DNA from: an uncultured Thiomicrospira sp.
GTDB taxonomy: Bacteria > Pseudomonadota > Gammaproteobacteria > CAKMZV01
DNA: 64,000 bases
Assembly: GCA_965195345.1 (NCBI GenBank)
Contig: OZ239628.1
Span: forward strand, 256,001 to 320,000
Direction of reading: 5' to 3'
The notes beneath the pieces are model-generated. The model had not been told where the DNA came from. It searched no databases and was given only the letters and a program-made list of their open reading frames with translations. A program made the translations under genes and the position numbers. How positions within the stretch are numbered: position 1 is the stretch's first letter; every line of letters begins with the position of its first letter. Of this stretch, positions 1 through 64,000 are shown in pieces.

Positions 1-734
1 ATGGACAAATGATTGCCACAGGCGTAGCATCCCCTTTCTTGACGCCTTTCAAATTAGCACTCATCAGCGGTATTTTTTTCACAATGCCGATAACGCTTTA
101 TCAATTATGGGCTTTCATTGCCCCTGGTTTATATCGAAATGAAAAACGCACGATGCTCCCACTATTAGCGGGGAGTATTTTTTTATTTTACGCTGGCGGA
201 GCATTTGCTTATTTTGTGGTGTTCCCTTTGGTATTTTCTTTTCTTGTTGGTGTTGCGCCAGAAGGCGTGCAGGTGGCAACGGACATCACCAACTATCTGG
301 ATTTTTCAATCAAAATGTTTTTCGCTTTTGGCATAGCCTTTCAAGTACCCATTGCGACAATATTATTGATAATCACAGATTTTGTCTCACCTAAGGCACT
401 ATCAGCAAAACGCCCGTACGTAATCGTTGGCTCTTTTGTATTAGGAATGCTGTTAACGCCTCCTGACATAATTTCTCAAACATTGTTGGCTTTACCAATG
501 TGGATATTGTTTGAAATAGGTGTCGTGCTTGGAAAATTCTTGTCGAAAAAACCAGAATCTGTACCGGGGAGCAATCAGAAGCAGGATTTCTCAGAAGATG
601 AGGACCCGTTTAATGAAAATACCCAAGATGCTTCATCGCCAAAAGATGACATTGATGAAGATGATTTTTTTGACGAGCTTGATGATGAACCCGATGACGC
701 GCCTGATGATGAGGCAAATAAGCCTAAAGAATAA
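1..734 (+). CDS. tatC: Twin-arginine translocase subunit TatC (5' truncated by window edge; long acidic C-terminal tail)
   Basis: MIATGVASPFLTPFKL, YQLWAFIAPGLYRNEK, FGIAFQVP and LLTPPDIISQTLLALPM are TatC signature segments. The frame is open upstream of the listed Met at 9. Confidence 0.95.
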   Translation, partial: GQMIATGVASPFLTPFKLALISGIFFTMPITLYQLWAFIAPGLYRNEKRTMLPLLAGSIFLFYAGGAFAYFVVFPLVFSFLVGVAPEGVQVATDITNYLDFSIKMFFAFGIAFQVPIATILLIITDFVSPKALSAKRPYVIVGSFVLGMLLTPPDIISQTLLALPMWILFEIGVVLGKFLSKKPESVPGSNQKQDFSEDEDPFNENTQDASSPKDDIDEDDFFDELDDEPDDAPDDEANKPKE

Positions 735-741
735 TTAGTTA

Positions 742-2889
742 TTAGATAGACTTTTTCTTTTCTAAACGTCGGCTGTGCAAGGTTGGTTCAGTATAGCCAT
801 TTGGAATGTCCATACCAAGATAGATTAAATCCTGCGCGGCCTTGAAAGCAATACCATCAAAGTTTGGACCCATCGGCTCATAGAGCGAATCGGTTGCATT
901 CTGATTATCGACAATGAGCGCCATTCTGCGAAGTGTCTCTTCTACCTGTTCTTTGGAGATAATGCCATGATGAAGCCAGTTTGCAATATGTTGAGAGGAG
1001 ATGCGCAAAGTAGCGCGATCTTCCATTAGTCCAACATTACTAATATCGAGTACCTTTGAACAGCCAACACCTTGGTTTACCCACCGAACGACATACCCAA
1101 GCAACCCTTGACAATTGTTGTCAAGTTCTTCTGTAATCTCTTCAACGCTCCATTGAGGATTTTCGGCAACTGGAATACAAAGAATGTCATCGAGTTTTGC
1201 GCTTTCGCGCTGAGCAATTTCTGCCTGCTGGGCGAACACATCAATCTTATGATAGTGCATAGCATGCAGCGTTGCTGCAACAGGAGAAGGAACCCATGCT
1301 GTATTGGCTCCAGATAATGGGTGTGCGATTTTTTGCTCCATCATTGCTGCCATGTTGTCTGGCTGCGCCCACATTCCTTTTCCAATTTGGGCAACACCAG
1401 ATAAACCACATTCAAGCCCAATATCAACATTGTTGTTTTCATAAGCATGAATCCAGCGGACATTTTTTAATTGACCTTTGCGCTCAAATGCGCCAGCGTG
1501 CATTGATGTGTGTATTTCGTCGCCAGTGCGGTCGAGAAAGCCCGTATTTATGAAAATTAATCGCGAACGTGCAACCTCTATACATGCACCTAAATTGATG
1601 CTTGTTCGGCGTTCTTCATCCATTATGCCGATTTTCAAAGTATTTTCAGCAAGGTCAAGTGCTTGTTCTACACGGGAAAATAAATCAACAGTAAACTGAA
1701 CTTCTTCAGGGCCGTGCATTTTAGGTTTTACGATGTAAACGCTTCCTTTGCGGGAGTTCTTATGGTGTATTTTAATATCGTGAATGGCAGCGAGTGATGT
1801 AATCATGGCATCAAGGATGCCTTCGGGGACTTCCTCTCCTGAAGCGGTTGTTACAGCAGGGCAAGTCATTAGATGACCAACATTGCGCACTAACAATAGT
1901 GATCGACCCGGTAAGGTTTTTTCTGAGCCGTTAGGGGCTTTATAATGTCTGTCTGGGCGTAGTTTTCGTGATAAAGGCTTTCCGTTTTTTGTCATGTCAA
2001 TTGACAAATCGCCTTTCATTAGTCCAAGCCAATTACGATAAACACGAATTTTATCTTCTGCATCAACAGCGGCAACAGAGTCTTCACAATCTTGGATGGT
2101 GGTTAATGCCGACTCCATAACAACATCTTTCAACCCACAAGGGCTGTTTTTTCCAATAATATTGTTGCGATCAAACTGCAATTCAATGTGCAGACCATTG
2201 TGCACCAATAAGACGACTTCAGGATTCGTTTCAGAGCCTGAAAATCCAGCAAAATGCGCTTGATTTGTTAGCGCAGTTTGCGACCCATCAGTCATGGTAA
2301 CATTTAAAGAAGACCCACTGATTTCAAATTGCTTCGCATCGGCATACTTCCCGTTTGCAAGGGGAACGTGTTCATCTAAAAAGCGATTGACGTAGTCCAC
2401 GACTTTTGCACCATGTTCTTCGTTGTAACTATTCCCTGTTGGTCTATTTCCAAGAACATCCGTACCATAAACGGCATCATAAAGCGAACCCCATCGAGCG
2501 TTTGCCGCGTTGATTGAATAACGGGCGTTGTCCACAGGCACAACAAGTTGAGGGCCTGCCATTGAAGCGATTTCTGGATCAATGTTTTTGGTATCGATTT
2601 TGGTGCAGGTATTTGACTCGATGAGATAGCCTATTTCTTTCAAAAAGGCTTTATACGCTTCAGGCGAATGCGTCTTGCCATTTTGCTTGTGCCAAGCATC
2701 GATTTTTTCTTGCAAATCGCATCTTTTTTTAAGAAGTTCTTTGTTTTTAGGCATGAAGTCGTCAATTATTTTACTTAACTCGTTCCAAAAATGAGAAGGT
2801 TCAACGTTTGTATCTGGAATGATGCATTCGTTAACAAGATGAAATAAATCTTTGTCGATTTGAAGATTGGCAATGCTTACTGTGCTCAT
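742..2889 (-). CDS. glcB: Malate synthase G
   Basis: 715 aa; GPQLVVP, NAANARWGSLYDA, DCEDSVAAVD, YIVKPKMHGPEEV, INTGFLDRTGDEIHT, LMEDRATLRISSQ. Confidence 0.97.
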   Translation of the reverse strand: MSTVSIANLQIDKDLFHLVNECIIPDTNVEPSHFWNELSKIIDDFMPKNKELLKKRCDLQEKIDAWHKQNGKTHSPEAYKAFLKEIGYLIESNTCTKIDTKNIDPEIASMAGPQLVVPVDNARYSINAANARWGSLYDAVYGTDVLGNRPTGNSYNEEHGAKVVDYVNRFLDEHVPLANGKYADAKQFEISGSSLNVTMTDGSQTALTNQAHFAGFSGSETNPEVVLLVHNGLHIELQFDRNNIIGKNSPCGLKDVVMESALTTIQDCEDSVAAVDAEDKIRVYRNWLGLMKGDLSIDMTKNGKPLSRKLRPDRHYKAPNGSEKTLPGRSLLLVRNVGHLMTCPAVTTASGEEVPEGILDAMITSLAAIHDIKIHHKNSRKGSVYIVKPKMHGPEEVQFTVDLFSRVEQALDLAENTLKIGIMDEERRTSINLGACIEVARSRLIFINTGFLDRTGDEIHTSMHAGAFERKGQLKNVRWIHAYENNNVDIGLECGLSGVAQIGKGMWAQPDNMAAMMEQKIAHPLSGANTAWVPSPVAATLHAMHYHKIDVFAQQAEIAQRESAKLDDILCIPVAENPQWSVEEITEELDNNCQGLLGYVVRWVNQGVGCSKVLDISNVGLMEDRATLRISSQHIANWLHHGIISKEQVEETLRRMALIVDNQNATDSLYEPMGPNFDGIAFKAAQDLIYLGMDIPNGYTEPTLHSRRLEKKKSI

Positions 2890-3010
2890 GAGGTTCTTAG
2901 AGGTGTGAAGGGATCAAAAATAAGAAGGATATATTATATCCTTATTGCGTTTAACTCGTATTTTACGAAAAAATCTTTTCAGAAATAGCAAAAATCGAGG
3001 GCTTGCGTAT

Positions 3011-3736
3011 CTAATGCAAATTAAAGCGCACTTGAACGCTTGCTTTAAAGACGATTTGTCCTGTGGCGTAATGATTTTTAGCGGAGTTGTTACCTGAACG
3101 GCGTGCGATATTGGCTTGAAAAGCAACAGGATGGTCAACATTTTGATTTTGCTGAATAACTTCAACAGGTTTGCCTAAGCGCGCGTTTAAGTTTTCGGCA
3201 ATGATTTTTGCACTGGCTTTTGCATTTTTTACTGCGAGGGCAAGCGCTTGATTGATCAAGTCGTTTTCGTGGGTTGAGCCAAATTGAGGAGGCGATAGTT
3301 GATTGATTCCAGTATCGAGTAATCCTTCAATAACACCGCCTAATTTACTCAAATCGCGCAAATTGATAACAATTGTTCTTGATACCTTATAGCCAGAAAA
3401 AATGCGCTTGTTTTCTTGAAATAGATATTCAGGCTGAATATTGATGAAACTTGTATTTACATTTTCTAAATCAACTTCAAATTGATTCAAAACGCCAACC
3501 GCTTTATCTACGACGGCATTGGCAGCAGTGCGTGCCTTTTTTATCGAAATGTCGCGTTCAATGATGGACAGGGTTAAGTATGCCATGTTAGGCGCAACTG
3601 AAACCTCTCCTTGACCAGTAACAAGTATGCCCGTTTGTTTCAATGTCCCTAATACAGATATAGACTGCTTCGATTGCGCAACGATTGGTGCAATAAGCAA
3701 TAGCATCAGAGACAGTCTTGTTAGATGAGAGAACAT
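3011..3736 (-). CDS. SIMPL/DUF541 (YggE/BP26-like) periplasmic protein
   Basis: Signal peptide; VTGQGEVSVAPNMAYL, IQPEY, GYKVSRTIVI, ALALAVKNAKASAKIIA. Confidence 0.85.
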   Translation of the reverse strand: MFSHLTRLSLMLLLIAPIVAQSKQSISVLGTLKQTGILVTGQGEVSVAPNMAYLTLSIIERDISIKKARTAANAVVDKAVGVLNQFEVDLENVNTSFINIQPEYLFQENKRIFSGYKVSRTIVINLRDLSKLGGVIEGLLDTGINQLSPPQFGSTHENDLINQALALAVKNAKASAKIIAENLNARLGKPVEVIQQNQNVDHPVAFQANIARRSGNNSAKNHYATGQIVFKASVQVRFNLH

Positions 3737-3794
3737 TAAACCCTTTTATTTATAGACGTATATTTTTTATTTACAAACAATGATTGTCGCATTT

Positions 3795-4982
3795 TTAAGT
3801 GCGGTATTCAGCATTTATTCGGACGTACTCATGACTTAAGTCGCAAGTCCACACGGTTGTTTTAGCCGTTCCTTGACTCAAATCCACTGACAGAACAAAA
3901 GAATCTTTTTGAATGACTTTATCGACTAAAGTTTCGTTGTAATTATTCGGGAGTGCGCCGTTAGTTAGTATGGGAATATTGCCTAAAGCGATATTAACTT
4001 TGCTGAAATCAAGATTGGCAACGCCACAACGACCCAATGCTGCCGCGATCCGACCGATATTCGCATCTTCAGCGAAAAAGGCGGTTTTTACTAAAGGAGA
4101 GTGCGCTATTGTAAAAGCTGCTTTTCTGCAATCTTCTACACTTTGACCGCCATTTACTTGAATTTCTATGAGTTTAGTCGCACCTTCACCGTCTTTAATA
4201 ATCGCTTTAGCGAGTTCTTGAGAAAGCGCACAAAGTGCCTCAAGCCATGGTTGCCAAAATTTGCTGTCAACGCTATCAATGTACACCCCTTTACTGGTGG
4301 TGGTTAACGTGCAGGAGTCGTTTGTTGATGTATCGCCATCAACACTAATGCAGTTGAACGACTGCTCTACGGCTGTCTTCAAAGCTCTATCTGTTAGTTC
4401 TTTTGACAGGCGTACATCGCTGAACATAAATCCGAGCATAGTCGCCATGTTTGGACAAATCATGCCTGACCCTTTTGAAATCCCCGAAAGATGCATTATC
4501 TCACCATCCACTGTAACCGTTTTTGATGCAAACTTTGGTTGTGTGTCGGTTGTCATTATCGCTTCAGCGGCTTGTTTAAGGTTTGCCGATCCTAAAGAAA
4601 GCATGCAGTCGCTAATGCCTTGCTCTAAGTTTTGCCATGCGAGCGCAGAGTTGATAACACCTGTTGAAAAGAGTAAAACTTGTTTTTGTTGACAGCCAGA
4701 AAGCGCAGCAATTTTTGCTGCCGATTGTCGGGCAACCTCTAAGCCTGCTTGCCCTAAACCACAATTGGCATTGCCACTATTGACAAGTAAGTAACGCGTT
4801 CCTTCGTTTGTCGCAAGATGTTCTTTACTGACGATAACCGGCGCTGCTACATAATGATTTTGAGTAAAGACTGCAGCGGTTTGACTGTCAGGAGGCAACG
4901 CTACTAATAAACAGTCTGCTGTGGCATTACTTTTTATACCAGCAGCAGACGTTGCAAGCCTAATTCCGTATAAATCCGACAT
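3795..4982 (-). CDS. argJ: Bifunctional ornithine acetyltransferase / N-acetylglutamate synthase
   Basis: VNSGNAN, AIMTTDT, KGSGMICPNMATML, DGDTSTND, DGEGATK, WTCDLSHEYVRINAEYRT. Confidence 0.97.
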   Translation of the reverse strand: MSDLYGIRLATSAAGIKSNATADCLLVALPPDSQTAAVFTQNHYVAAPVIVSKEHLATNEGTRYLLVNSGNANCGLGQAGLEVARQSAAKIAALSGCQQKQVLLFSTGVINSALAWQNLEQGISDCMLSLGSANLKQAAEAIMTTDTQPKFASKTVTVDGEIMHLSGISKGSGMICPNMATMLGFMFSDVRLSKELTDRALKTAVEQSFNCISVDGDTSTNDSCTLTTTSKGVYIDSVDSKFWQPWLEALCALSQELAKAIIKDGEGATKLIEIQVNGGQSVEDCRKAAFTIAHSPLVKTAFFAEDANIGRIAAALGRCGVANLDFSKVNIALGNIPILTNGALPNNYNETLVDKVIQKDSFVLSVDLSQGTAKTTVWTCDLSHEYVRINAEYRT

Positions 4983-5005
4983 TTTCGAGGATTTTAAGCG
5001 ACCAA

Positions 5006-5608
5006 TTAAACATTAGGGTTTGTTTTCTTATAAATAGCATGATCCTTGACTTTCAGCAGCCATTGCGCTAAATTTGGGTATTTACTGCGCCATAATCCAA
5101 AATCGGCTTCTCTTAGAGGTTCGCTGCGAAGATCAATGTATTCAAGCAACGTAATCAATGAAATTTCAACCAAACTTAACGGCTCAGGGAGTTCAAAAAC
5201 CTGATCAAACCATTCTAATGTACGGTGTATGGAGAGCCAAGATTGATCGTACTTATTAGCATCGGAAGTTTTACGCATGCCTTCCAACATCATGACAATG
5301 CAATAGTCCATGGCGCCATCAATTAACGCAACTTTGTTTAGGTCTTGCCATTTATTGTCGCCTTGAGAGATTAAATTCAAGTGAGAATGGGTGTCAAGCA
5401 AATAACGAATTATTAAGCTACTGTCAATGATGCTGTCTCCATTATCCAAAACCAATGTGGGCACTCTTGACAATGGGTTATGAGCCATAAGCTCTGCGGG
5501 ACGTTCATGCGGATTGAGCACGGTAAATTCATAGGGCTTTTCTGCGAGCTCTAAAACGACTCGAACTTTGCGTACAAAAGGTGATGTAGGACTTCCATAT
5601 AAGCGCAT
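5006..5608 (-). CDS. Glutathione S-transferase family protein (YibF-like)
   Basis: LYGSPTSPFVRKVRV, NPLSRVPTL and DSSLIIRYL are GST N-domain motifs. Confidence 0.88.
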   Translation of the reverse strand: MRLYGSPTSPFVRKVRVVLELAEKPYEFTVLNPHERPAELMAHNPLSRVPTLVLDNGDSIIDSSLIIRYLLDTHSHLNLISQGDNKWQDLNKVALIDGAMDYCIVMMLEGMRKTSDANKYDQSWLSIHRTLEWFDQVFELPEPLSLVEISLITLLEYIDLRSEPLREADFGLWRSKYPNLAQWLLKVKDHAIYKKTNPNV

Positions 5609-5623
5609 AATAAATACTCCAGT

Positions 5624-8080
5624 TTAATGAGATTCTAAGGGTTTAACAACAAAATTAATGAGTCTTTTCGGAACGTAGATGGTTTTTAAGCGATGGTGAT
5701 TGCTTACGTGGCTTTTCACTACGGAATCAGCCAATGCCTCTTCTTCAATTTGTTCTTGAGAAGCATCCACTCCTATTTGCAATTTGGCGCGCAGTTTTCC
5801 GTTTACTTGGACAATCAATTGAAATTGAGAGCGCGATAGAGCCTCTTCATCAATAGCGGGCCAAGGCTGATTCATTATCAGCCCATCACAACCAAAATCT
5901 TGCCATAATTGTTGGGTAATATGTGGAACAATTGGAGAGAGAACCAAAAGACAGGTAATAATTCCTTCATTCAAGGCGGCTTGATCTTCAGGACAGTGGA
6001 CATCAAACTTTCCAAGAACGTTCATCATTTCCATTACCGCAGCGATGGCCGTATTAAAATGATGCCGTTGACCAATATCTCGCGAAGCACGCGATATGGC
6101 AGTATGGATATGATGGCGTAAGTTTTTTTGTTTTTCGCTCCACTTTTCAGGTTTTTCGCTGTCTTTTCCTGTATTTTCGATTGTTATTCGCCATAGTCGA
6201 TTTAAAAAGCGAGAACAGCCTTCAACCCCTGAATCTGACCATTCAAGAGAATGCTCAGGTGGGGCAGCAAACATGGTAAACAAGCGTACGGTATCCGCTC
6301 CGTATTTATCAATAAGCTCTTGTGGATTAACGGTGTTGCCTTTGGATTTAGACATTTTTTCGCCGTTTTTTAAAACCATTCCCTGTGTTAGGAGGTTTTT
6401 AAAGGGTTCATTGCCAGTAAGCAGTCCCTCGTCGCGCATTAGTTTATGAAAGAATCGGGCATAAAGTAGATGCAATATGGCGTGTTCAATGCCACCAACG
6501 TATTGATCAACAGGCAACCATTTATCAAGGGAGCTTTCAAACATGCTGGATGATGTGTCACGACATAGAAAACGAGCGTAATACCAAGAGGATTCAAAAA
6601 ACGTGTCAAAAGTGTCCGTTTCTCGTGAAGCGTCCTTACCGCATTTTGGACAGCTGCATTCTTTAAAAGATGCGATGCTTGATAAGGGCGATCCCGTGTC
6701 TCCAAGTGCTTCAATTTCAGGCAAAATAACAGGAAGGTCTTTTTCTGGAACGGCAACCGCTCCACATTCATCACAGTATATAACGGGGATAGGACAACCC
6801 CAATAGCGTTGTCTGGAAACGCCCCAATCACGCAAACGGTATTGAGAGGTTACTTTGCCAGCATCGTGTTTTGATAAATGGTCTCCAATTGCCGTAAACG
6901 CAGTGTCAAAATCCATGCCGTCAAAAGCACCACTGTTGCATAAAATGCCGTGATCAGTATAAGCATCTTCTTCGATATTAACGTTCTCTGAAGAACAAGG
7001 TTGGATAACTTGAACAATGGGCAAGTTGTATTTTTTAGCGAATGCATGATCACGCACGTCATGCGCGGGAACAGACATAACCGCTCCTGTTCCATAACCC
7101 ATCAAGACAAAGTTTGCAATCCAGATGGGCAGCTTTTCATTTGAAATGGGGTGAGTGGCATAGATGCCAGAAAAAATTCCTTCCTTCTCGAGCGTTTCAA
7201 TGCTCGATTGACTAACACCGGTATGCTTGCATTTAGCGATAAAATCTAAAATAGCAGGATCTTTAATATCGGCGAGTAAAGGGTGTTCAGCAGCGATTGC
7301 CATGTACGTTGCACCCATAAGAGTATCAGGGCGTGTTGAATAGACACGTAAGGATGCTTGTTGATCCGCTAACTTGAACTCGATTTCCATTCCTTCAGAG
7401 TAGCCAATCCAGTTGCGCTGCATATTGATTACTGAAGCAGGCCAACCTTCGAAATCATCAAGAGAATCCAGTAATTCTGGAGCATAATCAGTAATTTTCA
7501 AAAACCATTGCGGAATCTCACGCCGTTCCACCAACGCGCCTGAGCGCCACCCACGCCCATCAATAACCTGCTCATTAGCAAGCACCGTTTGATCGATGGG
7601 GTCCCAGTTGACAACGCTATTTTTGCGATACGCAATACCCTTTTCTAACAAACGAGTGAAAAACCACTGTTCCCAACGATAGTAATCGGGATGGCAAGTA
7701 GCAATTTCGTGATTCCAATCGTATGCCAAACCTAATCGCTGGAATTGCTGGCGCATGTAACGAATATTATCGTAAGTCCACTTTGCGGGGGGAACCTTAT
7801 TCTTTATAGCTGCATTTTCAGCGGGTAGCCCAAAGGCATCCCAACCCATAGGTTGAAATACTTTTTTCCCAAGCATTCGTTGATAACGTGAGATGACATC
7901 GCCAATGGTGTAATTACGGACATGCCCCATGTGCAACTGCCCTGATGGGTAGGGAAACATGGAAAGGCAATAGTATGTGTCGTCAGGATGTGCCGTAGTA
8001 ACATCCGTTACAAAAGCATTTTCTTTATCCCAGCGCGCTTGAGTATCTTGTTCAACTAAACAAGGATTGTATGTTTTCAT
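5624..8080 (-). CDS. leuS: Leucine--tRNA ligase
   Basis: [13 protein letters not shown] (HIGH), KMSKS, editing-domain STRPDT and [12 protein letters not shown]. Confidence 0.98.
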
Positions 8081-8098
8081 TAAATAAAATTTGGAACG

Positions 8099-9013
8099 CT
8101 ATCCATTAACTTTTTCAAGCGATAGCAAGTCATTAACCGATAAACAGGCAAGTTGCTTGTCAATACGCCGAACAAGCGTACTTAAAACATTTCCAGGCCC
8201 ACATTCATAGGACTGTCGTACTCCTTTATTCACGATGAGTTGAATGTTTTCTACCCAACGTACAGGCAAGTAAAGTTGTTCACACAGCGCTTCAATAATT
8301 TCGCTTGGAGACTGTAACGCCACCGCTTGTGCATTGGAGACCACAGGTGTGTGCACTGCGTTAATATCCATAGAGGATAAGTATTGGTTCAATTCGTCTG
8401 CTGCCTCGCGCATTAATAGGCAATGCGATGGAACACTAACAGCCAGCGGAACCACACGCTTTGCCCCTCGGGCAATAATTTTTTCGCAGGCATTGCTCAC
8501 CGCATCAGCAGAGCCAGCAATAACTGTTTGCCCAATGGAATTAAAATTTGCAGGGGAAACGATTCCTTGCGTTTGTTCGCAAACTTCGGCGATTATGTCG
8601 TTATCAAGACCGATAATTGCCGCCATGGAGCCTGTACCAGACGGTACAGCATTTTGCATCAATTTGCCACGTGTCTGTACTAATCGTAATGCGTCTGAAA
8701 AAGTGAACGCTTGTGCCGCCGTAAGAGCGGTGTACTCACCCAAAGAATGCCCCGCAAAAATATCGGCAGTGATGCCTTTCTCACTTTGTAGAATATGCCA
8801 AACTGCAATGCTTGCAGTGAGCAAAATGGGTTGCGTGTTCGCTGTTAAATTCAATGAGCTTTCATCTTCTTGGCTCATTTTCCACACATCAAAACCGAGA
8901 GTGTCTGATGCTTCTACATAAAGAGCTTTGACAGAAGGGAAATGTTGATGCAACTCTTTTAGCATTCCAATGCTTTGCGAGCCTTGGCCTGGAAATAATA
9001 TGGCTGTCTTCAT
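8099..9013 (-). CDS. fabD: Malonyl-CoA:ACP transacylase
   Basis: FPGQGSQ, GHSLGEY, VSVPSHC. Confidence 0.97.
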   Translation of the reverse strand: MKTAILFPGQGSQSIGMLKELHQHFPSVKALYVEASDTLGFDVWKMSQEDESSLNLTANTQPILLTASIAVWHILQSEKGITADIFAGHSLGEYTALTAAQAFTFSDALRLVQTRGKLMQNAVPSGTGSMAAIIGLDNDIIAEVCEQTQGIVSPANFNSIGQTVIAGSADAVSNACEKIIARGAKRVVPLAVSVPSHCLLMREAADELNQYLSSMDINAVHTPVVSNAQAVALQSPSEIIEALCEQLYLPVRWVENIQLIVNKGVRQSYECGPGNVLSTLVRRIDKQLACLSVNDLLSLEKVNG

Positions 9014-9057
9014 TGTTCTAATTAATATTGAAGTAATAATTTTATAAAATCAAGTTT

Positions 9058-10020
9058 TCACATACGAACTAAAGCGGATCCCCAAGTAAAGCCTCCTCCA
9101 AAAGCTTCCATCAGCACCACTTCACCTTCTTTAATTCGCCCGTCGCTTACTGCCTCATTCAAAGCAAGCGGAATCGATGCAGCAGAAGTGTTTGCGTGTT
9201 TATTGACCGTAACAACGACACTATCCATTGAAATGCCGAGTTTTTTGGCAAGCGCCTTGATGATTCGTAAGTTTGCTTGGTGCGGAACCATCCAGACGAT
9301 ATCGCTCCTCTCCATGTTGCCTTTCTGTAAGGTGGTATCGAGCAATGCGCTCATTTTTTCGACCGCTTCACGAAATACCTCTTTGCCCTTCATGTGGACA
9401 AATGCAGGCTCTTGGTCAGGGTAGATGCTACGATTACCGGGGACATGCAACAACTCTTCATGCTTACCATCAGCGTGTAACTGCGTTGCTAAGATGCCTG
9501 CAACATTGTTTTTTTGCAGAACGACAGCACCCGAGCCGTCACCAAAGAGGACACAAGTGGAGCGATCGTTCCAATCTAAAATGCGAGAAAAAGCTTCAGC
9601 CCCAATAACCAGTGCATTTTTTACTTCTCCCGTGCGAATAAATTGATCGGCAACGCTCAAAGCATAGATAAAGCCACAACACACCGCTTGCACATCAAAA
9701 GCCGCGCAACCATTTGCTCCGAGGCGATGTTGTAAGGTGGAGGCAACTGAGGGAAAAACTTTATCAGGTGTGGTCGTTGCAATAACAATTAAATCCAATT
9801 CAGAATGGGCGATGCCAGCTCGCATGAGTGCTTGACGTGCAGCATTTTCAGCCAAATCTGTAGTGCTTTCATTGTCTGCTACAACATGTCGTTGGGCGAT
9901 GCCAGTCCTTGCTTTAATCCACTCATCAGTTGTATCGATACGCTGAGATAGCTCATCATTCGTGACAATACGACTTGGTAAATAAGATCCAGTACCGATA
10001 ATTTTTGAAAAATTAGCCAT
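9058..10020 (-). CDS. fabH: 3-oxoacyl-ACP synthase III
   Basis: GTGSYLP, AFDVQAVCCGF, FGDGSGA, PHQAN, NTSAASIP, AFGGGFTWG. ATG at 10020 is preferred over the upstream start that overlaps plsX. Confidence 0.97.
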   Translation of the reverse strand: MANFSKIIGTGSYLPSRIVTNDELSQRIDTTDEWIKARTGIAQRHVVADNESTTDLAENAARQALMRAGIAHSELDLIVIATTTPDKVFPSVASTLQHRLGANGCAAFDVQAVCCGFIYALSVADQFIRTGEVKNALVIGAEAFSRILDWNDRSTCVLFGDGSGAVVLQKNNVAGILATQLHADGKHEELLHVPGNRSIYPDQEPAFVHMKGKEVFREAVEKMSALLDTTLQKGNMERSDIVWMVPHQANLRIIKALAKKLGISMDSVVVTVNKHANTSAASIPLALNEAVSDGRIKEGEVVLMEAFGGGFTWGSALVRM

Positions 10021-10022
10021 TT

Positions 10023-11036
10023 TTAGCACGTCGCCTGAGGAATAACGTGAGACATTCTATCAATAATGTTATTACGCACTTGATCGTAAGCAACCTCAAT
10101 GGCGTGCAAAAATCCCTCTTGATTGGCAGATCCGTGGCTTTTAACGACCACGCCTCGTAACCCAAGTAGGCTTGCACCGTTGTATTTACTCGGTGAAAGT
10201 TTATACGACAGCGGTTTAAGTACGCTTTTGTATGTGATCAACCCTAAGAAACGCGTCCATAAATTCTTATTGAATTCAATTTTCATGTCGTTTTTTATCA
10301 TCCGCGAGACGGATTCGCTTGCTTTCAATGCTATGTTCCCTTCAAAGCCATTCATTACAATCACATTACACTCGCCTTGAAAAAAAGCATCGCCTTCAAC
10401 ATAACCCATGTAATTTAGATCTGTTTTGAGTAAGGCGTCGTGCGCCTCCTTTACTTTGAGAGCCCCTTTCATCTCCTCAGAACCAACGTTCATCAATCCC
10501 ACTTTTGGTCTATCAACATTGTGCAACACCTCAACCAATGCAGAACCCATTAGTGCAAACTGCATCAACATTTTAGGGCTTGCTTCTAAGTTAGCTCCAA
10601 GGTCTAATGCGTATCGAGGGTAATCTATGGGGGGCATTTGTGAACATATCGCAGGACGATCAACGCCTTCTATGGTTTTAAGCACGTATTTGGCTATAGC
10701 AACCAATGCCCCTGTGTTGCCAGCACTGACACAGGCATCGGTGGATTCATTTTTAACCGAGTCGATTGCTAAGCGCATGGAAGATTGTTTTTTATTTCTC
10801 AAGGCGCTTAATGGAAGCTCATCCATGCTGATTGTCTCAGAGGATGGAACGATCTCAAAGCGATCGGCCAAACCAGAAAATTCCGCCAGAGACGAGAAGC
10901 GTGTTATAGCTGCGTCCTCTCCGAAAAAAAATATTTTTAAGTCAAGGTTTCTTTCCAATGCTTTCATAGAAGCAGGAACCGTCACCTCAGCACCGTAGTC
11001 GCCCCCCATCACGTCTACGGCTAAGCAAATGGTCAT
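10023..11036 (-). CDS. plsX: Phosphate acyltransferase PlsX
   Basis: AVDVMGGDYG, VSAGNTGAL, DLGAN, GFEGNIALK, VVKSHGS. Confidence 0.96.
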   Translation of the reverse strand: MTICLAVDVMGGDYGAEVTVPASMKALERNLDLKIFFFGEDAAITRFSSLAEFSGLADRFEIVPSSETISMDELPLSALRNKKQSSMRLAIDSVKNESTDACVSAGNTGALVAIAKYVLKTIEGVDRPAICSQMPPIDYPRYALDLGANLEASPKMLMQFALMGSALVEVLHNVDRPKVGLMNVGSEEMKGALKVKEAHDALLKTDLNYMGYVEGDAFFQGECNVIVMNGFEGNIALKASESVSRMIKNDMKIEFNKNLWTRFLGLITYKSVLKPLSYKLSPSKYNGASLLGLRGVVVKSHGSANQEGFLHAIEVAYDQVRNNIIDRMSHVIPQATC

Positions 11037-11234
11037 TTATTCTTGGACGTCTTCAATTACTTCGGGTTTTTTGATCACTTGTACGCCACGGTAGTAACCA
11101 TCCGCTGTCATATGATGACGCAAGTGTGTCTCTCCAGAAGTTGGGTCAATGCTCAAGGTTTTTGCTTTTAAAGCATCATGAGAGCGTCTTTGGTCGCGCT
11201 TAGAACGCGTTTTACGATTTTTTTGAACAGCCAT
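11037..11234 (-). CDS. rpmF: 50S ribosomal protein L32
   Basis: [22 protein letters not shown]...GETHLRHH. Confidence 0.97.
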
Positions 11235-11252
11235 TGTTAATCTCCTTTCTCT

Positions 11253-11762
11253 TCAATTTTTTAACTTCAATTTTTCCAACACGCTAAACGGGTTAATAGC
11301 CATCGGTTCTTGCCCAAAAGAAATTACTCCTAATTTACATTTTTCATCGTTGCATTCAGCAACAATAGGCAATGCTAATATTAATTCGTCTTCGAACACG
11401 TGTCCGAGACTTTCAATTTCATCAATCAACAAGACTTCCGTATAACGCCCTACTATCAACGCTTCATCGCTATCGTGGCTGATTAAACCAAGCGCACTAT
11501 CAGCACTCAACGCTTTAATGAAAGTATTATTACATCGCTCGCAGCGTAATTCAACACTCGTTTGCCATGATAATTCCCAAAGAAAAGCGCAATCAACGCC
11601 TTCTATTGGCTTTATTGTCCAATGTACCGAAACATCTGAGATTATCTTTTCCGTAGCTTCATTGAAGCGTTTGAGCGTACATGCATCAAAACGGCCTTCA
11701 AAAGTTCCGATAAGCTGAGCAATTGAAGCCCTTGGCTGAGTATCCCATATCAAGTCTTGCAT
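11253..11762 (-). CDS. yceD: YceD/DUF177 family protein
   Basis: CERC motif, EDELILALP and NPFSVLEKLK; canonical position upstream of rpmF; ATG at 11762 taken as start. Confidence 0.88.
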   Translation of the reverse strand: MQDLIWDTQPRASIAQLIGTFEGRFDACTLKRFNEATEKIISDVSVHWTIKPIEGVDCAFLWELSWQTSVELRCERCNNTFIKALSADSALGLISHDSDEALIVGRYTEVLLIDEIESLGHVFEDELILALPIVAECNDEKCKLGVISFGQEPMAINPFSVLEKLKLKN

Positions 11763-11814
11763 TGCGCGCGGATTATAACGGATTGAAAGCACCTAAAACC
11801 GATAATCTTCCTAA

Positions 11815-12091
11815 AAACAAACAAATACGACTTCTGCACAGCGTTGTATTTCTCACAGTTTTATGCAATATGTTCACGCCCTGAAGCGAAGGATTAGGGG
11901 CTTTATTGACCGCAGTCTTTAATCATTTAAAAGGTCTATCGTCATGAAAAAACTGCCCCGCTATGGCACAATTGCCATCAATTTCAATGCCAAATCCAAC
12001 ATGCATAGCCGTCTCAAAGGCTGGAATGGCGTTTCCTAAGATTATGGGCATCGTACATAAAAGGAGACGATTTTAGCCAATCAGTGTTCAT
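11815..12091 (-). pseudogene. Decayed glycerophosphodiester phosphodiesterase (GDPD) N-terminal remnant
   Basis: Minus strand reads MNTDWLKSSPF, then after a frameshift GNAIPAFETAMHVGFGIEIDGNCAIAGQFFHDD followed shortly by a stop. This resembles the GDPD pattern DWL..P.AHRG...ENTLPAF..A...G.GIE.D......FHD. The HRG motif is missing. Confidence 0.55.
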
Positions 12092-12131
12092 TACGCGCTA
12101 CTGTATAAATACATTATGATATATTCGAATA

Positions 12132-12950
12132 ATGTTTTTTCCCCAAAACTATTTTGCAACGAATACGCCAATAATTGAAAAGCTGATTGATGATTTATTG
12201 ATGCGATTAGAGGACAGAACGTCAATTATCGTTGGCTTGAGTGCTCCTCAAGGAAGTGGAAAAACCACTTTGTCATTTGCATTAAAGCAGCGACTCGAAG
12301 CAAAGGGAAAGTCATGTCAAATTATAGGCATCGATGATTTTTATCTAACACGAGTTGAACGGCAAGAAAAAATGCAAATACACCCATTGCTTCAAACCCG
12401 CGGTGTGCCGGGTACGCATGATCACATTTGGCTTTTACGAACCCTGCAACAATTAAAAAATAATCAACAAACAAGCATGCCACGCTTTGATAAGCTCGTC
12501 GATGATCGTACGGGAGAGTGCAGTATCGCCCCAGCATCCGTTGTAATATTTGAAGGGTGGTGCGTAGGGTGCAGAGTGGTTGCAACAAATTTACCTCAGA
12601 GCGACTTTGAAAAACAATACGACCCGCACGGGGACTGGTTCAAATATGTCAACGAGCAGATAGAACTTTATCAATCAACTTTTGATCTCATTGATTATCA
12701 AATTTATCTATCTATCCCAAGTTTTAGTTACGTGTTTCAATGGCGCAAGAAGCAACAAGAAAATGACATGAAAAGGATGACGGCTTCAGCACGCAAAAAC
12801 GCCGTTATGATGAATGCTCAGCAGCTGCAACATTTTATTGCGCACTATGCGCCGATAACCAAGCAAATGATGCGGGATTTACCTTTAATTGCCGATGCCA
12901 CGATTTATATTAACGAACAGCAGAAAATGGAATCTATAGCTTTGCGATAA
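12132..12950 (+). CDS. P-loop kinase, D-glycerate 3-kinase (GLYK)-like
   Basis: GLSAPQGSGKTT, IDDFYLT, TRGVPGTHD, PRFDK..DDR, FEGWCVG. Confidence 0.8.
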   Translation: MFFPQNYFATNTPIIEKLIDDLLMRLEDRTSIIVGLSAPQGSGKTTLSFALKQRLEAKGKSCQIIGIDDFYLTRVERQEKMQIHPLLQTRGVPGTHDHIWLLRTLQQLKNNQQTSMPRFDKLVDDRTGECSIAPASVVIFEGWCVGCRVVATNLPQSDFEKQYDPHGDWFKYVNEQIELYQSTFDLIDYQIYLSIPSFSYVFQWRKKQQENDMKRMTASARKNAVMMNAQQLQHFIAHYAPITKQMMRDLPLIADATIYINEQQKMESIALR

Positions 12951-13268
12951 CGGTAGCCGAATATGTCGCCGTTGCTTTCCCGTTTAAAGGGCTATTGACA
13001 AAACTAAAAAAGAAGACAAAGCAAGATTGGGAACAATAAAATGGCAGTGCTTATGCGTTGAAATGTCATCATAAAAGCAACTACTTTGGCTAATGGTTTT
13101 GATTATTCTTTGTGGGAATGCCCTGAAAGCAATAAATGTTCATTTTGCAGTTATTTTGATGGTAAATGCGCCTAAAAAACAATAAAATTAGGTTTTATAT
13201 GAAATATTGTTAAGTTGCTTTTAATGAAAATTACTCTGTTAGGCTGCAGCCATCCAATTTAACGAACT

Positions 13269-14717
13269 ATGCTTGATAAACTTGAAAACACCTACCTAAA
13301 ATTGCCTTCTGAATTCTATTCATCGATGCAAGCACAGCCTGTGCAAGCTCCGAAATGGATTGATCTCAATACTGAATTGGCAATTGATTTGGGTTTGGAT
13401 GCCAAATGGTTGAAGTCAGATGAAGGGCTGAATACGCTTAGTGGGAATGAATTTCCTCAACAAATTAAACCGCTGTCGATGGTATATGCTGGTCATCAAT
13501 TTGGCAATTGGGTCCCGCAATTGGGCGATGGACGCGCCATGTTGTTAGGAGAAGTTGTTGATGGGACGGGCAGGCGATTCGACATTCAGCTCAAAGGCAG
13601 CGGGCGCACGCCTTATTCGCGAGGAGGCGATGGCAGAGCAGGCTTAGGACCTGTTCTTTTAGAGTATTTGATGAGCGAAGCGATGCATGCGCTTGGAATA
13701 TCGACAACGCGCGCTCTTGCTGCTGTGCTTACGGGAGACATGATTCGTAGGCAAACACCTCAACAGGGAGCGGTGCTTACCAGAATAGCACGGGCGCATA
13801 TTCGTGTTGGCACTTTCGAATATTTTTCGGAGCAAAATGCGCTTGATGCCATTCAAGATTTGGTTGAATACGCTTTGCAACGGTTGTATCCTGAAAATAT
13901 GGATAGTGAAAATTCGGCGATAAGTTTATTTAGTATGGTGATGCGTCAACAGGCAAAATTGATTGCCAGCTGGCAGGCAATTGGCTTTATTCACGGGGTA
14001 ATGAATACTGACAACTGTGCGATATCAGGTGAAACGATAGATTACGGACCGTGTGCTTTTATGGATACTTACGAGGCAAAAAAAGTGTTTAGCTCAATTG
14101 ACAGTCATGGGCGATACGCCTATTGCAATCAACCAGCTATTGGACATTGGAATTTAGCACAGTTGGCGTATGCGTTACTTCCTGCTATTGATGATGATAA
14201 AGATAAAGCGATTGAAAAAATCAAACCGATTATTGAAACCTATCCAACAATCTTTCAACAAGAATGGTTACAAGGTATGCGCAATAAACTTGGGTTATAC
14301 GATGCGCTTGAAGGCGATCTGAATTTAGCAAAAGATTTATTTATTGCTATGGAGGAAGATAGTGCAGACTTTACGTGTCTGTTTCAGCAGTTGATTCGAG
14401 CACACGAAGAAAGCACTGCATTGCCAGAAATGCCAGCAGTTAATCATTGGTTGAGTGCGTGGCGAGTGCGATTGGATGCGGATTCTGCACTCAAAAAACA
14501 TCAGGTACAGCGGATGCGCACCCATAATCCTGTTTACATTCCGCGCAACCATCAAATCGACAAGGCAATAAAAGACGCCAACCAAGGGGATTATAGGCAC
14601 TTTGAATTGTTGAAAAAAGTGTTTGCTGAACCGTATAAAGAACGAAACGAGTACGCAGAATTTTCCACGCCCCCAACACCGGATCAAATAGTCCATCGGA
14701 CATTCTGCGGAACGTAA
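13269..14717 (+). CDS. selO: Protein adenylyltransferase SelO (YdiU)
   Basis: YAGHQFG, QLGDGRA, LKGSGRTPYSRGGDGRA, GFIHGVMNTDN, IDYGP, C-terminal TFCGT. Confidence 0.96.
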   Translation: MLDKLENTYLKLPSEFYSSMQAQPVQAPKWIDLNTELAIDLGLDAKWLKSDEGLNTLSGNEFPQQIKPLSMVYAGHQFGNWVPQLGDGRAMLLGEVVDGTGRRFDIQLKGSGRTPYSRGGDGRAGLGPVLLEYLMSEAMHALGISTTRALAAVLTGDMIRRQTPQQGAVLTRIARAHIRVGTFEYFSEQNALDAIQDLVEYALQRLYPENMDSENSAISLFSMVMRQQAKLIASWQAIGFIHGVMNTDNCAISGETIDYGPCAFMDTYEAKKVFSSIDSHGRYAYCNQPAIGHWNLAQLAYALLPAIDDDKDKAIEKIKPIIETYPTIFQQEWLQGMRNKLGLYDALEGDLNLAKDLFIAMEEDSADFTCLFQQLIRAHEESTALPEMPAVNHWLSAWRVRLDADSALKKHQVQRMRTHNPVYIPRNHQIDKAIKDANQGDYRHFELLKKVFAEPYKERNEYAEFSTPPTPDQIVHRTFCGT

Positions 14718-14820
14718 GGTCGCGGCAAAGATGAGAAATAATACAGTTTAGATTATCCTAAAGACGAATAAAATCAGGTTAAAGAACATATAATTTGCTT
14801 TGTCTTTTACAAACAACATA

Positions 14821-14907
14821 GCCAGAGTGGTGGAATTGGTAGACACGCGGGATTCAAAATCCCGTGCTCGCAAGGGCGTGTGGGTTCGAGTCCCACCTCT
14901 GGTACCA
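14821..14907 (+). tRNA. tRNA-Leu(CAA)
   Basis: Acceptor stem GCCAGAG/CTCTGGT + ACCA; anticodon arm CGGGA-TTCAAAA-TCCCG; long variable arm; GTTCGAG T-loop. Confidence 0.96.
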
Positions 14908-15131
14908 TATGTCGCAGTCAACCGTTCAATATTTAAAGGATCTATTAGCACCGTTTTTAATTGCGGTAGGCGTCACGGAGTTGGTGGCTTTGCCGTGTGT
15001 TTTAACACGGGGTTTATAGTATAATTATCCTCCTATCATATAACGTTATATTAGAGTCGCAAAGGCATTCGATTGAGGTCAATCGGATTAAAAACGGCGA
15101 TATAGTTTAAAACGATAAATATATCTAAAAA

Positions 15132-15698
15132 ATGGGAACAACAAAAACCAACGAGCTTAAGAGCGGAGCGAAAATACTCTTAGACGGGAATCCTTGCTCG
15201 GTAATCAGTCACGAACACATTCAACCCGGGAAAGGTCAAGCTTTTGTTAGAGTAAATTATCGACAATTATTGACTGGGCGATCTTTAGAGAAAACTTTTA
15301 AGTCGGGCGAGACAATTGAATTAGCGGATGTCGCTGAGTTGGATCTTCAGTATTTATATTCAGACAGTGAATTTTGGCATTTCATGGACGCCAATACCTT
15401 CGATCAGTACCAAGCGGATGCGAACGCAGTTGGAGATAAACATCGGTGGTTATCCGAGCAAGATCAATGTTTAGTTACGCTATGGAATGGGCGAGCGATC
15501 AACGTCGAACTACCCAATTTTGTCACACTTGAAGTGTCGCATACTGAGCCGGGTCTTAAAGGAGATACAAGTGGCACCGCAAACAAGCCTGCTACTTTAA
15601 GCACAGGTGCGATTATTTTAGTGCCTTTATTTGTAGTCACTGGCGATGTACTAAAAATTGACACCCGCACGGGTGAATACGTTAGTCGGTCGAAATAG
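15132..15698 (+). CDS. efp: Elongation factor P
   Basis: PGKGQAF (Lys at the modified site), [30 protein letters not shown]. Confidence 0.97.
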
Positions 15699-15720
15699 CA
15701 TAGTCAAACGAGGCATTTAA

Positions 15721-18126
<2,406 letters not shown>

Positions 18127-18129
18127 GCA

Positions 18130-18738
18130 ATGTTCACTGGAATCATCCAGAGTACTGGAGTAATTGAGCAGCTTAATCGTTCTGAAAAAGGCGCAGACAT
18201 TCGTGTTCGTGTTATAACTCCCAAAGCATTACAGTATCAAAGATGGCTTCTTGGAGACAGTATCGCGTTAAGCGGTGTATGCTTAACGGTAACTGCGATG
18301 GACAATAATTGTTTTGAAGCGCAGCTCTCACATGAAACGGTAACAAAAACCACTTTTTCACATCTCAAAGAGGGGAGTGAAGTCAACCTTGAAGCAGCGT
18401 TGAGAGTGGGAGATTCACTTGGAGGGCATTGGGTCAGTGGGCATGTTGACGATATTGCAGAAATAGTAAACATATCTGAGACAGGCTTTAGTAAAAAAAT
18501 CGATTGTGCTGTATATCCACAATGGAGCAAGTACCTTGCGGTAAAAGGTTCAGTTACTCTTGATGGCATCAGCCTCACACTCAATGCGTCTCAAGATAAC
18601 ATCATTTCTATAAATGCCATCCCACACACGTTAGAAAACACAACTATTGGAAACTGGGAGACAGGAAGGAAAGTGAATATGGAAATAGATTTACTTGCGC
18701 GATATATTTTAAATGCACAACGGTTAACCACACAATGA
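18130..18738 (+). CDS. ribE: Riboflavin synthase (alpha chain)
   Basis: MFTGII, GDSIALSGVCLTV, LGGHWVSGHVD, KGSVTLDGISLT, IPHT. Confidence 0.95.
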   Translation: MFTGIIQSTGVIEQLNRSEKGADIRVRVITPKALQYQRWLLGDSIALSGVCLTVTAMDNNCFEAQLSHETVTKTTFSHLKEGSEVNLEAALRVGDSLGGHWVSGHVDDIAEIVNISETGFSKKIDCAVYPQWSKYLAVKGSVTLDGISLTLNASQDNIISINAIPHTLENTTIGNWETGRKVNMEIDLLARYILNAQRLTTQ

Positions 18739-19829
18739 TAAGCCCAATTGAAGAAATAATTGAAGATTTCAAAAACGGAAAAAAAGTCGTACTTATTGAT
18801 GACGAGAATCGCGAAAACGAGGGAGATATCATGATGTCTGCCAAAGCAATCAGCGCGGAGGACGTTAACTTTATGGCGCATTATGCGCGAGGACTGATTT
18901 GCGTCACATTGACAGCAAAACGTTGTGAGCAGCTTGGATTGGAATTGATGACTAAAGGCTCTGAATCAGGGACCTACTTCACCGTATCAATTGATGCCAC
19001 TGAAACAACAACGGGCATCTCTGCTCAAGAGCGCGCGTGCACTTTAAACAAAGTGGTTTCAGCCCAAGCGAATGCCAACGATTTTATTAGACCGGGGCAC
19101 ATTTTCCCAATAATGGCACGAGAAGGAGGGACGTTAGTCCGAGCAGGGCATACAGAAGCTGGTTGTGATTTATCTCGCCTTGCAGGAGAAGCTGAACCGT
19201 CGTCGGTTATTGTTGAAATAATGAATAAAGACGGCACAATGGCACGCCTTCCCGATTTGGAGATTTTTGCTAAAGAACACGGTTTAAAATTGGGAACAAT
19301 TGCAGACTTAATTCGCTACAGAATGCGCAATGAAAAATTCATGCAATTATTGAATACATGCGAATTTCCTACTAATTTCGGCGATTTTAGCCTCCATTTA
19401 TACGAAGATATAATCGACAAACAAAAACACATTGCACTAACATACGGTGATATTAAAGAGCACGACCATACACTGGTGCGCGTCAATAAATATTCTGCTT
19501 TGCACGATGTATTGCACGCTCAGAGAACACCACGTAAATGGACGATGGATAATGCGATGCAACGCATTGTTGAGAACGGTCACGGAGTGATCATCTTGCT
19601 TTCACCCTGTCATGATGAACACATATTTCAGCAAGTATCGGTATGGAATGAAGTGGATGAGGGCGCTATGCGCGAGCATACAGTGACCGACGATAGCAAA
19701 ACTTTTGGTAAAGGAGCCGCAATTTTATCGGATTTACAAGTAACGCACATGAAGGTGCTTGGATCGCCTTGGGGCAACGATACTTTTAGTGGATTTGGTA
19801 TAGAAATATTGGATTTCATCACTTCGTGA
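18735..19829 (+). CDS. ribB: DHBP synthase fused to a degenerate GTP cyclohydrolase II-like domain (RibBX type)
   Basis: DDENRENEGD, RPGHIFP and RAGHTEAGCDL. The C-domain lacks the HSEC...RCDC zinc ligands (reads RVNKYSALHDVL). Confidence 0.92.
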   Translation: MISPIEEIIEDFKNGKKVVLIDDENRENEGDIMMSAKAISAEDVNFMAHYARGLICVTLTAKRCEQLGLELMTKGSESGTYFTVSIDATETTTGISAQERACTLNKVVSAQANANDFIRPGHIFPIMAREGGTLVRAGHTEAGCDLSRLAGEAEPSSVIVEIMNKDGTMARLPDLEIFAKEHGLKLGTIADLIRYRMRNEKFMQLLNTCEFPTNFGDFSLHLYEDIIDKQKHIALTYGDIKEHDHTLVRVNKYSALHDVLHAQRTPRKWTMDNAMQRIVENGHGVIILLSPCHDEHIFQQVSVWNEVDEGAMREHTVTDDSKTFGKGAAILSDLQVTHMKVLGSPWGNDTFSGFGIEILDFITS

Positions 19830-19833
19830 GTAC

Positions 19834-20313
19834 ATGGCAAAGAAAAAGACCTCACCCGATACCATTGCGTTAAACCGCAAAGCTCGACATGATTATCAAA
19901 TAGAAGAAACCATCGAAGCGGGCTTGGTTCTGCACGGTTGGGAAGTAAAAAGCCTGCGACAAGGGAAGATTCAATTACGCGACAGTCATGGGAAATTTCT
20001 GAAAGATGAAGCATGGATGATAGGTGCTTTAATAACACCACTTTCTACCGCTTCTACGCATGTAGTCGCCGACGATAGACGAACCCGAAAGTTGCTTTTA
20101 AAGCGGAAAGAACTCAGTCGAATTCAAGGACTAATAGAGCGTAAAGGATACACTTTGGTTGTTTTGTCAATGTATTGGAAATCTGGTAAAGTAAAGGCAT
20201 CATTGGGGATAGCTCGCGGTCGAAAGCAACACGACAAACGAGAGGCATTAAAGCAACAGGATTGGCGCAGAGATAAGGCCCGACTTGTAAGCAACTCTTT
20301 GAGGAGAGGCTAA
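19834..20313 (+). CDS. smpB: SsrA-binding protein
   Basis: NRKARHDY, EAGLVLHGWEVKSLR, RTRKLLL, GRKQHDKR. Confidence 0.97.
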   Translation: MAKKKTSPDTIALNRKARHDYQIEETIEAGLVLHGWEVKSLRQGKIQLRDSHGKFLKDEAWMIGALITPLSTASTHVVADDRRTRKLLLKRKELSRIQGLIERKGYTLVVLSMYWKSGKVKASLGIARGRKQHDKREALKQQDWRRDKARLVSNSLRRG

Positions 20314-20352
20314 TTGTATTGTCACTTTTAAAGAGGTTTTAATAGGTAGAGT

Positions 20353-21033
20353 ATGAACGGACTTTATGTTACAGGGAGCGATACGGAGGTTGGAAAAACT
20401 GAAATAGCCGCTGCCATCACGCATTTGCTCAACGAGCAAGGGATGCGCGTGCGCGTGCGCAAACCCGTTGCTTCGGGCTGTACATATCTTGATGGAGAGT
20501 GGGTATGCGAAGATACCAACGCCCTCTATGAGGCAAACCGACAAGTTGATGAGAAGAAAATAATCACACCAAACGCATTTGCTGATCCCATTGCGCCATT
20601 TCTTGCCGCTCGCAAGGTTGGGCGTCCGTTAACTATTCAACAACTGTACGATGCTTGCTTAGCACAAGTTGAGAAAGACGATATTCTTATCGCTGAAGGT
20701 GCAGGAGGATTTTACACGCCATTAGCAGAAGATGGTTTATGCGCTGATGTTGCCAAAAAGATGGATTTAAAAGTAGTGGTTGTTGTTCTCAATCGATTGG
20801 GTTGCATAAATCACGCCATTCTAACAATTAACGCCATTGCTTCTGAAGGGTTAACATTGCACAGTGTTATACTCAATGATGCAGATGACAATCACAAAAC
20901 GATGCTTGATAATTCTGAAGCGATTAAAAGTTATACAGGCATTCAGCCATATACCATGCCCTTTATTAAACAAACACGAACGAAATGGCCATTAGTGGCA
21001 GGGCATTTACAAAACCAAGGTTGGGCGTATTAA
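20353..21033 (+). CDS. bioD: Dethiobiotin synthase
   Basis: VTGSDTEVGKT, KPVASG, EGAGG, LGCINHAILT. Confidence 0.95.
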   Translation: MNGLYVTGSDTEVGKTEIAAAITHLLNEQGMRVRVRKPVASGCTYLDGEWVCEDTNALYEANRQVDEKKIITPNAFADPIAPFLAARKVGRPLTIQQLYDACLAQVEKDDILIAEGAGGFYTPLAEDGLCADVAKKMDLKVVVVVLNRLGCINHAILTINAIASEGLTLHSVILNDADDNHKTMLDNSEAIKSYTGIQPYTMPFIKQTRTKWPLVAGHLQNQGWAY

Positions 21034-21141
21034 CCGTACGAGTATCAGTATAAGGAACATCAGCTATACACGAATATTGACGAATTAAGGTAATTCTCAC
21101 GGTATCTTCTAATTTAAGGTAGAATGTCGCCAATGAAATGA

Positions 21142-21218
<77 letters not shown>

Positions 21219-21258
21219 GAAAAAAGAGATGTGTAAAATCTCTTAAGGAACGGTTTAC

Positions 21259-21290
21259 AAACCCCTCCCATTGGCTGGGGTTTTTTGTTT
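21259..21290 (+). terminator. Probable intrinsic terminator/attenuator between tRNA-fMet and rimP
   Basis: AAACCCC...GGGGTTT stem followed by a T-run (AAACCCCTCCCATTGGCTGGGGTTTTTTGTTT). Confidence 0.55.
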
Positions 21291-21312
21291 GTAAAGTTGA
21301 TAAGTATAAATT

Positions 21313-21756
21313 ATGTTGCAGAAGTTAGCAGGAAAGATAAAGCCAATTGTTGCTGATATGGGATGTGCGCTTTGGGGTATAGAATATCTCAGTAGTGCTA
21401 ACCCCCCAGTTTTGCGTATTTATATAGACGCTGCCAAAGGCATAAATGTTGATCAATGCGCTTGGGTCAGTCGAGAAGTGAGTGGTATATTGGATGTGGA
21501 AAACCCTATTACAGGGGTGTACAACCTTGAAGTGTCTTCACCGGGTCTTGATAGGCGGTTTTTTTATCCAGATCAATACAAAGACTACATAGGAAAAATG
21601 CTTAAAATCAAATTGAATAAGCCTCTTGAAGGGAGCAGCCGATGGCGGGTAACCCTTACTGCTGTAAATGATCAAGAGATTGAATTTACAGATGGCGTCC
21701 AAACCTATAAGGTAGCATTCAATTCTATTGAAAAAGCAAGGTTAATGCCAAGTTAG
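21313..21756 (+). CDS. rimP: Ribosome maturation factor RimP
   Basis: LRIYID, VSREVSGILDVENPI, YNLEVSSPGLDR. Confidence 0.95.
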   Translation: MLQKLAGKIKPIVADMGCALWGIEYLSSANPPVLRIYIDAAKGINVDQCAWVSREVSGILDVENPITGVYNLEVSSPGLDRRFFYPDQYKDYIGKMLKIKLNKPLEGSSRWRVTLTAVNDQEIEFTDGVQTYKVAFNSIEKARLMPS

Positions 21757-21778
21757 AAGAACACATTTGGAGAAATAA

Positions 21779-23062
21779 ATGAATAGTAAAGAAATGTTAT
21801 TTTTCGTCGAAGCCGTAGCAAATGAAAAAGGACTTGCAAGAGCGGATGTTTTCGATGCACTTGAATACGCGCTCGCAACCGCTATTCGCAAACTACAGCA
21901 CGAAGATATGGATGTGCGCGTGGAAATGGATCAAGTAAGTGGCGATTTCAAAGCGTATAGATGCTGGACAGTGGTCGCTAATGATGAAGAAGAGTTTGAA
22001 GAAGCGACCATGCTCAAGCTGATGGATGCTGAGGACGAAGATCCGAACGCGGTTATTGGTGATGTGCTTGAAGAGACATTGGACGCTCCACCAATAGGAC
22101 GGATTGGAGCGCAAACTGCCCGTCAAATAATGATGCAAAAATTGCGTGAAGCATCACGTCGGAAAGTAGTGGAGCAGTACGAGCCGCGCATTGGAGAAGT
22201 CTTCATGGGGACGGTAAAACGTATGGAACGTGAAGGTATCGTCATTGATATTTCTGATAACGTTGAAGGACTGTTGCCCAGAGAACATCAAATTGTTGGT
22301 GAACACTATCGCATTGGATCAAGAGTTCGAGCCTTGCTTTGGGAAATCGATGTTGAGGTGCGTGGGCCTCAGCTGATTTTTTCAAGAACAGACAACGAAT
22401 TTCTTTCCCAACTATTTAGCATGGAGGTCCCCGAAGTATCTGATGGAATAATCGACATAAAAGCGGTGGCCCGTGAGCCGGGGATAAGAGCAAAAGTTGC
22501 TGTATTTACGGGAGATCCTCACTTAGATGTTATCGGTGCGTGTGTTGGCATGCGTGGTTCACGAGTGCAGGCGGTAATGACCGAACTTAATGGAGAGCGC
22601 ATTGATGTCATTCAATGGAATGCCAATCCCGCACAGTTTGTTATTAGTGCCATGTCTCCTGCTGAGATACGTTCGTTATTAATTGACGAAGAAAGAGGCG
22701 TTATGGACTTATCGGTGAGTGATGAGATGCTTTCACAGGCGATTGGGAAAAGCGGGCAAAATGTTCGTCTTGCCAGTGAACTGACAGGCTGGGTATTAAA
22801 CGCCATGTCCGAAACGCAAATGAAAGAGCTTGAAGGTCGCCAGCAAGTCAGCTTACGTGACTTATTAGAAAAAGAGTTAGAGGTTGATGAGAGCATTGCT
22901 AAAAAATTAGTTAATGCAGGTTTTACCTCCATTGAAGAAATAGCTTATGTTGCTGAAAGCGAACTGCTATCAATTGATGGTTTGAACGGCGAGATAGTAA
23001 CAAAAATTCGCGATAAAGCAAACGACATACTGCTTATGCAGATGTTAGAAAACCCTGAGTAA
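21779..23062 (+). CDS. nusA: Transcription factor NusA (only one C-terminal acidic repeat)
   Basis: GRIGAQTARQ, AREPGIRAKVAV, GACVGMRGSRVQAV, AIGKSGQNVRLASELTGW. Confidence 0.97.
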   Translation: MNSKEMLFFVEAVANEKGLARADVFDALEYALATAIRKLQHEDMDVRVEMDQVSGDFKAYRCWTVVANDEEEFEEATMLKLMDAEDEDPNAVIGDVLEETLDAPPIGRIGAQTARQIMMQKLREASRRKVVEQYEPRIGEVFMGTVKRMEREGIVIDISDNVEGLLPREHQIVGEHYRIGSRVRALLWEIDVEVRGPQLIFSRTDNEFLSQLFSMEVPEVSDGIIDIKAVAREPGIRAKVAVFTGDPHLDVIGACVGMRGSRVQAVMTELNGERIDVIQWNANPAQFVISAMSPAEIRSLLIDEERGVMDLSVSDEMLSQAIGKSGQNVRLASELTGWVLNAMSETQMKELEGRQQVSLRDLLEKELEVDESIAKKLVNAGFTSIEEIAYVAESELLSIDGLNGEIVTKIRDKANDILLMQMLENPE

Positions 23063-23098
23063 TTTAGGACGATTTTAACCTAACAGTAGAGGTCAGTC

Positions 23099-25795
23099 AT
23101 GGCAGATAGCACATTAAAAATGGCGGCAGATCGGCTAAAAATGGATGTCAAAGATCTTCTTGGTGCTTTGAAAAGCGAGGGTATTGTTATCAGCAAGAAA
23201 GATGACTTAACTCCTGATCAAAAAAGGCAATTGTTGGATTTTTTGAAGAAAAGCCTTTCAGGGGATAATGAAGTTACAGTAACCCGCACACGCAAACAGG
23301 TATTACAAGGGAAGTCAAATGTAAAAGTTGAAGTCAAGCAAGCTCGTAAGGTTGTACGACTAAGAACGGAAGTTAAAAAAGAAGTCAAAAAGGTTGTAAA
23401 GGAAGAAGAGCAGGAAAAACAAGCAGAAAAACCTATTGAGCCCACCGCAATTGCCCAACCTCAAACCAACGATCAAGAACAGCCTTTAATTGAAGCACAA
23501 GCGGATCAAGCGGTTGAGCCTTCATCAATCGAAGCAAGCACAGTTCAAGCGATTGAGCCTCCATCAACCGAAGAAACTACGCAAGCGGCTGAGCCTCCAA
23601 AGCCTGAGCCAGAACTGGAGCAACCAAAAAGCAGAATTAAAAGAGAAGCAGGAATTTCCTTTGTCGAACGCCGTAAAGTAGTTACAAAGCCAATTGAAGC
23701 AAAAATTAAGGCACCAGAGAAAAAGGAAGAAGATACAACAGATGAAGGAAATAAAAAACGCATATCTGCAGGCAAACCACAATCAAAAGCAAAGTTAAAA
23801 ATTGAAACAGGTGCTGAAAAACAAGCTCGGGAAGCCTCTGAAGAAAAAACCAAAAAACGCAGATCAAGTCGTGGAGCGAAAATGGGGGATAAAACCCATG
23901 AGAAGTATCGCAATTTTCTAAACGATACCAACATAGATGATGGTTTAAATGATGGCGATAGGGCAATAAGAAGTGATGGTAAGAAAACAATAAAAGTAAG
24001 CGCCCCCAAGCATGCGTTTACGAAACCACAACAGAAAATAGTTCATAAGGTTGAAATATCTGATGACATTGAAGTTGGTGAGTTGGCGTTTAAAATGGCG
24101 ATGAAAGCATCAGGTGTTATTGCAGAATTGCAAAAGTTGGGCTTAGCAGTAGCCATTGACGAACGCATAGATCAGGACACAGCAGTACTTGTTGTTGAAG
24201 AGCTGGGGCATAAGCCTGTGTTGGTCCAATCCAGAGAGCATGATTTAGCAGCAACCATGGCGACACCTAAGGTGGAGGGCGAAGGGCAAGCGAGATCGCC
24301 AGTAATAACTGTTATGGGGCACGTTGATCATGGGAAAACCACCTTACTTGATACGATTCGAAAAACGAAAGTTGCAGATGGAGAGACTGGCGGAATTACC
24401 CAACAAATGTCGGCATACAAAGTAAGCACTAAAAATGGCATGATTACTTTCGTTGACACTCCAGGACATGCTGCATTCACTGCGATGCGTATGCGTGGTT
24501 CACGTTTCACCGATATTGTTGTTTTAATCGTCGCTGCCGACGATGGCGTAATGCCACAAACACGCGAAATTGTGCAACACGTTAAAGCCGCACAAGTACC
24601 ATTAGTTGTTGCCATAAACAAAATGGACAAACCCGATGCCAATCCAGACAAAGTAATACAAGAGCTCAGTCAACTTGATGTACTATCAGAAGACTGGGGC
24701 GGGCAAGTACCTTTTATTCGGGTAAGCGCAATGACGGGAGAAGGGATTGAGGACTTGCTTGAGAACTTATTACTACAAGCGGAAATTCTTGAGCTTAAAG
24801 CGCAACCCAAAGGCGATGGTAAAGGAACAGTACTCGAGTGTAGATTAGACAAAGGCAAAGGAATTATTTCCAATGTGCTGGTGCAAAGTGGCGAGTTCAA
24901 AGTCGGCGATACAATTTTGTCAAACAAGTCCTTTGGACGCATACGAGCAATGCTTGATGATACAGGTAAGCCTATAAAAAGTGCAGGTCCTTCAACACCA
25001 GTAGAAATTATGGGTTTAACGGAGATGCCACAAGCAGGGGACGAAGTAATCTACGTTAAGAATGATAAACAAGCACGAGAAATGGCACAGTTGCGTCAAA
25101 ATAGGGAAAGAGAAGACCTTTTGCGCAAACAGCAACAAGTTCATTTGGAAAATCTTTTTGCGGATGCAGAAGATGGTGAGAAAAAAATCATCAATCTGAT
25201 TGTAAAAGCAGATACGCATGGATCTCTTGAGGCAATACAAGAAGCAGTGGGCGGGCTTGATAGGGAAGAAGTATCAGTGCAGGTAGTTGGTTCAGGGATT
25301 GGTGGCATTAGAGAATCAGATGCCACATTAGCTATGGCGCACAATGCAATTATTATAGGCTTTAATGTCCGAGCCGACAATTTAGCACGGAAAATAATTG
25401 AAAGAGATAACATCGACATCCATTACTACAGCATAATATATGAAGTCGTTGATCAAATCACTCAAGCAATTGAAGGGCAACTGGCACCAAAAATCGTTGA
25501 AAAAATTGTTGGTATTGCTGAAGTACGCGATGTTTTCAAAGCTTCAAAAATGGGGCAAATTGCAGGTTGTATGGTGGTTGAAGGACTGGTCAAGCGCAAC
25601 AATCCAATTCGAGTACTGAGAAATGAAGTCGTCATTTATGAAGGAATGCTGGAGTCATTGCGACGCATAAAAGAAGATGTATCAGAAGTGCGCAACGGAA
25701 CGGAATGTGGAATAGGCGTCAAAAACTACAACGATGTGAAAGCTGGAGACAAAATTGAAGTATTTGAACGTCAAGAAGTTAAACGTACTTTATAA
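23099..25795 (+). CDS. infB: Translation initiation factor IF-2
   Basis: [34 protein letters not shown]. Confidence 0.98.
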
Positions 25796-25803
25796 GGAGT
25801 CTT

Positions 25804-26148
25804 TTGGTCTCTACTCGGCAGTATAAAATTGCATCAGAAATAACCAGAGTGCTTGCGCAAACATGTTTGCTTAAAGTCTCGGACGAACGTCTTAAACAGA
25901 TACGAGTAAAAGAAACGCGCATGAGTAAGGACTTTAGCCAAGCTATCGTCTATGTTGGAGTTGCTGGATGCGAGGATCAATCAGATGCGCTATCGCACAT
26001 GAAGGCACTGAAAAAGGCAGTACCTTTTTTACGCAAAGTGATTTCTACAGAGTTATCATTACGCATTGTGCCTCGTTTAGACTTCCGTTATGACGTGGTT
26101 GAAAAACACGCACAAGATATAGATAAATTACTCGATACACTGCGTTAA
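25804..26148 (+). CDS. rbfA: Ribosome-binding factor A
   Basis: TTG start with AAGGAG RBS; MSKDFSQAIVYV and LRIVPRLDFRYD; position after infB. Confidence 0.9.
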   Translation: MVSTRQYKIASEITRVLAQTCLLKVSDERLKQIRVKETRMSKDFSQAIVYVGVAGCEDQSDALSHMKALKKAVPFLRKVISTELSLRIVPRLDFRYDVVEKHAQDIDKLLDTLR

Positions 26149-26156
26149 GACCGCTC

Positions 26157-27035
26157 ATGCACGGTATCGTTTTAGTGAATAAGCCGCTCGGCATCACATC
26201 CAATCAAGCTATTCAACGCATTAAAAAAACACTTCATGCTGCAGGAAAAAAAGTAAAAATAGGGCATACTGGCACACTTGACCCCCAAGCAAGTGGCATG
26301 TTAGTAGTATGCTTGGGTGAGGCAACTAAAATCTGTGGTTTTTTGCTTGAAGCAGACAAACATTACACAACCACCATGCGTCTTGGAGTGACCACCGACA
26401 GTGGCGATGCTTCAGGTTTGGTTTTAGAGCGCACACCAATACCAAAATTGAACCAAATAATAGTAGAAAAAGCGCTGCGTCAATTTGAGGGAAGTATTGA
26501 ACAAATTCCACCAATGGTGTCCGCGCTTAAACATGCAGGAAAACCGCTTTATCAATACGCTATAGAAGGAAAGCACATTCAGCGCAAGGCGAGACAAATA
26601 TCCATTCATGCCATTCGGCTATTAGGTTTTTTTGAAGACACCATTAGCATTGATGTTCACTGCTCCAAGGGTACATACATTCGAACATTAGCGGAAGACA
26701 TTGCGATCCAACTTGGGACGGGCGGACACGTTATAAAATTGCACCGTGATTGGAGCGCTCCTTTTACTAACAACGAAATGATCACAATGGAGCAGTTGGA
26801 TACGACAGAATCAATAGAAAAAGCACTATTACCCATTGAAGCAGGTCTGCCAAATACGCCGCAAATTCAGTTAGATGAAGTACAAACAAAACACGTGAAA
26901 CATGGTCGCACGGTTGAAACGCATCACTGCGATTGTAATTTAGTTATAGCACACGAATCAGACGGGACATTGATTGGGCTTGGTCAAATAAAGCAAACCA
27001 TTTTTCATCCAATTCGATTATTCAACATTAAATAA
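26157..27035 (+). CDS. truB: tRNA pseudouridine(55) synthase
   Basis: GHTGTLDP, QIPPMVSALK, CSKGTYIRTLAED. Confidence 0.96.
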   Translation: MHGIVLVNKPLGITSNQAIQRIKKTLHAAGKKVKIGHTGTLDPQASGMLVVCLGEATKICGFLLEADKHYTTTMRLGVTTDSGDASGLVLERTPIPKLNQIIVEKALRQFEGSIEQIPPMVSALKHAGKPLYQYAIEGKHIQRKARQISIHAIRLLGFFEDTISIDVHCSKGTYIRTLAEDIAIQLGTGGHVIKLHRDWSAPFTNNEMITMEQLDTTESIEKALLPIEAGLPNTPQIQLDEVQTKHVKHGRTVETHHCDCNLVIAHESDGTLIGLGQIKQTIFHPIRLFNIK

Positions 27036-27055
27036 CAAAAAAAACGGATCAACGA

Positions 27056-27319
27056 TCAAACGCTATCGCTTTGATTCAAATGAAAAGCAATCGCCAATTT
27101 CACTTGATCTTGACTATTGGATACCACAATCGATGGATGATAAATCCAATCATGCAAAGCCATATCATCAAGTAGTAAAATGCGTTGAAATGCTTTCTGC
27201 TCGATAATAGAAGCACTTATATAATGATTAGATAAGTATGAGGTAGTTAAGGTATCGAGCTCTTTGGTACCTCGACGACACAAATGGCGTAATTTTTTTT
27301 CAATCACAAAATAAAGCAA
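27056..27319 (-). CDS. sdhE: Succinate dehydrogenase flavinylation factor SdhE (start may be GTG at 27307)
   Basis: LRHLCRRGTKELD (RGxxE motif), FQRILLLDD..LHDW. Confidence 0.8.
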   Translation of the reverse strand: MLYFVIEKKLRHLCRRGTKELDTLTTSYLSNHYISASIIEQKAFQRILLLDDMALHDWIYHPSIVVSNSQDQVKLAIAFHLNQSDSV

Positions 27320-27332
27320 TAGGAACTAAAAG

Positions 27333-28982
27333 ATGCACAACATTATACTAACATTTGCATTACTAACAGCATCTGTATTAGCCTCTGCTAATCAAGCGGG
27401 CATAGCCACTGCACACCCACAGGCGACAAAGGCAGGAGCAGACATAATAAACAATGGAGGCAATGCATTTGATGCAGCAGTTGCAATCACTGCAGCACTT
27501 GGAGTGGTTGAACCGTACTCTTCAGGCATTGGCGGAGGGGGATTTTATTTGATGTATCTAAGCAAAGAAAAGCGAACCATATTTTTAGATGCCCGTGAGC
27601 GCGCGCCATTTGCAGGGCATTCAGACATGTATCTTGATGATCAGAAGAACGTAATAGCAGGCAGTTCCGTTAATGGTCCGTTAGCTGCTGGCATTCCTGG
27701 CATTCCCGCAGCACTTGATTATTTAAGTAAAAAATACGGCAAGAATACATTAGCTGAAAACCTCGCATCAAGCATTGAATTAGCGGAAAAAGGGTTTAAC
27801 GTTGATGAGATTTACCGTAGGCTTGCTGAATTTAGATTACCGGTTTTAACACAATACCCGCATTCCAATAATTTATTTTTAATCAATGGTAAAGTGCCTC
27901 AAAAAGGAGCACTCATCAAACAACAAGAGCTTGCAAATACTTTACGCCATTTGGCACGCAATGGCAGAGATGGATTTTATAAAGGGGAAGTAGCCGCTGA
28001 ATTGATCAAAAGTGTTAAACAAAACGGTGGGATCTGGCAGCAACGCGATCTGGATTCGTACGTGCTTGTTGAGCGCAGTCCAATTACATTGAAAATGGAC
28101 GCTGGAACATTATACAGTGCGCCACCGCCTTCCTCAGGTGGTGTAGCGATTGTGCAGATTTTGCAACAATTAAAAGAATTGGATGCACAAGGAAAAAGCA
28201 AACAGCAGCAACAGCATTTGTTAATTGAAACTATGAGACGGTCTTACAGAGACAGGGCAATTTATCTTGGAGATACTGACTTCGTGAAAGTCCCTCTTAA
28301 TAAGCTATTGAGTCAGAACTATGCTGCAGGGCTTGCCGCTTCAATAAATCCTGAAAAAGCATCTAAAAGCACTTGGTTTTCTGCCAAACGTGACGGAGCA
28401 GGAGGAAACCACACCACACACTTTTCCGTTGTTGATAAGCAAGGCAATATCATTTCGGCAACGTTATCAATCAACTATCCCTTTGGCAGTGGTTTCGTTG
28501 CAGGAAATACAGGCGTTCTTCTTAACGATGAGATGGATGACTTTGTCGCCAAACCAGACGTTCCTAATGTTTACGGGTTGGTCGGAGGAAAAGCCAATGC
28601 CATAGAAGGAGGAAAAAGGATGCTTTCTTCAATGAGCCCAAGCATACTCGTTCAACCAAATAGGACAGTGGTGCTGGGAACACCAGGAGGCAGTCGAATT
28701 ATTACAATGGTGCTGAATGGGTTGCTTTTAGCGATGCAAGGAGCGAGTGCTAAAGAAATTGTAGAGGAAAAAAGAATTCACCATCAGTTTTTGCCAGACA
28801 CTGTATTTTTTGAAAAAGACGTGTTTAATAAAGAGGAAGAAAAGTATTTGAAAGACAAAGGACACGTTTTGCAAATGAATAATGCTTGGGGAAACATGCA
28901 AACAGTCATTGTCTATAACAATGGGAAAACAAACGCAGCAAGCGACTCTAGAGGGATCGGTACAGTATGGACAAGCCCTTAA
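27333..28982 (+). CDS. ggt: Gamma-glutamyltransferase
   Basis: Signal peptide; GGNAFDAAVA, SGIGGGGF, TTHFSVVD (autocleavage Thr), LNDEMDDF, SSMSP, GTPGGSRI. Confidence 0.96.
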   Translation: MHNIILTFALLTASVLASANQAGIATAHPQATKAGADIINNGGNAFDAAVAITAALGVVEPYSSGIGGGGFYLMYLSKEKRTIFLDARERAPFAGHSDMYLDDQKNVIAGSSVNGPLAAGIPGIPAALDYLSKKYGKNTLAENLASSIELAEKGFNVDEIYRRLAEFRLPVLTQYPHSNNLFLINGKVPQKGALIKQQELANTLRHLARNGRDGFYKGEVAAELIKSVKQNGGIWQQRDLDSYVLVERSPITLKMDAGTLYSAPPPSSGGVAIVQILQQLKELDAQGKSKQQQQHLLIETMRRSYRDRAIYLGDTDFVKVPLNKLLSQNYAAGLAASINPEKASKSTWFSAKRDGAGGNHTTHFSVVDKQGNIISATLSINYPFGSGFVAGNTGVLLNDEMDDFVAKPDVPNVYGLVGGKANAIEGGKRMLSSMSPSILVQPNRTVVLGTPGGSRIITMVLNGLLLAMQGASAKEIVEEKRIHHQFLPDTVFFEKDVFNKEEEKYLKDKGHVLQMNNAWGNMQTVIVYNNGKTNAASDSRGIGTVWTSP

Positions 28983-29299
28983 ATTAGGCAATACTCTGTG
29001 AAAAAAGACTTTTTTAAATAGTCATACTTCCTTTTCCAAGCACATAGGTGCGCAATCAACTGCGCGCGTGTAGAATCTCAACCTTAATTTCATGGTCTTT
29101 TTTAAAGCATTGATGCCGCTTTTACCTATCAAATATTGCCTTCTTCGTATCACTCTTTGCCGGCATATCGTCTTAAGATATTCTACTTTTATTTGCCTTA
29201 ATGTAAGAGGTATGGGTAAGGGAAAATGCTTTATAAAAAGCATCAAATGCAAAATATATATTTACATATATCAATCGCTTAATAGGTGTTATAAAAAAA

Positions 29300-29329
29300 A
29301 AGACATTAAGTTTAAACGTGCTGTATAAT
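29300..29329 (+). promoter_or_regulatory. Candidate sigma70 promoter for the giant gene
   Basis: AAGACA-N18-TATAAT with an A9 tract (29293-29301) at its upstream edge; would give a ~220-nt leader. Confidence 0.35.
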
Positions 29330-29555
29330 GAGATTTATTAGTGGCAGTGTTTTTAAGGTGGGTTGATGAAGTACGTTGATGCAAAGCTCCGTGTAAAGAG
29401 AAAATGCTCAGAAGGTAAGTATTGGAGTCAAACGTATAACCTACTAAACTCAGCAACTATGCGAGTTCAATTTAAGTAGACAGCGAGGATTTAATCCATT
29501 GGGTCAATAGATTGGAACAATTGAGTTGAAGAATTATTAGGAATAACAAGCAGGT

Positions 29556-32500
29556 ATGATTTTGCGCAAATTTGGCGATTTTCTCAAAAAAACATTGCAA
29601 AGCAGCATTGTTCTTTTTGTTGTCGCTTTTTATTCGCCCATAACCAACGCTAATCCGCCCGGCGCCTTTTATCTTGATTTAACAACCATCGAAGACAGTG
29701 CGGCATTTCCTATTTCGCATGGGCCATCTGGGACAAATAGTAGCTCCGGTGGAGGAACTCCAACATATTCTGTTAGCACAACCAATTTTGGCTTCGGAAC
29801 GGTTTCAATCAATAGCGCCAACGGAACGCTACTATTTGCTCGAGTGCCCGGTGGCTTTGGTGGACCAGTACCCATAACCGTAACGATATCCGATTTAAAT
29901 GGTACGGGAACGACTGTTCTCAACTATACAGTCACTGAAACCGAATATGTTCCAACGAGTCCAGTATTTACGATAAATTCTGCAGTCACAGATCTTAACG
30001 GTGTCTCTATCGGGTCTGCGGTGGGTTTGCTACAAGATGATGTTATTGAGCTCCGTGTTGGAAGCTCTATGACCAGATATGTAGTATTACAAAGTGCTAC
30101 TGGTGGCACTGCCAACGATGGGGAGAGTTCTAATTGGCCATCATCTCTTGCCAGCGCCTTTAATCTTGAGAATGGCGCTGGTGTTTTAGTGGGAGAATGT
30201 TCGCTAGGAGGGATTACTATACCTTCGGTATCGATACCTAATTCTTCTGCAATAAGCAGAACGCTTGATGACGAGTGTACATCCGGAGCAAATATCCCCA
30301 TTACAAGCACCTTCCAAAACGTTGTGCGTATAAACCGCAACGGTCCTATACCTTTAACTGCACCAATTTCCCTTACTTTATACCGCGCTCCACCGCTCGC
30401 TGTTTCAACGAACTCGGTGTCAGCAGATGCAGATTTCGGACTACCGATTGTTATTAATGCAACTGCCACTCGGGAAACCACTTCTTCTGCCAGTATTGGA
30501 CCCAGAATAGCATACACCGTCTCACAATCAGTACCAGGTGTTGTTGCGGTTACTTTTACAACAGGACAAATAATACTAACGTCCATACCTAATGCATTTG
30601 GTCAAACAACGCTTACTGTAGTAGCCGCAGGGGGCGGAGGTCTGCTTAGCACAACTGAGACAATTGCAGTTGCAATCGCAAGAATTAACGACCCACCAAC
30701 GATTGAAGTATCAACCAATGCGCTCACGCTGACTGAAGACTTTAGTCCGAATTTTGTCATTAACGTCACGGCAACCGACACGGAAGATGTGACACCAAAT
30801 TTTAGTGTTGTAGCATCCACAGATAGTATTGTCACATTTACGACATCACAAAACACGATCCAATTATCACCAGTTCTTAACGCTAATGGCGTGGTGACGC
30901 TGAGCATTTCTGTAGCTGACTCGTCTAATGTGATTACGACAACGCAAATAGTGGTGACGGTGCTTGAAGACAATGCACTATCGTTCAGACTGTCAACAAA
31001 TCAGCTTGTTATAAGTGAGAACGAAACGGACAGATTACAAAAAATAATTCTTTTCACAGATTTGGATATTCCACCCTCACAAATTCCCTCCCTCGGGTTA
31101 ACTGAGTTGACTGTGAGCATTACGGAGCGTGTAATTTCAGGGGACAACATATTTTCGACGAACCCAATATCAATTGCTACCTTTAGTAGCCGTAATCGTT
31201 CTACAATCTCTTTTATTGTTAGCGGTACTAATCTAATGGATTTAGCAGCCAGATCGGCTGTTTACTATATACAGAGACCAGACTCAGTGGGTGTTGGTGA
31301 AATTTCAGTTTCTATGCGCATTGAAAACGCTGGGACTGTTTTTACAGCTGTTGATACAATTGCTATTACAGTGGTGCCCGCCAACCATCCTCCAGTAATA
31401 ATACCACGTATTAGTGACTCATCAGGTTCCGTAGTTTCTGGAGGCGCTTTTTTCTATTACACAAGTACAGAGAACACGATAGAAGCGCATGCAAATAGAG
31501 TGGCGAACATAGCATCACCCGCCCGAGGATATTTGGGATTTTTCGAGACAGATGTGCAACGCACACAGGTAGAGTCTGTACGCCCAATTGCAAATAATAA
31601 TAATGAAATATTGGGAGTCGCTTCAACGGTAGTTGCCGGTTTAGGTGCAGGAGACGAAGCTTTTTATATCTTAAACAGCACACTGTTGACACGTTTTGGT
31701 GCATCTGGAGGAAGTTCAGGTACTACCGTCCCCGCTGCTGACGCATACGATATTGTCACGGCAATAGGTGTTGCGGCAGGTACCGCTTTGGGGAATGAGT
31801 ACTTACGGCGTGATGATACTGGCATCAGTTTTTTAAATGTGAGCTCAGGCCTTACAGATAGGGCTTTGTATCAGTTTAACGAAGGATTGGCATCGACCAA
31901 CTTAATCACTGTCGTTGCATTTGGAAACACGACCGCTACTAATTTCGTAACGCTAACAGGTTATGATTTAGATGGGACAGATGCTTTAGCATGGAGCGCT
32001 ACAGGAGCCGCTGGATCAGTGGGGCAACTTAACATAAACGTAGTGAATCAGACAAGAGGCGTGGAAGATGTAAGTTTGGACTTTATTCCTCCTGATGGGT
32101 TTTTGGGCAATTCCACTTTTGTAATAACGTTAAACGACGGAACCGGTAATAGCACAGTAACATCAGTCGTTGTATCAGTAGTTGAAGCCCCACCCACTTT
32201 TACCCTGACTACTTCAGCTGTAGTTGTTCCTGAAAATGCTACCGCACGGCAAACAATTGCTATCACTAATGTGGGAGTTGCTAATGGAGCTTCTGTAACG
32301 TTTAGTGTCACAACAGCAGGTGACTCTATTTTCAGTGGTGATCCTGCGCCAGCAGTGTCTTTCGACGACTTAGTGCAAGTGTCATCTGTGGTTAATGCGG
32401 CAACGACTGGTACCGCCAATTTGTATTACACACTAAGTCCCGACTCAACAGGAATAGGACAAATCATAATTACCTTAACGGAAAGTAATTCTGGGAGAGC

Positions 32501-35500
32501 GTATAGCCAGACGGTAACGGTAACGGTGGAATCAATTAACCATACACCAGTCATCACGCAATATTTTGCGGACCACCAGTTTATCGATAGAGGAATAATT
32601 CGTGCACAAGTGGTTGGCGGCGATTTATTCGCTGCACGTGGAGAATATACAGGGGTGAGTGCTACAACGGCAACCGATGGTACGGGCAGCTATCAAGAGC
32701 AATTGGATTTTGCTCGGTCACTTGGTGGAACTTTGGTTGAATTTGATTCTATAGAAGTATACAACGCACTGTTTGGCAATATTTTAACATCCGACACAAG
32801 ATCAGTACCTCTACCAGGGGCGGACATCGATAATGATCGCTTTTGGATAGGTGTAACGGCTGCACCTGATAGGTTTGGTGATCCAACATTTCCACGAGTA
32901 GCTGGTGATAGACTCTTTTATCACTTAACGGGGCAATTGCTATCAAACGGATTTGATGCTGACCGAGTAGAAGTCCCAGGTGTTTACATTGGTTGGGGTG
33001 TTAATTCTCCAGCTGAAGTGGGTGGTAATATTTGTGTTGATCTGATTATAGTACCGGTGTCCGGTTTTGATCCATGGGCGTCTGATACTTGCATCGCAGG
33101 CGCAGGAGGCTTTGTTGTTTTTGGTCTGCTTAAAGCGGTTATGCAATTTCCAGATGGTTTAGCTTCGACTTCGCTTGTGAGCGTAAGAGCACAAGTAAAT
33201 TCAACTGTAACCGTAAACATTAGTGGTTATGATTTAGACGGGGCAGACTCTCCACTTAGCTGGACAGTCAGCGCTGGACCTGAACTTCAGAGTGTAGCTC
33301 AGGATATAACCACCAGTAACGTTGACGTCCAAGCTGGTGCTGAAACATTAAGGGTGGTGTTCCCTCTACCGCTTAATTTTGTTGGGCGAACTACATTAAC
33401 AGTGACATTGAACGATGGATTACTTACTACCAGTGCCCAAATAACAGTGTTGGTTGAAAATGACCCACCAACGATTGATGTATCAACCAATCTGATTACG
33501 TTGAATGAAGACTTTAGTCCGAATTTTGTGATCAATGTGACGGCAACCGACAGGGAAGATGGGGTATTGGCTTTTAGTGTGAGCACAGGAGGATCCGTTG
33601 TAACGCTGTCTCAGATAACAACCGATAGCATCACATTATCTGCAATCCCCAATGCGAATGGCACTGTGACATTGACGTTCACAGCAACGGACAGTATTGC
33701 ATTGGCAGCAACGACTGAAGTTGTTGTGACAGTTAATCCCATTAACGACCCACCAACGATTGAAGTATCAACCAATCTGATTACGTTGAATGAAGACTTT
33801 AGTCCGAATTTTGTCATTAACGTCACGGCAACGGATACAGAAGATGGAGTATTGACTTTTAGTGTGAGCACAGGAGGATCCGTTGTAACGCTGTCGCAGA
33901 TAACAACCGATAGCATCACATTATCTGCAATCCCCAATGCAAGTGGCATTGTGACATTGACGCTCACAGCAACGGACAGTGGTGTATTGACAGCAACGAC
34001 GGAAGTTGTTGTGACAGTTAATTCCATTAACGACCCACCAACGATTGATGTATCAACCAATGCGCTTACGTTAAATGAAGACTTTAGTCCGAATTTTGTC
34101 ATTAACGTCACGGCAACGGATACAGAGGATGGGGTATTGGCTTTTAGTGTGAGCACAGGAGGATCCGTTGTAACGCTGTCGCAGATAACAACCAATAGCA
34201 TCACATTATCTGCAATCCCCAATGTAAGTGGCATTGTGACATTAACGCTCACAGCAACGGACAGTGGTGGATCGGCAGCAACGACGGAAGTTGTTGTGAC
34301 AGTTAATCCCTTTAACGACCCACCAACGATTGAAGTATCAACCAATCTGATTACGTTGAATGAAGACTTTAGTCCGAATTTTGTCATTAACGTCACGGCA
34401 ACGGATACAGAGGATGGGGTATTGGCTTTTAGTGTGAGCACAGGAGGATCCGTTGTAACGCTGTCGCAGATAACAAGCAATAGTATCACATTATCTGCGA
34501 TACCCAATGCGAATGGCATTGTGACATTGACACTCACAACAACGGACAATCTTGGATTTACGACAACGGCGCAAGTTGTCGTGACAGTTAATCCCATTAA
34601 CGACCCACCAACGATTGAAGTATCAACCAATACGCTTACGTTGGATGAAGACTTTAGTCCGAATTTTGTCATTAACGTCACGGCAACGGATACAGAGGAT
34701 GGAGTATTGGCTTTTAGTGTGAGCACAGGAGGATCCGTTGTAACGCTGTCGCAGATAACAACCGATAGCATCACATTATCTGCAATCCCCAATGCAAGTG
34801 GCATTGTGACATTGACGCTCACAGCAACGGACAGTGGTGTATTGACAGCAACGACGGAAGTTGTTGTGACAGTTAATTCCATTAACGACCCACCAACGAT
34901 TGATGTATCAACCAATGCGCTTACGTTAAATGAAGACTTTAGTCCGAATTTTGTCATTAACGTCACGGCAACGGATACAGAGGATGGGGTATTGGCTTTT
35001 AGTGTGAGCACAGGAGGATCCGTTGTAACGCTGTCGCAGATAACAACCAATAGCATCACATTATCTGCAATCCCCAATGTAAGTGGCATTGTGACATTAA
35101 CGCTCACAGCAACGGACAGTGGTGGATCGGCAGCAACGACGGAAGTTGTTGTGACAGTTAATCCCTTTAACGACCCACCAACGATTGAAGTATCAACCAA
35201 TCTGATTACGTTGAATGAAGACTTTAGTCCGAATTTTGTCATTAACGTCACGGCAACGGATACAGAAGATGGAGTATTGGCTTTTAGTGTGAGCACAGGA
35301 GGATCCGTTGTAACGCTGTCCCAGATAACAAGCAATAGTATCACATTATCTGCGATACCCAATGCGAATGGCATTGTGACATTGACACTCACAACAACGG
35401 ACAATCTTGGATTTACGACAACGGCGCAAGTTGTCGTGACAGTTAATCCCATTAACGACCCACCAACGATTGAAGTATCAACCAATACGCTTACGTTGGA

Positions 35501-38500
35501 TGAAGACTTTAGTCCGAATTTTGTCATTAACGTCACGGCAACGGATACAGAGGATGGGGTATTGGCTTTTAGTGTGAGCACAGGAGCATCCGTTGTAACG
35601 CTGTCTCAGATAACAACCAATAGCATCACATTATCTGCAATCCCCAATGCAAGTGGCATTGTGACATTGACGCTCACAGCAACGGACAGTGGTGTATTGA
35701 CAGCAACGACGGAAGTTGTTGTGACAGTTAATTCCATTAACGACCCACCAACGATTGATGTATCAACCAATGCGCTTACGTTGAATGAAGACTTTAGTCC
35801 GAATTTTGTCATTAACGTCACGGCAACGGATACAGAGGATGGAGTATTGGCTTTTAGTGTGAGCACAGGAGGATCCGTTGTAACGCTGTCGCAGATAACA
35901 ACCAATAGCATCACATTATCTGCAATCCCCAATGTAAGTGGCATTGTGACATTAACGCTCACAGCAACGGACAGTGGTGGATCGGCAGCAACGACGGAAG
36001 TTGTCGTGACAGTTAATCCCTTTAACGACCCACCCACGATTGAAGTATCAACCAATGCGCTTACGTTGAATGAAGACTTTAGTCCGGATTTTGTCATTAA
36101 CGTCACGGCAACGGATACAGAGGATGGGGTATTGGCTTTTAGTGTGAGCACAGGAGGATCCGTTGTAACGCTGTCGCAGATAACAACCGATAGCATCACA
36201 TTATCTGCAATCCCCAATGCGAATGGCATTGTGACATTGACGCTCACAGCAACGGACAGTGGTGGATCGGCAGCAACGACGGAAGTTGTTGTGACAGTTA
36301 ATTCCATTAACGACCCACCAACGATTGATGTATCAACCAATGCGCTTACGTTAAATGAAGACTTTAGTCCGGATTTTGTCATTAACGTCACGGCAACGGA
36401 TGCAGAGGATGGAGTATTGACTTTTAGTGTGAGCACAGGAGGATCCGTTGTAACGCTGTCGCAGATAACAACCGATAGCATCACATTATCTGCAATCCCC
36501 AATGTAAGTGGCATTGTGACATTAACGCTCACAACAACAGACAGTATTGGAGTGGCAGCAACGACGGAAGTTGTCGTGACAGTTAGTCCCATTAACGACC
36601 CACCAACGATTGAAGTATCAACCAATCTGCTAACGCTGATTGATAACGTTGCATCTTTTGTGATCAATGCGACGGCAACGGATACAGAGGACGGGGTATT
36701 GGCTTTTAGTGTGAGCACATCCTCGCTTGTCACGGTGTCACAAATAACAACCAATAGCTTCACATTAATTCCTGTTATAGATGCCATTGGAACAGCAACG
36801 TTAACGGTTTCAGCGGTTGATAGTGGCACGTTGCGTGCATCAACTGAAATTGTGGTATTGGTTCGCCCGTTTAACAACACACCAACCTTAACGCTATCAA
36901 CGAACGTGGTAACGGTGTTTGAAAACTATGCAGCTTTTAATATTCTTGCGGTATCAAATGATGTAGAGGGACCGGCAGGTGAGTTTGGCATTACAGCGCA
37001 AGGTCAACCTCCTGGGGCGCCAAGGATTCGTATCAGATTTGGTAACCTCAGTTCACGGACTACTTCAAATGGTTTATTTGAGGCAACACAAGTTATTCAA
37101 ATCGACTCTGGTGTGGCTGATGGTTTTACTCTCCCATTGACTGTTACTGGGACTATATTCACAAGAGATAGCACTTCAGGCGATATCACGCGATTGACTG
37201 CAACACAGCTATTTACGATGATAGTTCTTGAGAATGGTAATGCTGGTTTTCAAGTGAGCACTGATTCAGTTACTGTTCGTGAGGGCGGTGTTTCTTCCAC
37301 TTTTGCTGTTTCGCTCACATCTCAGATAGATCCAGGCGGTTCAATTAATTTGATTCCTTCCCCCGCGATGTTTGGTTTGCCGACACAAGAATTAACCTTT
37401 AATCCACCGTCATTGACGTTTACTAATGCAGATGGTATAGCGTCGCAAACGATTACGGTTTCTGCGGTGGATGATTTTATTGATGAGGATACAGAAACGA
37501 TAGTGGTTTCATTCACAGTCACGAGTACGAATTCTATTGGACAGGCTTATATAGCGGATGCGGGCGCGGTCCCGACGTTGAACGTAAGTGTTATAGACAA
37601 CGACACGGCGGGGATTAGCGTGAGCCCATTGGCATTAACAGTTTCGGAAGCTGGAGGGATGGCTACGATAGCGGTTCGATTGGATGCTCAGCCTGAAAGT
37701 ACGGTTGTGATTAACGTTTCGACAACAGGGGTGTTTATTCGTGAATTTGTGAAGACGGTTACAGTAAGCGATGTATTGCTCAGCTTTACTTCGTTGAGTT
37801 GGCAGACGCCACAGACGATTACGATCACGGGTCAGGATAATGATTTTGATGATGGTACTCAGATGGTAGCGGTTAGTTTTGCTTCAACGGTTGTATCGGG
37901 TGCGGACACGAATACGCAATCGCATTGGGCGGGCGCACAGAGTCAGTTAGCGACGGTACCAGTTACGATATTGGACGATGATACAGCGAGTGTAGTAGTG
38001 AGTGCTTTGAGCACAAACGTTTTGAGGGAGAGTGTGGCGAATGATTCATTGACCTTCACAATTCGTTTGGGCGCTAGACCGTTTGATCCAGTAACTGGTA
38101 ATATTGGGTTATTGAATGAACTCGTTGGTGGTTTGGTTGATTCGACACTTAGTACCACGCGTTTAAGCTTTAGTACGGGTACATCAAGTTGGCAGACGTT
38201 ACAAACGGTTACGGTTACGGTATTGGATGATGATTTTGATGATGGTACACGTATTACAACGTTGACGATATCTGCATCATCTGCAGAGTTTGGTTTCAAC
38301 AACGTCCCAACTCAAACACGCGTCTATCAAACCCTTGATGATGACACGCGTGGTTTGTTTGTTAACCCGTCGAGCTTGACGGTAACAGAAGGGAGTGCGA
38401 CTTCGGCGTTTGAAGTACGCTTGACAAGTCGTCCGTTTGGTTCAGTGGTTGATGTATCTTTTAGTAGTGAACATAGTTTTGTTTTTGGTACGGATGTTCC

Positions 38501-41500
38501 GAATCAATCGTTCTTGAGTACGAGTAATATTCAATTTGGTACGAACGCTAGTGATTGGCAGACGCCGCAGACAATTACGGTTACGGCGTTTGATGATTTT
38601 GTTGATGATGGTACGCAGACATCGACATATACTTTGAATGTATCGGGTGGTGATTATGGTCCGAGTGAGAATGCGACGTTAACGGTTTTAGCGTTGGATG
38701 ATGATACGGCAGGATTTGTGGTGGCGCCGTTATTCACGACACTCATAGAAGCGGCTAGTGCAGCAGCTGCAGATCGGAGTGATGTTATAGAGATCAGAGC
38801 CCAATCACAACCGACAGGTACGATAACGTTATTGGTTAATACGACGAGCAGTGATGGTTCGGATCAGCTAACGTTATCGAATTCGAGTGCTTCATCGAAC
38901 AGCAGTATTCGTTTGTCGTTTACTTCACAGACGTGGAATACGCCGTTGCTATTCACGGTTACGGCGATAGATGAGTTGATCAATGACGATGGTGCGCATA
39001 CAACGGTAAGTTTTAGTGTGGATACTACAGGCGTTATTAGTGGGTACAGTGCGGCAACGCCATTGGATCCGGTGCGTGTTGCTATTACTGATAATGAGGG
39101 CTCTGGTTTTCAAGTGAGCCCTAGTTCAGTTACTGTTAGTGAGGGCGGTGGTTTTTCCACTTTTGCTGTTTCGCTCACTTCTCAGATACCTGCAGGCGGT
39201 GTAATTTATTTGACTCCTTCCCCCGAGATGGTTGGTCTATCGACACAAGAATTGACCTTTAATCCATCGTCATTGACGTTTACTAATGCAAATGGTTTAG
39301 CGGCGCAAACGATTACGGTTTTTGCGGTGGATGATTTTATTGCTGAGGATACAGAAACGATAGCGGTTTCATTCACAGTCACGACTGCGGATCCTGTTGG
39401 ACAGACTTATATATCGAATCCGGACTTTACGCCTTCGACGTTGAGCGTACGTATTATAGACAACGACACGGCTGGGATTAGCGTGAGTCCATCGGCATTA
39501 ACAATTTCGGAAGCTGGAGGGATGGCTACGATAGCGGTTCGATTGGATGCTCAGCCTGAAAGTACGGTTGTGATTAACGTTTCGACAACAGGGGTGAGTC
39601 TTCTTGACGTTGAAAAATCGGTTACATTAAGCAATGCATTACTCAGCTTTACTCCGTATCCTTCGTTGAGTTGGCAGACGCCACAGACGATTATGGTCAC
39701 GGGTCAAGATGATGATTTTGCTGATGGTACCCAGACGGTATCGGTTAGTTTTGCTTCAACGGTTGTATCGGGTGCGGACACGAATACGCAATCGCATTGG
39801 GCGGGCGCACAGAGTCAGTTATCGACGGTACCGGTTACGATATTGGACGATGATACAGCGAGTGTAGTAGTGAGTGCTTTGAGCACAAACGTTTTGAGGG
39901 AGAGTGTGGCGAATGATTCATTGACCTTCACAATTCGTTTAGGCGCTAGACCGCTTTCAACAGTAACTGTTGTTGTTGGGTTAATGAATGAACTCGTTGG
40001 TGGCTTGGTTGATTCGACACTTAGTGCCACGCGTTTAAGCTTTAGTACGAGTGCATCAAGTTGGCAAACGCCACAAACGGTTACGGCTACGGTATTGGAT
40101 GATGATTTTGATGATGGTACACGCAATACAACGTTGACGATATCTGCATCATCTATTCAGCCTGCTTACAACGAATTAGCAACTCAAACACGCGTCTATC
40201 AAACCCTTGATGATGACACGCGTGGTTTGTCTGTTAACCCGTTGAACTCGACGGTAACAGAAGGGGGTGCGACTTCGACGTTTGAAGTACGCTTGACAAG
40301 TCGTCCGTTTGGTTCAGTGGTTGATGTATCTTTTAGTAGTGAACATAGTTTTGTTTTTGGTACGGATGTTCCGAATCAATCGTTCTTGAGTACGAGTAAT
40401 ATTCAATTTGGTACGAGTGCATCAAGTTGGCAGACGGCGCAGACAATTACGGTTACGGCGTTTGATGATTTTGTTGATGATGGTACGCAGACATCGACAT
40501 ATACTTTGAATGTATCGGGTGGTGATTATGGTCCGAGTGAGAATGCGAGGTTAACGGTTTCAGCGTTGGATAATGATACGGCAGGATTTGTGGTGGCGCC
40601 GTTATTCACGACACTCACGGAAGCGAGTGGTGCAAGTCAGACTGATGAGATAGAGATCAGAGCCCAATCACAACCAACAGGTACGATAACGTTATTGGTT
40701 AATACGGCGAGCAGTGATGGTTTGGATCAGCTAACGTTATTGAATTCGAGTGCTTCATCGAACAGCAGTATTCGTTTGACGTTTACTTCACAGAGTTGGA
40801 ATACGCCGTTGCTATTGACGGTTAGGGCTATAGATGAGTCGTTCAATGACGTTGATGCGCATACAACGGTAAGTTTTAGTGTGGATACTACAGGCGTTAT
40901 TAGTGGGTACAGTGCTGCAACGGCATTGGATTCGGTGCGTGTTGCCATTATTGATAATGAGAATGCTGGTTTTCAAGTGGACCCTGGTTCAGTTACTGTT
41001 AGTGAGGACGGTAGTTCTGCCACTTTTGCTGTTTCGCTCACTTCTCAGATACGTGGAGGCGGTTCAATTAATTTGACTCCTACCCCGGAGATGGTTGGTC
41101 TATCGACACAAGAATTGACCTTTGATCCACCGTCATTAACGTTTACTAGCGCAAATGGTTTAGCGTCGCAAACGATGACGGTTTTTGCGGTGGATGATTT
41201 TATTGATGAGGATACAGAAACGATAGCGGTTCCATTCACAGCCACGAGTACGGATACTATTGGACAACAATACATAGAGGATCCGAGCTTTATGGCCTCG
41301 ACGTTGAACGTAACTATTATAGACAACGACACGGCTGGGATTAGCGTGAGCCCATTGGCATTAACAATTTCGGAAGCTGGAGGGACGGCTACGATAGCAG
41401 TTCGATTGGATGCCCAGCCTGAAAGTACGGTTGTGATTAACGTTTCGACAACAGGGGTGAATTTTTCTGAATTTGTGAAGACGGTTACATTAAGCGATGT

Positions 41501-44500
41501 ATTGCTCAGCTTTACTTCGTTGAGTTGGCAGACGACACAGACGATTACGCTCACGGGTCAAGATAATGATTTTTTTGATGCTACCCAGACGGTATCGGTT
41601 AGTTTTGCTTCAACGGTTGTATCGGGTGCGGACACGAATACGCAATCGCATTGGGCGGGCGCACAGAGTCAGTTATCGACGGTAGCGGTTACGATATTGG
41701 ACGATGATACAGCGAGTGTAGTAGTGAGTGCTTTGAGCACAAACGTTTTGAGGGAGAGTGTGGCGAATGATTCATTGACCTTCACAATTCGTTTAAGTAG
41801 TAGACCGTTTAATCAAGTAAATGTTGATGTTGGGTTATTGAATGAACTCGTTGGTGGCTTGGTTGATTCGACACTTAGTGCCACGCGTTTAAGCTTTAGT
41901 ACGGGTACATCAAGTTGGCAAACGCCACAAACGGTTACGGTTACGGTATTGGATGATGATTTTGATGATGGTACACGCAATACAACGTTGACAATATCTT
42001 CTGTATCATCTAATGACCCTGCTTACAACGCATTAGCGGATCAAACACGCGTCTATCAAACCCTTGATGATGACACGCGTGGTTTGTCTGTTAACCCGTT
42101 GAACTTGACGGTAACAGAAGGGGGTGCGACTTCGACGTTTGAAGTACGCTTGACAAGTCGTCCGTTTGGTTCAGTGGTTGATGTATCTTTTAGTAGTGAA
42201 CATAGTTTTGTTTTTGGTACGGATGTTCCGAATCAATCGTTCTTGAGTACGAGTAATATTCAATTTGGTACGAGTGCATCAAGTTGGCAGACGGCGCAAA
42301 CGGTTACGGTTACGGCGTTTGATGATTTTGTTGATGATGGTACGCAGACATCGACATATACTTTGAATGTATCGGGTGGTGATTATGGTCCGAGTGAGAA
42401 TGCGACGTTAACGGTTTTAGCGTTGGATGATGATACGGCAGGATTTGTGGTGGCGCCGTTATTCACGACACTCACGGAATCGGCTAGTTCAAATCAGGAT
42501 GTTATAGAGATCAGAGCCCAATCACAACCGACAGGTACGATAACGTTATTGGTTAATACGACGAGCAGTGATGGTTCGGATCAGCTAACGTTATCGAATT
42601 CGAGTGCTTCATCGAACAGCAGTATTCTTTTGGCGTTTACTTCACAGAGTTGGAATACGCCGTTGCTATTGACGGTTACGGCGATAGATGAGTTGATCAA
42701 TGACGATGGTGCGCATACAACGATAAGTTTGAGTGTGGATACTACAGGCGTTATTAGTGGTTACAGTGCTGCAACGGCATTGGATTCGGTGCGTGTTGCC
42801 ATTATTGATAATGAGAGTCCTGGTTTTCAAGTGAGGCCTCCTTCAGTTATTGTTAGTGAGGACGGTAGTTCTGTCACTTTTGGTGTTTCGCTCACTGCTC
42901 AGATAGCTGCAGGCGGTTCAATTGTTTTAATTCCTTCCCCCGAGATGTTTGGTCTATCGACACAAGAATTGACCTTTAATCCAGCGTCATTAACGTTTAC
43001 TAGCGCAAATGGTTTAGCGTCGCAAACGATGACGGTTTCTGCGGTGGATGATTTTATTGATGAGGATACAGAAACGATAGCGGTTCCATTCACAGCTACG
43101 AGTACGAATACTACTGGACAGGCTTATATAGCGGATGCAGACTTTACATTCTCGACGTTGAGCGTAAATGTTATAGACAACGACACGGCTGGGATTAGCG
43201 TGAGTCCATTGGCATTAACAGTTTCGGAAGCTGGAGGGACGGCTACGATAGCGGTTCGATTGGATGCCCAGCCTGAAAGTACGGTTGTGATTAACGTTTC
43301 GACAACAGGGGTGAATTTTTCTGAATTTGTGAAGACGGTTACATTAAGCGATGTATTGCTCAGCTTTACTTCGTTGAGTTGGCAGACGACACAGACGATT
43401 ACGCTCACGGGTCAAGATAATGATTTTTTTGATGCTACCCAGACGGTATCGGTTAGTTTTGCTTCAACGGTTGTATCGGGTGCGGACACGAATACGCAAT
43501 CGCATTGGGCGGGCGCACAGAGTCAGTTATCGACGGTAGCGGTTACGATATTGGACGATGATACAGCGAGTGTAGTAGTGAGTGCTTTGAGCACAAACGT
43601 TTTGAGGGAGAGTGTGGCGAATGATTCATTGACCTTCACAATTCGTTTAAGTAGTAGACCGTTTAATCAAGTAAATGTTGATGTTGGGTTATTGAATGAA
43701 CTCGTTGGTGGCTTGGTTGATTCGACACTTAGTGCCACGCGTTATATTTTTAGTACGGGTACATCAAGTTGGCAAACGCCACAAACGGTTACGGTTACGG
43801 TATTGGATGATGATTTTGATGATGGTACACGTATTACAACGTTGACGATATCTTCTGTATCATCTAATGACCCTGCTTACAACGCATTAGCGGATCAAAC
43901 ACGCGTCTATCAAACCCTTGATGATGACACGCGTGGTTTGTCTGTTAACCCGTTGAACTTGACGGTAACAGAAGGGGGTGCGACTTCGACGTTTGAAGTA
44001 CGCTTGACAAGTCGTCCGTTTGGTTCAGTGGTTGATGTATCTTTTAGCAGTGTACATAGTTTTGTTTTTGGTACGGATGTTCCGAATCAATCGTTCTTGA
44101 GTACGAGTAATATTCAATTTGGTACGAATGCATCAAGTTGGCAGACGGCGCAGACAATTACGGTTACGGCGTTTGATGATTTTGTTGATGATGGTACGCA
44201 GACATCGACATATACTTTGAATGTATCGGGTGGTGATTATGGTTCGAGTGAGGATGAGACGTTAACGGTTTCAGCGTTGGATAATGATACGGCAGGATTT
44301 GTGGTGGCACCGTTATTCACGACAATCACGGAATCGGCTAGTTCAAATCAGGATGTTATAGAGATCAGAGCCCAATCACAACCAACAGGTACGATAACGT
44401 TATTGGTTAATACGACGAGCAGTGATGGTTCGGATCAGCTAACGTTATCGAATTCGAGTGCTTCATCGAACAGCAGTATTCGTTTGTCGTTTACTTCACA

Positions 44501-47500
44501 GACGTGGAATACGCCGTTGCTATTCACGGTTACGGCGATAGATGAGTTGATCAATGACGATGGTGCGCATACAACGGTAAGTTTGAGTGTGGATACCACA
44601 GGCGTTATTAGTGGGTACAGTGCGGCAACGCCATTGGATCCGGTGCGTGTTGCCATTATTGATAATGAGAGTCCTGGTTTTCAAGTGAGGCCTCCTTCAG
44701 TTACTGTTAGTGAGGACGGTAGTTCTGCCACTTTTGGTGTTTCGCTCACTGCTCAGATAGCTGCAGGTGGTTCAATTGTTTTAATTCCTTCCCCCGAGAT
44801 GTTTGGTCTATCGACACAAGAATTGACCTTTGATCCACCGTCATTAACGTTTACTAATGCAAATGGTTTAGCGTCGCAAACGATGACGGTTTTTGCGGTG
44901 GATGATTTTATTGCTGAGGATACAGAAACGATAGCGGTTCCATTCACAGCCACGAGTACGAATACTACTGGACAGGCTTATATAGCGGATGCAGACTTTA
45001 CATTCTCGACGTTGAGCGTGAATGTTGTAGACAACGACACGGCTGGGATTAGCGTGAGTCCATCGGCATTAACAATTTCGGAAGCTGGAGGGATGGGTAC
45101 GATAGAGGTTCGATTGGATGCTCAACCTGAAAGTACGGTTGTGATTAACGTTTCGACAACAGGGGTGAATTTTTCTGAATTTGTGAAGACGGTTACAGTA
45201 AGCGATGTATTGCTCAGCTTTACTTCGTTGAGTTGGCAGACGACACAGACGATTACGCTCACGGGTCAAGATAATGATTTTGATGATGGTAATCAGACGG
45301 TATCGGTTAGTTTTGCTTCAACGGTAGTATCGGGGGCGGACACGAATACGCAATCGCATTGGGCGGGCGCACAGAGTCAGTTATCGACGGTAGCGGTTAC
45401 GATACTGGACGATGATACAGCGAGTGTAGTAGTGAGTGCTTTGAGCACAAACGTTTTGAGGGAGAGTGTGGCGAATGATTCATTGACCTTCACAATCCGC
45501 TTAGGTAGTAGACCGTTTAATCTAGTAAATGTTGATGTTGGGTTATTGAATGAACTCGTTGGTGGTTTGGTTGATTCGACACTTAGTGCCACGCGTTTAA
45601 GCTTTAGTACGGGTACATCAAGCTGGCAGACGTTACAAACGGTTACGGCTACGGTATTGGATGATGATTTTGATGATGGTACACGTATTACAACGTTGAC
45701 GATATCTTCTGTATCATCTTCTGACCCTGCTTACAACGAATTAGCAACTCAAACACGCGTCTATCAAACCCTTGATGATGACACGCGTGGTTTGTCTGTT
45801 AACCCGTTGAACTCGACGGTAACAGAAGGGGGTGCGACTTCGACGTTTGAAGTACGCTTGACAAGTCGTCCGTTTGGTTCAGTGGTTGATGTATCTTTTA
45901 GCAGTGTACATAGTTTTGTTTTTGGTACGGATGTTCCGAATCAATCGTTCTTGAGTACGAGTAATATTCAATTTGGTACGAGTGCATCAAGTTGGCAGAC
46001 GGCGCAGACAATTACGGTTACGGCGTTTGATGATTTTGTTGATGATGGTACGCAGACATCGACATATACTTTGAATGTATCGGGTGGTGATTATGGTCCG
46101 AGTGAGAATGCGACGTTAACGGTTTTAGCGTTGGATGATGATACGGCAGGATTTGTGGTGGCGCCGTTATTCACGACACTCACGGAAGCGCTTGGTCAAG
46201 ACCAAAATGAAATTATAGAGATCAGACCCCAATCACAACCAACAGCTACGATAACGTTATTGGTTAACACGACGAGCAGTGATGGTTCGGATCAGCTAAC
46301 GTTATCGAATTCGAGTGCTTCATCGAACAGCAGTATTCTTTTGACGTTTACTTCACAGAGTTGGAATACGCCGTTGCTATTGGTGATTACGGCGATAGAT
46401 GAGTTGATCAATGACGATGGTGCGCATGCAACGATAAGTTTGAGTGTGGATACTACAGGCGTTATTAGTGGGTACAGTGCTGCAACGCCATTGGATCCGG
46501 TGCGTGTTACCATTATTGATAATGAGAGGCCTGGTTTTCAAGTGAGCCCTAGTTCAGTTACTGTTAGTGAGGACGGTGTTTCTGCCATTTTTGGTGTTTC
46601 GCTCACTGCTCAGATAGCTGCAGGCGGTTCAATTGTTTTAATTCCTTCCCCCGAGATGTTTGGTCTATCGACACAAGAATTGACCTTTAATCCATCGTCA
46701 TTAACGTTTACTAATGCAAATGGTTTAGCGTCGCAAACGATGACGGTTTCTGCGGTGGATGATTTTATTGATGAGGATACAGAAACGATAGCGGTTTCAT
46801 TCACAGCCACGAGTACGAATACTACTGGACAGGCTTATATAGCGGATGCGGACTTTATATTCTCGACGTTGAACGTAACTATTATAGACAACGACACGGC
46901 TGGGATCAGCGTGAGCCCATCGGCATTAACAGTTTCGGAAGCTGGAGGGACGGCTACGATAGCAGTTCGATTGGATGCTCAGCCTGAAAGTACGGTTGTG
47001 ATTAACGTTTCGACAACAGGGGTGAATTTTTCTGAATTTGTGAAGACGGTTACAGTAAGCGATGTATTGCTCAGCTTTACTTCGTTGAGTTGGCAGACGA
47101 CACAGACGATTACGCTCACGGGTCAAGATAATGATTTTGATGATGGTACCCAGACGGTATCGGTTAGTTTTGCTTCAACGGTTGTATCGGGTGCGGACAC
47201 GAATACGCAATCGCATTGGGCGGGCGCACAGAGTCAGTTATCGACGGTAGCGGTTACGATATTGGACGATGATACAGCGAGTGTAGTAGTGAGTGCTTTG
47301 AGCACAAACGTTTTGAGGGAGAGTGTGGCGAATGATTCATTGACCTTCACAATTCGCTTAGGTAGTAGACCGTTTGATCCAGTAACTGTTGATGTTGGGT
47401 TATTGAATGAACTCGTTGGTGGTTTGGTTGATTCGACACTTAGTGCCACGCGTTTAAGCTTTAGTACGGGTACATCAAGTTGGCAGACGTTACAAACGGT

Positions 47501-50500
47501 TACGGTTACGGTATTGGATGATGATTTTGATGATGGTACACGCAATACAACGTTGACAATATCTTCTGTATCATCTAATGACCCTGCTTACAACGCATTA
47601 GCGGATCAAACACGCGTCTATCAAACCCTTGATGATGACACGCGTGGTTTGTCTGTTAACCCGTTGAACTCGACGGTAACAGAAGGGGGTGCGACTTCGA
47701 CGTTTGAAGTACGCTTGACAAGTCGTCCGTTTGGTTCAGTGGTTGATGTATCTTTTAGCAGTGTACATAGTTTTGTTTTTGGTACGGATGTTCCGAATCA
47801 ATCGTTCTTGAGTACGAGTAATATTCAATTTGGTACAAACACTAGTGATTGGCAGACGCCGCAGACAATTACGGTTACGGCGTTTGATGATTTTGTTGAT
47901 GATGGTACGCAGACATCGACATATACTTTGAATGTATCGGGTGGTGATTATGGTCCGAGTGAGAATGCGACGTTAACGGTTTTAGCGTTGGATGATGATA
48001 CGGCAGGATTTGTGGTGGCGCCGTTATTCACGACACTCACGGAAGCGAGTGGTGCAAGTCAGACTGATGAGATAGAGATCAGAGCCCAATCACAACCAAC
48101 AGGTACGATAACGTTATTGGTTAATACGACGAGCAGTGATGGTTCGGATCAGCTAACGTTATCGAATTCGAGTGCTTCATCGAACAGCAGTATTCTTTTG
48201 GAGTTTACTTCACAGAGTTGGAATACGTCGTTGCGATTGACGATTACGGCGATAGATGAGTTGATCAATGACGATGGTGCGCATACAACGATAAGTTTGA
48301 GTGTGGATACTACAGGCGTTATTAGTGGTTACAGTGCTGCAACGTCATTGGATTCGGTGCGTGTTGCCATTATTGATAATGAGAGTCCTGGTTTTCAAGT
48401 GAGCCCTAGTTCAGTTACTGTTAGTGAGGACGGTGTTTCTTCCACTTTTGGTGTTTCGCTCACTGCTGGATTAGGCGCAGGTGGTTCAATTGTTTTAATT
48501 CCTTCCCCCGAGATGTTTGGTCTATCGACACAAGAATTGACCTTTAATCCATCGTCATTGACGTTTACTAATGCAGATGGTTTAGCAACGTTGACGATGA
48601 CGGTTTTTGCGGTGGATGATTTTATTGCTGAGGATACAGAAACGATAGCTGTTCCGTTCACAGCCACGAGTACGAATACTACTGGACAGGCTTATATAGC
48701 GGATGCAGACTTTACATTCTCGACGTTGAGCGTAAATGTTATAGACAACGACACGGCTGGGATTAGCGTGAGCCCATTGGCAGTAACAGTTTTGGAAGCT
48801 GGAGGGACGGCTACGATAGCGGTTCGATTGGATGCTCAGCCTGAAAGTACGGTTGTGATTAATGTCTCAACGAGTGCAATTAGTCCATTAGCATTTACAG
48901 GAGGTGTTAATTTCTCACGTACACAGATATTTTTCTCCCCTCATCCAAGCACAGCGTGGATGGATACTCAAACATTAACGGTCACAGCGATTAATGATGA
49001 CTTTGATGATGATACACAGACGTTAACGGTTAGTTTTGCTTCAACGGTTGTATCGGGGGCGGATTTGAATACGCAATCGCATTGGGCGGGCGCACAGAGT
49101 CAGTTATCGACGGCATTGATTACAATATTGGATGATGATGTGGCTTTTGTTTCGTTGAGTACAACGGATCTGGGGATTATTTATGAACAAGCTGCAGGCG
49201 GAATTACGCAGACCACTTTTGAAGTGTCGCTGTCAACGATACCTATAGCGGATGTTGAAGTTTCATTTGCACAAGTTTTTTCTGCGCCAAGTACGGAGTT
49301 GTTGAACATACCATCAATTACATTTCCAGCTTTCATTTCAGGGGCATTTAGTTCCCAAACGATCACGGTGAGAGCGTTTCATGACATGGAGGATGATGAC
49401 ACGCAAGTAGTCAGTATATTGCTGAATGCTTCAGGTACGAATTCCTATAGTACAGCACTTGAAATTGACACGGTTACGGTTACAGTTATAGATTTAGATG
49501 TTCGAGGGGTAACTGCTACTCCGACCACTTTGACGGTTAGTGAGGATGGACTTGAAGGAGGTTTTGCGAGCACTGCTTTATTCACCGTTGTTTTGGATTC
49601 AAGACCGTTCTTTGCGACAGGTGTTGCTCAAACCGTTGTGCTTAATTCAACGTTGGTAAGTTCATTCATTGGAGCAAGTGCGGCTACATCGCAACAAATA
49701 ACCTTTTCACCAAGAACGTTAGTATTCAATCGCAGCAATTGGGATATTGCTCAACAAGTATTGGTTACAGCGGTGGATAACGTTATTGATGAAGGGACTC
49801 AGCAATCGACGATAACGTTGGGCGCATCAGGAGGCGATTATTTGTCAGGAGTAAATGAAGATGAAGTGGTTGTTACTGTTTTAGATGAGGATGAGGCGGG
49901 CGTGCTGGTTGTTCCAACTTCTCTAACGGTAACCGAAGATCAAACAATTAGCCCTTCAGCGGTATTTTTAGTTCGTTTATTGACGCAGCCAAACGCTCTG
50001 GTATCAGTGGGTGTTTTCTCAACGATCAACACGACTTCTCCAGATACTGGTCAGGTTTTTGGTGTACCCCAAATCACTTTAGAAACATCAAGTCAAGCTA
50101 TTAGTAGTGAGAGTGTGACGTTAGATTTTACTGCATTGAATTATTTTGTTACTCAAACGGTCACGGTACGAGCAATTGATGATAGTTTGAATGATGAGAC
50201 ACAAATAACGACGGTTGCGTTGAGCATCGTGAGCACACCAAATTCTGGCTATAATTCAGCATTGGAGATTAGTTCAGTACGCGTTACGGTGCTTGATGAT
50301 GAAAATGCTGGATTTGTTTTTTCCACTCAAACGCTTAGTTTAATCGAAGGGGAGAGTGATTCAATCAGAGTGCGTTTGCGTTCTCAACCTACGCAGGATG
50401 TCCAATTGAACGCGCGTTATACGCTAAACGGTTTAACGACGAGTGAGTTGACGTTTACTCCAGACACATTAATCTTTACCAGTGTGACTTGGGATATTGA

Positions 50501-53500
50501 ACAAAACGTCATCGTTTTGGCGGTTGATGATTTTGTTGATGAGGATGAAGAGGTGGTGCAGGGAAGTTTTAACGCGATATCATCGGATACAAGCTACATC
50601 AACAGCAGTGATTTTTTAGGAGATACATTAACTCTAACGATAACGGATAACGATACTGCAGGAATAACATTTACGACGGATCAGTTGGTTATTGGGGAGG
50701 TCTCGAGCATCCTAAGTACGGTTGCAATGTTTGGTATTCGTCTTGATGCGCAACCAGAAAGCACGGTAGTGCTAACGTTGAGTACGCGTGTTCTGAGTGT
50801 GAGTCCTGGTTTTTCAACGAGTCAAATAGGTTCTTCTTTTGATATAAGTACGTTGAGGCTTACGTACGCACCATTTCCATCGACGAGTTGGCAAACGACG
50901 CAAATTGTAACGTTGAATGCGATTGATGATTTTTACGATGATGACACACAGACCTTTACACTGAGTGCTCAAAGCACCGTTTTATTGACGGCGGATACGA
51001 ACACGAGGAATCATTGGAGCGGTTCAAATGCGCAGTTTGCAAGTTTGGACGTTGTCGTTGTTGATGAGGATGTGGCTGGAATAATTGCACGTGTGGTTGG
51101 AGCGCCTTTATCGGTTTCAGAAGAAGGTGAGAGCACGCAAGTTATCGAGGTTCGTTTGAGCGCTCAACCGTTTGAAGAAGTTCCAATATTGAGCGATACT
51201 TCGATTAATTACACTATTTTGTCGAACGGGCGCACGAGTGAGGTAATCTTAATCAACTCGACGTTCTCCTTTAATACCTTAGTTTCAGGAATAGGGTCAT
51301 GGCAAAGCACGCAGTCCTTCGTGGCGCAGGGTGTAGAGGATTTTGTTGACGATGATACGCAAACGTTTGTTCTGTCTATCCGTACAACGAACACGATTGA
51401 TCCGAAATATCAATTTGTTGATGAGCAGAGCACTTTAGGACTTAGTATTGATAATGATGTCGCTGAGTTATTATTGTCTGCGAATAGCACTCCGTTAACG
51501 GTCATTGATGCTTTATTTGATCCCAATAATGGGGCAACGTTTAGCACGTTCTCAGTGCGTTTGGCTACGGAACCTGTTAATGATGTCACGCTTTTAGCAT
51601 TTTCTACGAGTGCAACATTGGGAGTTATCGATTCGGCGATGAGAACGTTGAGCTTTACAAGTTTGAATTGGGACAGAGCACAGGTAGTGACGTTGCAAGG
51701 TGTTCCTGATATTCCTCCGAGTACGGATCCTACGCAAAGTTTTACGGTTCGAGTTGAAGTGAGCTCACTAACGGTGGATTTGGCTTACAGCTCTCCTACA
51801 CGTGTTCAGGCAGAAGAGATTGATGCGATTAATATCAATGATGATTTGCCAGGCTTTACGATTAGCCCGTTGCAATTGTCTTTGGTTGAGCGCAGTCAGA
51901 GCCAATCGACCGGTGTTTATCAGATTAGGACTAATACTGCGCCGAGCGGGAATGATGCTGTTTTGACCATACGAACGAGCACTCAAAATGCAGGGTTTAA
52001 TCCTGAGTTAACATTGAGTGATGGGACAACTCAGACAACTCAGACAACATTGGAATTGCGATTCACGGCGGGTGTTATTAGCACAATAGCGGTTACGGTA
52101 TCGGTTGTTGATGATCATGCATTGATCGGAGCAGATAGGCTTTTTGTGAATTTTCACTCTAGTACAGGTGGGAATGGTTTTTATATATTTGATGAGACAG
52201 AGTTGAGTGAAGTAAATATTTCAGTAGGCGATGATGAGACCATCGACGGTGTTAATGCCTTCATCACGAAAATAGCAGATGGTAATGAAGGGGTTAGTTC
52301 TCAAGCTGGGGCAAATGTAGTTATAGGTGATGAAGAGCCGGTTGAATTCAGGACGGGTTTGAGGAACATAAATACGGATCAGATTGTTACGAATCGTACA
52401 GGAGGGGTGATTGTTTTTGATACGACTATCACAGGCGGACGGGTTGCATTGGGTGGTTCTTCTGCGACGGGCTCAGCAGATATTGATATAGTGACGTTTG
52501 AGCATTCCATTATAGATGGCTCAACGAGTGTGCTCCAGACGTGGCCGACCTTGGAGGACCCTGCATTTGAGGGTTACCCTGATGAAGAAGCTATAGAAGT
52601 TGGTTTGATATTACGCACGACTACGTTGAGGATTTTCACGGCGAACGCTACGGCTACAGCGGATGTTATAGACAATGATAACTTCCAAGTGGGGCTTAGA
52701 ATTGTAAACACCGAAAACGGTGCTGAGTCTGAGTTAAATGATAGACCGGTAATATTTGAAGGCTCAATGTCTTTGGCGAACTATACGGGCTCGACGATTG
52801 TTTTGAGTGTGAACTATGTTGAAGTACCAGGGGGTGCAATTCCCCAATTTTCTCGAACGTCAGGGTTTGACTATTTCACGGAAACCAGCCCTCATATTTT
52901 GATTTTAGCGGGTCACACAACGGGTCAATTTCTTGTTGAGGTTTTTGACGATTTGATATTTGAAAATACGGAAGAGGTACAGGTTGAAATACTTAATCCT
53001 GATCCTAATAGCTCAGTGTTCGTGGTGATTGGAGGAGGCGCAATAGGGACGATTGAAGATAATGAAGACCTTCAAGTAGGTTTATCAGTGATCACGGGCA
53101 ATGAGAGCGCGGGCACAATGACATTTCGAGTGTTTTTAAATAGAGAAAATAATACAGGCAGTACGCTTAATTTTGATGTTTTTAGCACGCAGGCGGTGGG
53201 ATTTGCATTGAGCACTTCAAGAAGAGCGACTTTTAATACAGACTATTCTTTTGGAGGATTAAGCGCTCAGAGGGCATCGGTTGCAGTGAATGCCTTGGAT
53301 ACCACTGGTCCAATAACGCTTATTGACGATGATTTGCTTGAGGGTACGGAAAGTTTTTATCTTTCGCTTTCTCTTGATCCCGTAGGCTTGGATCCTAACA
53401 TTGTAAGTAGGATTATTGTTAGTACAACGCCGGTGGAAGGTTTCATCGTTGATGACGAGGCATCGCGTGTACGATTGCGATTGTATGCTGAGTCAATTGG

Positions 53501-56500
53501 CGTTGAGGGTGTGGGTACGATAGGTGCTGTAGGGGGTACAGCGGTACGATTTATTGCGGTAATTGAAGATACGCTAGATGCTACAACTATTACGAATGCG
53601 ACTGGAGAGACTATTGAATTGAATGCTCTCGCTATCTCCACTTCTCAAGCGATATTAGGATTAGACTACACAACCCAAGCAATATTAATAGCGAGTGGAA
53701 CAGGTTTTGTAGAGGTTAGATATCCCGTTTTAAATGATGATCTGTTTGAGCACGATGAAACACTAGGGATAGAGATTCGCTCGGTTACTTCGCCGTTTTC
53801 TGATATTCAAGAAGCTTTTGGCTCTGGAGGGAATATAGCACCCGCCTCGCGTCCAAGTATAGATACATTGATTGATGATGCCCAAGATGAACCTGGTAGT
53901 ATAGAAATTCATCTAAGTGCGACGCCCCTTTCTATCAATGAGGGTCCTCTAGGAGGTTCAGGCGGCGCATTTAGTGTTGATGTGCGATTATTCAGAGTCG
54001 GTAATTCGACCACTAGTATTATCAATTCTGGGCACGCACCAGAAGTTATTCCGCTTATTATTTCAGGCACAGCGCAGCAAGGCACGGATTATAGGTTTGG
54101 TGTTCCTACAACGACTCTCATGATCGTACCAGGTTCGGATCGAGGGGTGGTTGATATTGAAGTTCTTGGTGATAATTTGGCAGAGGGTTTAATCCCTGAA
54201 ACAATAGTATTACGTGCGGTAGAGGGTTTTTATGCTGGAGTGCGTGATGATGCTTTGACATTAGCTGATTCTGGAGCGTCGACACTGGTATTGGAAATTG
54301 TTGATGATGATTCGAATATCATAGCTTCGATAGAGAGCTTAGATCCAAACGTTAGCGAAGGCAGTTCAATGAGGATAAGTGTTAACTTGGATTTTGCGGT
54401 TCAAGGAACAACTGTTACAGTAACGCTGGGCTATCCTACGGGTCCATTAGGTGGCTCAGCGGTTCCAGGCATTGACTTTTCGAGCGCAACGACTGCTGTG
54501 GTCTTCCCACAAGAGGTGCGTACGGTTATCGTTGAGATACCGGTCTATATAGATAATTTGTTTGAAACGACAGAGCAAGCAGTTATAAGCATATTATCAA
54601 CGACGGACTCAGAAGGCGTGCTTAATGTTACTACGGATACGGCGCGTTCAGAGTTGGCTGTTAATATCATTGATGCCGAACAGAGCGATGTTGCATTGGA
54701 GATTAGAGTTGAGGATGGATTTGAAAATCAGTCAGGGAGCAGTACGCCGATTCAGATTTTTGCGACACTCAGGCGCATAAGTACCAATGCATTGATTCGC
54801 ACGGAAGGTGCGCTTGCAATTTCTTTGGGAATCACATCGACTAATAATCGCGTAACGACAGCGGAGCCGGGTGTCGATTTTGATGGTTCTTTTCTTAACA
54901 GACAACGTCAGATAGAGATTCTATCGAACACGTCAAGCGCATCGTTGAGTATAAACGTTATTAACGATAATTTATTTGAGAACAATGAATCAATATTTTT
55001 CACGACTACGCAGTTCATGCGTATATCAGATCGACTAAATCTATTGAATATAATTCCGGTTACAACGGATATACGGGCGATTATTTTTGATGATATTGCT
55101 CCTGGAAGTATTGTTTCAACGCTGACGATTTTGACGGATGGGTTTGAGAGTTCAAGTGCTACGTTATCGCGAGATGTGATTGCAAGAATAACGATAGATG
55201 AGACGAATAATACAGGGGCACCTATATTATTTTTCTTAGATAGCATAAATTCAGATGCGGTGGGGGCAACGCAAGCTGGTCCTGGAGTAGACTATGTTTT
55301 CCCGAGTAGCGTTGGAATAAGCACAGGAAGTGATTTTGTTGAATTTAGCTTAATAGTGCTTGATGATTCGTTGTTTGAATCGACTGAGACGTTAGAGATA
55401 CGGATTTCCAGTGCAAATAACACTGCGATATTGGTGGATCAAACGATAGTTACGGGTCTGATTGGGGATGATGAATTTTATGCAGGCTTGCAAGCGGGAA
55501 TAGTGGTTAGTTCATCAAGCTTGGTTTTGGATGAGAGCAGCTCGTCAACGCCTGTTGTACTAACGTTACTCCTCTCCTCTACAAACAACACAAATGCCTC
55601 AATTACGATGAGCGTCATTACATCGGGCAGCGCTATTGCAGGGTTGGATTATCAAGCGATGAGTGCCTTTGTTGTTGGAGTGGGTTCGCGTACAGGAGAC
55701 CTATCGTTTTTTGGGATTGATGATGGATTTTTAGAGACCACGGAAACGATAGAGGTGTCGCTGGGGCAATCGAATATCGCTACGGTAGTGCCGGTATCAA
55801 GCACGTCGAGCTTAGGCACATCAAGTGTTCGTATTTTGGTAGTGGACGATGAGGCGGCCCGAGGTATTTATATTGGCACTAGAAATGCGCAATTGATAGG
55901 AGAGGAAGGCTCCAGTACGCGCCAAATAGGATTCGATGTTGTTTTGCTTAGCACGAATGTTGGCAGCGTGCCAGTGTTAAGAAATAATACATCGAGTGAT
56001 TTAACTTTCTCGATTAGGGCAGCATTTTCTGATCCATCACATGCAATACAAGGACTTGATTATTTGATTCAAGGGGGCAATTTGGCCAATACTGAAGTGG
56101 TAATCGCTCAAGGTTCGACTTCTGTAAGGGTTGCTATTGCGGTCATTGATGATTCGTTACTCGAAACGCGAATTGAGACGAGCACATTAATTGTTCGTGG
56201 CTCCTCGAGGCAGGACTTTATCAGGAACGCTTTGTCAGGGCATGCGGTTGATATAGAGATTATTGACAATGAATTTGGTCAGACGAGCGCACGCTTGTTG
56301 TCGGTTGCAGGAGTGGAAGGATCGAGCACGCGTCAAACGCAGTTTGTTGTTGAGCTGAATCAAGTGTCCGGCCTTAGTGAGGCGTTAGAGGTAGAAATTT
56401 CATTAAGCGAGATAACTGCGACTGAAGGATTGGATTATTCTACGAATCGAATTAGTGCACAGATATTGAGGGGCTCTAATCGAGGGGTTGCCCAAGTACC

Positions 56501-59500
56501 TGTTTTGAGTGATTCATTGCTTGAGAATACGGAGAGTTTGCTTGGCACAGCGATTTATGATGCACAATCAAATAATCAAATTCCAATAACTTTTGAGAAC
56601 ACAACAGCTCAGGTTGATATTCTGGATGCTGAGTCCTTGAATGGAGTAAGCGTTATTATTGAACAAACGACGACAGGGGTTGAGGGTATTAATGGAAACG
56701 CGGCGGTTGCTCGAGTATCCTTGGCGCAAGGGGTAGTTAATGGCTTGAATACATCGTTAAGTCTAACGGTTCAAGCGCAATCGGGAACGGGAACAGCGAC
56801 GTTGAGTGGTTTTAACCAAGACTTTGAAAGCTCTGCTTTAGGTGCAAATAGCGCTATTATTGGTCCAAATCTCTCAGGCGTTGATTTACGGATACCGATA
56901 CGAGACGATCAGTTGCTTGAGGGGGATGAGTTTTTTGTATTGGTTGCCAATAGCCCGAGTAATCCGGCATTGCGCACGAGTACATCGAGTGCTGTTATTT
57001 GGATTATAGATGATGAGAGTTTTCCTGGAGCAGTGTCTGCCCAATTTGCAGTAGGAGCAAATGGTATAGAGGGTACTCAAGCGATCGAATTTGTGCTTAA
57101 TTTAAGTCGAGTTAATGGTCGTTCTGAGCCGATTGTTTTTGGATTGACAGCAGTTGGTGGCAGTGCTAATGTCGGTGCATTGAGAGATCTTGAAATTTCA
57201 CCAACGAATACGTCGCAACAGATTATGATTCCTCCTAATAGGGCGTTTGCTCAGGTGAGCATTCCGATAAATCAAGATGACCTATTAGAGGGTACTGAGA
57301 CGGTACAAGTCCGAATAGATGTTTTGGATCCTCCACTTTTCGTATCGAATGGGACGTTTGCATACGTTTCGAACGTAAACATAGTGCAAGCAACGATTAG
57401 CGATGATGAGGTAAATCAGGATATACGCTTAGAAATTAGTTCAGTTACGCAAGGAGGCGAACCAAATACAACGATTAACGTTGTGGTTGATTTAATTCGA
57501 GGGATCACGGGTCTACCAATTGTAAATAATACAGGACAGGCAATAAACTTTAGTTTAGCAACAACGGGAACATCACTTGGAGGCTTGGAGCAGACCCCAA
57601 ATGTTGATTTTATAAACGACAATTTGTTTGGGTCAATTTTACCGGGCTCATCAAGTGGGGTTGTGCGCATAACTATTGCCAATGACTTTATTATTGAGAG
57701 CACAGAGACTATATTGATCACGCCCGAAGTTGTGCATCCTTTTGTACGCGCTGGAGCAAGCACCGAGACGATTATCATAGACGATGATTTCGGAAATTAT
57801 GTAGTGCGCTTTGCGCTGAGTGCTCCAATAGTAGAGGGTGCTGGTACGAGTAATCTTGTGGTTTCTTTGAGTCAAGCGGATCCAAATAGCACGCATGTAA
57901 TTACTTTACAACCGATTGGTGGAAGCGCATCATTAAATGATGATTTGATTTTGAGTACATTATCGGTGAGTTTAGCGCCAGGTCAAAGCAGTGGAGTGAT
58001 TGAAGTTAGAGCCCCAGATGATGGATTGCTTGAGGGGGTTGAGGAGTTTTCGTTCAGAATTAATGTGGATGAGACTGTTTTGACTTTACTATCGAATACA
58101 TTGACGCTAAGCATTCAGGACAATGATCCAATTATATTAAGCATTCGTGAAGGGCCGGATGTAAATGAATCGGGCTCCATCCCTGCACGTTTTGAGCTTT
58201 TCCTTCCTTCGACGAATAATACGGGTGCGGCGATTTCTGCGGAGCTTAGTTTTGAGGAAAGCATTGCTTTAGAGGGTATTGATTTTAATGTTTCAACGAC
58301 GCTTTACAGCATATTGCCTGGTGCATCGCGGGTATTCATCGATTTACCAATACTGGACGATGCGATCAATGAGATTGATGAGCCGATTGTTGCACGGATT
58401 ATCCGAATTACAAGCGAGCAAGGTTTATTGGGACGAAGTGTTGCAACGCTTAGGATATTAGATGATGATGAAGGTGCAAATACGTATTATGTTGTTAGTG
58501 ACGCGAATGGTTCGGAAAGTGGAGGAAACGGAGGATTTGGATTTCCTGCTGTAGGGCGATTATTATCTGCGGATCCAGTAGTTGGTGCACAAAGGCTTAA
58601 TCTGTTTTATTCAGGCAACGCAACGCCTGGATTGGATTATCAAGCGGTTGTTGCAGCGACACTTCCAAATGCAAGCACGGAAGTTATTTTCACGATACCG
58701 ATCATTGACGATTTCCTTTATGAAACGCAAGAGACGATCATTTTGAGGTTGGACTCGCCGCTTGCGCATCGCTCGACGACGTTACTAACGATTACAGATA
58801 ACGATGTGAACTCGGCGCAGTTACAAGTGCTTGATGGAATGGAAGGTTCAACGCCATTGACGGTGATAATTAATTTGGCCAAATTCAATAACACCCCTCG
58901 AGCAATTACCTATCTGGTGACGCTATCTGGTGACTCTTCACAAGGGGTACCTGCGGCAAGTGCGTCTGATTTTCTTGGAAGCATCACTTCTACGCTAAGC
59001 ATTGCCCAAGGCGCCAGTTCGGGTTCAGTGCAGTTTCCTGTTCTATTGGATTCACGATTTGAAATGGTTGAAGGGGTGCGAGTTAGCCTTCAGGCTATAA
59101 CGAATCCTGATATTTCATTCCCGATTAACACAACAACTAGCCGCATTTTTGATGCATTCAGTTCAACACTTGCCGTATCGATAACGGCGATAAGTAATGG
59201 GGAGGAATTTACATCGAAACCGATAGAGTATGTTGTGAGTGTGAATACGACGAATAATTCTGCATCAACAATTGGTGTAACGGTTCAAGTGAGTACAGCG
59301 AACTCAACCGCAGAAGAAGGGGCTGATTACATCTTAACGAGAAATGTGTTTATTGGAATAGGTGAGCGCACGGCAACGCTTAACGTTACTGTTATTAATG
59401 ATAATTTATTTGAAAGCACAGAGACGCTAACACTTGAGATTAGCTCGGTGGATGTTGCTTTTGCAGCTATAGATCAACCCCGATCAATAGCGACAGCAAG

Positions 59501-62500
59501 CATAATTGATGATGAAGAATTTAATGTTGGTATTGAGTTGATTAGTGGAGGTGCAGAGACGACGAGTGGCCAAACGAGTAGTCCAATTGTTTTACGGGTA
59601 AGGGATTTGAATGGATTACTTAATTACAGTGCAAATCCGATTGCGTTTGATGTTACGTATTTAGGTGTTGCGCAAGCTGGGGTGGATTACACTACAGCAT
59701 CGATAATCATTCCAAGAGCGGCAAATGGAGTTGATGTTACACTCAATGTGATTGATGATGGGTTGTTTGAGTCTTCAGAGTCTCTTGAAGTGGTAATTGC
59801 AGCTCGTACTGCAAATAACAGAGTACTTGTTAATGCGAATTCGGTTAATGCTACGATAGAGGACAATGATCTTGTAACAACGGCTTCGCTTAGGATTATT
59901 CAAAATGGCTCAGAAAATGGAGACGATTTAATCGGGGAGTTGGTTATTGCACGCGCCAATAATACGCAGAACGCACTGAACTTTGAGGCGAAGAACATTG
60001 TGCGCCCAGGAAATGCAAGTGCTGCTGACTTCAACCCGTCCACGACGATGATAGCGTTGAGTATACCAGTCGGATCCAGTACGGTAGGCTTTTCAATTGG
60101 AATTGAGGATGATTCGTTTTTTGAAACAACAGAGACAGTTGAATTTAACGTCTCGGTTTTGAACTTCCCAGGCATTGGAGTGATTACATCTGAGAGGGGC
60201 TTTATTGAAGATAATGATGATGCAATTTTCACGTTAACACTCATTCGCGATGCTCAAGAGCGGGATCAAATCTCGGCGATTTTGAGAGCAAGCATCGGAA
60301 ATATTAATCAAACAAGCGCCAACATTGAGATTATGTATGCAACCGATTTGGGTGCGCAGTTGGGTAATGCGAGTTTAGCGGATATAACGCAGACGACGAT
60401 TCGTTCGGTGATTGCGATAGGTCAATCTTTCCAAGACATATTGGTTACCCCAGTGGATGATGATTTGTTTGAATTGACTGAGATTTTCAATATTAGAGCG
60501 GTGGGCGCAAGCAATGCAGATGTAGCGTTGATGAGTAGCTCAATAGTTGTCTCAATTATTGATGATGATACAGCGACGTTCACATTGCGAACGGTGCAAG
60601 ATGGCAGTGAGTCTCAGGCCGGTTCTTCGATAGGCAATATTATTTTGGAATTGGCTTCTGATCGAGTGAATAATTCTTCGCAAACGGTTCGATTTGAAGT
60701 TGGCGTTGTTGGGGGAACTGCCTCGCATTCGAGTAGTGCGTTGGATTTTGATTTTTCCACTGCAACGTTGGAAATACGCAGTGGCGAAACGAGTCAATCT
60801 CTCGAAGTAGACGTTAGAAACGATGCTCTTTTTGAAACAACGGAGACGGTAGACTTTTCATTGGTGTCAGTTACTCCGATTGATCCTCTAATAGTGCATT
60901 CGAGCACGCCCACGATAGCATTGATTTCTGATGCAAATGCGCCAATTACAGCGGGATTAATACTTTCAGGTGCGTCAGAGAATCCGAATGTTGCTATCCA
61001 AGTTGGTGTGCAATTGCCTGAGATTAATAACACGGCATCAGCAATAGATTTTATGATTTCTTTTGCGAACTCTTCGGCAACCGCAGGGGTTGATTTCATT
61101 TCAAGCGATGTTATCACATTAAGCATTCCAACGGGCTCAAACAGTGTAACAACGAGCCTTGTGGTGATTGAAGATGGATTGCTTGAAGCCGATGAGATTG
61201 TGATTGCAGAGATAATTGCTATAAGCAATGGGGGAGTTTTAGGTATTAATACCACGCAATCGATTCTTATCGTAGATGCTGATATACGAAACGCTCAGTT
61301 GTCGTTGGATGGGATTACAGCGGGAAATGAGGAGGGACTTGTTCCTGCGGTGTTTAGATTGTCAATAAGTAGTACGAATCAAATAGGAACTGCTATTGTT
61401 TTTGATCTTGAAGTAAACTCGAGTGCATCAAGCGCAGAATTAGGTGCTGATTACACGTTTGCGCCAATGCAAGCTCGGATACTCAATGGCAGTAGTTTTG
61501 TGGACATAGTGTTGCCTATTTTGCAGGATACGCTCTATGAAAGTACCGAGTACATAAGCATAGGTATAAGCACGACAAATATAAGTCAATTAAATGTTCC
61601 AAGCACGTTTTCATCAGTTGCAATAATTGATAATGATACGACAACGATATCATTTACGAGCATTACTCCAGGTGCGGAGAATAATTCTTCACCGGCGACA
61701 ATTCCCATACGGATTTTTGTGGCATCGGCGAAGGTAAATAATACATCTATGGCACTGCAGTTTGAATTAGAGAATGTGGGGGGCAGTGCAACTGGAGTGG
61801 CTACTCAAACGTTCAACGCTGATTATCTCTCGAGCGATCTAATTATTAGTATTCCAGTTGGTTCGAGTACGGGGCTGCTTGAGGTTGAGGTATTCGATGA
61901 CAGTCTTTTTGAGACGACGGAAACGGTAGTGTTTGAAGTCTTAGATCCTGTTTTTATGGGCGGAATGTTTACGAGCACGGTGATCACTGCGCAAATAATA
62001 GATGACAATGATATTTTTGTTACGGCATTTTATTCAGAGGTCCAAAGCGGGGGAGAAGGCATTACAGAAGTAGGTGATCCGTTTGATGCCATTGTTCGAG
62101 TTCGATTGAGTAGATTTAATAATACGTCACAAGATGTGGTGTTAAGTTATACATTAGGTGGTTTAAATTCGGATGCCATTGGTGGATTAGATTATGTTAT
62201 TCCAACAAGTAGACAATTAATCATTCCTCCCGGTGCGGTAGATAGCACATTTGCAATTACGATTTTGGATGATTTCTTGGTTGAAAAGCGTACGGAAATT
62301 TTAAATGTCTCTTTTGAATCGAGCATGAGTAATGTAAGTACTGGCGCTGGATCGGTCAGTTTGGGGATACAAGATAACGAAGCTCGCAGAGTGCGCATTG
62401 ATGTAATTCAGGATGCGACTGAAGGAGTACCACCTGCAGGAGTGCCTGCAATTGTGAAGGTAACGCTTGTAAACAGCTCAGGCAATGCATTGATAAATGG

Positions 62501-64000
62501 CGCAGTGAATGCGGGCCAGAATTTGGATTTTCTATTCGGTGTTGATTTCCAAGAAATTGAAGTGGTTCAGGACAATGCCAGTGACATTAGTATTAACGGT
62601 GTAGTTTCAGTCAATCCTCAAGATGTTCCATTCATTATTCAAAGGGGACAAAGCTCGGTTACGAGGAATATTATTGCACTGGATGATAATAGCTTTGAGC
62701 TTAACGAGTCTGTAGAAGTATCTTTCAATGATTCTGCATCGATTGCCAGTGTGGGAACCTTTATAAGGGATCCGTCAACGGCATCATTCACTATTACTGA
62801 TTCGATCATTCCTGGGATACGCATTCTGGCAGTATCTGATGGAGCTGAGACGGCCCCTGGTGTGGCGCCACAACCGGCACAATTTTTGGTTGAATTTTAC
62901 AATTCGCAGACTGATGCGGCGTTACTTAACATCACAGGGGCACCTATAGACCTCCAGATTGCTATTGCACCGAACAGCGTTGCAACAACACAAGATGTGA
63001 TTTTCCAACCAGATGTTTCGATTCAAAACAATTCGACGAGTCAATTAGTCTCTATAGCTATTGTGGACGATCGGTTGTTGGAGTCGACAGAAACACTGAT
63101 TGTGGAAATTTCTACTGTTCTAACAGCGTTTGATTCATTAGCGTTGGATCGTTCAACGTCTGCAAGTGTTTTAATCATAGACAATGATAATGCGTTCGTA
63201 ACGATTCGAGGCATAGTTGACGGTGTTGAGTCACCTAATTCGGATGCGGTATTTGAGCTTGCACTGGTGTCGGAAGATGGTTTATTAATTACCAATAATT
63301 CGACACAAAATGTAGTGGTTGGTGGCTTTATTTTGGGGGGTACTGCAAGCGATACATTGGACTTTGAATTAAATGTGTCGAGTGTAGATATCTTGATTGG
63401 TGCTAGCACAGAGATCATTGCCGTACGTATATTAGATGATAATTTGTGGGAGGGTACTGAGACGATTGAATTGTCTGTGTCAAGCGTGGTGCATCCTGCG
63501 GTGTCTCTTGACGATAATAATACGGGAACGGTTGATATCATAGATGATGAGAATGCGCCGGGTGCTCGAAGGGCATCACTCACCTTCGTCCAAGTACCAG
63601 GGGTTAATCAGTTTGAAGACAGCACACTGACCTTTAGGGTGAGTAGCGACTTGGTGAATAATACATCGCAATCAGTTGAAGTGCCTTATGCGATTGATCA
63701 AAGCGTTTTAAATGCGGTTGATTTAACAAGCGATTTCATAACTCCTCCGACGGGAACTTTTTTAATCAATGTGGGAGCAAGTACGGGCGATATTGTATTG
63801 GTTGGACTAGAAGATACTGCTCCAGAACCGATTGAAATATTGGAGATGCAAATATCGACTTCTACAACCCACCCTGCGTTGATTCCTTTGGCAGGGCAAT
63901 CATCGGTAACGCTTCAAATATTTGATCGGGACAGTGATAGTATTGTTGTGAGGATGGAGGCATTAGGAGGAGTCGAAGGTGGTTCGATGATTTTCCGAGC
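29556..64000 (+). CDS. Giant repetitive surface protein/adhesin (at least 11,481 aa, 3' end beyond window): signal peptide, C-type-lectin-like, cadherin-like and Calx-beta/Ig-like domains
   Basis: ATG at 29556 reads MILRKFGDFLKKTLQSSIVLFVVAFYSPITNA-NPPG. The same frame gives sensible protein at every spot checked (30.2, 31.4, 33.4, 37.2, 42.8, 48.4 and 63.96 kb: ...MEALGGVEGGSMIFR). The ORF track lists no closed + ORF in this frame, implying no stop. Confidence 0.93.
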   Translation, partial: MILRKFGDFLKKTLQSSIVLFVVAFYSPITNANPPGAFYLDLTTIEDSAAFPISHGPSGTNSSSGGGTPTYSVSTTNFGFGTVSINSANGTLLFARVPGGFGGPVPITVTISDLNGTGTTVLNYTVTETEYVPTSPVFTINSAVTDLNGVSIGSAVGLLQDDVIELRVGSSMTRYVVLQSATGGTANDGESSNWPSSLASAFNLENGAGVLVGECSLGGITIPSVSIPNSSAISRTLDDECTSGANIPITSTFQNVVRINRNGPIPLTAPISLTLYRAPPLAVSTNSVSADADFGLPIVINATATRETTSSASIGPRIAYTVSQSVPGVVAVTFTTGQIILTSIPNAFGQTTLTVVAAGGGGLLSTTETIAVAIARINDPPTIEVSTNALTLTEDFSPNFVINVTATDTEDVTPNFSVVASTDSIVTFTTSQNTIQLSPVLNANGVVTLSISVADSSNVITTTQIVVTVLEDNALSFRLSTNQLVISENETDRLQKIILFTDLDIPPSQIPSLGLTELTVSITERVISGDNIFSTNPISIATFSSRNRSTISFIVSGTNLMDLAARSAVYYIQRPDSVGVGEISVSMRIENAGTVFTAVDTIAITVVPANHPPVIIPRISDSSGSVVSGGAFFYYTSTENTIEAHANRVANIASPARGYLGFFETDVQRTQVESVRPIANNNNEILGVASTVVAGLGAGDEAFYILNSTLLTRFGASGGSSGTTVPAADAYDIVTAIGVAAGTALGNEYLRRDDTGISFLNVSSGLTDRALYQFNEGLASTNLITVVAFGNTTATNFVTLTGYDLDGTDALAWSATGAAGSVGQLNINVVNQTRGVEDVSLDFIPPDGFLGNSTFVITLNDGTGNSTVTSVVVSVVEAPPTFTLTTSAVVVPENATARQTIAITNVGVANGASVTFSVTTAGDSIFSGDPAPAVSFDDLVQVSSVVNAATTGTANLYYTLSPDSTGIGQIIITLTESNSGRAYSQTVTVTVESINHTPVITQYFADHQFIDRGIIRAQVVGGDLFAARGEYTGVSATTATDGTGSYQEQLDFARSLGGTLVEFDSIEVYNALFGNILTSDTRSVPLPGADIDNDRFWIGVTAAPDRFGDPTFPRVAGDRLFYHLTGQLLSNGFDADRVEVPGVYIGWGVNSPAEVGGNICVDLIIVPVSGFDPWASDTCIAGAGGFVVFGLLKAVMQFPDGLASTSLVSVRAQVNSTVTVNISGYDLDGADSPLSWTVSAGPELQSVAQDITTSNVDVQAGAETLRVVFPLPLNFVGRTTLTVTLNDGLLTTSAQITVLVENDPPTIDVSTNLITLNEDFSPNFVINVTATDREDGVLAFSVSTGGSVVTLSQITTDSITLSAIPNANGTVTLTFTATDSIALAATTEVVVTVNPINDPPTIEVSTNLITLNEDFSPNFVINVTATDTEDGVLTFSVSTGGSVVTLSQITTDSITLSAIPNASGIVTLTLTATDSGVLTATTEVVVTVNSINDPPTIDVSTNALTLNEDFSPNFVINVTATDTEDGVLAFSVSTGGSVVTLSQITTNSITLSAIPNVSGIVTLTLTATDSGGSAATTEVVVTVNPFNDPPTIEVSTNLITLNEDFSPNFVINVTATDTEDGVLAFSVSTGGSVVTLSQITSNSITLSAIPNANGIVTLTLTTTDNLGFTTTAQVVVTVNPINDPPTIEVSTNTLTLDEDFSPNFVINVTATDTEDGVLAFSVSTGGSVVTLSQITTDSITLSAIPNASGIVTLTLTATDSGVLTATTEVVVTVNSINDPPTIDVSTNALTLNEDFSPNFVINVTATDTEDGVLAFSVSTGGSVVTLSQITTNSITLSAIPNVSGIVTLTLTATDSGGSAATTEVVVTVNPFNDPPTIEVSTNLITLNEDFSPNFVINVTATDTEDGVLAFSVSTGGSVVTLSQITSNSITLSAIPNANGIVTLTLTTTDNLGFTTTAQVVVTVNPINDPPTIEVSTNTLTLDEDFSPNFVINVTATDTEDGVLAFSVSTGASVVTLSQITTNSITLSAIPNASGIVTLTLTATDSGVLTATTEVVVTVNSINDPPTIDVSTNALTLNEDFSPNFVINVTATDTEDGVLAFSVSTGGSVVTLSQITTNSITLSAIPNVSGIVTLTLTATDSGGSAATTEVVVTVNPFNDPPTIEVSTNALTLNEDFSPDFVINVTATDTEDGVLAFSVSTGGSVVTLSQITTDSITLSAIPNANGIVTLTLTATDSGGSAATTEVVVTVNSINDPPTIDVSTNALTLNEDFSPDFVINVTATDAEDGVLTFSVSTGGSVVTLSQITTDSITLSAIPNVSGIVTLTLTTTDSIGVAATTEVVVTVSPINDPPTIEVSTNLLTLIDNVASFVINATATDTEDGVLAFSVSTSSLVTVSQITTNSFTLIPVIDAIGTATLTVSAVDSGTLRASTEIVVLVRPFNNTPTLTLSTNVVTVFENYAAFNILAVSNDVEGPAGEFGITAQGQPPGAPRIRIRFGNLSSRTTSNGLFEATQVIQIDSGVADGFTLPLTVTGTIFTRDSTSGDITRLTATQLFTMIVLENGNAGFQVSTDSVTVREGGVSSTFAVSLTSQIDPGGSINLIPSPAMFGLPTQELTFNPPSLTFTNADGIASQTITVSAVDDFIDEDTETIVVSFTVTSTNSIGQAYIADAGAVPTLNVSVIDNDTAGISVSPLALTVSEAGGMATIAVRLDAQPESTVVINVSTTGVFIREFVKTVTVSDVLLSFTSLSWQTPQTITITGQDNDFDDGTQMVAVSFASTVVSGADTNTQSHWAGAQSQLATVPVTILDDDTASVVVSALSTNVLRESVANDSLTFTIRLGARPFDPVTGNIGLLNELVGGLVDSTLSTTRLSFSTGTSSWQTLQTVTVTVLDDDFDDGTRITTLTISASSAEFGFNNVPTQTRVYQTLDDDTRGLFVNPSSLTVTEGSATSAFEVRLTSRPFGSVVDVSFSSEHSFVFGTDVPNQSFLSTSNIQFGTNASDWQTPQTITVTAFDDFVDDGTQTSTYTLNVSGGDYGPSENATLTVLALDDDTAGFVVAPLFTTLIEAASAAAADRSDVIEIRAQSQPTGTITLLVNTTSSDGSDQLTLSNSSASSNSSIRLSFTSQTWNTPLLFTVTAIDELINDDGAHTTVSFSVDTTGVISGYSAATPLDPVRVAITDNEGSGFQVSPSSVTVSEGGGFSTFAVSLTSQIPAGGVIYLTPSPEMVGLSTQELTFNPSSLTFTNANGLAAQTITVFAVDDFIAEDTETIAVSFTVTTADPVGQTYISNPDFTPSTLSVRIIDNDTAGISVSPSALTISEAGGMATIAVRLDAQPESTVVINVSTTGVSLLDVEKSVTLSNALLSFTPYPSLSWQTPQTIMVTGQDDDFADGTQTVSVSFASTVVSGADTNTQSHWAGAQSQLSTVPVTILDDDTASVVVSALSTNVLRESVANDSLTFTIRLGARPLSTVTVVVGLMNELVGGLVDSTLSATRLSFSTSASSWQTPQTVTATVLDDDFDDGTRNTTLTISASSIQPAYNELATQTRVYQTLDDDTRGLSVNPLNSTVTEGGATSTFEVRLTSRPFGSVVDVSFSSEHSFVFGTDVPNQSFLSTSNIQFGTSASSWQTAQTITVTAFDDFVDDGTQTSTYTLNVSGGDYGPSENARLTVSALDNDTAGFVVAPLFTTLTEASGASQTDEIEIRAQSQPTGTITLLVNTASSDGLDQLTLLNSSASSNSSIRLTFTSQSWNTPLLLTVRAIDESFNDVDAHTTVSFSVDTTGVISGYSAATALDSVRVAIIDNENAGFQVDPGSVTVSEDGSSATFAVSLTSQIRGGGSINLTPTPEMVGLSTQELTFDPPSLTFTSANGLASQTMTVFAVDDFIDEDTETIAVPFTATSTDTIGQQYIEDPSFMASTLNVTIIDNDTAGISVSPLALTISEAGGTATIAVRLDAQPESTVVINVSTTGVNFSEFVKTVTLSDVLLSFTSLSWQTTQTITLTGQDNDFFDATQTVSVSFASTVVSGADTNTQSHWAGAQSQLSTVAVTILDDDTASVVVSALSTNVLRESVANDSLTFTIRLSSRPFNQVNVDVGLLNELVGGLVDSTLSATRLSFSTGTSSWQTPQTVTVTVLDDDFDDGTRNTTLTISSVSSNDPAYNALADQTRVYQTLDDDTRGLSVNPLNLTVTEGGATSTFEVRLTSRPFGSVVDVSFSSEHSFVFGTDVPNQSFLSTSNIQFGTSASSWQTAQTVTVTAFDDFVDDGTQTSTYTLNVSGGDYGPSENATLTVLALDDDTAGFVVAPLFTTLTESASSNQDVIEIRAQSQPTGTITLLVNTTSSDGSDQLTLSNSSASSNSSILLAFTSQSWNTPLLLTVTAIDELINDDGAHTTISLSVDTTGVISGYSAATALDSVRVAIIDNESPGFQVRPPSVIVSEDGSSVTFGVSLTAQIAAGGSIVLIPSPEMFGLSTQELTFNPASLTFTSANGLASQTMTVSAVDDFIDEDTETIAVPFTATSTNTTGQAYIADADFTFSTLSVNVIDNDTAGISVSPLALTVSEAGGTATIAVRLDAQPESTVVINVSTTGVNFSEFVKTVTLSDVLLSFTSLSWQTTQTITLTGQDNDFFDATQTVSVSFASTVVSGADTNTQSHWAGAQSQLSTVAVTILDDDTASVVVSALSTNVLRESVANDSLTFTIRLSSRPFNQVNVDVGLLNELVGGLVDSTLSATRYIFSTGTSSWQTPQTVTVTVLDDDFDDGTRITTLTISSVSSNDPAYNALADQTRVYQTLDDDTRGLSVNPLNLTVTEGGATSTFEVRLTSRPFGSVVDVSFSSVHSFVFGTDVPNQSFLSTSNIQFGTNASSWQTAQTITVTAFDDFVDDGTQTSTYTLNVSGGDYGSSEDETLTVSALDNDTAGFVVAPLFTTITESASSNQDVIEIRAQSQPTGTITLLVNTTSSDGSDQLTLSNSSASSNSSIRLSFTSQTWNTPLLFTVTAIDELINDDGAHTTVSLSVDTTGVISGYSAATPLDPVRVAIIDNESPGFQVRPPSVTVSEDGSSATFGVSLTAQIAAGGSIVLIPSPEMFGLSTQELTFDPPSLTFTNANGLASQTMTVFAVDDFIAEDTETIAVPFTATSTNTTGQAYIADADFTFSTLSVNVVDNDTAGISVSPSALTISEAGGMGTIEVRLDAQPESTVVINVSTTGVNFSEFVKTVTVSDVLLSFTSLSWQTTQTITLTGQDNDFDDGNQTVSVSFASTVVSGADTNTQSHWAGAQSQLSTVAVTILDDDTASVVVSALSTNVLRESVANDSLTFTIRLGSRPFNLVNVDVGLLNELVGGLVDSTLSATRLSFSTGTSSWQTLQTVTATVLDDDFDDGTRITTLTISSVSSSDPAYNELATQTRVYQTLDDDTRGLSVNPLNSTVTEGGATSTFEVRLTSRPFGSVVDVSFSSVHSFVFGTDVPNQSFLSTSNIQFGTSASSWQTAQTITVTAFDDFVDDGTQTSTYTLNVSGGDYGPSENATLTVLALDDDTAGFVVAPLFTTLTEALGQDQNEIIEIRPQSQPTATITLLVNTTSSDGSDQLTLSNSSASSNSSILLTFTSQSWNTPLLLVITAIDELINDDGAHATISLSVDTTGVISGYSAATPLDPVRVTIIDNERPGFQVSPSSVTVSEDGVSAIFGVSLTAQIAAGGSIVLIPSPEMFGLSTQELTFNPSSLTFTNANGLASQTMTVSAVDDFIDEDTETIAVSFTATSTNTTGQAYIADADFIFSTLNVTIIDNDTAGISVSPSALTVSEAGGTATIAVRLDAQPESTVVINVSTTGVNFSEFVKTVTVSDVLLSFTSLSWQTTQTITLTGQDNDFDDGTQTVSVSFASTVVSGADTNTQSHWAGAQSQLSTVAVTILDDDTASVVVSALSTNVLRESVANDSLTFTIRLGSRPFDPVTVDVGLLNELVGGLVDSTLSATRLSFSTGTSSWQTLQTVTVTVLDDDFDDGTRNTTLTISSVSSNDPAYNALADQTRVYQTLDDDTRGLSVNPLNSTVTEGGATSTFEVRLTSRPFGSVVDVSFSSVHSFVFGTDVPNQSFLSTSNIQFGTNTSDWQTPQTITVTAFDDFVDDGTQTSTYTLNVSGGDYGPSENATLTVLALDDDTAGFVVAPLFTTLTEASGASQTDEIEIRAQSQPTGTITLLVNTTSSDGSDQLTLSNSSASSNSSILLEFTSQSWNTSLRLTITAIDELINDDGAHTTISLSVDTTGVISGYSAATSLDSVRVAIIDNESPGFQVSPSSVTVSEDGVSSTFGVSLTAGLGAGGSIVLIPSPEMFGLSTQELTFNPSSLTFTNADGLATLTMTVFAVDDFIAEDTETIAVPFTATSTNTTGQAYIADADFTFSTLSVNVIDNDTAGISVSPLAVTVLEAGGTATIAVRLDAQPESTVVINVSTSAISPLAFTGGVNFSRTQIFFSPHPSTAWMDTQTLTVTAINDDFDDDTQTLTVSFASTVVSGADLNTQSHWAGAQSQLSTALITILDDDVAFVSLSTTDLGIIYEQAAGGITQTTFEVSLSTIPIADVEVSFAQVFSAPSTELLNIPSITFPAFISGAFSSQTITVRAFHDMEDDDTQVVSILLNASGTNSYSTALEIDTVTVTVIDLDVRGVTATPTTLTVSEDGLEGGFASTALFTVVLDSRPFFATGVAQTVVLNSTLVSSFIGASAATSQQITFSPRTLVFNRSNWDIAQQVLVTAVDNVIDEGTQQSTITLGASGGDYLSGVNEDEVVVTVLDEDEAGVLVVPTSLTVTEDQTISPSAVFLVRLLTQPNALVSVGVFSTINTTSPDTGQVFGVPQITLETSSQAISSESVTLDFTALNYFVTQTVTVRAIDDSLNDETQITTVALSIVSTPNSGYNSALEISSVRVTVLDDENAGFVFSTQTLSLIEGESDSIRVRLRSQPTQDVQLNARYTLNGLTTSELTFTPDTLIFTSVTWDIEQNVIVLAVDDFVDEDEEVVQGSFNAISSDTSYINSSDFLGDTLTLTITDNDTAGITFTTDQLVIGEVSSILSTVAMFGIRLDAQPESTVVLTLSTRVLSVSPGFSTSQIGSSFDISTLRLTYAPFPSTSWQTTQIVTLNAIDDFYDDDTQTFTLSAQSTVLLTADTNTRNHWSGSNAQFASLDVVVVDEDVAGIIARVVGAPLSVSEEGESTQVIEVRLSAQPFEEVPILSDTSINYTILSNGRTSEVILINSTFSFNTLVSGIGSWQSTQSFVAQGVEDFVDDDTQTFVLSIRTTNTIDPKYQFVDEQSTLGLSIDNDVAELLLSANSTPLTVIDALFDPNNGATFSTFSVRLATEPVNDVTLLAFSTSATLGVIDSAMRTLSFTSLNWDRAQVVTLQGVPDIPPSTDPTQSFTVRVEVSSLTVDLAYSSPTRVQAEEIDAININDDLPGFTISPLQLSLVERSQSQSTGVYQIRTNTAPSGNDAVLTIRTSTQNAGFNPELTLSDGTTQTTQTTLELRFTAGVISTIAVTVSVVDDHALIGADRLFVNFHSSTGGNGFYIFDETELSEVNISVGDDETIDGVNAFITKIADGNEGVSSQAGANVVIGDEEPVEFRTGLRNINTDQIVTNRTGGVIVFDTTITGGRVALGGSSATGSADIDIVTFEHSIIDGSTSVLQTWPTLEDPAFEGYPDEEAIEVGLILRTTTLRIFTANATATADVIDNDNFQVGLRIVNTENGAESELNDRPVIFEGSMSLANYTGSTIVLSVNYVEVPGGAIPQFSRTSGFDYFTETSPHILILAGHTTGQFLVEVFDDLIFENTEEVQVEILNPDPNSSVFVVIGGGAIGTIEDNEDLQVGLSVITGNESAGTMTFRVFLNRENNTGSTLNFDVFSTQAVGFALSTSRRATFNTDYSFGGLSAQRASVAVNALDTTGPITLIDDDLLEGTESFYLSLSLDPVGLDPNIVSRIIVSTTPVEGFIVDDEASRVRLRLYAESIGVEGVGTIGAVGGTAVRFIAVIEDTLDATTITNATGETIELNALAISTSQAILGLDYTTQAILIASGTGFVEVRYPVLNDDLFEHDETLGIEIRSVTSPFSDIQEAFGSGGNIAPASRPSIDTLIDDAQDEPGSIEIHLSATPLSINEGPLGGSGGAFSVDVRLFRVGNSTTSIINSGHAPEVIPLIISGTAQQGTDYRFGVPTTTLMIVPGSDRGVVDIEVLGDNLAEGLIPETIVLRAVEGFYAGVRDDALTLADSGASTLVLEIVDDDSNIIASIESLDPNVSEGSSMRISVNLDFAVQGTTVTVTLGYPTGPLGGSAVPGIDFSSATTAVVFPQEVRTVIVEIPVYIDNLFETTEQAVISILSTTDSEGVLNVTTDTARSELAVNIIDAEQSDVALEIRVEDGFENQSGSSTPIQIFATLRRISTNALIRTEGALAISLGITSTNNRVTTAEPGVDFDGSFLNRQRQIEILSNTSSASLSINVINDNLFENNESIFFTTTQFMRISDRLNLLNIIPVTTDIRAIIFDDIAPGSIVSTLTILTDGFESSSATLSRDVIARITIDETNNTGAPILFFLDSINSDAVGATQAGPGVDYVFPSSVGISTGSDFVEFSLIVLDDSLFESTETLEIRISSANNTAILVDQTIVTGLIGDDEFYAGLQAGIVVSSSSLVLDESSSSTPVVLTLLLSSTNNTNASITMSVITSGSAIAGLDYQAMSAFVVGVGSRTGDLSFFGIDDGFLETTETIEVSLGQSNIATVVPVSSTSSLGTSSVRILVVDDEAARGIYIGTRNAQLIGEEGSSTRQIGFDVVLLSTNVGSVPVLRNNTSSDLTFSIRAAFSDPSHAIQGLDYLIQGGNLANTEVVIAQGSTSVRVAIAVIDDSLLETRIETSTLIVRGSSRQDFIRNALSGHAVDIEIIDNEFGQTSARLLSVAGVEGSSTRQTQFVVELNQVSGLSEALEVEISLSEITATEGLDYSTNRISAQILRGSNRGVAQVPVLSDSLLENTESLLGTAIYDAQSNNQIPITFENTTAQVDILDAESLNGVSVIIEQTTTGVEGINGNAAVARVSLAQGVVNGLNTSLSLTVQAQSGTGTATLSGFNQDFESSALGANSAIIGPNLSGVDLRIPIRDDQLLEGDEFFVLVANSPSNPALRTSTSSAVIWIIDDESFPGAVSAQFAVGANGIEGTQAIEFVLNLSRVNGRSEPIVFGLTAVGGSANVGALRDLEISPTNTSQQIMIPPNRAFAQVSIPINQDDLLEGTETVQVRIDVLDPPLFVSNGTFAYVSNVNIVQATISDDEVNQDIRLEISSVTQGGEPNTTINVVVDLIRGITGLPIVNNTGQAINFSLATTGTSLGGLEQTPNVDFINDNLFGSILPGSSSGVVRITIANDFIIESTETILITPEVVHPFVRAGASTETIIIDDDFGNYVVRFALSAPIVEGAGTSNLVVSLSQADPNSTHVITLQPIGGSASLNDDLILSTLSVSLAPGQSSGVIEVRAPDDGLLEGVEEFSFRINVDETVLTLLSNTLTLSIQDNDPIILSIREGPDVNESGSIPARFELFLPSTNNTGAAISAELSFEESIALEGIDFNVSTTLYSILPGASRVFIDLPILDDAINEIDEPIVARIIRITSEQGLLGRSVATLRILDDDEGANTYYVVSDANGSESGGNGGFGFPAVGRLLSADPVVGAQRLNLFYSGNATPGLDYQAVVAATLPNASTEVIFTIPIIDDFLYETQETIILRLDSPLAHRSTTLLTITDNDVNSAQLQVLDGMEGSTPLTVIINLAKFNNTPRAITYLVTLSGDSSQGVPAASASDFLGSITSTLSIAQGASSGSVQFPVLLDSRFEMVEGVRVSLQAITNPDISFPINTTTSRIFDAFSSTLAVSITAISNGEEFTSKPIEYVVSVNTTNNSASTIGVTVQVSTANSTAEEGADYILTRNVFIGIGERTATLNVTVINDNLFESTETLTLEISSVDVAFAAIDQPRSIATASIIDDEEFNVGIELISGGAETTSGQTSSPIVLRVRDLNGLLNYSANPIAFDVTYLGVAQAGVDYTTASIIIPRAANGVDVTLNVIDDGLFESSESLEVVIAARTANNRVLVNANSVNATIEDNDLVTTASLRIIQNGSENGDDLIGELVIARANNTQNALNFEAKNIVRPGNASAADFNPSTTMIALSIPVGSSTVGFSIGIEDDSFFETTETVEFNVSVLNFPGIGVITSERGFIEDNDDAIFTLTLIRDAQERDQISAILRASIGNINQTSANIEIMYATDLGAQLGNASLADITQTTIRSVIAIGQSFQDILVTPVDDDLFELTEIFNIRAVGASNADVALMSSSIVVSIIDDDTATFTLRTVQDGSESQAGSSIGNIILELASDRVNNSSQTVRFEVGVVGGTASHSSSALDFDFSTATLEIRSGETSQSLEVDVRNDALFETTETVDFSLVSVTPIDPLIVHSSTPTIALISDANAPITAGLILSGASENPNVAIQVGVQLPEINNTASAIDFMISFANSSATAGVDFISSDVITLSIPTGSNSVTTSLVVIEDGLLEADEIVIAEIIAISNGGVLGINTTQSILIVDADIRNAQLSLDGITAGNEEGLVPAVFRLSISSTNQIGTAIVFDLEVNSSASSAELGADYTFAPMQARILNGSSFVDIVLPILQDTLYESTEYISIGISTTNISQLNVPSTFSSVAIIDNDTTTISFTSITPGAENNSSPATIPIRIFVASAKVNNTSMALQFELENVGGSATGVATQTFNADYLSSDLIISIPVGSSTGLLEVEVFDDSLFETTETVVFEVLDPVFMGGMFTSTVITAQIIDDNDIFVTAFYSEVQSGGEGITEVGDPFDAIVRVRLSRFNNTSQDVVLSYTLGGLNSDAIGGLDYVIPTSRQLIIPPGAVDSTFAITILDDFLVEKRTEILNVSFESSMSNVSTGAGSVSLGIQDNEARRVRIDVIQDATEGVPPAGVPAIVKVTLVNSSGNALINGAVNAGQNLDFLFGVDFQEIEVVQDNASDISINGVVSVNPQDVPFIIQRGQSSVTRNIIALDDNSFELNESVEVSFNDSASIASVGTFIRDPSTASFTITDSIIPGIRILAVSDGAETAPGVAPQPAQFLVEFYNSQTDAALLNITGAPIDLQIAIAPNSVATTQDVIFQPDVSIQNNSTSQLVSIAIVDDRLLESTETLIVEISTVLTAFDSLALDRSTSASVLIIDNDNAFVTIRGIVDGVESPNSDAVFELALVSEDGLLITNNSTQNVVVGGFILGGTASDTLDFELNVSSVDILIGASTEIIAVRILDDNLWEGTETIELSVSSVVHPAVSLDDNNTGTVDIIDDENAPGARRASLTFVQVPGVNQFEDSTLTFRVSSDLVNNTSQSVEVPYAIDQSVLNAVDLTSDFITPPTGTFLINVGASTGDIVLVGLEDTAPEPIEILEMQISTSTTHPALIPLAGQSSVTLQIFDRDSDSIVVRMEALGGVEGGSMIFR
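33459..36870 (+). repeat. 12 tandem 285-bp (95-aa) cadherin-like repeats
   Basis: NDPPTI units start at 33459, 33744, 34029, 34314, 34599, 34884, 35169, 35454, 35739, 36024, 36309 and 36594. Consensus NDPPTIEVSTN.LTLNEDFSPNFVINVTATDTEDGVLAFSVSTGGSVVTLSQITT.SITLSAIPN..GIVTLTLTATD...ATTEVVVTVNPI. The last copy is divergent. Confidence 0.95.
37245..49140 (+). repeat. Six full plus one partial ~1,857-bp tandem units, each five Calx-beta/Ig-like domains (A-E)
   Basis: GFQV anchor at 37245, 39105, 40968, 42822, 44676, 46533 and 48390 (periods 1860, 1863, 1854, 1854, 1857, 1857; all multiples of 3). Domains end in DNDT/DDDT/DNE and carry TV.AVDD..D and W.TPQT motifs. Confidence 0.95.
52230..64000 (+). 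repeat. Array of roughly 30 divergent Calx-beta-like domains (protein-level repeats)
   Basis: Recurring DG.E...F...L...NNT...G.A..G.DY...I..G....I...DD.LFE.TET....I.DD[DE] every ~120-135 codons, with little DNA identity between copies. Confidence 0.8.

Follow-up and report, generated by a model that had tools for sequence, protein, structure and literature searches.

The window that we analysed, a stretch of 64,000 nucleotides, corresponds to positions 256001-320000 of C1, the single gap-free contig (1,920,693 bp, no N) of a genome with a completeness of 99.71%. From an ATG at position 29556, a frame on the forward strand stays open to base 63998 (11,481 aa, 3′ open, in an ORF listing that includes open ends), and since an in-frame stop lies at 29544, this ATG is the first possible start. 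When we translated the frame on the full contig, there was no in-frame stop before a TAA at C1:328627-328629, so that the gene as assembled extends 8,629 bases past the window end, to C1:328629, and has 43,074 nt encoding 14,357 aa, 80% of it within the window. The predicted product has a mass of 1.504 MDa and a pI of 4.05, with 1,712 D+E against 432 K+R and a 30-fold depletion of lysine; its 28 Lys and 404 Arg would give tryptic peptides with a mean length of about 33 aa. HMMs iterated from the protein's own repeats found 101 modules, and four more were found by the 95-aa model alone, giving 105, of which 88 end within the window part. A sequence-only reading of this DNA had described the frame as still open at the window end, as encoding roughly 90 modules and more than 1 MDa, and as absent from its ORF track, and all of this agrees with what we found. 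The last point has a trivial cause: the ORF list omits frames that leave the window end, so the giant ORF cannot appear there. In practice, such genes will escape any gene caller or ORF track that discards frames extending past the end of a window or contig. From the base composition, 14,357 stop-free codons would arise by chance with a probability of about 1e-391, which rules out a pseudogene or a chance frame. The locus thus holds a gene that is real and intact and that encodes a very acidic, lysine-poor fibre of 14,357 aa, whose location at the cell surface is predicted. Occupying 2.2% of the 1.92-Mb genome, the gene is costly for a streamlined marine bacterium. The features are as follows (window coordinates unless marked C1).

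29300..29329, +, promoter-like site (AAGACA, 18 nt, TATAAT; 10/12 in a consensus scan) in the leader of 573 nt that separates ggt from the giant gene
29556..64000, +, portion of the giant ORF inside the window, aa 1-11,481 of 14,357 (ORF listing and whole-genome translation)
29556..29651, +, predicted Sec-type signal peptide, aa 1-32, read directly off the translation
29652..30386, +, tip at the N-terminus, aa 33-277; a single Cys pair (215/241), no recognisable fold
30387..31049, +, two cadherin-like 95-aa modules, aa 278-498 (own-repeat HMMs)
31050..33455, +, head unit present twice, aa 499-877 and 878-1300 (internal duplication), each copy Ig-like, middle domain, Ig-like
31392-31901 and 32547-33173, +, head middle domains, possibly C-type-lectin-like
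33456..37100, +, cadherin-like/Big_9 array, 12-13 modules of 95 aa, aa 1301-2515 (Pfam, TRF)
33611..36880, -, two antisense open frames within the 95-aa array, 33611-35581 (656 aa) and 35606-36880 (424 aa) (ORF listing)
37230..48746, +, homogenised Calx-beta array, 31 modules, aa 2559-6397 (own-repeat HMMs, internal duplication)
48744..64000, +, array of 57 diverged Calx-beta modules, aa 6397-13,547, window part to aa 11,481 (own-repeat HMMs; one-to-one with the ortholog in genome G004)
C1:1,102,583-1,103,053, mrtJ, flanked by bioC-like and proC-like genes, about 775 kb from the giant gene
C1:1.53 Mb, type II secretion genes, GspD at 516.9 bits and GspE at 672.8 bits, each exceeding its cut-off

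The predicted signal peptide has a basic n-region (R4, K5, K11, K12), a hydrophobic core and then T-N-A, with no lipobox Cys. The tip that follows it would be the distal end of the molecule if the protein is C-terminally anchored. In Pfam this tip matched GbpA_2 alone, at an E of 0.003 that lies below the cut-off of that model; a PDB sequence search of aa 1-500 gave nothing significant (best E 0.017), and BLAST found no match for aa 33-277 in the G004 ortholog. The NCBIfam model tand_rpt_95 (NF012211) scored 36.9 bits on the giant protein against a cut-off of 90. The head unit has eight paralogs with 46-48% identity in a gene array at C1:760-830 kb, and this genome encodes a large family of paralogous stalk-and-head proteins that contain the same head modules. 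The Lectin_C domain named in the sequence-only reading found no confirmation at a significant level, and the leads are weak. An atlas look-up of the head gave 26 lectin leads among 30 hits (score 0.93, from just 158 shared features), while Pfam Lectin_C (PF00059) appeared in six of 12 head-family members at E <= 10 only (best 0.019) and was missing from the giant itself. In a PDB profile search with the middle domain, the top match was the mannose-receptor CTLD, at a non-significant E of 0.16. A protein homolog search with the middle-domain alignment, over lengths of 93-366 aa, found none at E <= 1e-3, and the PADLOC defence models had no match on head or tail. The AlphaFold model of the head unit at aa 871-1300, built on a 12-row alignment, had a mean pLDDT of 49.3, with the middle domain below 50, and was unusable for fold assignment. 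We call the middle domains possibly C-type-lectin-like, from these sequence leads.

The stalk begins with the 95-aa array, in which Pfam matched Big_9, with 25.3-37.6 bits against a cut-off of 23.6, and Cadherin_4, with at most 30.5 bits against 25.1, over aa 1,300-2,450 (cadherin-like/Big_9 families PF17963 and PF17803), together with K319L PKD. In DNA the array consists of 11.6 copies of 285 nt according to TRF, organised in 855-nt super-units that are up to 98.8% identical, and it contains the longest exact repeat, of 556 nt, at 33856/34711. The remainder is mostly Calx-beta, with 88 such modules in the whole protein (31 homogenised and 57 diverged, by own-repeat HMMs). The homogenised array, as assembled, is made of 6.2 super-repeats of five modules, each of about 1,857 nt, which are 91-96% identical in DNA and whose lengths are multiples of 3 in six of six cases. 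Among the six super-repeats the mean dN/dS was 1.10 (range 0.71-1.65), so that the copies show no purifying selection at the level of residues, which counts against the favoured reading given below.

Many 260-aa segments between aa 2,600 and 13,550 matched Pfam Calx-beta (PF03160), several of them above the 27-bit cut-off (57.3, 44.4, 38.0 and 35.4 bits) and many below it. A profile built from 62 module pairs, when searched against the PDB, recovered CBD12 of NCX1 (3us9) at an E of 2.9e-21 and CALX (3rb7) at 1.3e-16, with the acidic motifs of the modules aligned to DDDxFE and DDD of NCX1. The AlphaFold model of one module pair, aa 9866-10102 (window 59151-59861), reached a pLDDT of 94.5 and a pTM of 0.83; all of the first ten Foldseek matches of this model were CBD12 of NCX1 or CALX, and the single-domain match to 2dpk had a TM of 0.74 and an rmsd of 3.0 over 124 columns. 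Five acidic positions were scored in the 88 Calx-beta modules: all five are kept in 32, four in 24, three in 26 and two in six, so that 56 of 88 retain at least four. By position, E87 is acidic in 87 of 88 modules, and D83 and E18 in 82 each. Most Calx-beta modules thus retain the acidic residues that coordinate Ca2+ in Na+/Ca2+ exchanger domains, and Ca2+ binding is predicted on this ground. The sequence-only reading had seen mainly Ca2+-binding beta-sandwich modules, which fits the Calx-beta and cadherin-like/Big_9 matches, with Ca2+ binding itself predicted. The giant shares the fold, the acidic Ca2+-site motifs and the tandem arrangement with the CBD1-CBD2 pair of NCX1 and with Drosophila CALX (PDB 3us9, 3rb5/3rb7, 2dpk). 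However, the exchanger domains number two and regulate a eukaryotic transporter from the cytoplasm, whereas in the giant 88 copies form a stalk that is presumably extracellular.

An ortholog occurs in G004, a genome of the same family and another genus, with a frame of 14,116 aa and 95 modules. When the protein from aa 6401 on was cut into 79 segments of 100 aa, 63 had a collinear best match in the ortholog at a mean identity of 40.2%, while four had no match and 12 matched off the diagonal. The collinearity spans about 8,000 aa, and an equally long, collinear ortholog in another genus indicates that length itself has been kept. In the G004 protein the stalk and anchor are the same, but the head consists of NHL repeats (47 bits). 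A search of genome contigs for related loci with the single giant protein found no relative, and among 401 sampled genomes of the class the frames that carry the anchor module range from 87 to 6,826 aa, compared with about 14,360 aa here. A homolog search with a 2,500-aa query, over protein lengths of 4,376-5,000 aa, gave three weak matches to the TSP3 part and by its length range cannot reveal other giants.

The C-terminal region, which lies beyond the window, contains TSP3-type Ca2+-binding repeats, an anchor domain and a tail composed of a Gly-rich stretch, a Cys, a hydrophobic helix and a basic cluster, as read from the translation and alignments; a TM segment and basic cluster are present at the extreme C-terminus. 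A PDB sequence search of the TSP3/pre-anchor region gave nothing significant (best E 0.052), and the atlas look-up of the C-terminal domain led to unnamed clusters (best score 0.88). The tail resembles JDVT-CTERM (NF033191) yet falls just below the model cut-off of 27, with 25.3 bits (E 1.1e-5) and, in a second search, 23.1 bits. It has a Cys at the aligned position and a second Cys six residues on, and NK replaces DP; the DP is kept in the tail of the G004 ortholog, which is above the cut-off at 28.5 bits, and is DW or DS in other relatives. We chose 21 relatives of the C-terminal part, of which 12 have JDVT-CTERM at E <= 0.01 (nine above the cut-off) and 16 have choice_anch_U (NF041766), their homology to the giant reaching an E of 1e-71; choice_anch_U had no match in the giant itself at E <= 0.1. 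The alignment of these relatives has an invariant core, DGGxNDxD...GGC.

The protease that goes with such tails, MrtJ (NF033192), is encoded in this genome at 88.8 bits against a cut-off of 75, which none of 14 control genomes exceeded, and the motifs EExxxR, FxxxH and HxxxN are invariant in three copies of the family. Across this bacterial family the protease goes together with JDVT tails: G000, G003 and G004 have both, and the searches of G001 and G002 yielded neither. In the available portion of the preprint that describes it (Haft, bioRxiv 10.1101/2023.06.07.544157), JDVT-CTERM has a single invariant Cys, with a nearly invariant DP nine residues later in a Leu-rich helix, and the client adjoins mrtJ in 16 of 17 cases, 'typically once per proteome'. 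The giant is like these proteins, and like those with choice-of-anchor U, in its tripartite tail (Cys motif, helix, basic cluster) after a DGGxNDxD domain, in the above-cut-off MrtJ of its genome and in having C-terminal relatives with JDVT-CTERM and choice_anch_U. It differs in a tail that scores under the cut-off, contains two Cys and NK for DP, and is encoded about 775 kb from mrtJ; together with the missing choice_anch_U match in the giant itself, these points speak against the sorting reading. At least two clients occur in this genome (the second of 2,868 aa) and 28 tails above the cut-off in G004, as against one per proteome in the part of the published account available.

Taken together, these data lead us to a reading to which we give a probability of about 0.7: the protein would be a Ca2+-stiffened, C-terminally anchored fibrillar adhesin of about 0.4-0.5 µm, with Ca2+ binding, surface location and adhesion predicted from sequence. 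A rod length of hundreds of nm is also what the sequence-only reading had inferred. The Sec system would export the chain and the C-terminal helix would retain it in the inner membrane, where MrtJ may cut the tail at a probably lipid-modified Cys, as myxosortase MrtX does on MYXO-CTERM proteins. The chain would then reach the cell surface, with the type II system as the probable route, and would keep its C-terminal attachment. Ca2+ from seawater could occupy the sites at the module junctions and stiffen about 105 modules into a rod of about 0.4-0.5 µm, which would project the variable and possibly lectin-like N-terminal head from the cell towards a ligand carried by particles, algae, hosts or other cells. 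The template for this mechanism is TraA and its protease: according to the accessible part of the report, cleavage, predicted lipidation and T2SS-dependent surface display characterise the MYXO-CTERM/MrtX system (Guo, Haft and Wall, mBio 2025, PMC11980579), which shares with ours a Cys-containing C-terminal tag and a homologous CPBP protease. MYXO-CTERM/MrtX is the sole route of its kind shown experimentally, and that of the giant is proposed by analogy. The two differ in phylum, tag model and protease subfamily, and the MYXO-CTERM clients are of ordinary size.

We consider it unlikely, though worth serious weight, that the fibre is at the surface but is no adhesin. It could be a Ca2+-stiffened spacer, coat or matrix scaffold that lacks a specific ligand and might keep off grazers or phages or give structure to a biofilm; alternatively, cleavage by MrtJ could release it into the medium. 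Such a role would agree with a tip (aa 33-277) that has no recognisable binding fold, and the extreme acidity and lysine depletion would suit a protease-resistant, Ca2+-loaded coat. The lectin call was not significant and the head model failed, which counts against the adhesin reading. Release has a parallel in BapP of Pseudoalteromonas tunicata, which was partly in extracellular fractions according to the portion of its report available (PMC12153261). However, the head is what differs between the orthologs (NHL repeats in G004), and its modules recur in the large family of stalk-and-head proteins of the same genome, a pattern typical of ligand-binding tips. Against release, the conserved Cys-containing tail would favour retention, by analogy with MYXO-CTERM.

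It is improbable, in our judgement, that the gene is real and its length partly an assembly artefact, with the two homogenised arrays (33456-37100 and 37230-48746) expanded, collapsed or mis-ordered; were this so, the true length of the protein could depart from the assembled one by hundreds to thousands of residues. The 556-nt exact repeat, the 855-nt units at 98.8% identity and the 1,857-nt units at 91-96% would favour such errors, and contigs from public runs (Logan) are short inside the arrays and break up there, one X1 contig joining 46002 back to 38566. On the other hand, over window 33000-52999 these contigs show no insertions or deletions (X2 in 30 of 30 bins, X1 in 28, X5 in six and X6 in five). 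The genome is a single gap-free contig of 99.71% completeness, the super-repeats differ by 4-9%, which is sufficient to place long reads, and all unit lengths are multiples of 3. Moreover, the G004 ortholog, from a separate genome, is of nearly equal length, and errors of this sort cannot touch the diverged part of about 8,000 aa.

The ice-binding adhesin MpIBP (1.5 MDa) from Marinomonas primoryensis has a stalk of about 100 tandem beta-sandwich modules rigidified by Ca2+, from which ligand-binding domains are projected. Like LapA and SiiE, it is a T1SS substrate with RTX repeats, an N-terminal retention module and a ligand-binding region near the C-terminus. The giant resembles MpIBP in having about the same mass, a long stalk of Ca2+ modules, high acidity and a marine setting, and an HlyD-type T1SS protein is encoded in the genome (347.9 bits), but we rejected a type I-secreted RTX adhesin of the LapA/MpIBP kind, with the C-terminus exported first and an N-terminal retention module, as very improbable, since HemolysinCabind had no match at E <= 0.01 in 110 overlapping windows of the protein, its C-terminus is a TM helix with a basic cluster and not a T1SS signal, its N-terminus looks like a Sec signal peptide, and no T1SS gene lies in the annotated 29 kb upstream or 9 kb downstream (21 neighbours scanned). 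Relative to MpIBP, LapA and SiiE, the polarity of the giant is reversed, with a C-terminal anchor and an N-terminal head, and RTX repeats are absent.

The best reading is that the giant is an extreme but recognisable bacterial adhesin, of a kind that is already known. BapP is a Ca2+-dependent adhesin needed for biofilm formation and attachment and, as far as the available portion of its report goes (mBio 2025, PMC12153261), it is similarly marine and gammaproteobacterial, with Calx-beta and BIg_9 repeats, a distinct head at its N-terminus and, by prediction, a Sec signal. However, it has 12 repeats against about 105 in the giant and adjoins a putative T1SS, and that portion describes no C-terminal sorting tail. 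In surveys of very large proteins, as far as their accessible text goes, the giant fits the 'large' class of at least 10,000 aa and the bacterial surface/attachment group, whereas the Omnitrophota giants, of up to 85,804 aa and with many transmembrane regions and SecA-like domains, are far larger (West-Roberts et al. bioRxiv 10.1101/2023.11.21.568195; Dias et al. PMC11573180).

More tentatively, and with doubt outweighing confidence, we suggest that JDVT-CTERM/MrtJ could be a general, unlinked housekeeping sortase for many large adhesins in this small-genome family of marine Gammaproteobacteria. A lipid on its last Cys would then anchor the giant, which would cross the outer membrane and be displayed as a 0.5-µm Ca2+-rigid 'fishing rod' with interchangeable heads (lectin-like or NHL propeller), its reach being under selection as well as its tip. 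As part of the same suggestion, the stalk may have evolved under two regimes, one holding about 57 diverged Calx-beta modules in an order that is constant between genera, the other a concerted evolution that keeps about 31 copies alike. The observations behind the sortase proposal are the 28 tails in one genome and the 14,000-aa protein in two genera. If it is true, no C-terminal sorting protease would have a larger proposed client than the 1.5-MDa fibre. The published picture of JDVT-CTERM also widens here, from one client and an adjacent protease to many unlinked clients. The gene offers a natural test of the export and C-terminal-tag anchoring of a protein of such size in a Gram-negative cell, of how far Ca2+ stiffens a chain of about 100 modules, and of why one half of the stalk has been homogenised when the modules of the other remain diverged and in order.

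The sequence-only reading had also placed the gene in a core-gene setting (ggt), with the upstream side free of mobile-element or secretion genes. This is correct for the neighbourhood, where all 12 upstream ORFs of at least 300 aa are core genes (ggt at 27333-28982) and no mobile-element or secretion genes were found among the 21 neighbours scanned (29 kb upstream, 9 kb downstream annotated); genes for export and anchoring are encoded elsewhere in the genome. As for synteny, ggt and epmA are not adjacent to giant frames in G001 or G002, and in G003 and G004 they are on other contigs or were not found. No Rfam family matched window 28900-29700 at E <= 1, and the promoter-like site in the leader is weak, since the consensus scan gave four sites against 2.5 +/- 1.9 in shuffles. 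Pfam found nothing above a cut-off on either of the antisense frames, which are most likely by-products of the repeats and outside the gene. The GC3 of the giant gene is 0.372, compared with 0.33-0.41 in four adjacent core genes.

The plus-strand frame that opens at ATG 29556 of the window is real and continues beyond it. It occupies 29556..63998 within the window (11,481 aa, without a stop, in an ORF list that keeps open ends), and translation of the contig placed an in-frame stop just ahead of it at window position 29544 and its TAA terminator at C1:328627-328629, C1 being the single contig of this uncultured Thiomicrospira sp. genome (1,920,693 bp, zero N, completeness 99.71%). The full gene measures 43,074 nt and encodes 14,357 aa, 80% of it lying in the window; at the frame's base composition, the chance of meeting no stop over such a length is about 1e-391. 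The sequence-only reading had called the frame hidden from the ORF track, which is true, and the sole cause is that ORF lists leave out frames overrunning the window end, so that such a list has no place for this one. Its interpretation as a Ca2+-type surface fibre was essentially right as well: judged from its sequence, the predicted protein belongs, at an extreme length, to the Ca2+-dependent fibrillar surface proteins, a known class. Proteins of more than 10,000 aa are described as rare yet documented, with a maximum of 85,804 aa (West-Roberts et al., bioRxiv 10.1101/2023.11.21.568195), among huge bacterial proteins, those of surface and attachment are given as the second main class (PMC11573180), and for BapP, a smaller Calx-beta/BIg_9 adhesin, a role in attachment is reported to have been demonstrated (PMC12153261). 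What is unusual here is the Calx-beta stalk, the C-terminal anchor combined with an N-terminal head, a polarity reversed relative to that of RTX adhesins, and the variant JDVT-type sorting tail. Within the limited set of literature searched by title listing, no title dealt with this gene or with any giant JDVT client.

Domain layout of the 14,357-aa protein (gene on the plus strand)
aa 1-32: Sec-type signal peptide without lipobox Cys, read by eye
aa 33-277: N-terminal tip, no family recognised
aa 278-498: two cadherin-like modules
aa 499-1300: duplicated unit of Ig-like, middle and Ig-like domains, two copies
aa 1301-2515: 12-13 modules of 95 aa, with Big_9, Cadherin_4 and K319L-PKD matches above cut-offs
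aa 2559-13,547: 88 modules of about 123 aa
aa ~13,550-13,650: TSP3-type repeats (TSP3_bac, 51 bits vs a cut-off of 25), then further repeats
aa ~13,960-14,310: conserved domain with three Cys pairs
last ~45 residues: tail with Gly run, Cys, hydrophobic helix and basic cluster

Self-comparison of the protein, together with HMMs built iteratively from its repeats, gave 101 beta-sandwich modules and four more by the 95-aa model only; 88 of these 105 end within the part encoded in the window, close to the "roughly 90" estimated earlier, and the cadherin/Big_9 modules suspected there score above the Pfam cut-off in aa 1301-2515. Cadherin-type domains span about 4.5 nm per module and, if this value is assumed throughout, the rod would be about 0.4-0.5 um long. 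The computed mass is 1,503,809 Da, in keeping with the predicted size of over 1 MDa, and the pI is 4.05 (D+E 1,712 vs K+R 432). The D+E share is ordinary (11.9% vs 11.4% in the genome's other 300-999-aa frames) and Lys is depleted about 30-fold (28 of 14,357 residues, 0.20%, vs 6.00% in those frames), so the acidity stems from the missing basic residues. There are 14 Cys, in seven close pairs confined to head and anchor; aa 1300-13,547 hold none.

The stalk modules, which had been read as Calx-beta, are indeed so by profile and by modelled fold. Pfam Calx-beta matches are scattered over the 123-aa modules, many of them under the 27-bit cut-off and several above it, up to 57.3 bits. A profile built from 62 tandem module pairs matched PDB entries 3us9 (E 2.9e-21) and Drosophila CALX 3rb7 (E 1.3e-16), tandem Ca2+-binding domains of the Na+/Ca2+ exchanger, with whose acidic motifs the module motifs DD..E..E and I.D.D align. 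The AlphaFold model of one module pair (aa 9866-10102) reached pLDDT 94.5 and pTM 0.83; in Foldseek against the PDB its ranks 1-10 were all NCX1 or CALX, with a single-domain match to CBD1 (2dpk) at TM 0.74. In NCX1, acidic residues at five core positions coordinate Ca2+, and among the 88 modules all five are kept in 32, four in 24, three in 26 and two in 6. Ca2+ binding by these modules is predicted from sequence and model.

Within the repeated head unit, the middle domain is possibly C-type-lectin-like, which we regard as a lead. In a language-model look-up, 26 of its 30 nearest clusters belonged to the Lectin_C set (score 0.93, 158/256 shared features), and the top two PDB profile matches were to the macrophage mannose receptor CTLD over the helix-to-"WIGL" region, at a non-significant E of 0.16-0.19. 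The Lectin_C module named in the sequence-only reading survives as such sub-threshold leads: Pfam Lectin_C gave no match in the giant's own middle domain and reached 6 of 12 paralogs at E <= 10 only (best E 0.019, not significant). Structure prediction of the head unit gave no usable fold, and a homologous-protein search found no stand-alone relatives of the domain. Eight paralogs of the head unit at aa 871-1293, 46-48% identical to it, lie together in a gene array at C1:760-830 kb. We also observed that 13 open frames of 1,179-2,658 aa lie in a row at C1:760,672-835,648, with Ig-like and head modules like those of the giant and one shared C-terminal ending, ...GINGDQ.D.S..AGAVYLY; frames of at least 1,000 aa make up 10.9% of the genome.

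At the other end, the tail matches the NCBIfam model of the JDVT-CTERM sorting tag (NF033191) with E 1.1e-5 and 25.3 bits (23.1 bits in a whole-genome search), under the 27-bit cut-off. In its published description, the tag carries one invariant Cys, followed nine residues on by an almost invariant DP, a helix rich in Leu and a cluster of Arg; a proteome has about one client, encoded next to the CPBP protease MrtJ in 16 cases out of 17 (bioRxiv 10.1101/2023.06.07.544157). The giant's tail has the JDVT-type Cys, helix and basic cluster, but it carries a second Cys and NK where DP is expected; its ortholog in G004, a genome from another genus of the family, shows the canonical DP, with a score of 28.5 bits. 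One MrtJ (NF033192) is above cut-off in our genome (88.8 vs 75 bits; a 156-aa ORF) and, in contrast to the published pattern, its gene lies about 775 kb from that of the giant, with bioC-like and proC-like neighbours identified by reading translations. In both genera mrtJ is directly downstream of the bioC-like methyltransferase gene (locus L003:462-1794, C1:1,101,721-1,103,053, in our genome; locus L049:1-740 in G004), which places it in a conserved housekeeping context and not next to a client. The motifs EExxxR, FxxxH and HxxxN are invariant in all three family copies. MrtJ and JDVT tails co-occur in our genome, in G004 and in G003 of the same family, whereas the same-genus genomes G001 and G002 lack both, as well as the giant's anchor. 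Against the published pattern of typically one tail per proteome beside its protease, G004 has one MrtJ and 28 JDVT-CTERM tails above the NCBIfam cut-off, spread over many contigs (e.g. C24:257410-257517 and C25:38066-38173) and many of them on frames of 1,000-2,250 aa. Our genome also encodes a second JDVT client, a cadherin-repeat protein of 2,868 aa.

When the C-terminal 707 aa were used in an exhaustive search, 595 representatives were returned at E <= 0.001, and from these we chose 21 whose match extends into the terminal domain or tail. JDVT-CTERM was found in 12 of them at E <= 0.01 (nine above cut-off), a choice-of-anchor U domain in 16, and GlyGly-CTERM-like tails, by eye, in three to five others. 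The choice_anch_U model had no match in the giant itself; an invariant DGGxNDxD...GGC core is common to it and the aligned relatives. The anchor module occurs in 61 of 401 sampled genomes of the class, on frames of 87-6,826 aa compared with about 14,360 aa for the giant.

For export, the genome encodes adjacent type II secretion genes at C1:1.53 Mb (GspD 516.9 bits, GspE 672.8 bits, above cut-offs) and also an HlyD-type T1SS protein; Pfam found no RTX repeats in 110 windows of the giant, which ends in a membrane helix at its C-terminus. Experimental work on a tag of this type exists for MYXO-CTERM only: there, cleavage of TraA by MrtX is reported to be Cys-dependent, and lipidation and a type II system are predicted requirements for surface display (PMC11980579). 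By analogy with this precedent, we propose that the giant would be sorted along a comparable route.

Of the 31 genomes searched, namely our own, four further members of its family and 26 belonging to other families of the class, only G004 had a strong match to the C-terminal 707 aa (42% identity, E 4e-148), within a 14,116-aa open frame holding 95 modules; G003 gave a weak match only, and G001 and G002 none. An upstream stop 34 codons from the contig end indicates that the G004 frame is essentially complete. When aa 6401 to the end were compared with it in 79 segments of 100 aa, 63 had their best match on one diagonal (mean identity of collinear segments 40.2%), 12 were off-diagonal and 4 unmatched. 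The homogenised arrays of the two genomes match many-to-many at about 50%, a signature of concerted evolution inside each genome. The heads differ: the G004 N-terminus consists of NHL repeats (47 bits), and the giant's first 300 aa had no BLAST match in G004. Other very long frames with related head modules occur in G001 and G002 (12,231, 7,019, 6,717, 6,547 and 5,897 aa, among others; example loci are G002 C1:1,203,113-1,218,685 and G001 C1:215,955-230,798).

The core-gene setting noted earlier, ggt included, holds: all 12 upstream ORFs of at least 300 aa are core genes (malate synthase G, ArgJ, LeuS, FabD, FabH, PlsX, SelO, GyrB, RibBA, NusA, IF-2 and GGT). Downstream lie three small family-less ORFs, EpmA, a Gcw_chp-like ORF below cut-off, UppP, YifB, an 828-aa ORF and TrmL. 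The 828-aa ORF, between yifB and trmL (L001:14839-17325, plus strand, in the locus extracted at the giant; 6.2 kb past its stop), had no NCBIfam match at E <= 1e-5 and no Pfam match at E <= 1e-3. The 573-nt leader holds one promoter-like site and no Rfam match. The gene's GC (44.1%) and GC3 (0.372) fall inside the range of the neighbouring core genes, so that nothing in its composition points to recent transfer.

Modules 1-31 of the Calx-beta stalk are organised as 6.2 super-repeats, each of five modules and about 1,857 nt, with pairwise DNA identities of 91-96%; the 95-aa array comprises 11.6 copies of 285 nt, its 855-nt super-units reaching 98.8% identity, and the longest exact repeat within the gene is 556 nt. 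Contigs from public sequencing runs aligned over window 33000-52999 showed no indels, with 30/30 bins covered by X2 and 28/30 by X1. Since these contigs are short and one from X1 links 46002 back to 38566, what they confirm is the sequence of the arrays, not how many copies there are. Each of the six super-repeats has a length divisible by 3, and dN/dS among the six 1,857-nt copies (window 37230-48746) averages 1.10 (range 0.71-1.65), which indicates that the copies are without purifying selection at the residue level while the frame is nonetheless kept: change is relaxed or diversifying inside a frame kept open. The 95-aa array also contains two antisense open frames, at window 33611-35581 (656 aa) and 35606-36880 (424 aa), both on the minus strand; neither matches a family above cut-off, and they are probably a by-product of repeat composition.

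Follow-up and report, generated by a model that had tools for sequence, protein, structure and literature searches.

Repeats in the shaft of very large bacterial surface proteins are commonly seen as passive spacers that recombination keeps identical. LapA, MpIBP and SiiE are giant repeat adhesins that leave the cell through type I secretion; they are thousands of residues long and their tandem calcium-binding Ig-like domains form an extended fibre, a likeness shared with the giant protein described here. Periscope proteins and fibrillar-adhesin stalks are also very long surface proteins of tandem Ig-like domains. In the available part of the source, they are described as carrying repeats so similar at the DNA level that recombination between them is possible, an export signal at the N-terminus and an anchoring-type tail at the C-terminus, with strain-to-strain length variation as their defining behaviour (PMC8201768). 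A further parallel is offered by the red and green opsins, the MHC and yeast heat-shock duplicates, in which islands of amino-acid difference persist in copies that frequent conversion homogenises, with high divergence at selected sites and low divergence elsewhere; according to theory in the available part of the source, selection is able to preserve differences between paralogues despite frequent conversion (PMC3924837). A search of titles and abstracts, which is weak evidence, found no published report of selection among repeats within one bacterial adhesin gene.

The window, i.e., the whole 64,000-nt stretch that was analysed, contains a super-repeat that sits within a single open frame (29556 to beyond 63998). 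This giant ORF (29556..64000, plus strand) runs past the window edge to genome position 328629 and comprises 14,357 codons. The protein starts with a signal-like segment, judged by eye from the translation, contains the Pfam domains Big_9 and Calx-beta, and continues outside the window with TSP3 repeats (TSP3_bac match) and a C-terminal sorting-tag-like tail. The tail is hydrophobic and basic, and scored 23.4 bits against JDVT-CTERM, below the cut-off of 27. A Pfam search of the last 1200 residues found only Calx-beta and TSP3_bac, with no RTX (HemolysinCabind) repeats. Unlike LapA, MpIBP and SiiE, the protein thus combines a lack of RTX repeats in this region with a Sec-type signal-like start and a weakly matching JDVT-CTERM tail, and therefore its export route is probably different from type I. 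The giant protein, which belongs to an uncultured marine gammaproteobacterium, is probably exported and tethered to the membrane as a surface fibre. It resembles the periscope proteins in its length, its tandem Ig-like domains, the DNA-level similarity of its repeats and its two termini, although the latter are here only signal-like and weakly matching. The available part of the source regards the periscope stalk as a passive spacer whose length varies (PMC8201768). Here, by contrast, the repeated element is a higher-order unit made of five domains, identity among the copies is just 82–93%, and amino-acid differences are in excess in one domain type.

The earlier note had counted seven units. 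Seven unit starts are indeed present, but only six units are full, each of 1854–1863 nt; the seventh is array-like only in domain A and about one third of domain B. Motif anchors and the alignment placed U1 at 37245..39104, U2 at 39105..40967, U3 at 40968..42821, U4 at 42822..44675, U5 at 44676..46532 and U6 at 46533..48389, and the array-like part of U7 at 48390..48870, all on the plus strand. Past this point lies a diverged transition unit, which matches the "last" unit of a related genome, G004. Every unit consists of five Calx-beta-like domains, designated A to E, which in U1 occupy 37245–37598 (A), 37599–37973 (B), 37974–38336 (C), 38337–38696 (D) and 38697–39104 (E) on the plus strand. 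The protein identity of the 620-residue units is 82–87% to U1 and 83–93% to U4. Upstream, at 33462..36767 (plus strand), is a tandem array of the 285-nt (95-residue) Big_9 or "tandem-95" type, for which TRF gave 11.6 copies with 91% matches and in which the repeats share 89–100% DNA identity; the NCBIfam tand_rpt_95 match itself lies upstream of that array, over the protein's first 1300 amino acids. That the super-repeat is part of the fibre shaft, built as six full five-domain units of Ig-like Calx-beta-type sandwiches, is a reading that we hold jointly with the explanation developed below and, taken together with it, consider somewhat more probable than its contrary.

Within the super-repeat no lone stretch cleared the cut-off of 27 bits for Calx-beta (PF03160), which was exceeded by the window segment 37245–41000 (44.0 bits) and by two matches further downstream (61.0 and 162.1 bits). 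Domain A was modelled by AF2 at a pLDDT of 93.8, and a Foldseek search with the model retrieved the NCX CBD1/CBD2 chains 3gin, 2qvm, 2qvk and 2dpk at TM 0.57–0.63; because pilus chaperones outranked these NCX chains, we describe the fold as generic Ig-like. The units contain a conserved DDFI(D/A)EDTE loop and an IDNDTAG linker, which we take to be putative calcium-binding elements.

Burial was judged by proxies, namely hydrophobicity in outside homologues and predicted secondary structure, rather than from coordinates. By these proxies the variable sites of domain A avoid the hydrophobic core and favour loops: 5 of 32 outside-hydrophobic (core-proxy) positions vary, versus 48 of 86 polar positions (p = 1.3e-4). 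At least three amino-acid states occur in 17 of the 118 columns (loops 10/50, short helix 4/10, strands 3/58), and in U1 the codons concerned start at 37257, 37263, 37290, 37296, 37329, 37332, 37347, 37407, 37443, 37533, 37536, 37545, 37554, 37563, 37566, 37569 and 37587. The variable sites are hence not scattered, and the hot spot that had been read as QIDPGG/QIPAGG/QIRGGG/QIAAGG/GLGAGG is present across the units in the alignment. Columns identical in outside homologues have an omega of 0.50 and vary in 10 of 99 cases, compared with 111 of 377 for outside-variable columns (Fisher p = 4.6e-5). Purifying selection retains the fold-determining residues.

The observation that began this work, an excess of amino-acid changes between U1 and U2 in domain A, is real: among 118 codons, 36 are replaced non-synonymously and 3 synonymously, the differences by codon position are 27:14:4, and the NG86 dN/dS is 2.92. 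The accompanying statement that each replaced codon keeps its third base holds for 35 of the 36, the exception being alignment column 110 (GTC/CCT). This pair is, however, among the most extreme of the 21 domain-A pairs, for which dN/dS ranges from 0.51 to 3.62; those involving U7 fall under 1 or close to it (0.51–0.57 versus U4–U6), and the 15 full-unit pairs give 0.70–1.72. Per-column counts, a recombination-proof statistic that takes the minimal changes per alignment column, yielded Sd 64.5, Nd 231.5 and an omega of 1.15 (p = 0.17) over U1–U6, and therefore the claim that the copies diverge almost only by amino-acid-changing substitutions was overstated. These values are what would be expected from the main alternative, a near-neutral drift of young, individually dispensable repeats in which each shaft domain matters little and in which multi-nucleotide mutations, the choice of an extreme pair and chance lift some subsets above an omega of 1. 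We regard it as a possible, if rather unlikely, account. It is favoured by the whole-unit omega of 1.11–1.15, indistinguishable from 1 (p 0.17–0.24; 0.97 without U2), by the extreme position of the first pair, and by the 65 of 118 domain-A columns free of any amino-acid change, matching the Poisson expectation of about 65 at the neutral rate (a hand calculation). Double changes at adjacent bases are seen in each of the three codon phases (22:11:15), and therefore multi-nucleotide events exist and inflate the step counts, which also fits drift.

Taken as a whole, domain A is only borderline, at p = 0.05–0.08. Its omega was 1.66 by per-column counts (p = 0.051) and 1.46 in a one-ratio maximum-likelihood (ML) fit (p = 0.083 versus 1), which gave 0.69 for B, 0.78 for C, 0.69 for D and 1.35 for E; by per-column counts the entire domain E stands at 1.39. 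The private steps of U2 are nearly all amino-acid-changing (4 synonymous, 41 non-synonymous; omega about 3.4, p = 0.006). M1a/M2a comparisons returned 2dlnL values of 36.3 for domain A and 80.2 when partitioned, but carry little weight because both control arrays also came out "significant" (10.3 and 25.0).

A clearer departure was seen in the outside-variable columns, a site class fixed beforehand from homologues outside the array. Per-column counts for this class gave Sd 36.5, Nd 167.5 and an omega of 1.56 (p = 0.005), and ML with fixed site classes gave 1.41 (p = 0.0098). When each codon change was counted as one event, 26 synonymous versus 147 non-synonymous events remained (7 versus 55 in domain A), with omega still 1.93 (p = 0.0007). 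Three neutral expectations placed omega at 1.58–1.92, the empirical fourfold-site spectrum giving the same expected synonymous share (0.248), and removal of columns near indels left it at 1.56–1.65. In neutral simulations the median was 0.99 and the 95th percentile 1.28, and 0 of 300 reached 1.56. Drift is thus opposed by a prior-defined class that lies above neutrality in four differently built tests, and the clear constraint on the core shows that the domains are not in decay.

The excess is robust in domain A (37245..37598 in U1, plus strand, recurring in each unit), where outside-variable columns have an omega of about 2–2.9 across tests and 2.25 in the ML fit with fixed classes (p = 0.0018), as compared with 0.95 for domains B–D. 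Across tests the outside-variable sites of B–D range over 0.75–1.24, as drift would have it. For domain E (38697..39104 in U1, plus strand, likewise recurring) the excess is suggestive and weaker than in A: its outside-variable columns hold 25.5 non-synonymous steps against 1.5 synonymous ones (p = 0.026, or 0.06–0.07 minus columns near indels). Domains A and E were picked out only after the data had been seen; together they retain an omega of 2.3–3.4 without U1, U2 or both. Imported patches do not account for the hot columns of domain A: domain-A columns with 0, 1 and at least 2 non-synonymous events have much the same synonymous rate (0.24, 0.30 and 0.30), and in G004 the hot columns change at nearly equal synonymous (0.96) and non-synonymous (1.02) rates. 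As omega exceeds 1 for a class defined in advance, diversifying or difference-maintaining selection on exposed positions, mainly in domain A, is plausible, on a sample of six non-independent units from one genome. At the level of whole units the recombination-corrected omega is in essence no higher than 1, against the strong diversifying selection proposed earlier, and where selection is plausible the effect is much weaker than had been supposed.

The units are heavy gene-conversion mosaics that evolve in concert. Across 95 parsimony-informative sites, 59.1% of site pairs failed the four-gamete test, neighbouring sites were more compatible than permuted ones (0 of 2000 permutations reached the observed value), and trees of different domains conflict with one another. 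Two arrays served for comparison. The eleven units of the 95-residue array, an internal control, have an omega of 0.49 (0.64 by ML) with position changes of 19:13:26, and the orthologous array of G004, which has the same architecture and its own units homogenised to 97–100% identity, has an omega of 0.35 (range 0.33–0.64); both show a third-position excess. Arrays of the same gene and of its orthologue, similar or younger in age, thus lie at 0.33–0.64 and not at the value of 1 that drift predicts. The amino-acid excess is absent in the related G004 array, i.e., it is not replicated in an independent lineage. The gene is missing from two same-genus genomes, no closer relatives were found, and public runs yielded only short, ambiguous contig pieces.

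An inflated omega would also result if silent sites were constrained by codon choice, mRNA structure or translation speed, such that dS underestimates the neutral rate. The third positions of the gene are indeed strongly skewed (T 0.40, G 0.30, A 0.20, C 0.10), and the silent rates used here all come from coding sequence. However, the synonymous rate of domain A (0.176) is not below that of B (0.162) or C (0.169), while its non-synonymous rate is about twice theirs; third positions change amply in the 95-residue array of the same transcript (26 of 58); and the skew agrees with the GC and AT skew along the whole strand of the gene, as would be expected of a mutational bias. We consider such constraint very improbable. 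Selection against misfolding or aggregation of near-identical domains in one chain might likewise drive units apart, and the available part of the source notes that adjacent domains of large proteins are usually less than 50% identical, a feature proposed to limit misfolding (PMC8201768). Here, though, same-type domains are four domains apart and immediate neighbours are already only about 30–38% identical, the changes keep away from the strand cores expected to join in domain swapping, and the directly adjoining 95-residue domains, at 89–100% identity, are without such an excess, which leaves this explanation a shade less probable still. The variation does recall the targets of diversity-generating retroelements (DGRs) in having several amino-acid states per codon with the third base unchanged, and the multi-state NNT codons varying at positions 1 and 2 bear what we presume to be a superficial likeness to DGR variable regions. 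If the targeted diversification suggested in the earlier note is taken to mean a DGR or other templated mutator that writes codon positions 1 and 2, it is nevertheless scarcely credible. A search for RVT_1 in the closed, 99.7% complete genome was negative while the same search was positive in 3 of 14 control genomes, adenine makes up 0.08–0.39 of the mismatches over all 42 ordered pairs (base share 0.24), and all four bases serve as the starting base of changes. A DGR-type mutator was rejected, as neither a reverse transcriptase, a template repeat nor an adenine-specific pattern was found.

The explanation that we favour, and to which we give slightly better than an even chance, is selection for amino-acid differences among units under concerted evolution, with the fold constrained and the excess foremost in domain A. 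Frequent short-tract gene conversion among units would shuffle and erase differences, and purifying selection would hold the fold-determining residues. At exposed, long-term-variable positions, foremost in A and possibly in E, amino-acid differences would amount to about twice the silent-based prediction, whereas exposed positions of domains B to D would drift at about the neutral rate. The cause would be selection favouring differences among units, either by repeated fixation of new surface variants or, equally possible, by the shielding of unit-specific residues from homogenisation, as in duplicated genes under conversion. We infer that the excess is due to selection and not to an unmodelled mutational bias, and we likewise infer all that is said here of the selective agent. 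The available part of the source presents the opsins, MHC and heat-shock duplicates as separate genes with known functional differences (PMC3924837); the present copies are domains of one polypeptide and differ at many exposed positions instead of a few.

Should the excess on exposed loops of one repeated domain type prove reproducible, shaft domains themselves could be targets of selection, and the tandem domains of one protein would resemble a small recombining gene family, bringing adhesin biology together with the theory of duplicates under gene conversion. On the control arrays the standard site-model tests falsely reported "positive selection", and such repeats therefore need recombination-proof statistics. 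The earlier note's panel of variant epitopes, turned against phage, grazers or a host, is a conjecture. A more speculative reading, which we think doubtful, is that the array is a library within one molecule and that the fibre displays six variants of one recognition surface. Gene conversion would then shuffle about 120 amino-acid polymorphisms among six units while selection keeps the A-domain loops different. If so, several ligand variants might be captured, or decoy and escape surfaces presented toward phage tail proteins or host lectins, and what is called the "stalk" of a giant adhesin would not be a spacer but an organ of binding, active and diversified. Near the far, N-terminal end of the protein, a possible C-type-lectin-like module (32553..33185, plus strand; residues 1000–1210) can be offered as a lead only: it had no Pfam match at E up to 5, and Lectin_C is carried by its nearest Atlas clusters with a score of 0.92 (26 of 30 hits; 162 of 256 shared features).

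The super-repeat lies within an open reading frame that starts at window position 29556, continues past the window end and comprises 14,357 codons in the genome, which is assembled as one 1.92-Mb contig. The super-repeat begins at 37245, downstream of a tandem array of 95-residue Big_9 ('tandem-95') repeats (33456–36767). Six full units of 1854–1863 nt each (U1–U6) were identified, with starts at 37245, 39105, 40968, 42822, 44676 and 46533, and a seventh (U7, from 48390) is array-like in domain A and the start of domain B only. Every full unit is built of five domains (A to E) of the Ig-like, Calx-beta type. For domain A, AlphaFold2 produced a confident model (pLDDT 93.8), whose Foldseek matches are Ig-like sandwiches; the Na/Ca exchanger's calcium-binding domains are among them.

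An earlier note, made from the sequence alone, had claimed from a hand alignment of domain A in U1 and U2 that the repeat copies diverge almost only by amino-acid-changing substitutions. For this pair the count was borne out, with 36 replaced and 3 silent among the 118 codons compared, differences by codon position of 27:14:4, and a dN/dS of 2.92; the third base, said to be kept in every replaced codon, was kept in all except one. The variable loop QIDPGG/QIPAGG/QIRGGG/QIAAGG/GLGAGG was also confirmed in domain A, where 17 of the 118 columns have at least three amino acid states. U1/U2 is among the most extreme pairs, as evidenced by dN/dS ranges of 0.51–3.62 over 21 domain-A pairs and 0.70–1.72 over 15 full-unit pairs. 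This is in part because the private changes of U2 (39105–40967) are so skewed towards replacement (4 silent and 41 replacing, far above any other unit), the private ratios of U3–U6 being equivalent to omega values of 0.3–0.9. Judged by this skew, U2 may serve in a different role.

The claim fails when it is extended to the whole array. Per-column counting, a recombination-proof approach in which a minimal set of changes is assigned separately to every alignment column, gave an omega of 1.15 for U1–U6 (Sd 64.5, Nd 231.5, p = 0.17). By domain, the values were 1.66 for A (p = 0.051), 0.74 for B, 0.95 for C, 0.92 for D and 1.39 for E; the one-ratio maximum-likelihood estimates were 1.46, 0.69, 0.78, 0.69 and 1.35, respectively, none significantly different from 1. 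Changes by codon position were 118:101:77, a deficit at the third position (p = 0.004). Two arrays served as controls: the 95-residue array of the same gene (omega 0.49, position changes 19:13:26) and the orthologous array of G004, a genome from the same family as the host and a different genus (0.35, 21:17:41). Beside these, a whole-array omega near 1 is unusual, in a sample of one genome and six non-independent units.

U1–U6 are thorough mosaics: tree topology varies between domains, 59.1% of the pairs among 95 informative sites fail the four-gamete test, and the compatibility of neighbouring sites exceeds that in all 2000 permutations. Tree-based site tests are therefore suspect. The M1a/M2a comparison was run in our own GY94/F3x4 code, for which the agreement of the M0 log-likelihood (−1130.29) with that of IQ-TREE was the sole cross-check of the codon models. 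It gave 2dlnL values of 36.3, 7.3, 14.6, 7.5 and 24.2 for domains A to E and 80.2 for the partitioned unit. Since both control arrays pass this test as well (95-residue array 10.3; G004 array 25.0) with ordinary overall omega, it was dropped as evidence of selection and given zero weight. The G004 signal traces to a single patch, converted from a diverged unit, in which the third base is altered in 10 of 12 codons.

Alignment columns were instead classed beforehand from outside homologues alone, these being the next diverged unit of the same gene and, from G004, the units termed first, array, last and next. Omega was 0.50 at the 99 columns identical in all outside homologues (10 amino-acid-variable in the array), 0.70 at the 132 mostly conserved columns (36 variable) and 1.56 at the 377 outside-variable columns (111 variable; p = 0.005), with silent rates alike over the three classes (0.150, 0.184 and 0.127). 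A likelihood model with these fixed site classes yielded 0.45, 0.87 and 1.41 (p = 0.0098 for the variable class); at the outside-variable columns it gave 2.25 for domain A (p = 0.0018), 2.13 for E (p = 0.015) and 0.95 for B–D. Simulating neutral evolution 300 times on the fitted trees showed the statistic to be unbiased (median 0.99); none of the runs reached 1.56, and the value observed for domain A alone was reached in 11. Alternative neutral expectations placed the outside-variable omega at 1.58–1.92. Mutational bias was rejected as the cause: in the fourfold-site spectrum C is about twice as mutable, and the expected silent share remains 0.248. Misalignment near indels was likewise set aside, as removal of such columns left the outside-variable omega at 1.56–1.65, with domain E alone dropping to p = 0.06–0.07. 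Without U1, U2 or both, the outside-variable columns of domains A and E, a focus picked after the data were seen, stayed at 2.3–3.4.

The main rival to selection, which we regard as less likely, is that domains which are each dispensable drift near-neutrally and also acquire multi-nucleotide mutations. Adjacent double changes, found in all codon phases (22:11:15), speak for it; their phase bias is not significant and adds no support for selection. Counting one event per codon change, which is conservative towards multi-nucleotide events, gave 26 silent and 147 replacing changes at outside-variable columns (omega 1.93, p = 0.0007), and 7 and 55, respectively, at those of domain A.

The location of the changes on the domain A model was evaluated using outside hydrophobicity and predicted secondary structure as proxies for burial. 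Of 32 positions that are hydrophobic in the outside homologues, 5 vary, conservatively only, against 48 of 86 polar positions (p = 1.3e-4, by this proxy); within strands, the corresponding fractions are 4/24 and 18/34. Multi-state columns occupy 10 of 50 loop positions, 4 of 10 in the short helix and 3 of 58 in strands. Since the silent rate in domain A is flat from cold to hot columns (0.24, 0.30 and 0.30), the hot columns are not imported diverged patches.

The best reading combines three layers: (i) gene conversion would drive concerted evolution of the units, (ii) purifying selection would preserve the domain fold, and (iii) selection would favour amino acid differences among units at exposed positions. 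Of the diversifying selection proposed earlier for exposed sites, the part concerning domain A is robust and that concerning E suggestive; it is absent in B–D and does not describe the array as a whole, at omega 1.15. The preserved differences amid homogenised units match what theory predicts for duplicates under gene conversion (PMC3924837). Data from one genome would fit either repeated fixation of new variants or protection of old ones. The targeted diversification also proposed was not borne out; a diversity-generating retroelement (DGR) was excluded, and any other templated mutator rejected, because the closed genome has no reverse transcriptase and adenine bias is absent.

The protein begins with a signal-like segment, read by eye from the translation. 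Residues 1000–1210 (window 32553–33185) form a non-repeat module of about 210 residues whose nearest Atlas neighbours are Lectin_C clusters (score 0.92), and window 31353–31955 is perhaps similar; neither stretch has a Pfam match, and the module at 32553–33185 may be a candidate ligand-binding head. The super-repeat is followed by Calx-beta domains that are more diverged and span several thousand residues; past the window end, bacterial TSP3 repeats (TSP3_bac) precede a C-terminal end in which a glycine run and two cysteines are followed by a hydrophobic helix and a basic tail (8500–8628 of L064, the genome stretch beyond the window). The tail matched JDVT-CTERM at 23.4 bits, below the cut-off of 27. 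In build, the protein resembles fibrillar adhesins and periscope proteins (PMC8201768), the latter defined by length variation between strains, an adhesive tip being at most hinted at; unlike in type I-secreted adhesins, Pfam identified no RTX end in its last 1200 residues. Its gene has housekeeping neighbours, gyrB, nusA, infB and truB among others. The region has a single minus-strand ORF of at least 150 aa, which does not recur in the other units and was taken as chance, not antisense coding. GC skew is strongly positive, about +0.16 to +0.23, from about 38000 to the window end, within the giant gene, and near zero or negative over the first 11 kb or so of the window.

A scan of metagenome contigs located relatives in three loci only (26–30% identical), and one of genome contigs found G004 at 48% identity and otherwise 34 loci at 24–35%, in many phyla. 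Part of the stretch is present in five public runs, and the four examined consist of fragmentary contigs (in X2, 121 of 240 pieces fit two places). A contig of another run, X1, joins window 46002 back to 38566 (unit 5 to unit 1), and 180 of its letters fit on either side of the join; it is either a repeat assembly chimera or a variant with another unit order. G004 has the same gene architecture: its first unit is diverged, the array that follows is homogenised, and the two transition units after it correspond to U7 and to the next unit of the present gene. This architecture occurs on two contigs (L024, G004:C17:48000-67000; L025, G004:C24:1-16000) whose units differ by 1–3%; either G004 has two giant paralogues or its assembly is split here. 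Lastly, a higher-order periodicity of three units runs through the 95-residue array, with identities of 99–100% among r3/r6/r9, 99% between r4 and r7 and 96–99% among r2/r5/r8, and only 89–95% between adjoining units, a pattern that points to a recent duplication of an 855-nt block.
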